DNA of 33,000 nt, taken from NCBI GenBank assembly GCA_011109175.1, contig RDEW01000040.1, positions 279,001-312,000 of the forward strand, given 5' to 3'. Position 1 is the stretch's first letter. Every line of letters starts with the position of its first letter. Position numbers and translations under genes: made by a program. The stretch is from Dicyema japonicum (Eukaryota; Animalia; Dicyemida). Shown here one piece after another: positions 1 to 33,000 of the stretch. Under the pieces are notes generated by a model that was given only the letters and a program-made list of their open reading frames with translations, did not search any database and had not been told where the DNA came from.

Positions 1-118
1 GGGTAAAAAGCATGATTATAAAATTTTAAATGTTACAAAAATTAAATTATTAATGATAAAAAAACTTTAAATTTAAAAATAACATAAAATTACTTTTAAC
101 TTCAATCACAAATTTGTT

Positions 119-1845
119 ATGCTTCTTGTGGAGGAGTTGATTTGCCAATTCACTCAAAGATATTATGGAAATGATGCAAGAAGTGTGTTAGAAACTATTC
201 TGACCAGGCAGAACATACGTAAAGCAGAATTAATTCGAAAATTAAAGAAGTTTTCACAGGATCATATAAATTTGATCATTTGTATTCTCTTACAATACAA
301 GCTGGTTTACATTTCGGAAGATGAGACATTCTTCGTCCCTCTGACTTCCTTATTATTCCGGGATTTGTCTCAAAGGGCATGGACTCAGATGATTCTGATA
401 GATTCCAGTTTCACCAAGCTAGAAATACGGACTTCTATGGCATCCGTTTTACTTGCTAATGGACCGATGAGTCCCGTCGAGATTTTGGAGAAAACCTTTA
501 AATTTGTTAAGGACCAAGCAAAGAAGTCTTTTATTTGCGACCAGCTTACATATCTTGCTAAAACTGGACTCGTTGGATGTCAAGGAAAGTCAGATTTCGA
601 CCAATTTCAGCTGCGAGCTGCATTTTTCAACAAAAGACAGAAAAATCCTTCATTTTTTGGATCCTTGTATGAAAGCAATCTAAGGGAACTGCAGTGTGCA
701 ATCAACCTGTTCATGCGTGACTCCCACGGAGAATTGAAACCCGACATAGACCACTCCGACGTTGAAAAGGTCTCTATTGTTTGCTTATATTAGAAATCAC
801 TCGACTCGCTATGGACTGTCAACTCCCAGTTTGTAAACACGTTGGTCTGTCTCGATTCTATCCACAAATATATCTCTTACGAAATCTCTTCGGTATTAGT
901 ACGATTAAGTCTAGACTTCCGCTGACGCTATGAAGTGCCTGATCTTGGCTTCTTTATGCCAGTCGAATGACTCCTTGTTTGACTACAAAATGAAAAAAGT
1001 GGGGATGACTCAGATCCTGAGGATTTCGAACGATATTTACGGTCTCAACTATTTTCCCAATAAGAACGCCTTGCAGAGAGCCTTTGACGGACTCACTCAG
1101 ATACCCGTATTATGTTGTTTTATATTAAAGTACAAATATGTTGTGGCTGACTATGTGAATGATGTTTACATTCCTGGTTTGTTGTTGGCTGTATTTGTAG
1201 AGATTGAGAGACTGCTGACAGATATGACCCAAAATATTTGTTCGAGTCTAGTGGGGATGAGAATCTCTAGGCAAGCAAAGGATTTCTTTGATGCTCTAAG
1301 TCGATGCCCATGTAAGCTCTATTCTCAGCAGTTGTTGGAGGAAATACTAAATCTTGATGATAATAAAATTACTAGAGAACTGATGTTCTTGTTCAGAGAA
1401 GGACTCATCACCCTCAGAGTTAGGATTTTGTAACATTTGCAGAAAGACCCTTCAGAATCCCCATTGGATGCTGGGAATTGTCTTTTTATGGTGAATTTAG
1501 AGTGTAGCACACGTGGCTGTATTCAGATATTGCTGGATTATCTAAAATTCCTTCTAAGCGAGAGAAAACGATTTATTGATAGCGTCAAGATTTCGAAGGA
1601 TAAATATGATCTTGTTGTATCTCTGCAAACTCAGATGATCGTGGAAAACCCCTCTGAGGATCAATTTTTGGACTACATGCCTCCAGAGGACATGGACAGA
1701 CTGGAAAGGGGGAGAGAAATACTAAACAAGTTCTGATTTTATGTAGTTCAGAATGACTTGTATGGAATTATCATTGGTCGCCAATTTTGTCGATATTGGG
1801 GGAGTATTTGGAAATGTGTGCTTTGAGGAGGTACTATTCCTGTGA
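119..1845 (+). CDS. POLR3C: RNA polymerase III subunit RPC3 (C62/C82), about 528 aa, 7 exons with six 22-24 nt introns
   Basis: Removing GT-AG introns 770-793, 893-914, 1107-1130, 1177-1200, 1419-1442 and 1730-1751 gives one open frame from ATG119 to TGA1845. Segments match RPC3 as I recall it: N-terminal winged helix (EELICQFTQRYYG...ICILLQYKLV; VLLANGPM), SLWTVN (human YWQAN), FREGLITLR, FMVNL...ERK, C-terminal PPEDMDRLE...NK. Two introns are stop-free and in frame, so they rest on alignment only. The last exon is less certain. Confidence 0.85.
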
Positions 1846-2059
1846 TAATGTTGTCGAACAGCTTAATAAGATTACTGTTGATATTTTTTTTATTTTTTGT
1901 TTTTTAGCATTATTTATTCAAAAAACATCAAAGTAGTAATAATGGCAGCCAAGATATTTTAAATGTTACCCTTCGATATCATCCCCCATTCAATCTTAAA
2001 ATTGTGATCAGTTTGTCGATCGCTTAATGCAATCGACCGGATTAATCTAACATCAATAG

Positions 2060-2150
2060 TAGAGAAGGACTGGTATGGACATAGGGATCACTTAATTAGA
2101 CGATAACTCTTGTCCTCTTTTTCGTGATTCTGGGTTGAATTAAATTAAAA
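2060..2150 (+). mobile_element. 3'-terminal stub of an I/Jockey-type LINE (GIT-stop plus hairpin plus TAA-like tail)
   Basis: ggg atc act taa (GIT*), GGATCAC 2085-2091 pairing with GTGATTC 2124-2130, then tgggttgaattaaattaaa. Same layout as the 3' end of the LINE at 20823-22610. Confidence 0.55.
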
Positions 2151-2344
2151 TCAATAGTAGTCCCGAAAAACAAGTTAAGAAGGAAATCAAGTCTAAAACT
2201 AATTTTGATGAAACTGTTTGAATAACATTAAGGATTAAATTAGTATATCATTCAATATATCAAGTTTTTGGACACTTCCAACGCAGCAAGACTCAGGAAT
2301 CGAGCCTAAGCAGTACTTCGGTGTAAACAGTTTGTCTACAGAAG

Positions 2345-2730
2345 CTGGGTAAACAGGAAGATTCTAAAACATTTCAAGAGAGAGTGAACCGAAAACTGAT
2401 GTAAGGGGACGTTCGTGCAGCTGTAAGAGTATTGTCTTGTGACAAATCACTTAGTGATGATTGCCGTGAGAAGTCTTGGAGTTTATCATCTTTGGATTCA
2501 CATGTGTCTTTCTTCTTGCTCACGAAATGTATTTCCATGTCGAAAATTATGTACATTTTTAGATGTTCACAATGTTTTGAACACGTGAGAGCACTATTGT
2601 CGGCTGATGGGACTCTGAGACGATCTGCGGAGTCAATACTGAATGTCAAATTCGATGATCTGGGCTGGACAATGTGAAAACTATTTGCGAGAAATGGGGG
2701 CATTGGGTTAAGATTCTTCCTTGAGGCCAC
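2345..2730 (+). mobile_element. Internally deleted relic of a CRE-clade non-LTR retrotransposon
   Basis: RKLM*GDVRAAVRVL matches RKLSEGGVRAAVRTL (about 5170). RRSAESILNVKFDDLGW..NGGIG matches RSTTERITNVEFDEQGW..FGGLG (about 6470) of the element at 4474-7498. Confidence 0.65.
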
Positions 2731-2734
2731 CCTG

Positions 2735-3470
2735 CCTGATTACTTTTTATCCCTTGCGAACTGCAGTCGCTTGGTCCAAGAAAGTCCTACGTAACGCAAC
2801 CGGACATACCTTGGACTCGGAGCTTGATAGAGTTTGCAAGTTATGGGGAGAGTTGGACTTGGAATTCCCGTCGAACTTTGCTTGCCAGATATGTCTGTTA
2901 TCAAGATATCATTTGCATATATTAGTAATTTTGAATTCGGATCCGATGGGATTGGGAAGTCGGAAATGAATATGTTAAATAGTAATGGGCTTAGGACAGA
3001 CCCCTGCGGAACGCCTCTCGTGATTGAAATATTTTTGGATACGTGTCCTCCGATGCGCACATGAGAAATCAAGATTTTCGTGGTCTGACGCCCCATTATT
3101 CTGTGAGGAGGAAACCGCTCTCTTTCTATATGCCGACACAGCCTCTTGAAGATAATTCGCTCAATAATTTTAGATAACAAGCATATAAGGCTGATCGGCC
3201 TCGACTTTACTGGTTTGAGAATCATTCTGACTGTAGAGTTCTTCCACCATATTGGGTTAATCTGAGTCGTTCTGTGAACACCACGTGGTCCATCCGAGCA
3301 ACACATCGTCTTAACTTCGTTCTCAACCGATTTCTTTCTTTGATCAGTTTCAAGGTTATAGGCAAAATGTCATTTCTCTTCTTACCGTTTCCATTGGAGA
3401 ATACCTTCTTAAACCATAATCGTATGTCACTATGAGGTTTTTTAAGATCCCGGTTCATATTTTCAATTTA
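2735..3470 (-). pseudogene. Deleted RT fragment of a Jockey/I-type LINE, same family as 27960-31400
   Basis: VRMILKP, RPISLICLLSKIIE, GVPQGSVLSPLLFNI, LLIYAND (YADD variant); NRLRTKLRRCV matches NHLRTKLRRCV at 29746. Confidence 0.85.
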
Positions 3471-3579
3471 CATTTGTTACATGGGTTCCTTCGTCCATCT
3501 TGAAGGTTCCTTGTGAGATAATCCCGATAGTTCTCCTAGTCGACTTCTGATATATCATATTTTATAAAGATATCTTCGA

Positions 3580-3825
3580 TGACATCTAGCACAAGACCAC
3601 TTCTTGTGTTAGAAAGCGAGCCATATTTTCATGTTGTTCGCAATGTTAGTCATAAATTTTCCTAGTGAGCAGTTTCCTCGGTATCGAATCAAAAGCCTTC
3701 TGTATGTCAATGGAACAATAACGGTCTTTTGATGCAAAGGTTTACGTTAAAGTCAAGTAAGTAAGATAAGTAGTTGTGGAACAAGCCTTCTTAAATCCAT
3801 GTTGGAAAGATACGCCTGGGAGACC
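3580..3825 (-). mobile_element. RT fragment of an I-type LINE related to 20823-22610
   Basis: Minus-strand translation across frames gives FQHGFKKACSTTTYLTYLT and DIQKAFDSIPRKLLTRKIYD, versus QHGFRDNHSTTTHLTTLT and DITKAFDSVPRKLLTKKIYE. Confidence 0.7.
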
Positions 3826-3856
3826 AGAAATATAATAATTTTTATTAGAAAACTAA

Positions 3857-4473
3857 TTAAGAGTAAACAAAGCTAAACATCTTTTGGCTCCAGGATTGGT
3901 CATTTCCCAAGATCTTTTTCTTCATCACTCGTCTCTGCCCATTGTTCGACTTTTCAAGCACGTTATCAGTCTCAGTGGGGATCATTTCATTGTCCTCCTG
4001 TTCCTCGATTTTATCAGAAATATTGTGAGGATATGTATTCTTATCCAAAGCTTCGTCATTCAATTTCCATTTCTTCGTCTCATGATCAGGAAAAAATAAA
4101 TCATCTGGGAAATTTTCGTTATCTTGAGTTTTAATTCCATGTTTATAGTCAACACACATACTTAAAGAGTTTTCTTTAGTGTAATGGTCTGTATATATGC
4201 TCTGACCAGGTATTCAATTTTAAGGGAATTAAAATAATGTTTGTAATATTTGGTGACGATTCCATCCTAGGTGAAAACAACGGGGATAATAGTGACTTTT
4301 GCTTCGTGCAATAAAGCAAGTTCGCTTGCTAAAAGATCGTACTTGTGGAATTTTTCAATTTCGACATTCTTCAAATTTTTCTGTGTAGTGATTCCAACTT
4401 CAATTAGTGTTATCTTTCTCCTTAATTTGTCCATTACGAAAATGACTGGTTTATTGTTCATAATCTTTGTATC
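3857..4473 (-). mobile_element. 3' part (restriction-like endonuclease domain and tail) of an R4/Dong-clade non-LTR element, split by the CRE insertion
   Basis: NNKPVIFVMDK...LIEVGIT...EKFHKYDLLA...IIPVVFT*DGIVTK is a PD-(D/E)xK RLE pattern. It joins in frame to EIRVDSTITTDTKI at 7499-7540 once the insert is removed. Confidence 0.8.
4462..4473 (+). repeat. Left copy of 12-bp target-site duplication AATCTTTGTATC (right copy 7499-7510)
   Basis: Exact direct repeat flanking a 3025-bp insert that ends in an A tract. Removing insert plus one copy restores the host reading frame TDTKI-MNNKP. Confidence 0.9.
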
Positions 4474-7400
4474 TTTTCAAACACATTATCAGTCTCAGTG
4501 GGGAGCTCCTCGAAAGACTTTTTTAAAAAAAAATCTGTTTGTGGTGGTGTGGTGTAATTGAGAAAAAAGTAACCAGAAGCGATATGCACAAGATCGACAA
4601 AAGAGAAGAGCTTTGTGAATTTTGCAATAAAATTAACAAAAGAAAGCGGCTGATATGTTGTGTCGTTTGTTCGTCGTTTTTCACATGTCATGTGTTGGAA
4701 TGACCAAAAAAGCCCTTACCACCATTACCAACTGGTGTTGCCAGGCATGCCTCCTTCCTGGGACGAAAGCACCATCGACTCCACCTAATTCACCTGAACG
4801 AATATCAATAGATTACCAGAAAACCCTTGAATCAATTGCCAACCTGGCATCTACACGAAGGATCATGATCAAAATTCCAAAAGCTGCCCGTGTTCCTGCC
4901 GCCGACTGTTTACACGATTGTATTGAAAGGGCAATTTCTTCGACTGACCCAGTGGATTGGACACGATTATTCTACTTTGCACCATACACGCTATGTATGC
5001 CCTGTCAGAAGAGGAAAGATCAGGAATCGCTCACGTCTATTGTAAAGGAAAATATTTGCTTGTTTTCTTCTGGAAATTTGTTCAGTGACTCCCGAGAATA
5101 TACCTTCAAGCCCTCAAACCACGAGAACCATGCCTCAGAAACACAAAGATTGGGAAGAGCGATACATCGCAAACTATCTGAAGGTGGAGTCCGGGCCGCC
5201 GTGAGGACTCTAGAAGAGCATAACCGTCTAATTGAGCCAACTGAACACTCCTACGATGCACTGGTTGAACGACATCCTGGTCCGCCAGTGGACGAACAGA
5301 TCCCTACTTGCTCTGGAGAATTACCTAGTCTGATTATTTCTGAGGGGGACGTGAAAGATGCGATCCTCTCATTCGCCCCAAGCAGCAGTGGGGACTTGAC
5401 GGACTCCGTCCAGGACACCTAAAAGACTTAATTGATCAGAATACGGGGAACTCTGGTGTTCGGCTATTATCGGCTATAACGAGGTTAATCAACAGAATGC
5501 TTTCCGGAAGATTACCAGAAGCAATCCGTCATATTATGTTTTCCGCCAAGTTAATTGCCTTTGATAAATGTGGAGGAGGAATTCGTCCTATTGCTGTTGG
5601 GTTTGTTTTTCGTCGACTGGCTTCTAAACTTGCTAGCAGAGCAATCCTTCCGATGCTTGTCAAACAACTGCGACCAACCCAAGTAGGGGTCGGTACTCCT
5701 GGTGGATGTGAGGCGGCGGTTCATGCCGTTCGGATGTTTACTGGAAACAGAACGAACATGCCTTGTGTGGTCCTCAAGATTGACATAAAAAACGCCTTCA
5801 ATACCATACGGCGCGATGTAATTTTGGAAGATTGTCTTACCCATTACCCGTCTATATATAATTATGTTCATTGTTCGTATGGAAAACCGTCCAGTCTTGT
5901 ACATGGGAAATACTTCATTCCCTCGTCGTGTGGGGTTCAGCAAGGAGACCCACTAGGACCGGCATTGTTCTGCCTCGGTGTCGACCGTGTCATGAGATGC
6001 CTTACTACTCCGCTGAACGTGTGGTATTTGGATGATTGCACCCTGGGAGGTCATCCTAACAATGTATATGACTGTCTACAGAGATTACTAACCAATTGGA
6101 TACGCTTGGTTTAAAGCTAAACGCATCCAAATGCGAAATTGTTAATTATGGATTCTCCCGATATGAATGGAATCGGATCCTATTAATGTTTCGGGGGATT
6201 ATTCCTAAAATATCGGAAATCGAGCCGGATCATTTGGAAATACTTGGATGCCCTCTGGCTGAAACTGGAATTAACGACACTCTGTTGGCTAAAGAACAGC
6301 AACTAAGAAAAACTTTTTTACGCCTTGGGATGCTGGATGCACATACCTCTCTTTTTCTCATGAAAAACGCTTTATCCACGCAGAAATTAAATTACGTCCT
6401 TCGAGGAGCTCCATGTTACCTGAAAATGCAACAACTCGGGGCGATTGACTCCCTATTCCGGTCTACGACCGAACGTATTACTAATGTCGAATTCGACGAA
6501 CAAGGATGGGAACAAGCAACCTTGCCCGTTCGCTTTGGTGGACTCGGAATTCTCTCACCATCTGATTTAGCACACCCGGCATATCAATCCTCATTGGACT
6601 CCAATCAGAATTTGATCATGATGATTCTCCAGCTCCCATCAGAGTCGTCAAAGATCGAAGATTTGGTACACCCTAAAGTCAAACAACTCGGGCAGAGAGA
6701 CCTTTATGAGTCTGTTTGCGAGGATAAATACGAGAGGCTTTTGAAAATATCTAACCAACACCGACGAGCCTGTCTTTTAACTGCAAGATGCGAGTGGAGC
6801 GGGGCTTGGATCAATGCCCTACCCATTGGAAACGTGGGAACTCACCTAGACGATGAAACGGTCCGCACCGGAGTCTCCATCAGACTTGGATTGAAAGTTT
6901 GTCAACCCCATGAGTGCCGATGCGGCCGGAAGGTCGACTGCTATGGACATCATGCCCTTTCTTGTCGAAAAAGCGCAGGTCGATTCGCTAGACACAAGGC
7001 TATAAATGAAGTGGTGAAGCGCGCCCTCGAGTTGGCGTGATACCCATCCATTCTAGAGCCAACGGGCTTGAGTAGGGATGATGGGAAGCGACCCGATGGA
7101 ATTACTGTCTTCCCCTTCTCTCGGGGCAAATCCTTAATTTGGGATGCTGCCTGTACTGACAGCTTTTCCCAGTCTAAACTTTTGAGGTCGGCAATGAAAG
7201 CGGGAGAGGCCGCCCGTTTATATGAAAACTCAAAAATAAAGAAATACAGCAGCCTCCTAAACCGTTTCCATGTACAGCCAGTGGTCGTCGAGACGAGCGG
7301 AGTCTTTGGCCCCAAGACGGTCTCTTTCCTTAGAGCACTTGGGTGTCTATTGACCAAAGGCTCGAGGGAGCGTCGGGAAACCGAGTGGCTTTTCCAAAGG

Positions 7401-7498
7401 ATATCCCTGGCAGTAGTCAGAAGTAACAGCCACTCGATCATATCCGCTGGACTTTAGAACGATTTTACTTTATAAATTACGTACTTTTTCTAAAAAAA
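4474..7498 (+). mobile_element. Near full-length CRE-clade non-LTR retrotransposon; single ORF (about 958 aa when repaired) with PHD finger, RT, CCHC and RLE
   Basis: ATG4584 to TAG7457. RT motifs RPIAVG, KIDIKNAFN, GVQQGDPLGPALFC, WYLDD. C-x-C...HALSC...RH, KRPDG...WDAAC, VVETSG. Three -1 frameshifts (about 4680, 5392, 6093) and one TGA at 7038-7040. A tail and TSD present. Confidence 0.9.
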
Positions 7499-10240
7499 AA
7501 TCTTTGTATCAGTAGTTATAGTTGAGTCAACTCTGATCTCAACAGCTTCATTAGCCACTACAGATTGGACCGAATGATTCTTCAATTTCTTCGACTGGTT
7601 GATTCCGAATTGGCAACACAGATTGCAGATGAATACATTTCATTACTTCATTGTGTCTCTTCAAATAATCACTGTTAAGCATTCGTCCGCATCTGGTTGT
7701 CAGATAATCGATTGCTTTCTTTGCAGAGTGGCAGTGACTGCAACTTGCTCCACCAGTTTCAAAAAACAAATTACGGTCTTGAACCAAACACAATGTTCCC
7801 TCTGAGTGTGGAGAATTGTTCCCGTGCATTAACCACGTGGAGGATTCACTAATGTCCGTATCTGTTTCTTGGAAGCATTAAAAGGAGTTGAATGCAAAGA
7901 CTTCCTTTTTATTTGTTCCATTAGGTATTCATTTTGTAATCCTTGTATAATTTTAACATTTAGGCTCTCTGGTTGTTCAATGCTATATATCCGAGTTAGG
8001 AATTCTACGATTGTGTCCATATGTGTTTTTTTTGATTTAATGACCCGTAGAATTCCTGCTCTTCTTGTGCACCAATAGATTTTTTCTCTAGGTCCCTGAG
8101 AAATTGAAAAAGCATACGTTCGCTCTTATGGGTTATAGAGACCAATCCTTTTCCTAGTCTGTTCCTTGGCATATAAAGTCTTTTTTTATTAGAAGGTTTC
8201 AGATGAATTCAATGACTTGTAAGTATCCCGCGTATTTTTTTATCAATGTTCTCGAATTCGTTTGGATCGATATCGACAAGTCCGATGTAGTAATTATATA
8301 GTGACAGTGCATGTTCGTTGATGGCCTTGAACATGCTAGCAGAGTTAAGTTTCGTATCTGCTAAATTATTTATTCTCTTGTTCATCGTATCAAAAATTGC
8401 CTTCAATGCATCATTCTTCAAAACAATGCTTGACTTATCTTCAAGCACTCTCAGGTAGCGGTGACCATCAATCTATCAAATAACTTTGCCTCCTCAGATA
8501 AGCTTCGTACATTTGTTGTTGACTTATCAAATTTCTTCTCAAGTCCAGCAGCTTCAGAGAAATCATTAACTTGATTCATCAATCTTACAATGTATCCTCT
8601 TTATGGGAAAATATTTTTAAATCCTCCATAAACAATAGATGATTTGCTGCGTATGTTAGTGACATCCAATCTGGATTGTTAATTATCACTCTCGGAAATT
8701 TTTCATTTAATAATTTGCTTAACACATCCATCACAAGGACAAAGATCTGAGGGACAGGAGTCGCCCTGTAGGATCCCCCTTTTCATTCACTACTCAATCA
8801 TTTTCTGACTAAATGTCAATTTAATCTTCCATTTAGTTACCAAGTTTTTAATAAAATTAACGATCCAAACAGGCAATCCAGATGTCTCTAGTACTTTATT
8901 CAGGAAATCATGATCCACGGAATCAAAAGCCTTTTTAACGTCTATCCAGGCAGTAGCCAAATTATTCCCGTTCTCCTGATTGATACACTGATTTATTACT
9001 GCTTGCTCTTTGGCCCCTTGACAGAATCTACGAGTTCCCAGTTGGTTGTCACTAATCAGTATGCTTCAATGTAGTCTGATAGTTTCCTATTCACACATTT
9101 CGTTGTCAGCTTGTACATATTTGGCATACAGGTAATAGGTCTCAAGTCTTTTGGAGACTCACAATTAACTTTTTTCGGGATCAAATATGTTATTCCCGTG
9201 TAAAATAACTTTTGAGGTGAGTATTCACCATGAATTATCTTGACGATTTCTTCACAAAGAGAGTCATGTATTGATGTAAATTTCTTAATAAAGAAATTGT
9301 ACAGTCCATCGCATCCAGCTGCTCTCCAGTTTGGGAAATTTTAATCATATCTTAGTGAAATTAGCATACATTTCTTCAGAGCCTGTAGAGTCCTTTTTTA
9401 ATTGCAAGACTTTTTCCTCAATGTCTTGTTTATTCCAGATGTTCTCCCAAAATGCGAGGCACTCATTTTCATTAAAGCCAAACTTGGCTTTTTCATGTTC
9501 TCATTCAGATTCCTGTAAAAATACCTCCATTAAGTTCAAAACACCAGTTCTGTCTTTTAAATTCGTTTCTTGACTGATGAATTTTTAGTTTCTTTTCTAA
9601 GACTTTGATTTCATCTTGGATACAAGATACAATTCTTCCAATTTCTCCCTTTGATTTTCGAAATCCACATCCACACAGAATTTCTCTGGTTTCTTCGTCA
9701 TAACTTTAGTTTGATTTCTGCTCTCCAATTGTTTGGATTTGTACCATTCTCTTCTTCAATACAATCAGTTTCAACTAAAAGTGGTGACTCCAATTACTCT
9801 TTTTTCTTGTAGATGTTGAGAGAGTTTCATAAGAACATTGGCCAGCATAAACGATATCAGTTATATCGTTTAAATTTACAGGAGGATTAGATTTCATACA
9901 TTCATAGATCGCTGAGTTAATTCCTCCTAAAAGATCCTTTTTAAAGAGCTGGTAAGGAATTTTCTTAGTTGGTTTCCGTAAATCACGAGGAATCAATTTA
10001 ATTTTCCCAATTTGTAGAGAAAATTCGTTATAGCATCTTGTAAAGTTGGAAATTTCGGTTGAAGGGTTTTGGGAAATTTTATCTGATAAAATATCTGCTC
10101 TTCTTTCTTCAAGTTTCAATTTGCATCACTGCGGAACTGGATTGTCTAGAAAGGACCCACACACAAGAAAAAGAAGTGAAGATCATTCCTTGGTTCTACG
10201 ATTAGTTAAAATTAACTGTTCTTTACTTAAATAAAGTGTG
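7499..10240 (-). mobile_element. 5' and RT part of the degenerate R4/Dong-clade element
   Basis: WRAAGCDGLYNF, LRPITCMPNMYK, WIDVKKAFDSVDH, GILQGDS, HLLFMEDLK (YMDD variant), CSHC...TRC...YLKRHNEV. Many stops and indels. 5' end approximate. Confidence 0.85.
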
Positions 10241-11240
10241 TGTCCTGCCTATGCGGAGCTATAAATACTATGCCTCTCGTGAAAAGGCTGTTAAAAACTG
10301 ATTTTTTGCATTAAAATTTATTATTAAAGGCTTTGGTAATAGTTGGCCATCCACCACGGCGAATTCTATCAAACCTTCTATGAGCAGCTTGGACTACTTC
10401 ATTAATCCACTCAACTTTATCTCCCTGCTTTACTTGGTCAGCAAATGCCAGGAGAGATAGTAGTGTGAAAGAGAGATCAGGTTGTGCATCCGGAGGAGAT
10501 TCATTAATAATTTCCTGGGTTTCATACATCCCGAGGACCACTTTCTCTACAATCTTATTGGGTTTTTATCATTAATTTTCGTAGAAAGGTCACTGGAAGT
10601 TGCTTCACAAACATTTGCTGAAACAAACATGCACCACACCACAAGATTTATTTTTAATTGGGAGACCAGATATTTATGATATATGCAAAAAATAATAATT
10701 AGGTGTATTTCATTTTTTTAATTTATATTTTTTAGTGAATCATGATTCAATTACCTAATTGTCGCCACATTCTATAAATTTTTTTTTGTATTATATTAAT
10801 AATAATTTTCACATTTAATTACCAATTTTTGTCCTCACTTTTACGTATCCGAAAAAAATTAATTTTTAATGTGTGCCGTGGAATATTTTTTTAATATTAG
10901 TGTGCCGCGAGAATTATTTTCTGAAAACCTCTACTCTAACAGCAACCTCAACTTGGCATGATGTTCCTCTGTTGATCCCACACAAGCACGTCTCGGCCGT
11001 ACAGCTAGATGCCCGTAGTCGCACGGGCCCACCCATCGGTTCATGCTGATTAGGAAATTCAGAATTCTTGGAGAGGAGACCTTTCCAGAAGTCCATCTTT
11101 CCTAACTTACATTTTTTGACTGGCTTCGATCTTGTCCAAAATACAAATAGGCCCCAGGAAGCAGACGAATTGGAAATGGTTCGATGTACTGTAGATAAAC
11201 TTCAGGATGGGATGTTTTCCGTCCCTCCATGATTTTGAAA

Positions 11241-11400
11241 TTATTATTATTACCTCCAGGATCACTGGGTCAAGAAGAAAGAAATAAACGTTCTCAACTA
11301 ACTAAGTGATCCCAGACCGACAAGGGAGAGGACGAGTCCGGCTGGGTCGGGAATTCTGTACAGCTCTTTTCATCCTTTGCTGAAAACTCCATCTTATCCT
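11241..11400 (-). mobile_element. Extremely 5'-truncated copy (about 150 bp) of the LINE at 20823-22610
   Basis: (TAA)n tail at 11241-11252. Terminal peptide MKRAVQNSRPSRTRPLPCRSGIT* versus MRRAVQDSRPRRTRPHLCRSGIT*. Near-identical 3' UTR. Confidence 0.85.
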
Positions 11401-11410
11401 GAAATGATAA

Positions 11411-13170
11411 TTATTATTTATTATTATTAGCAATGTCAGCGGAACCAGAAAAGTTAATTTGAGATTCCACTTTTGCCATGCATCTCTGGACACGCGCTGT
11501 GAGTCGTTTCCATCCTCCCCTGTTTCTCGCATCGCCCACAGATCATCCAGATCCTCTCCTGTTTTCAGTTTTCTTCCTATGCAAGTGAGTTCTTTGTCGA
11601 TCTCGATACGTTGTTTTATTTAATACAGAAAAGTATGATTCCGTGGCCTGATTGATCGGTGCCATTTCCGAAGCTCTTATGTGCAAAGCTCTTATGTCTT
11701 TGTTGTTTGAGTAATTCTATATAGCTCGTCATTGGTTATCTGTTTTGGCCAGTAGACTCCCAGAAGTCGTAGTTGTTTTCTATGGAAAGAGTTGAGGTTT
11801 TCCAGTTCTTTGGTGGTTAGGCCCCAGGTCCTCGCGTTATAAAGTAGAATTGGTTCGATAAAGGAGTTGTACAACCGAATTCGAAGGCGAGTGCCTATGT
11901 ACATTCGCCGCATCGAGATCTCCCACAATTTTTTGAAAGAATGTTCTCCACTTTTCCTTGTTTCTTGTCATGCAACGAGATATGCTAGTTTTTTCCGTTT
12001 TGTCTGGGTTTAATACCAGGGACCAGTTTTCCAAACCTTGAGGAATCACTTTTAGTATAGTTTCCAGCGTATCCCTATCCCGGCAGACAAAATCAATATC
12101 ATCGGCGTAGATTATTTCCATCACGTTAGAAAAACAAGGTCTTAGAGCTGCCTCCAGGTATATTATGAATATGACCGGGGATAACGAGTCTCCCTGTGGT
12201 GCGCCGGTGTCGGTTTTAAATCTTGTTGAGTTGTAATTTCCCACGTGCACTGATAGCAATGTGTCGGAGAGTCAAAATCTGATCATACGTGATTTATCCT
12301 CGTCTAGAATACTCTCCATTACGTGCATTAGCTTCTTGCGATGATAGTGTCGAAAGCATGGGATAAGTCAATTCAAAAGGATCGAGATTATTTCTTTGTG
12401 TTTTTGGCTCATTGCACACATCAACCTGTGACTACATACAACGTCTGCAGTCGACTTCCAGGTCTGAATCCACTTTGAATTGGGTTCAAGAACTCATTTA
12501 CAGGGCCTGAAATACGATCCGATCCATTACAACAATGGAGAGTATTTTCCTCATTAGTGTAATCGGGCGTAGGTTGTTTAGATATCCTCTTTCCTTTCCA
12601 GGTTCCTGAATTGGGATCAAAGTGCAATTTCCCGCATCAAATGTACTGGGACATTTGAACGTTCTGTTCAGACCTGTGCTGATTAACTCAGCCACCTTGT
12701 CTGGCGCGGATTTCAATATTTCTGTATTCACGTTGTCTGATCCAGGAGGTATGCCATTCTTGAGTTACCCAAAGCTGAAACGACTTCGTAATGCGTGATG
12801 CTTTGATTCAAGTCTCTGGGAATTCTTTCGAACGATTTCAAATTTTCATCGAGATTTAGTCGTTTTTTGTAAAAAGAAGCAATTTTATTTGCTGATTCCT
12901 GGCCGTTGATTATTACATTTCTTGTATCATCAAGGACTGTGATTCTTTCCGGTCTGGTATTGAGGGATAATTGTTTAACATCAGCAAACATTCTTGAACC
13001 AGGTTTGTACCGGTCGGCGTCTTTTGCCAAGTAATCCACTGTATATGGACTAGTTCCCTCACTCTTCTCTTTATTTTGTATTTGATTCTGTTTGCGTTCT
13101 ATTTCAAGAGTCAGTTTGGCTTGTCTAGTCTGACGAATTAGAGAATTTGGCGGATTCGAGAGACTTATTG
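11411..13170 (-). mobile_element. Degenerate RTE-clade LINE (RT, C-terminus, TAA-rich tail)
   Basis: LRPITL, IQSGFRPG, GAPQGDSLSP, YADD, RLYNSFIEPILLYNARTW, FHRKQLR..GVYWP..ITNDELY, ARNRGGWKRL. Tail at 11411-11428. Confidence 0.8.
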
Positions 13171-13458
13171 ATTTTTTTAATCTATTATTAATGTAGTTCA
13201 AAAAATTATCTATAAGCAAAAAAATCAGTAAGTTTTAATTTGTAGCTTTTTAGATTTTAGATCATTGAGGATCCAAGCTTTTCAATAGACTCAAGAGATA
13301 ATATGTGAATAATATTGCATCTTTAAGTTTAATTTTTGTATGCGAAATAGGGATTTATCTGCTTTAATTTTCTGAAAAGTATTGGAAAATTTAAGAGAAT
13401 TGAAATTGCATATGTACGATTTGATTATACCCTTGTCTAATGGTTACAAAAACGACGT

Positions 13459-13800
13459 TATTTATTTATTTATTAACCCAGAGATCACCTAGAAAGAAAA
13501 ACAAAATAAAATCAACTAATTAGGTGATCCTAGTTACCACAACCAACCGTGCCATCCTAAGCCTGTGCGTCTCCCTTGTTCCCACTGTCGAACGGAAATG
13601 CCTTCTTTGATCTTTGCAGAGGAAGCCGATTGAGGAAGAAAATTTCTCAGCCAACCGATTTTCTTTTGCGTGGAACAGTGAGAGGCTTAGTAGGTGTCTA
13701 TCTTCCTCGCAAATGCGGAGAAATCCGGAACCATATCTACGAGTTGTAGATTCCGTCAACAGAAGGAGGTATTTTGTTCCACATTGCAAAAAAGACGTTG
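13459..13800 (-). mobile_element. 3' fragment of a diverged I/Jockey-type LINE
   Basis: 90-codon ORF ending VTRIT*, 9-bp stem GATCACCTA 13483-13491 / TAGGTGATC 13521-13529, and a (TAAA/TAA) tail. Confidence 0.6.
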
Positions 13801-14135
13801 TTTGCTGGTAGAAATATTATTTCAATTTGTTTAATTCAATCGAAACCTAATGTAAAAGTTATGAAATTCACCTTATGGCAGGGCATTTATCTACAACAAG
13901 CAAAATTTTTCTATGATGCTTCCCCAATTCTATTTCCCATTTCAAAAGAAATTGATTAAAAATTCGGCTAATCATCCATGATTTTTGGAAAAAAAATTTC
14001 TGAAATTTTTATCGAAAGGTAATTAATCGTGTACAGTTAAGTTTCATGAAAACAACAATAAACAATGACAACGTGCTAATAAGTTAATTATTTACCTATA
14101 AAATTATTTAAAAAAATTATTTAAATCAAGAGCCA

Positions 14136-14159
14136 TGGCGGATTCGAGAGACTTTACTG
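14136..14159 (-). repeat. Possible pogo/Tigger-like terminal inverted repeat end; 19-bp direct copy at 13148-13166
   Basis: Minus strand reads TA|CAGTAAAGTCTCTCGAATCCGCCA, resembling TA|CAGTAAACCCTCATTAATCTG at 32403. No oppositely oriented partner found. Confidence 0.4.
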
Positions 14160-14164
14160 TATAT

Positions 14165-14520
14165 CTGTACCCGTGTCGTCAATAAGGAATTAAGAAGACT
14201 AAAGGATTCAAACGACTCTAGAGATTCGATTGGATACAACGATTGCCACGGATATCAAGGGACAGAATAAAAAACGGATATTTTTGTGATTTATGAAAGG
14301 AGCGGCGCTACCAATAAGGATTAAACAAGTCAAAATAGAGAAGCAGTTTAAGTAAGATCTGTTTTCCAGCAAATTGGCATTAATTCGCAATGATATTTGT
14401 AGGAGAAATTTATTGTGGTTGATTTGATTTTTGGAAATCCATCAAGCGAATAACAGATCTGACCTTTTTAGACAAATATACTCAAGAAACGATGACTTTA
14501 CAATTCCCTGAGACATCAGG
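14165..14520 (+). mobile_element. Relic of an R4/Dong-clade RLE domain
   Basis: EIRLDTTIATDIK, DIFVIY, KQVKIEKQFK*DLFSSKLALI and TNILKK match the 3857-4473 and 7500 family. Confidence 0.6.
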
Positions 14521-14883
14521 AAGATAGTGATGAAAAAATAATTCAAGGACTAAACTAAGAGAATTCATAGATCGACAGTACCGGTGCGCTCTACAGAATC
14601 AGTGTCCTACAAATGCAATTGCCTGAGCACATTAAAAATTGGAATGAGAGCAAGTTGAACTCTCAACTGCAAAACTAAATAAGCGGACCCTTCCTTTGGA
14701 AGGTAATACAGGAGAGTAAGGAACCCGAAATCAATCGCTATGCTGGGCGAAAAGGTCATTTCAGAGATCAATTAAGCTTACCTGCAAGTTAGCCAGAGCC
14801 TACTGAACATTTATACTTAGACCTTAAGCACTCATTTAACAACAGCGATAACCTTGAATCGCCATCATAAGCACTCAATAATT

Positions 14884-16864
14884 TTATTCAATAAAAGTTA
14901 TGGAATCATCCTTCAATTCGTTGACAATATCATTCATTATGCTATAATAACATCATCCAAACTTGAGATATTTTGTCCTCCCTCCTTCCTTCATCAGTTT
15001 GATGCAGAGCTCAATCGCCTTAAGCTGGTTACTACAAATACTCCACACAACTACATTGAAACAACAGAAGTCCCAGTAGCCATGAATTCCACGAACTGTT
15101 CTGCACATTCTCCGAATTTTACTTTCAGCTAACATTACCACACGGACAAACCTCCTCAGACGGATTCACGACCTGTTGCATGCAGTCTATGGTCATGAGC
15201 CTCAGGAACCTGTCGTGATTGACCACAACTGCCCGTTAAACCCAACTAGAACTATTAAATATCCGTGGCAGTAAATGCTGTCCGTTCTCGGCGATTATTC
15301 TCCTCATTAGGTAGGCGTAATTCATCTTTTGGCTAAGTTCCCCCTATACTCAGCTTGAATCGATACCTTCTTGTTCAGTATGTCCATAGTGTCCACAATA
15401 ACGTCTAAGGGGCGATTAATATCATCGAATTTATCAGTTTTAGGCTAAAATAAGGCAATTTATACGCAAAATTCGATGAGGTGTTCACAAAGTCTTCAAC
15501 ACAAAAATATGAGTTTGTACCGTGCATATAAACACGGAAGATTGTCTGTATGAGGTTGTAGTTCTTTAGTCTAAGGCCCTAACATTAAAATTCTTCAACA
15601 AAATACCATTTCCAGGACAATATCGAGAAATTTGTCTAAAACGGTGAAACAAGCAACTCACGGTCCATCGAATCGCTTAGTAAATATTGCCTCACGGTCA
15701 CCGCGTGGAAGAAAAAGTTGGCCAACCGATCACTGATCGGATTGTCATAATAGTTCATAGCGTAGGCTATTCTACACACGTGTATTATAGTCGAAGTTTC
15801 AAAACATTCTAAAATAAGCAAATCAGCAAACCAATGTCCAGAGTCCTAAACTGATTGATCAACGACAGCGCACAAGAGACTCCATCATCATTGACCACCT
15901 TCAGTCTTGCGATGTTGTGTAAGATGGCGTTTAATGTCCCCTGGTTGCAGGTAACTCTGTTTTCGACCATCTGGTGCAAAACAGTCTTAAGTAAAAAGAC
16001 GGGCAAACGTCTGAGACCTTGAGAATTTGCCTAATGGTATTGGTTTTCAAAAGAATGGCAGTCAAATAGCAGTTGTAGACAACAGTAGGCACTGTAGTGA
16101 ACCATTGAGCAAACCTTTCTGGGTGAGGTCCAGTTCGTGGAAGTAATCTTCAACTTTATGAAAATCGTTGAGCTAGAATTAGCAGAGACCTTACATTTGC
16201 GGCTGAGAGAATCTTGAAAATTTTTGAATGTGAAGATTTGGGGAAATCCTCACAGGGAATGTTGTTGAATGAGAGCAAAGCCACCAGTTTGGAAAGAAGG
16301 GAAGGTTCAATTTCGACGGAAGCTAAATTTGAGGTATTTCATACTCTTTTTTAATTGCTCGTAGTAGAACTGGGCCCTCTGCGGGTTCTGACGTTCAACA
16401 GCGTCCTTTAAATTTTCGAGGTCGGGCTTACTCGAGTCGTATAGAGATTCGGGGGCAAAGTTCTGACCATTGAGCCTACAAATACCTTGTTTTCGCTTAG
16501 ATTGTAGCGAAAGTGGTAGGGATGCTTGTTTATGTACCACTTGGCCACATTCTTGCCGGCTAAAATCAGATTTAGTTGTTTGCCCTAAAAATAATAAGAA
16601 AATCAAAACCGGCCCGAAATATCGCAGAGGACGAAATTTTAGATCATGGGTGCATCCGATAGTCCTCTTTAATTGAGAGGAGGAAAGAGCCTTGAGGACT
16701 GCATATGAATCCCTATTTAGATAATAGATAATATACCTGTTTTGTCGGACTGGGATTGCGAATAGTGGGTCACTTCCTGTTGATTTTGCTCGAAAATTGC
16801 TTGGGTTTTTAAAACCTTACAACCTTATTATCACCGAAAAATTGGCATGGAACTTTGTACACAT
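14884..16864 (-). CDS. PTCD3: Pentatricopeptide repeat protein PTCD3 / mitoribosomal mS39, about 526 aa, 17 introns of 21-28 nt
   Basis: Introns (plus-strand coordinates): 16800-16823, 16713-16736, 16585-16609, 16463-16485, 16323-16344, 16173-16194, 16092-16114, 15986-16008, 15809-15831, 15636-15661, 15579-15606, 15445-15465/15467, 15344-15366, 15229-15252, 15129-15151, 15032-15054, 14942-14962. Peptides AVLKALSS, AGKNVAKWYINKHPYHF, LHQMVENRVTCNQGTLNAIL, HLLPRIFN, KFGECA and EGGRT match recalled human PTCD3 in order. One junction needs a GC donor or a 1-bp fix. The C-terminus may run on toward about 14760. Confidence 0.85.
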
Positions 16865-16993
16865 GATGGTGGTTCGTTTGAATTTTATTAAATTGTTATA
16901 ATTATTAAATTATTGCTTTATTGAATTTATTAATTGGTATATTAACGGTGTAAGAATCCTGAGAGACGCCATGTGATCCATCTGTCTCAGGAG

Positions 16994-17062
16994 GCCCTTC
17001 TGGCTTAACTAACGTCTGATGACATCGGATCTGAAGGTCGTGGGTTCCAAATCCGAAAGATT
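16994..17062 (+). other. Degenerate tRNA-like sequence (pseudogene or SINE head)
   Basis: A-box-like TGGCTTAACTAA at 17001 and B-box-like GGTTCCAAATCC at 17043, at tRNA spacing. ATCTGAAGGTCGTGGGTTC resembles a tRNA variable/T arm. Acceptor and T stems pair poorly. Confidence 0.3.
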
Positions 17063-17089
17063 AAGTTTTCAGGGAAGGTCAATTCTTGT

Positions 17090-18040
17090 CAAACAGATCC
17101 CACCCGTGAGGCGACGAGTCTTTCTGTCACGACACAGTGGTTAAAAGGATCTTCCTACCTTTCTCCCTGACCAAATCCTCTAATGAAGATTGCATTATGA
17201 AAACTATTCTGCTAAAGAAAAAAGTGATGTCCGCGACGGTAAAATATTCTTCTCTACTCTACTGGAGGGGTTCTCATATTGAAATATATGGATGGAAGTG
17301 ATGTTGAGGATTGACCATTTTACTCTGGAGTAATCTGTTATCGTCGATTACTCAGAAATTCAGAAAATTCATCTCTGATTCTATGGTAACAAAATTGATC
17401 GATTCCATTAAATAAGGGGTTTAAGTTTTAGCATGAAGAGCTCAAAGCCTCTACAAATTCTCCTACGATATTTTGGATGTCACTTATGTGGATACCATTC
17501 CCTGACGAATATGGTACCCAGTACAAACTCAGACTGTCATGCCGTTGACTCTGCTAAACGGAGCAAGATGGCTAAATATTATGTGCTTTCGTATTTTCCC
17601 AATTGCCTTTGGACTTTGGATGTGTCCGGGCCTGTCATTAGAGATGTTCTCCAATAGATTGGATCACCGATCTCATTCAAGCTTGGGGATTCTCGAGAAC
17701 GGCCGTGGTTCCGCGAACGTTTTGAAATGGGGACTATTAGATGGAATACCAACTCCCTGGCTCTTGATCTGTGCTTTCTTCGAATCTTCCCATCTTCTTG
17801 GGAGATACCATAATTAATTGATTAGGAGTTCATAATTACCTAATAGATCCTTATAAAATTGCATGGGACAAGTTTCAGCTGCAATGTGAGAGTCAACCTA
17901 CGGAATTTATTATTAGGACCGTATATCCTTCATGACTTGGAAAGTGATCATCAGTGAACATCTCACTGCAGAACCGGATCGTATACAAAAGGATTTCCGG
18001 GAGGAGCAATGGCTCTGCGTAAAGTGCAGTATTATATCTC
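17090..18040 (+). mobile_element. Possible heavily decayed BEL/Pao LTR-retrotransposon RNaseH/integrase remnant
   Basis: Scattered peptides QWLKGSSYL, WTLDVSGP, SSHLLG..LIRS and NLLLG loosely follow the Pao order W..GP.FL, G.D..GP, PH.GG..E.L.RS, HFL.G. No LTRs seen. Confidence 0.3.
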
Positions 18041-18095
18041 CCATGAATCTTGAGCTGATTAATTGAGAGTAAAAATCAATTTAAAAGGAAAAAAA

Positions 18096-18480
18096 TTACA
18101 CGTTTTTATTTTGCTCGTTAAAATCATTTTTGTTTGAGCTTAGTAGAGAGTTCCCTAAAATCAAAAATAAGTATGACTTTTTTTCAGATCATTTTTGTAT
18201 CCTAGAAAATAAATATAAGGAAAAAAACTTGAAGAAAATTTGCCCAAATTCCCTAAGTTGGTGGTCATTTCTTCCATCCTTCGGTCCATCACCCTGAGAC
18301 TTCTTCTGCGGTCTAATTCAATGGTTTTTATGTTTTTTTGAGAAATCAGTTTTTCTTTAGTATTTTTGTTTCTGAGTGATTTGAACGCGTTCCTATCACT
18401 GAAGATTTTCTCTTTAAGTTCTTCAACGATTGAGAATGGGCTCCCCTAAATTTTCAAAAATCGCCTACTTTATCCGTCAT
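18096..18480 (-). CDS. Small orphan protein (103 aa, basic, coiled-coil-like) with three micro-introns
   Basis: ATG18480; introns 18446-18468 (23 nt), 18202-18228 (27 nt), 18155-18177 (23 nt); TAA ends at 18096. Product MTDKGSPFSIVEELKEKIFSDRNAFKSLRNK...ELDRRRSLRVMDRRMEEMTTNLGNLG...QNKNV. No homolog recognised. Confidence 0.6.
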
Positions 18481-18859
18481 TGCGGTGAATAACGGTTTTG
18501 TTGATTAAATAGCCTAATTTACCGATAATAAATTCTCAATTAATTTGTCAGACATTAATTTAAGTAGTTTTTTGTATTAAAATAGCTTCCCGGTTTTCAC
18601 AATTATTTGTGACTTTGGTCGACCCAAACCTTACTCGAAAATTAATTTCCAGGGAGACTGATCAAACTCTGGTTTTCTAAGAAAATTAAGAATTACCACG
18701 AATAATTAATTTCACGCCAAGTAAGTTTAATTTCAAATAATATTTTTTCACTGCTGATGGCACTCCTCACTGCGATGTTTGGCTACTGCTGTTTTATTGA
18801 GTAAATAACGATTTTTATTTAACTAAAATTTCCAAAAAATTACGTGATTGCGGTACTCT

Positions 18860-19120
18860 TAATTTAATTTATTCATTAACCCCTGATACACAGAGAAAGA
18901 AGTTGATAGTACAATTAATCAAATGTATACTGCTCCCACGGCAGAGAGTCCTTAATCTCGAATAAAAGTTCATCCAGACCAACGGAAAGGGAACAACACA
19001 TCCAGTTGTGGAAACCTCTCCAATGGAGTGGGGGAGAGCGAATGAACCTTCAACGTTTCATCCCTAGGCAGATGGATTACATGAGACAGAGGATTACCTG
19101 ACACTAGTAAACGAGGAAAA
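18860..19120 (-). mobile_element. 3' fragment of a further diverged LINE with a variant terminal hairpin
   Basis: Minus strand ends TATACAT...ttctttctct GTGTATC aggggttaat(gaataa), paralleling GATCAC...GTGATC ctggggtaataa. Upstream peptide LLVSGNPLSHVI. Confidence 0.45.
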
Positions 19121-19319
19121 GATAATGCCACAAGGAATTTTTCGAGTTTTTAAATAAAATACTAGCGTGGGATCAATTATCATGATTCACTGTGATGCCT
19201 AGTTCAATCAAAAATGCCATTGAAAAGATTTAACTCTGTGCTAGAAAATGAATTTTCAATCAACTAACAAGGAAATCTTTTTTGGAATTATGTGGGATAT
19301 TTGTAACAACAAAAAAAAC

Positions 19320-19670
19320 AATTTTTATTGAATCACATCGATCGTCATGGGTCGATAAAGTCACTAAGGCTTTTGTCGATATTCCCTTGCATAAGTTTGA
19401 ACAATAAAAGCTTACGAGACTTGTTTGAGAGTATTCGAGAAAATCTATCTTCTACTACGTTTGCCGAAAAAGTGGGGACAGAGATGTGTCAATACACTTT
19501 TGGAAGAATTTCTGATCCCAAAAAATATTTTTAATATCTTGTTGTCATTGTCTTCTGCGGCTAACTTTTCGATTATGTCGATAGATCGCGAAGACGCTGT
19601 TGAATACATTCAGAGATTGCATTTCGGAGTCGATTTATGTGGAATTAGGAAGTACTGGAATAAAGATTAA
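19320..19670 (+). pseudogene. Possible hAT/CGGBP-like transposase remnant
   Basis: VTKAFVDIPLHKFEQ*KL(R)DLFE resembles the A..ADIPL.KL....LR.FLE motif I recall from CGGBP1/hAT-like transposases. Frameshifted. Confidence 0.25.
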
Positions 19671-20614
19671 TTGTAATCAAGTGCTTTCTATCACAAAAGT
19701 GGAAAAACAACATATTTTCTCCATATGTATACAACTATTTGAAAAAGTGTCCTTCCACGTCATTATTTGTTGAGAGAATTTTGTTTCATTGGAATAATTA
19801 CTATTTAAAGACCAAAATTTTAAACCCGAAAACGTTTTGAAATACACTATTCTGTATTTTAATAAAGATTTTGATTAGTTTTTCTTTTATATTAAAAAAA
19901 TTTTGTAGATAAATTTATCATAAAGTCAATTTTTGGTCAAATTTCCGATTTATAAAGTCAAAGTCAAAATCGTCCTACTCATGAGACATCCGAAACTAGA
20001 TGTTCTGAACAAAAGAAGTGTCGGTTCAAAAAGGATCCAGGTTCTTTACCGTCCAGTCCAAAATTGTTGATCGTCCCTCAGAAGGTCTCCAATCAGTCTT
20101 TAGTAGGAGTTGTAACCTGGTATAAGAACACGGGTTGTAGAAGCAAGACAATTGAGCGTGAAATTGACGTTTAAATAATTTTAGAGAATTTAGAAATGAG
20201 AAAAGTTGGAGATAACGAACTTTAAATTTTCTGGTTGATCTTTGAAACAAGGGCAAATCACCATGCAAGATAAAGTCACTTAATGGTTGGGATAATTTTT
20301 TACACACTGAAGAAAGAACTTTTTGCATGATCTACAAAAATCACTTGATAATTTCAATTGAAGAGTAACGCGGGGACACGTGGATAACTAGTTATAGCGG
20401 TGGCGATTGTTAGCAAAATTTATAAATCGAACAAAAGTCGAACAATCGCTCGGTGATAGAGCGTTTTCTTAGTCCCGAATCGAAACGATTATTTAGTTTA
20501 ATCGGGAGAAGGAGGAATGAGAACGTTTTTAATGATTAAACAGTTCCTACCATGGAGGTTCCACCACTTCAGTTTTTTGACCGATTAACCACTTGGCTAA
20601 GTGACAGTGTCGTT

Positions 20615-20790
20615 TTTTAAACCCTAAGATCACAAGAAAAAATGCCAAAGCCGGTGATCCCAGCTTCCAATAATTCCCACACTCTCCTTGAGCGTTGCGC
20701 CAGCGAACTCATTGCATTCTGGAAGTTTCGAATTTCTGCGGAGGAACTCGATCTTGGAGTCTTTCTTTAAAACTGATCAGGTAGTGTGAA
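20615..20790 (-). mobile_element. LINE 3'-end stub with terminal hairpin
   Basis: GATCAC 20628-20633 / GTGATC 20654-20659, then agggtttaaaaaa on the minus strand. The reading frame passes through ...ELLEAGIT. Confidence 0.4.
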
Positions 20791-20822
20791 CAATAATCAT
20801 TTGACCACCTCTACCATTTGGG

Positions 20823-22610
20823 ATTATTATTATTATTATTATTACCCCAGGATCACTGGGTCAAAGAGAAAGAAATAAAAGTTCTCATCTAACTAAGTGA
20901 TCCCAGACCGACAAAGGTGAGGACGAGTCCGGCGGGGTCGAGAATCCTGAACAGCTCTTCTCATAGGACATGGCATCGGCTCACAATTTCTGTATGATTG
21001 TAGATAATTCGATAGTATTTGGAATAGAGGGCAGCTCGGTAGAACAGCCTCCTTTAATAGTTTTCGTTGTATTTCAATTAAAAAATTTTCAATAGGTTGG
21101 ATGTTGTGATCTGGTCCAATTAACCTCATTGCAGTCTCCTCGATTGCAGATAACTTCAATGTGGAAGATCGTGACATTTGCATTGCCCATGAAGGACTTG
21201 CATACGTCATCGTTGGTCGGATGAATTGTTTGTAAATCGTGGCAAGGATCCCAGTTTGATCTCTAAATATTTTTGAGAGCACTTTTAAAATTCTTAATTT
21301 TTTCAGAGCAGAAGTTACTCTGTTTTCAACATGCCGGATAAAGGTGAGTCCCTGATCAAAGGTTACTCCCAGAATCTTCGGTGTTTTGTTAATAGAGATA
21401 GCTTCGTTCTTCATAAAGACTTTTGGTTCGATACAGAGCTGTCTCTTGTAGGTGGTAAACAGTGTGACAAAGGACTTTGCTGCTGATGTGTCAAGTCTCC
21501 GCTTCGAGAGCCATAGTTCCAAGTTATCGAGCATTTGTTGAGCCAACTGAGTCGCTGATTGAATGTTTCTGTCCTTGGAGGCAAGAATGATATCGTCGGC
21601 ATATGAGAGGATTAGACAGTTTTCATTACAGGTTTGTGGCATGTCGTTTATGTAGAGATTGAAGAGTAGGGGTGATAGTGGTGAGCCTTGAGGGACTCCA
21701 TTTGGGAAATAGCGAGATCTTGATTTGATGTTGTTGCAGAGTACTTGTGCTCGTCTTCCATTTAGGAAGTTTCCAAGCCAAAGTTTCAGGTTCGGATGGA
21801 TGTTGGTTTCATATATTTTCTTTGTTAGAAGTTTCCTAGGGACTGAGTCGAACGCTTTTGTGATGTCCACGGATATAAGTACTGTCCTCTGATGGGGTTT
21901 GGGGAGTTAAATCCTTCCGCAATGAATTGTGTGAGGGTTGTAAGGTGTGTTGTCGTCGAATGGTTGTCCCGGAATCCGTGCTGGGTCGGAGGTATTGAGA
22001 TTGAGTCTTGTATTTTTTCCAAAACAAGCCTTTCAAGGATCCTTGAGACCGGACTTAGAATAGATATTGGGCGATAGGAAGATGGTTCATCTATTGGTTT
22101 GTTGCGTTTTCGGATAGGTCTGATTAGAGACTTCTTCCATATTTCAGGGATTGTGTTTGTGTTAATGGAGAGGTTGAATATATAGGCTAATAGTTCCAGG
22201 GCTCGATGGCCTAGGTGCTTCAGTTCACATGTGGTTATGTTGTCTGGTCCTTTGGCCTCTGAGTTGTTGGCCTTAGATATGGCTCTGCGAACATCCTGAC
22301 TAGTAAATAGGATCCAGTATCGAAGCGTTTTAATTCAATCTTTTTCAGGAATACTTGGTGTTCTTTTGAAAACTTCCTGTAGGATATAGATGTGTAATAT
22401 TTTATCGGAGTGTCTGGTTTTATGTAGACTTCGACTTTTCTCTCTGGGGAGGGTCTTTTGATGTTTTTGATCCACTTCCACACTCTTTGCATTGGGGGGT
22501 TTTTGTAGAGAGCTTTCGATAGTCTCGTCCATCTATTTGCATTTTCTGTCTTTATGTTGTTGTCGATCTCTCTGTTCAATTCTCGTATTTTCCTGATGTT
22601 CTCTTTCTGT
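20823..22610 (-). mobile_element. 5'-truncated I/Jockey-group LINE (RT and C-terminus, (TAA)n tail)
   Basis: AKGPDNI, YRPISILS, QHGFR, DITKAFDSV, GVPQGSPLSP, YADD, KILGVTFD. Seven-unit ATT repeat at 20823-20843. Frameshifts near 21895 and 22320. Confidence 0.9.
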
Positions 22611-22700
22611 TAAGATTCAGGCATAAAATTTATTTTTAAGGCAAAATACTAATAAAATTATTTAATTAAAATAATTTAAATATACTATTTGTGATCTTCA

Positions 22701-23702
22701 ATGCGATCTTGTGGTTATCCCTAAATTTATAAATCATAGTTCTCTCTAACATTAACCTGACAGTTCAGTCATCAAAAATTGCGAAAATCTCATCCTCCAG
22801 ATATTTGAGTTCGTCTGCCTTTGACATCAACGAGTGCAACAGAGATCTTCGTCGTCTTCAGATCGCCAAGGAAGTCGCTGTGGATCAAATGCGATTTCGT
22901 GACTGGCAGAGGGCCAACGACATCCTTTTTGGAAAGGATCGTGATTTTTCCAACTACCCGTCCTTCGAACTTCGCGAGAATACCGATCCTGTTTATTTCA
23001 AAATTATCCCTGCTTCCTGGTTCTCTCGCTTCCAATCCCTGACTGGAGTCACTGGTACTCTTACCGTTGACTGTAGGTCCATACATTTTCGCATTAACGT
23101 TCGCCTGTACTCTACTTTCCAAGGAAATCTACATTATGAACCACGATGGGAAGGAATTCCTCGTCTACCTGGCCGTGGTCTACTTCTTCGTTTCTGTGTT
23201 CGGTCCCAAGGTTCATCGACACTTGGAAAGCCTACATACGGTTGGGAATTTTGTGACCCATGTGTTTAGCAATATTTAAATTCCGAAGTGTTAGAGTTCA
23301 CCGCCAAAAATTTGGAAGTAATAAAATCTGACCGCCAATACTTTGAGAAGGCCATAAAGGAAGTTGAAGGGATCAGGGATATCTTTGCCGTGATGCGGGT
23401 TGTCCCTTATCTTAATTGCAGTACAACTTAAATCTACAGTTGGAGTCGGCCTACAGGGAGAGATTGGCAGAGTTGCATAACTCTGTTAAAAGAAAAATGG
23501 TAGTGGAAGTTGGTATTTCAGGATTTCCTGGTGGAGAGGAAGAAAACGGAGCAGAATATCCTCCAGAACTTCACCGTGGACTGGATCGTGACCCAGGTGA
23601 TGGCGGCGATTACCCCCCAGCTGGTAATCTGGGACTTATTTGTAGGAGAAGGATAGTCTTAATGCGGCTATTGGACAGCTCAGACTGATTGCTAGCAAAT
23701 GA
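22701..23702 (+). CDS. ATP5PB: Mitochondrial ATP synthase peripheral stalk subunit b, 285 aa, six introns of 22-29 nt
   Basis: Introns 22714-22739, 23055-23076, 23241-23269, 23399-23421, 23500-23521, 23624-23645 give an open 858-nt CDS. Acid-free S/K/R-rich presequence, DRDFSNYP, LTGVTGPY, LSKEIY, YRERL, DWIV, EKDSL..IGQLRLIA, all collinear with animal subunit b. Confidence 0.93.
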
Positions 23703-24699
23703 TTGACTTAACTCACTAATATGACTAATATAAATTGGTGTTTTTTACTAATAGGGAAAACGCTTTATTTGGGTAAATTGTTAGTGTCATCGTCCATGTG
23801 GATGTATACTGTTATGAGGAAGAATATCCCCATTCCTAGCAGATTTGTTATTATTACTAGCTCCTGCACTCCAATCATCACAAACACGTCTTACTAATTT
23901 TAAATATATTTTAATTTATTATTTAATTGTATTATAATTTATTTATTGGGTAACAAGCTTCAGCTTTAGATGCTTTTTACGAAATCTCATCCTCGAGGAG
24001 AGCATGGAGGCACAAAAAATTGTTTGTAATGTCGCATAGTAGCGAGATGACTCTTTAGGTTGCGCTTTGTACATAATAATTGGCTTTGGTTCAAAGATAG
24101 TCATGGTGAGGGAGGACCCAATGGGGAATGAAGTGAGAGTTTTTAGTCTGTACGTACTTATGTACATCCGTTATTCGTCAATGAGGTAGAGCGAATTAGT
24201 AAATGAATATTTATCCACCAGTCTAGTTATCACAGTGACTTATCCAGATGGGCATTTTCGGTGATGATTATGAACTTCCTTAATTGGTTGTTTTAAAATT
24301 TTCTTTCTCGGTTTCCAACTCATCCTGATACTGCCGTAGGTGATTTCCTTACTATTCCCATGATAATACTCTTAGAGATCTCAACGAGAATTAAAGAACT
24401 TTAAAGGAGTGTCATATGCAGCTGATGCTTATCAAGGAAAACCAAGATCTTTTAGTTGGTTTCTATTTTTTATTAAAGTTTTAAGATTTGTTTGAACTAG
24501 AAGTGAATTAAGTTGTTTTCTCCGATGTCTGGGACTGGGAAAACAGGAAAGGAGTTTCATGAATCGGTTCGCAGGAGATATATTCTCAATACTAGCAGAA
24601 TTATTCATAGAGTAGAAAAATACTGATAGGTTGCCAGGGAGTTAACGGTTACAATAAATGAGGGTTCACATAAGTCCCTCTTAAAGAAGGTTAAAGTAA

Positions 24700-24955
24700 C
24701 CTTCTTGAGTGACTGTCAGAGTGAATGGTTCAAGAATTCTACTTTGGTCGCACTTTGAAGCAGTCAATGGAAATCGTGGTGAGGGAATACCATAGTTCTC
24801 TTCCAAGAGTACTTTCATGTTGTTTTATGGGCGAGAAAGATCCGTCGAGCATCAAATTATTTTCCAATCGCACAATAGAGCATAAATTGTAGAGTTCCAT
24901 TTTTTATATTCTTTGGCCAGTGGATGCCTACGATTTTCCACAGCTGATTTCTGTG
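24700..24955 (-). mobile_element. RTE-clade LINE C-terminal relic
   Basis: HRNQLWKIVGIHWPKNIKMELY matches HRKQLRLLGVYWPKQITNDELY at about 11750. Confidence 0.5.
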
Positions 24956-25045
24956 GTGATTATTATTATTTTTTATTTATTAACCTGATTTTGTGGAGAT
25001 TAAGAATAATGAATAAACAAATTGTAAATTAATTTATTAAAGAAA

Positions 25046-26694
25046 ATGAATCAGTTATTTAAAAAATTATATTTCAAATATAAAAAAATTAAAATAGCAC
25101 GTGCTCTCGTCGACGATTGTTGTGGAAATGGTTGTCAGCGAGAATATAACAAATTATTTAATCTATATTCGTACAAATACAACAAACAGGACTCTCAGTG
25201 ACCTGGAGTTCAAGAAACTAATGGTAAGGGTCATCAATCACTTTAGAAAATCAAATGGCAGGAAAAGTTGTCTGCACACGTCGAAGATTACAACAACACT
25301 CTTATCTGTGTGGTCATCCATTACCCCAATCTAATAAAGCCTGTACTATCGAAAATATTCGACGATTTTGCCCCAAGTTTCTTTCCCTCGCATTTTAGTT
25401 CTTTCCCCTAAGGAAGACGTGAATGATCATATGTCTCAAATCCATGGCTCAATTGACGCCTCATTCCGCTTGTTTGTCCGCCTAGCAGAAATCTCTCCAT
25501 AGTAGCTGTTATCTAAAACCTTTAGCGGAGTTCAGTCATGTCTGGTTTCCATAGTACAGAAGGCCTACCCCTTCTACAAAAAGCATGAGCTCACAGTCAC
25601 TCTGTTTGTGAAAAATTTGTTGGGGATAGTCTCCTGTGTCCCCTCAGTCGATACCAGACGATCAGTGGTCCTTATGGTCGTCTCCAATAGTCTCATCATT
25701 GATGTATTCCCCCAACTTAACCATAGACCAATATTGACCATGCCTGGCTTCCTGGAGAGTCTCTTTCGTCGAATCCCCATTCAGAGGACGCTGTTCTGTT
25801 CGGGAAACTAACTCAGATAATGAGATGTTTTATCCACTTTATAAATCAGGGTACAAGGGTGGATTTACAATTTTAGATGTGATTGGCCTGAAGGATTGGC
25901 TGCGTGTATTCGAGGACACGTTCCTGCTGATCAGTCGGGTATGCCAGTTGCAGTTTATAATGCTACACGTGCTAACGAAATATAACGTTATGGGTGGTGT
26001 GATTTTTAGAAAGGATTTGATGCAATGGCTTTGTATTTGTGGCGGAGAGTCATCGATGTGGAGAGAGGGTTGGTAGTACGGTTGAACTCGTTGTCTTATT
26101 TGAGATCTCTGCTGATTCATGCTGATGGGGTCCATGAAAGGTTTGCTTTTCGATCATTTCAGAGTCATCAAATTTTGTGTGGGCAAAATGGCAGATTGGC
26201 TGTGTGGTTTTGTTGACTACTACAGCAATAGGGAGATCAGTCCCAACAATTTGAGCATTTTTTACAATATATTTGAATCCTTGTCTTCTGTGTTGTTGGA
26301 ATATGTCCACATGGACAGTTATGTGGCTGTACGATGCCTTGATGGAGTTCTGGGATCACGATGGAACCCTCTGGCTTTTCTTAGAATGGAAACTGCCGAG
26401 TTGTTTGTGCTTGTTTTGTGGAGAAGTCGGCATTCTTTTAACGCATTTTCTATTCTGAGAAGAAATCAGCGATCAGAGGTGGATAATTCATCGTTGGTTG
26501 GTGGTCTTTGGGATCCTTTCGGAACTGTGTTGTGTGAGGACATGAAAGGTCTTGTTAGGACGTCAACCAGAATCACGGCTGAGAGAATTAATTTTGAAAT
26601 GTCTAATATGCTCTCAGACCGCAGCAAAATTGATGATTCTGATGATATTCTGTGGGACACTATTTCTCGGGATTTGGCTGAAAGTTGTATTTAG
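25046..26694 (+). CDS. RRN3: RNA polymerase I transcription initiation factor RRN3 (TIF-IA), about 488 aa, eight introns of 19-26 nt
   Basis: Introns 25171-25189, 25224-25246, 25377-25398, 25502-25525, 25704-25726, 25851-25876, 25987-26009, 26141-26162. Peptides YPFYKK...FVKNLL, CQLQFIM, YLWRRV, SYLRSLL, WNPL, ILRRNQR and WDPF are collinear with RRN3 (FPF.RK...YVHNLL, CHVQF.M, HLWKK, NYIGSFL, LNPL, IIERNNR, FDP). The start may instead be ATG25128. Confidence 0.88.
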
Positions 26695-27079
26695 TATTTA
26701 TTTTTTACTCTTTTTCGATATTTATAAAGATATGTTTTAACTTACTGACTTAATCGTTAAAATTCTGGGTAAGACACACGTGGGAAGTATTTTGAACAAA
26801 TGTGGATAACGACATACTTGTTTATAAGTAACTCTAATGGCTTCGCTATTCCAAATATAAGAAAATTTGGAATTCTATATATCCAAATTTACTAATCTTC
26901 AAGTGAGATTATTTGTGGAAATGATAGATTTTTGTTGAGACTCCCTTGTTAACTCCTCTAGGAGAATAGTTATTTATAGATAACGGAAATTGGTACAATG
27001 AGCTTTTGGATAACATTAATAAATTACGATGATTGGCCTTAAATGAGCAAGGAATTAAGTAAGGTTATGAAATACCATT

Positions 27080-27530
27080 GGTATTACCTCGAAGGACCTG
27101 GACTTTTCTGAAGAAGCTCCATTTATTTATAAAGGATGTAGAGACTCTCATCTCAGGAAAAGGAATCCGTATGATATTCACTTTGTCGTCATTAACTTCC
27201 ACACATTTTAGATTGTCTATTGAGGTCACTTCAATAAGTTGTATTTAGATCCCCTTCTACAATATATTTGGATATGTTTTATAGTCAATCTCCCGTTATT
27301 GAGAACGCATTCTCTAACGGTTATATGAAAATGCTCTCATTCACCCATTCCTCTTCTCGACTGTCCCTCTGCTTATTTTCTCTCAAAGATCTGATGGCAC
27401 GTAGGGAGGAAAGAGATTTGGATCTTATGATCCCCGAATTTCGGCCGCTATGGGATTTCCTTCTGCAAAGAAACATATCAGGTTTGTTATATTGAATTGT
27501 TGTGTCGACGCGGTTAGGATTTTTGGAAAT
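27080..27530 (-). mobile_element. Deleted relic of an R4/Dong-clade RLE domain
   Basis: RVDTTIQYNKPDMFL and LIEVTSIDNLKCVEV...KVNII, collinear with the 4267-4461 peptide but with internal deletions. Confidence 0.5.
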
Positions 27531-27959
27531 GACATTTTTTGAAGATGGAAAAATATAGCTTCAGATTGGTGGGAGAATTCCTGTAGATGTTGGAATATCA
27601 AAAGTACTATTTTCAAGCGATTTTAATAATTTCGAAGGAAACATCGATATAACAAATACTCAATTGCAAGATACTTGTCTTTAAATTTGCTTGCTTCATA
27701 TTTACCGTTCAAGAATTCCCTGATTGTTATCCGGCTTCGTTCATCGCGCAGATTTGCTGATTTTCTCAAATATTTACTTTGTGTTTACAGTTTTGTTTTA
27801 AAATCAAATAACATTTTTCAGTTATAAAAGCGAATTAGACAAGACCCTTTCTTATTTCATGGTAAATATAGTCTCCTTACAAGCTGGCTTCATATAAATT
27901 TTACGGCCATTAGTTACTTTCTGATAGGATAAACCGACTCTGCTGATTTCGGTCGACTC

Positions 27960-30900
27960 TACTATGAGTGAAATCAAGATCTCTAACGTACTTTACCTCT
28001 ACGACCAGTCCCGATATATGAGAATGTACTGCAGAGGATCAAGCTCCTTCCGGCTTGAATTCTACAGAAACTCCAATAATATGGCCTTTGTCAAGCCCTG
28101 AACGCTGCTTGTCCCCACCAATTCAGAACGCCAGTCTCAAAACCGTCGGAGATTTGTATAAGGAACCTACCTTTCTGGGTTAAGGACGACGACCTCCTGG
28201 ACTACCTTCAGGAGATGGCTCCTTCAACCACGAAGGTTACTGGAATGTCCAGAGGAACACAGACGTTGCCAATGCTAAGGCCTCAATCAATAACAAAACA
28301 GAGGCCACATCACTAGTACGTTGTGGCTTCTACATTGGAAGGAACATGATCACTTGCGAGTCCATGAGAAGAGGGCCGCCGATCTGCTACAACCGCCAGC
28401 AGGTCGGTCACTTTGCATACCAGTGCAAAGGAAGAAGTGCTTCAGATGCGGGGGAGAGCACGATATCTCTCAGTGCAAAGTGGACCCGGGCCTCGAACGA
28501 AAGTGTGTTAACTGCGGGTCATTCAAACGCGGCGCCAGATATCGAGGCTGCCCTGTGTTAGTGGAGACCAAACGCAATCTTGATCTCCAAACAACAGTAT
28601 GGAATCAAGACAGAAGAACAATGTCAACGCTGAGAACAAGAGGTGGAGGCGTCAATGCAAAGAGAATAATTGGCCCAAGAATTAACATAAATGAACCAGC
28701 TCAAAATCCACGAGAGTCGGCTAGGCTACCCGAAGGAATGTGCCAGAGAAGATCGCAAAAAAAACTATAGGAAATTATATCAAGGCTGAAAGAACTAAGC
28801 AATATTCTTGGCGTGGATTTACGAAAAATGGTGGACCTGGCGATGGAGAGCCCAGGCCACCTAAAAGCAAATTGAGAAGAGGTCTGAAGATAGTTCTGGT
28901 AGATGCCTGATCATTGAGAAAAGGCATCATGATTTAGCACTACTTCTGACATCCACCTGGATTGACATCCTGGTGGTCATCTAGACCAAGGTGAAAAATA
29001 CCAACTCTACTACGCTACAGGGATTCAATTCCATAGAAATACCGTGGGTGAAGGTTCTGAGGCTGGCACTGGAACCACATTGTTCTACAGTGATGACCTA
29101 CAAATACGAGACCCTAAAATTATTATGAGTACACAATGCGAATTTGTTTCCGTTGAGGTGCGCTGCTGTGGCTCATGGATAAACGTTGGAGGCATGTATT
29201 CGAAGGACCTCAGGAAATCTTCTACAGAGATCGAAGAATTCTTGGATAGGCATGTCTGTCCTGGTAGGCGATCTAAACGCCAAAATCGTTAATTATGGGT
29301 GCTTTGGAACTAACGGTGACGGACTTAGACTAGAAAAAATGGGAGAGAAAACTGGTTTTGAAATCATTACGTCGGAGGAGCCAAACCACCGTGGTGGAGA
29401 TATGCTTGGCGTATTCCTTATCTCACCACCGCTCTACAACTATGTGGAAGGGCCGAAGATCACATGGGACATCGGCAGCGACCACATTCCTCAGGAACTA
29501 ACACTACACTTGACACCAGATACTACGGAAATAGTGTTCATGGAATATGACTTGTCAAGGATAAACTGGGAACAAGGAACCTCAAAAGCTGGAAGGAGGG
29601 ACCTAATTCCCCGTTGAAATTGACAACATGGACCGAGACCTTGCAATCATCATAGAACAATACTTGTCACTGTATGCCAAGATTTTCCGATGCTAGTCGT
29701 AAGAAGAGCATTGATATCTCACTTTGATATTGATCAAGAAACCACTTGAGAACCAAGCTCAGAAGATGTGTTGACTGTATAGACCGAATAGCTCTAACCG
29801 ACCGACTAAAGAAAATCAAAAGAGCCATTGAAGGGGGAAGAAGATTGACTCTGGAACGAAGATGGAGGGTCGAGGCAAGCAAACTAAACGCCAAAGACCC
29901 CTCATTCTGGAAGATCTATAAAAGAATAACTGGCCAGAAGAACGATGAAAAGAAAATCATCTTGAACAACCCAGAAGGAGGCTCACATTCTGCGGAGGAA
30001 GCCCAGAAATTTTTAAGAAGCTGGACCAGGGAGTCAACAAGATGGAGCTGATCCTGTCGGAAGGGCTGGAAGCTTCACAAGAACTACATATCTACTTTCC
30101 GAATGATCTCAAAGATACTGATATGAGGATCACGCTAGACTAGAGGTCCAGAGGATTTGCTACTCTTACTAAGGAACATATTTAACGCAAGCATTGATCA
30201 TGGATATGTCCCAAGACGCTGGAAAACCTCTATAGTCAGGATGATCCTAAAACCAGGAAAGTCGGGGAGGGACCCTCTCAACTATAGGACGGTCAGCCTC
30301 ATTTGCTCTATCTCCAAGATTGCTGAGCAAGTTATCTTCAAGAGGCTGAACGAGCATGTAGAAGAGAGTGGCTTCCTCCTCGTGGAACAATGTGGCTTCA
30401 GACCTGGAAAATCCTGCACGGATTGTATCCATCAAATGCATTCGGTGGTACTCAAAGGTATGGAATTCAAGAGACAAGTCAACCTGGTATGTCTGGACCT
30501 GTCAAAGGCCTTCGATAGCGTGTGACATGAAGCCCTCCTATCAAGGCTCGCGGCTGCAGCCATCCAAAAGAAACTCTTCCTATGGATAAAGGACTTCCTA
30601 ACAGGACGGACTTCCCGAGTGCGTGTTGGAAGAAATACGTCGAGAGATATCTTACTGAGGAGGGGTGTTCCGCAGGGCTCTGTCCTGAGCCCTCTTTTGT
30701 TCAACGTGCTTTTGTCAGATTTCCCTACTCCGCCGGACGCGAACACCAAATTATTAATATACGTGGACGACATACTAATTATGGACATGTCTGGGAAGTC
30801 TACACTATCAGAGAGAAGAATCAAGTTGTTCACTGACCGAGTGCAAGACTGGCGCTCCAAGAAAAGGATAAACTCTCTATTGAGAAGTCCAGCTTCATGA

Positions 30901-31400
30901 AGATCAGTCGCCTACGGAGACATCTTATACAACCTTATTCACTTGGAATCCCGAGAGTTTACTCACTTCGCTACCTTGGGGTAGTTATCAATCAGGGAGG
31001 TTCTTTTATGGAGGACATCAAGCGGAGGAGGCAGAAAGCGTTGCAAGCGCTCCTTTGTACACAGAGATGGCCGTTAGCATGGAGACTTTCCTATTTATCC
31101 TTATGAGGATTATTCTACTGGAGTTACTATATGGCTGTGAAGCGTGGTACTTCACGCAGAGGGAAGGAATAATGTAACTTTTCGAAAGATCAAGGAGGTC
31201 TGCAGTAAAGTTAGCTTTGGGCAGAAGACTCCGAGACGTCCTGAGTACAGAAGAAGACAGGATTCTTGTCTCAGTAAAGCACATCGTGGAGAAGAGGATT
31301 CGAGGGATCCGAGGTTAATGATATTAAATGGAAAGGGGTACGTCGGCAGTGTCCAAGCCGCGTAGGCGAACTAGTTAAGAACCCCTAGACCTAACTCCTA
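27960..31400 (+). mobile_element. Full-length but inactivated two-ORF LINE (Jockey/I group): gag-like ORF1, then APE endonuclease plus RT
   Basis: ORF1: IRNLPFWV (RRM-like) and three zinc knuckles (CYNxQQVGHFAYQC, CFRCGGEHDISQC, CVNCG..YRGCP). ORF2: GDLNAK, GSDHIP (APE); QCGFRPG, DLSKAFD, GVPQGS, YVDD, YLGV, LLYGCEAW. Many stops and frameshifts. Ends approximate. Confidence 0.9.
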
Positions 31401-31484
31401 ATTCCTGTTTCTAATAAAGTTCTATGTTTTACTTTCTAACGAATTTGTCTCTGAAACTTTACAGTGTTCACTAAGGTTTTAAAC

Positions 31485-31504
31485 CAGAGTTTCTCAACCT
31501 TTTT
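31485..31504 (+). repeat. Solo hAT/Charlie-like terminal sequence
   Basis: CAGAGTTTCTCAACCTTTTT preceded by TTTTAAAC (TA-centred 8-mer) resembles Charlie-type termini. No partner end found. Confidence 0.3.
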
Positions 31505-31749
31505 TTGTATCGCCTCTATAAAAAAATTTCGCCCCCATAAGCTTTAAATTTGGGATTCTTTTAGTAATTCTTGCAGAGGAGCGAGCAGCGAATCTGGTGC
31601 GGTAACGAGTGTAGATCTCCAAAGACATGGAAAACTTTTTCGATATAAAGGACGACGTAAGCAATTTAACAAAAAAATATTTTTCTTAATTAAAAAATAT
31701 GAAAACTTATAATTTATTCTTTATCTTTGTTAGACCAAATAGCTTAAAT

Positions 31750-32040
31750 TAAAAGAAGACGCTCTCGGAGCCATCCAGTCTCACGTGGATCCTTGGTGAC
31801 CCTTTGTATTATTGAGCCGATCCGACGGATTAGATCGTCCGCTCGTGGGCATGGATTCCTGACGTCTCAACAGCAAATGGGACAAAAGAGTGATCCTCCG
31901 AAATGCTTCAGTACTTCCTTTTCTTCTGATCCTCAGCTTGCTTAGAAGTATGACCTGGGTCCGAGACTGAAGCGGCCAAAAGAATATATCAACGCACGTA
32001 GCGTCCCAAGCCAGGTTCCGACAGTTATCGTCAAAATATC
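31750..32040 (-). mobile_element. CRE-clade RLE-domain fragment from a different subfamily
   Basis: LAWDATCVD, KKRKY, FVPFAVETSG, ETGWLRERL versus LIWDAACTD, KIKKY, QPVVVETSG, ETEWLFQRI at 7068-7457. Confidence 0.75.
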
Positions 32041-32404
32041 TTTAAAATGTTAATTTCCTCACATATGCCTTTAAAATAGATTATTAGACAGCTAATTCAT
32101 CAAGTTGTACTGAAAACTTTGTTTTTCTAAGAGACTCAAGATCACTGCCTCCATATCTCAGCATTGTGTTGTTACTAAATGGAATAGTTTTAGTAATTTG
32201 GGAGATTCCCTTGCAGAATAAGCGAGATGTGTTCTATATTAACCGTGTTCGCGAGATGGCTTCATCACATTATTAGAAAAATACATACAACTCGGGTAAA
32301 TACAAGAGATTAAGTTAATAAAACCAACACATAAATAGTTTTCTTTATATTCTTTTATTTTTTCACAAGTCCAATAAAAAAGTTCCAATATTTTATTTAA
32401 ATTA

Positions 32405-33000
32405 CAGTAAACCCTCATTAATCTGAACTTCAATAATCCGAAAACTTCGATATTCTAAATTTTTTGATGAGTTAACAAAATTTTACAAAGTTTTCTTACA
32501 AATAGGCTTCAATAAACCGAAACTTCATAATCCGCAATCCGAAATAAAATTATTAAAAATTTCGTATTAATTTATTTTGTTTTTATAATACATTCAGATG
32601 AATTTATATTTAAATTTAAATCTAAGAGTACCAAATTGTTAGAAAAAAGTAATATTTGTGAAATAAAAATATCAAAAATGACTCTCAGAGAATTATCCCA
32701 TATCTGTGAATAAAAATGAACCTACACTCAGAAATTCTAAAAAACCGTGAAAGTTGGAAAACTGTGAAACTACGATTAACAAGACAGCCAAGTGGTAAAC
32801 GTCATCAACTTGATAATTCACTTGTTGAATGGATGAAATTAATGGTTTTATTACTGAAGATATCATTTCATAAGCTAAATTATTTGGCGTAAAGCTTGAA
32901 ATCATCGAATTTGAAGTTAGTAAAGGCTACACAGATTTTAATGAAGATTTAACCTTAAACTAAAAGTTCTTAATGGAGAACCTAACAGCTAGCACAATAT
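32405..33000 (+). mobile_element. 5' end of a degenerate pogo/Tigger (Tc1/mariner superfamily) DNA transposon
   Basis: TA|CAGTAAACCCTC terminus with repeated AACTTC..ATAATCCG subterminal motifs. Downstream LDNSLVEWM and AKLFGVKL...FEVSKGY resemble the CENP-B-like HTH (L..WF...KA..FA..LG...F..S.GW). Runs off the window. Confidence 0.6.

Follow-up and report, generated by a model that had tools for sequence, protein, structure and literature searches.

Tiny predicted introns of Dicyema japonicum are enriched for an adenosine 7 or 8 nucleotides from the 3′ end, a putative branch point

In myxobolid myxozoans and Dicyema japonicum, GT-AG introns have a median length of 22 to 27 nt, a 5′ splice site that reads GTa, and a 3′ splice site that amounts to barely more than AG (Hadjez et al., Mol Biol Evol, Sept 2026, PMC13644364). 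Two to three weakly conserved A residues lie upstream of this AG in both groups and were proposed to be the branch point, and in genome-wide logos drawn by length class, the distance between the A and the AG grows with intron length. The branch-interacting region of U2 is conserved in myxozoans, which also have U2AF1/2 (PMC13644364). The A pattern in the tiny introns of dicyemids is thus already known, and the statement of an earlier, sequence-only reading of the DNA studied here, which knew of no such description in an animal, is out of date.

In the ciliate Stentor coeruleus, introns of 15 or 16 nt have their putative branch A at position 10 or 11 (equivalent to −6), and the U2 box is conserved; there is no strong branch consensus, the flanks are U-rich, and the predicted lariat is sharply looped (PMC9505925). 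Giardia, Trichomonas, and microsporidia, which have few introns, use fused branch-point/3′ splice-site motifs with a strong CTAAC-type consensus, and Irimia and Roy (2008) saw no signature of a branch point among the small number of dicyemid introns known at that time (PMC2483917). The animal branch site is degenerate, reading yUnAy in human (PMC2367711).

Predicted introns in five genes

We analyzed a window of 33,000 nt of D. japonicum DNA, in which 35 GT-AG introns in five genes were called by reading-frame continuity and length; the presence of an A was never a criterion. All 35 are predictions, with alternative GT-AG solutions at about half of the junctions, and GT and AG ends are found in 35/35 by construction, because selection was limited to GT..AG segments. 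Lengths of 21 to 24 nt account for 29 of the 35, with a mode of 23 nt, and removal of the introns allows genes 1, A, B, and C to be translated without internal stops. Positions within introns are given from the 5′ end (+) or from the 3′ end, where the terminal G is −1. The window has dicyemid-type introns and a transposable element load and heterozygosity as in PMC6736024; the nearest transposable element relative is in the host Octopus sinensis.

Gene 1 (positions 119 to 1845, plus strand) is an ORF chain with weak similarity to RPC82/POLR3C, its first exon giving a weak Pfam HTH_9 (RPC82) match (E value, 0.024; below the curated cut-off). Four introns are required by its frame. The intron at 770 to 793 (24 nt, A at −7) is the unique frame-restoring GT-AG segment between open frames of 229 and 43 codons, and unique solutions were also obtained at 893 to 914 (22 nt, A at −7 and −8), 1419 to 1442 (24 nt, A at −8), and 1730 to 1751 (22 nt, A at −7). 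Two additional intron-like elements in frame within this gene, at 1107 to 1130 (24 nt) and 1480 to 1500 (21 nt), were picked on composition alone and stand outside the 35; both have A at −7.

Gene A (22805 to 23702, plus strand; five introns) encodes mitochondrial ATP synthase subunit b according to Pfam: exon 2 matches positions 2 to 43 of the Mt_ATP-synt_B profile (E value, 5.8e-5; above the curated cut-off), and exon 5 matches positions 117 to 149 (E value, 0.096), collinear with the exon 2 match. The frames that follow two of its introns, at 23055 to 23076 and 23500 to 23521 (both 22 nt, A at −7), carry these collinear matches. At 23399 to 23421 (23 nt, A at −7 and −8), the acceptor is unambiguous and the donor ambiguous, and the frame after 23624 to 23645 (22 nt, A at −8) is continuous to the C terminus. 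The remaining intron, at 23241 to 23269, is an exception of 29 nt with A at −10 and −14 (+20 and +16) and is the sole solution in the range of 18 to 32 nt.

Gene B (25128 to 26694, plus strand; seven introns) is RRN3-like, on the basis of weak Pfam RRN3 matches (E values, 2.7e-4 and 2.4e-3; both below the curated cut-off). Its introns lie at 25224 to 25246 (23 nt, A at −7), 25377 to 25398 (22 nt, A at −7), 25502 to 25525 (24 nt, A at −8), 25704 to 25726 (23 nt, A at −7 and −8; an alternative path is possible), 25827 to 25849 (23 nt, A at −7; alternatives are possible), 25987 to 26009 (23 nt, A at −8; also obtained by a blind ORF-chaining program), and 26141 to 26162 (22 nt, A at −7).

Gene C (14884 to 16864, minus strand) is an orphan ORF of 519 amino acids that is translated continuously once 17 GT-AG segments are removed; a search of 1.84 billion representative proteins with a 169-amino-acid piece of it gave no relative. 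Unique solutions that the blind program also picked are found at 16323 to 16344 and 16173 to 16194 (both 22 nt, A at −7 and −8) and at 16092 to 16114 and 15809 to 15831 (both 23 nt, A at −7), while the introns at 15344 to 15366 (23 nt, A at −7) and 14942 to 14962 (21 nt, A at −7) are unique, and the one at 15986 to 16008 (23 nt, A at −7) was picked by the blind program as well. The introns at 16585 to 16609 (25 nt) and 16463 to 16485 (23 nt), both with A at −8, were called as a pair between which both frames are open. Others lie at 16800 to 16823 (24 nt, A at −7 and −8), 15579 to 15606 (28 nt, or 21, A at −7 and −8), 15229 to 15252 (24 nt, A at −8), 15129 to 15151 (23 nt, A at −7 and −8; alternatives are possible), and 15032 to 15054 (23 nt, A at −8), and a length outlier of 44 nt with A at −7 (15445 to 15488) is the sole frame-compatible candidate found. 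Gene C also contains two exceptions: an AT-rich, frame-optional, intron-like segment of 24 nt, in frame, at 16713 to 16736 (A at −4 to −6 and −10) and the intron at 15636 to 15661 (26 nt, or 22 with another donor; A at −10, +17), whose acceptor is fixed and donor ambiguous and which the blind program also picked.

In gene D (minus strand), an intron at 18446 to 18468 (23 nt, A at −7 and −8) links an ATG mini-exon to a 94-codon frame, and a low-confidence exception lies at 18202 to 18228 (27 nt, A at −9). A further intron-like element outside the 35, at 18155 to 18177 (minus strand, 23 nt, A at −7), was picked on composition and also appears in the blind ORF chaining.

Adenosine at −7 or −8

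An A occupies −7 in 23/35 predicted introns and −7 or −8 in 31/35; it is present at −8 in 17/35 and at each of the other positions from −3 to −15 in 2 to 9/35. In the four exceptions, A is found at −10 (two introns), at both −6 and −10 (one), and at −9 (one). These counts come from a separately predicted set and agree closely with those of the sequence-only reading, which had placed A at −7 in 26/40 introns and at −7/−8 in 36/40; the kinds of exception that it had listed (four introns with A at −6, −9, or −10) recur here. The coordinates of its four example introns (23055 to 23076, 25377 to 25398, 26141 to 26162, and 23500 to 23521), each 22 nt long with A at −7, were confirmed.

Such an enrichment might be an artefact of hand prediction, of AT-rich composition, or of selection for intronic stops, given that the introns are all predicted and AT-rich and that the gene C model was curated with the hypothesis already known. 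Against this, when intron interiors (22.8% A) were shuffled and the best position or adjacent pair was scored in every trial to correct for position, the observed counts were reached in 0/20,000 trials. Decoys point the same way. The 1,010 other GT..AG segments of 21 to 25 nt in the window have A at −7 in 30% and at −7/−8 in 48%, and GT..AG decoys within predicted exons have A at −7 or −8 in 52%. In the T-rich decoys of 21 to 25 nt (n = 144), the values are 22% and 39%, and in 107 frame-joining GT..AG decoys, which were picked by the blind ORF-chaining program in the transposon, antisense, and other regions, they are 37% and 49%; the 35 introns have A at −7/−8 in 89%. Where the flanking frames leave a single possible acceptor (19 junctions), A is at −7 in 13/19 and at −7/−8 in 17/19 (P = 2e-4), and the three intron-like elements picked on composition alone all have A at −7. 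The A at −7/−8 belongs to a stop triplet no more often (12/31) than other intron A residues do (35/100), and the A residues were reported independently from the whole genome (PMC13644364). The enrichment in tiny predicted introns is therefore confirmed as real, and we regard an artefact as very improbable.

Sequence context and spacing

At −7 and −8, A is the only enriched base, and G is nearly absent (1/35 and 3/35, respectively). T is found in 18 to 26 of the 35 introns at each of positions −6 to −3, downstream of the A, and a pyrimidine at −3 in 33/35 gives a YAG end, so that the putative branch A, pyrimidines, and AG follow in the usual order. Genes 1, A, B, and C together have 28 introns of 21 to 24 nt; at the 5′ site of these, the third base is T (14 introns), A (13), or C (1), and positions 4 to 6 have no clear base preference. 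T stands two bases 5′ of the A in 20/31 introns (45% expected, P = 0.02), a pyrimidine follows the A directly in 25/31, and both occur in 18/31. The potential for pairing with a U2 GUAGUA box averages 3.4 of 6 pairs, marginally above the 3.0 of shuffled introns (P = 0.037). Both signals, the UnAy context and the pairing with U2, are weak (P of about 0.02 to 0.04, n = 31); the context of the A weakly follows the degenerate yUnAy pattern of animals. The sequence-only reading had thus overstated the case in finding no branch-point consensus, and these same signals run counter to its view that the A is chosen without U2 pairing. No snRNA gene was found within the 33,000-nt window.

The constrained, T-rich stub and YAG directly after the A would also be expected if the A belonged to a longer 3′ splice-site motif (A-TTT-YAG) recognized by a protein such as U2AF or an SPF45-like factor, with the branch elsewhere. 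In several introns, such as those at 1419 and 1730, other A residues fit UnAy better, and in human SPF45 takes the place of U2AF in some short introns whose pyrimidine tract is truncated (PMC8363638). However, a nucleophile better fits a position where A is the sole enriched base and G is nearly absent, and the A that pairs best with U2 is most often the one at −7 (12/35 introns). The branch reading has also been made for Stentor (PMC9505925) and myxozoans (PMC13644364). We consider such a motif quite unlikely.

In introns of 21, 22, and 23 nt, the A peak is at −7 in 2/2, 8/9, and 11/14, respectively, which places it successively at +15, +16, and +17 counted from the 5′ end; A is at −7 or −8 in 23/23 introns of 21 to 23 nt. 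In introns of 24 nt or more, A is spread over −8 to −10 but keeps a 5′ coordinate of around +14 to +17; only some half of the introns of 24 to 29 nt have A at −7/−8. Leave-one-out likelihoods for the 3′ and 5′ anchors tie overall, the 3′ anchor being better by about 8 log units at 21 to 23 nt and the 5′ anchor by about 7 log units at 24 to 29 nt, where the class of 24 nt and up comprises 11 to 12 introns and includes the least certain predictions. Anchoring to the AG would thus hold for 21- to 23-nt introns only. In two introns with natural indel alleles, the A lies at −7 or −8 in the variant form: a 1-nt insertion after 25384, found in 4/4 genomic DNA runs, which have no splice joints, makes the intron at 25377 to 25398 23 nt long with A still at −7, and a 2-nt deletion at 23261, seen in DNA runs, shortens the intron at 23241 to 23269 to 27 nt with A at −8.

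A pure ruler, which would set the branch about 7 nt back from the AG and leave U2-branch pairing no role, accounts for the constancy of the 21- to 23-nt peak as its 5′ coordinate shifts. It also agrees with the weak constraint on the bases around the A, with the A at −6 in 15- and 16-nt Stentor introns alike, and with the insertion allele at 25384, which lies upstream of the A. It is opposed by the 24- to 29-nt introns and by the published logos, in which the A shifts away from the AG with length (PMC13644364). It is likewise opposed by the T upstream and pyrimidine downstream of the A, as U2 pairing predicts, and by the intron at 23241, whose 29-nt form (A at −10) coexists in the sample with the deletion form (A at −8). 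We therefore judge a pure ruler unlikely. The earlier proposal, in which distance from the AG determines the branch site, fits the 21- to 23-nt introns better than a 5′ anchor does and those of 24 to 29 nt less well, and the two anchors are inseparable in this window.

From the enriched A, the bases around it, and the way its position varies with intron length, we infer that the A is the branch-point adenosine of U2-type GT-AG introns that have shrunk to about 22 to 24 nt, near the minimum of the spliceosome (probability, roughly 70%); a role for the −7/−8 A as branch nucleophile is plausible. Such introns would consist of GT plus A or T, about 12 free T-rich bases, then the A (+15 to +17, equal to −7/−8), three to four T residues that may replace the polypyrimidine tract, and YAG. 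Both spacings would then be near their minimum, with the branch about 15 to 16 nt away from the 5′ splice site and about 6 to 7 nt away from the intron end, and the A would appear position-fixed because both are at or near this limit simultaneously; a ruler from the AG would be unnecessary. Since the A is at +15 to +17, the predicted lariat loop is about 15 to 17 nt, as had been proposed. In view of the weak UnAy context, U2 snRNA probably still plays some part through residual pairing, and in longer introns the added bases would appear mostly between the branch and the AG. The most likely explanation of the feature is thus ordinary U2-type splicing at minimal spacings. It is doubtful, though conceivable, that two-sided geometry is the main determinant of the branch, requiring a minimum of about 7 nt to the AG and about 16 nt to the 5′ splice site, with U2 pairing and the binding of U2AF to the 3- to 4-nt pyrimidine tract playing minor parts. 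If true, this would mean that a metazoan spliceosome works by reading distances and accepts less space between branch and AG than vertebrate spliceosomes tolerate.

Comparison with known systems

The introns in this window resemble the myxobolid/D. japonicum class in their median length below 30 nt, their narrow length range, their GT(a) 5′ site, and the A residues shortly upstream of the AG. In contrast to the weakly conserved A of that report (PMC13644364), the A here is nearly invariant at −7/−8 in introns of 21 to 23 nt (23/23), and its UnAy context is added by the present analysis. As to the reported movement of the A away from the AG with length, there is no shift here from 21 to 23 nt, and at 24 nt or more the A is spread to −8 through −10 and fits the 5′ anchor better (n = 11 to 12).

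Like the introns of intron-poor protists (PMC2483917), these have a short, constrained branch-to-AG distance, whereas the genes here are intron-rich and the consensus is very weak. They do not belong to the fused branch-point/3′ splice-site class, as the bases flanking the A are weakly biased and do not form a CTAAC-type consensus.

With Stentor coeruleus they share a position-fixed putative branch A that lacks a strong consensus and has U-rich flanks. The ciliate, however, has introns of 15 to 16 nt, a loop of about 10 nt, and A at −6, compared with 22 to 24 nt, about 16 nt, and −7/−8 in this animal, and Stentor intron length is almost invariant, whereas a tail of introns here reaches 29 to 44 nt. 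With lengths of 21 to 29 nt and A at +15 to +17, they would work in the same way as the Stentor-type class without being members of it.

As in the human yUnAy site, U is weakly preferred two bases 5′ of the A and a pyrimidine directly 3′ of it, with pyrimidines and AG downstream. Human branch points lie about 18 to 40 nt from the AG with a long pyrimidine tract between, and an AG within about 10 nt of the branch is normally unused. In the introns described here, by contrast, the putative branch would lie 6 to 7 nt from the AG, with a tract of 3 to 4 nt.

Adenine enrichment near the 3' ends of the predicted introns

The gene set was built by reading frame, and all introns discussed here are predicted. 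A GT-AG segment was taken as an intron when its removal kept a long reading frame open and its length was typical; the adenine was never consulted. Counting from the 3' end, with the terminal G as -1, 23 of the 35 introns in our gene models carry A at -7, and 31/35 carry it at -7 or -8. The remaining four differ: two have A at -10, one at both -6 and -10, and one at -9. In the sequence-only reading, the corresponding figures were 26/40 and 36/40, and its exceptions had A at -6, -9, or -10; both counts clearly refer to one and the same set of introns. The four introns it had offered as examples were also found where it had placed them, each 22 nt long with A at -7.

The interior A content of the introns is 22.8%, and A occupies the other positions between -3 and -15 in 2 to 9 of the 35. 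When each intron's interior was permuted and the best single position or best adjacent pair was scored, the observed counts were reached in 0 of 20,000 trials. The window's 1010 other GT..AG segments of 21 to 25 nt had A at -7 in 30% of cases and at either position in 48%, the T-rich ones among them (n = 144) in 22% and 39%, and GT..AG decoys within predicted exons gave 52% for either position. The false chains produced by ORF-length chaining were reused as a further control set: 107 frame-joining GT..AG segments from transposon, antisense, and other regions, picked by a blind ORF-chaining program, scored only 37% and 49%, so frame-based selection is not the source of the signal. A single GT-AG solution within 18 to 32 nt existed at 15 of 33 junctions, and the alternatives shared a common acceptor at 4 more; among these 19 junctions with an unambiguous acceptor, A was present at -7 or -8 in 17 (P = 2e-4) and at -7 in 13. 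Three intron-like elements lying outside the 35, at 1107-1130 (+), 1480-1500 (+), and 18155-18177 (-), were found within genes by composition alone, and all three have A at -7. Taken together, the enrichment of A at -7/-8 in the predicted introns is real and statistically robust. Stop-codon/NMD selection was considered as its origin and rejected, given that the A at -7/-8 lay in a stop triplet in 12/31 cases and other intron A residues about as often (35/100).

Gene models and genomic setting

The introns fall in five gene models. Gene A (22805-23702, +; 5 introns) encodes mitochondrial ATP synthase subunit b (Pfam Mt_ATP-synt_B): its exon 2 matches domain positions 2 to 43 above the curated cut-off and its exon 5 matches positions 117 to 149 in preserved order, and these collinear matches confirm the frames made by introns 23055-23076 and 23500-23521. 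Gene B (25128-26694, +), interrupted by 7 introns, is RRN3-like, its match (E = 2.7e-4) falling short of the curated cut-off, and gene 1 (119-1845, +), with 4 introns, weakly matches RPC82 HTH (E = 0.024). Gene C (16864-14884, -) contains 17 short introns whose removal alone restores a 519-codon ORF, and the small gene D, starting at 18480 (-), has 2. In a full phmmer scan with a 169-aa piece of gene C, none of 1.84 billion representative proteins proved to be related; the gene, whose predicted product looks helical-repeat-like, is either an orphan or very fast evolving. Neither gene 1 exon 1 nor the ATP synthase b region had a match in word-index searches, exact-protein look-up found nothing, searching PDB sequences with exons of genes 1 and B was unproductive, and the collections searched contained no protein or transcript record of this organism.

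ORF-joining scans and ORF-length chaining were far too unspecific as intron finders in this TE-rich window, and a codon-usage likelihood model (852 training codons) was too weak to decide between alternative paths and missed introns supported by homology. Some elements are intron-like but in frame (1107-1130, 1480-1500, and 16713-16736), leaving the ORF open with or without their removal. Likewise, the 25- and 23-nt pair at 16585-16609 and 16463-16485 is frame compensating, with both frames open in between. The 44-nt segment at 15445-15488 (-), with A at -7, +16, and +17 (plus signs counting from the 5' end), is the lone predicted intron of its size among introns of 21 to 29 nt and the sole frame-compatible solution found at its junction.

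The window has a G+C content of ~39% and is rich in reverse transcriptase and LINE fragments (2743-3369, -; 4637-7454, +; 8793-9065, -; 11840-12271, -; 20896-22609, -), with a few host genes between them that are split by GT-AG segments of ~22 to 24 nt. Rfam and tRNA scans detected no snRNA or tRNA genes in it. The closest relative of one of its reverse transcriptases is an Octopus sinensis protein (65% identity), the remaining matches reaching at most 40%. Two separate transposon regions, 5486-7117 and 7716-9348, show ~70% nucleotide identity to one 43-kb, transposon-filled O. sinensis contig (VCDQ01010770.1). These octopus-like transposons could have moved horizontally between the parasite and its host, or the octopus assembly could contain DNA of the parasite, D. 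japonicum being a kidney parasite of O. sinensis (Lu et al. 2019, PMC6736024).

Four sequencing runs made in 2019 from one sample have ends with Nextera adaptors and, relative to the window, SNPs and small indels at scattered sites; over 22650-28600 they represent genomic DNA, with even depth across intergenic sequence and no joints. The D. japonicum genome has been described as having 36.7% GC, 1.24% heterozygosity, and a repeat share of 49% in which LINE ORF2 copies are numerous; Nextera mate-pair libraries were used (Lu et al. 2019, PMC6736024). The transposons, octopus-like reverse transcriptase, Nextera runs, and SNPs and indels of the window agree with that description. At 25067-25094, an AT-rich stretch directly upstream of the RRN3-like gene, contigs from all four runs diverge into unrelated sequence, pointing to an assembly join or to a polymorphism, structural or by insertion. 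At 28023-28420, contigs in all four runs are 3 to 7 times deeper, as expected of a high-copy repeat, here opening a more G+C-rich element at ~28184-31365.

Sequence context and spacing of the adenine

T is found at each position from -6 to -3 in 18 to 26 of the 35 introns, and 33/35 have a pyrimidine at -3; this stretch is a 3- to 4-nt remnant of a pyrimidine tract ahead of YAG. Around the adenine itself, T lies two bases upstream in 20/31 introns (45% expected; P = 0.02), a pyrimidine follows directly in 25/31, and both occur together in 18/31, a context that corresponds to the degenerate yUnAy branch motif of animals. With the U2 GUAGUA box, 3.4 of 6 pairs could form, slightly more than the 3.0 in shuffles (P = 0.037). 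The sequence-only reading had held that these introns have no branch-point consensus; given these figures, "none" is too strong, although the consensus is indeed very weak. A very weak consensus is in line with the report of Irimia and Roy (2008; PMC2483917) that the small number of dicyemid introns available at the time showed no branch signature.

Since most of the introns are 22 to 23 nt long, -7 and +16/+17 are nearly one position. Over all introns, leave-one-out likelihoods for 3'- and 5'-anchored profiles were tied, each ~10 log units better than a flat model. Separated by length, the introns gave a different result. With the three extra elements counted in (38 in all), A occurs at -7 in 2/2 introns of 21 nt, 8/9 of 22 nt, and 11/14 of 23 nt, while its 5' coordinate shifts from +15 through +16 to +17, and the 3' anchor leads by ~8 log units. 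A pure ruler measuring from the AG is a possible account of the shortest introns, in which the peak stays at -7, but the longer introns oppose it. At 24 to 29 nt, A is kept at -7/-8 in only about half; its position ranges from -8 to -10 yet remains close to +14 to +17, and a 5' anchor is favored by ~7 log units, although this small class of 11 to 12 introns includes the least certain predictions and gives only a hint of 5' anchoring. The shift agrees with the genome-wide statement of Hadjez et al. that A residues lie farther from the AG as introns lengthen (PMC13644364). The claim of the sequence-only reading that the branch is chosen by distance from the AG was therefore not established, given the likelihood tie and the opposition of both the 24- to 29-nt introns and the published data.

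Two natural indel alleles within predicted introns point the same way as the length split. In intron 25377-25398, a 1-nt insertion at 25384, upstream of the A, lengthens the intron from 22 to 23 nt in 4/4 runs and leaves the A at -7. In intron 23241-23269, a 2-nt deletion at 23261, downstream of the A, shortens the intron from 29 to 27 nt in 2/4 runs and puts the A at -8 instead of -10; the sample contains both alleles. These patterns hint at a two-sided spacing rule, which we offer as a suggestion.

A putative branch point in near-minimal introns

The adenine at -7/-8 is most likely the branch nucleophile of ordinary U2-type introns reduced to near-minimal length, a reading that is plausible but unproven; a protein-bound extended 3' motif in place of a branch A is less likely. 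The A would appear fixed because two distances, 5' site to branch (~15 to 16 nt) and branch to 3' end (~6 to 7 nt), are each minimal or nearly so, with weak UnAy pairing to U2 probably still contributing. The enrichment, context, and length dependence of the A are observed, and from them we infer its chemistry and the spacing model. Branching at this A would give a lariat loop of ~16 nt and place the branch 6 to 7 nt from the 3' splice site, with a pyrimidine stub of 3 to 4 nt. Vertebrate spliceosomes normally ignore an AG this close to the branch, 6 to 7 nt being well inside that range.

Introns of 22 to 24 nt leave almost no space for the usual splicing signals and so may reveal the minimal needs of the metazoan spliceosome; if the branch reading is true, dicyemids and myxobolids would be natural systems for studying how U1, U2, SF1, and U2AF fit on a very short substrate. 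Because several of the introns are in frame or form frame-compensating pairs, ORF-based gene callers read through them, and a model combining A at -7/-8, a T stub, and YAG would aid their calling.

The A pattern at -7/-8 is already known. The sequence-only reading knew of no description in an animal, but the core pattern is published in the work of Hadjez et al. (Mol Biol Evol, 24 September 2026, PMC13644364) on 22- to 27-nt introns of myxobolid myxozoans and D. japonicum, very probably the same species as that of the window. In the myxozoans, the branch-interacting region of U2 is conserved, and U2AF1 and U2AF2 are both present (PMC13644364). What the window adds is a sharper local count, with a nearly invariant A in 21- to 23-nt introns (23/23 at -7 or -8), the weak UnAy context, and the suggested two-sided spacing rule. 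A parallel is provided by Stentor, whose 15/16-nt introns carry a putative branch A at position 10/11, equivalent to -6 (PMC9505925); this system would work like the introns of the window, albeit in another length class and another kingdom.
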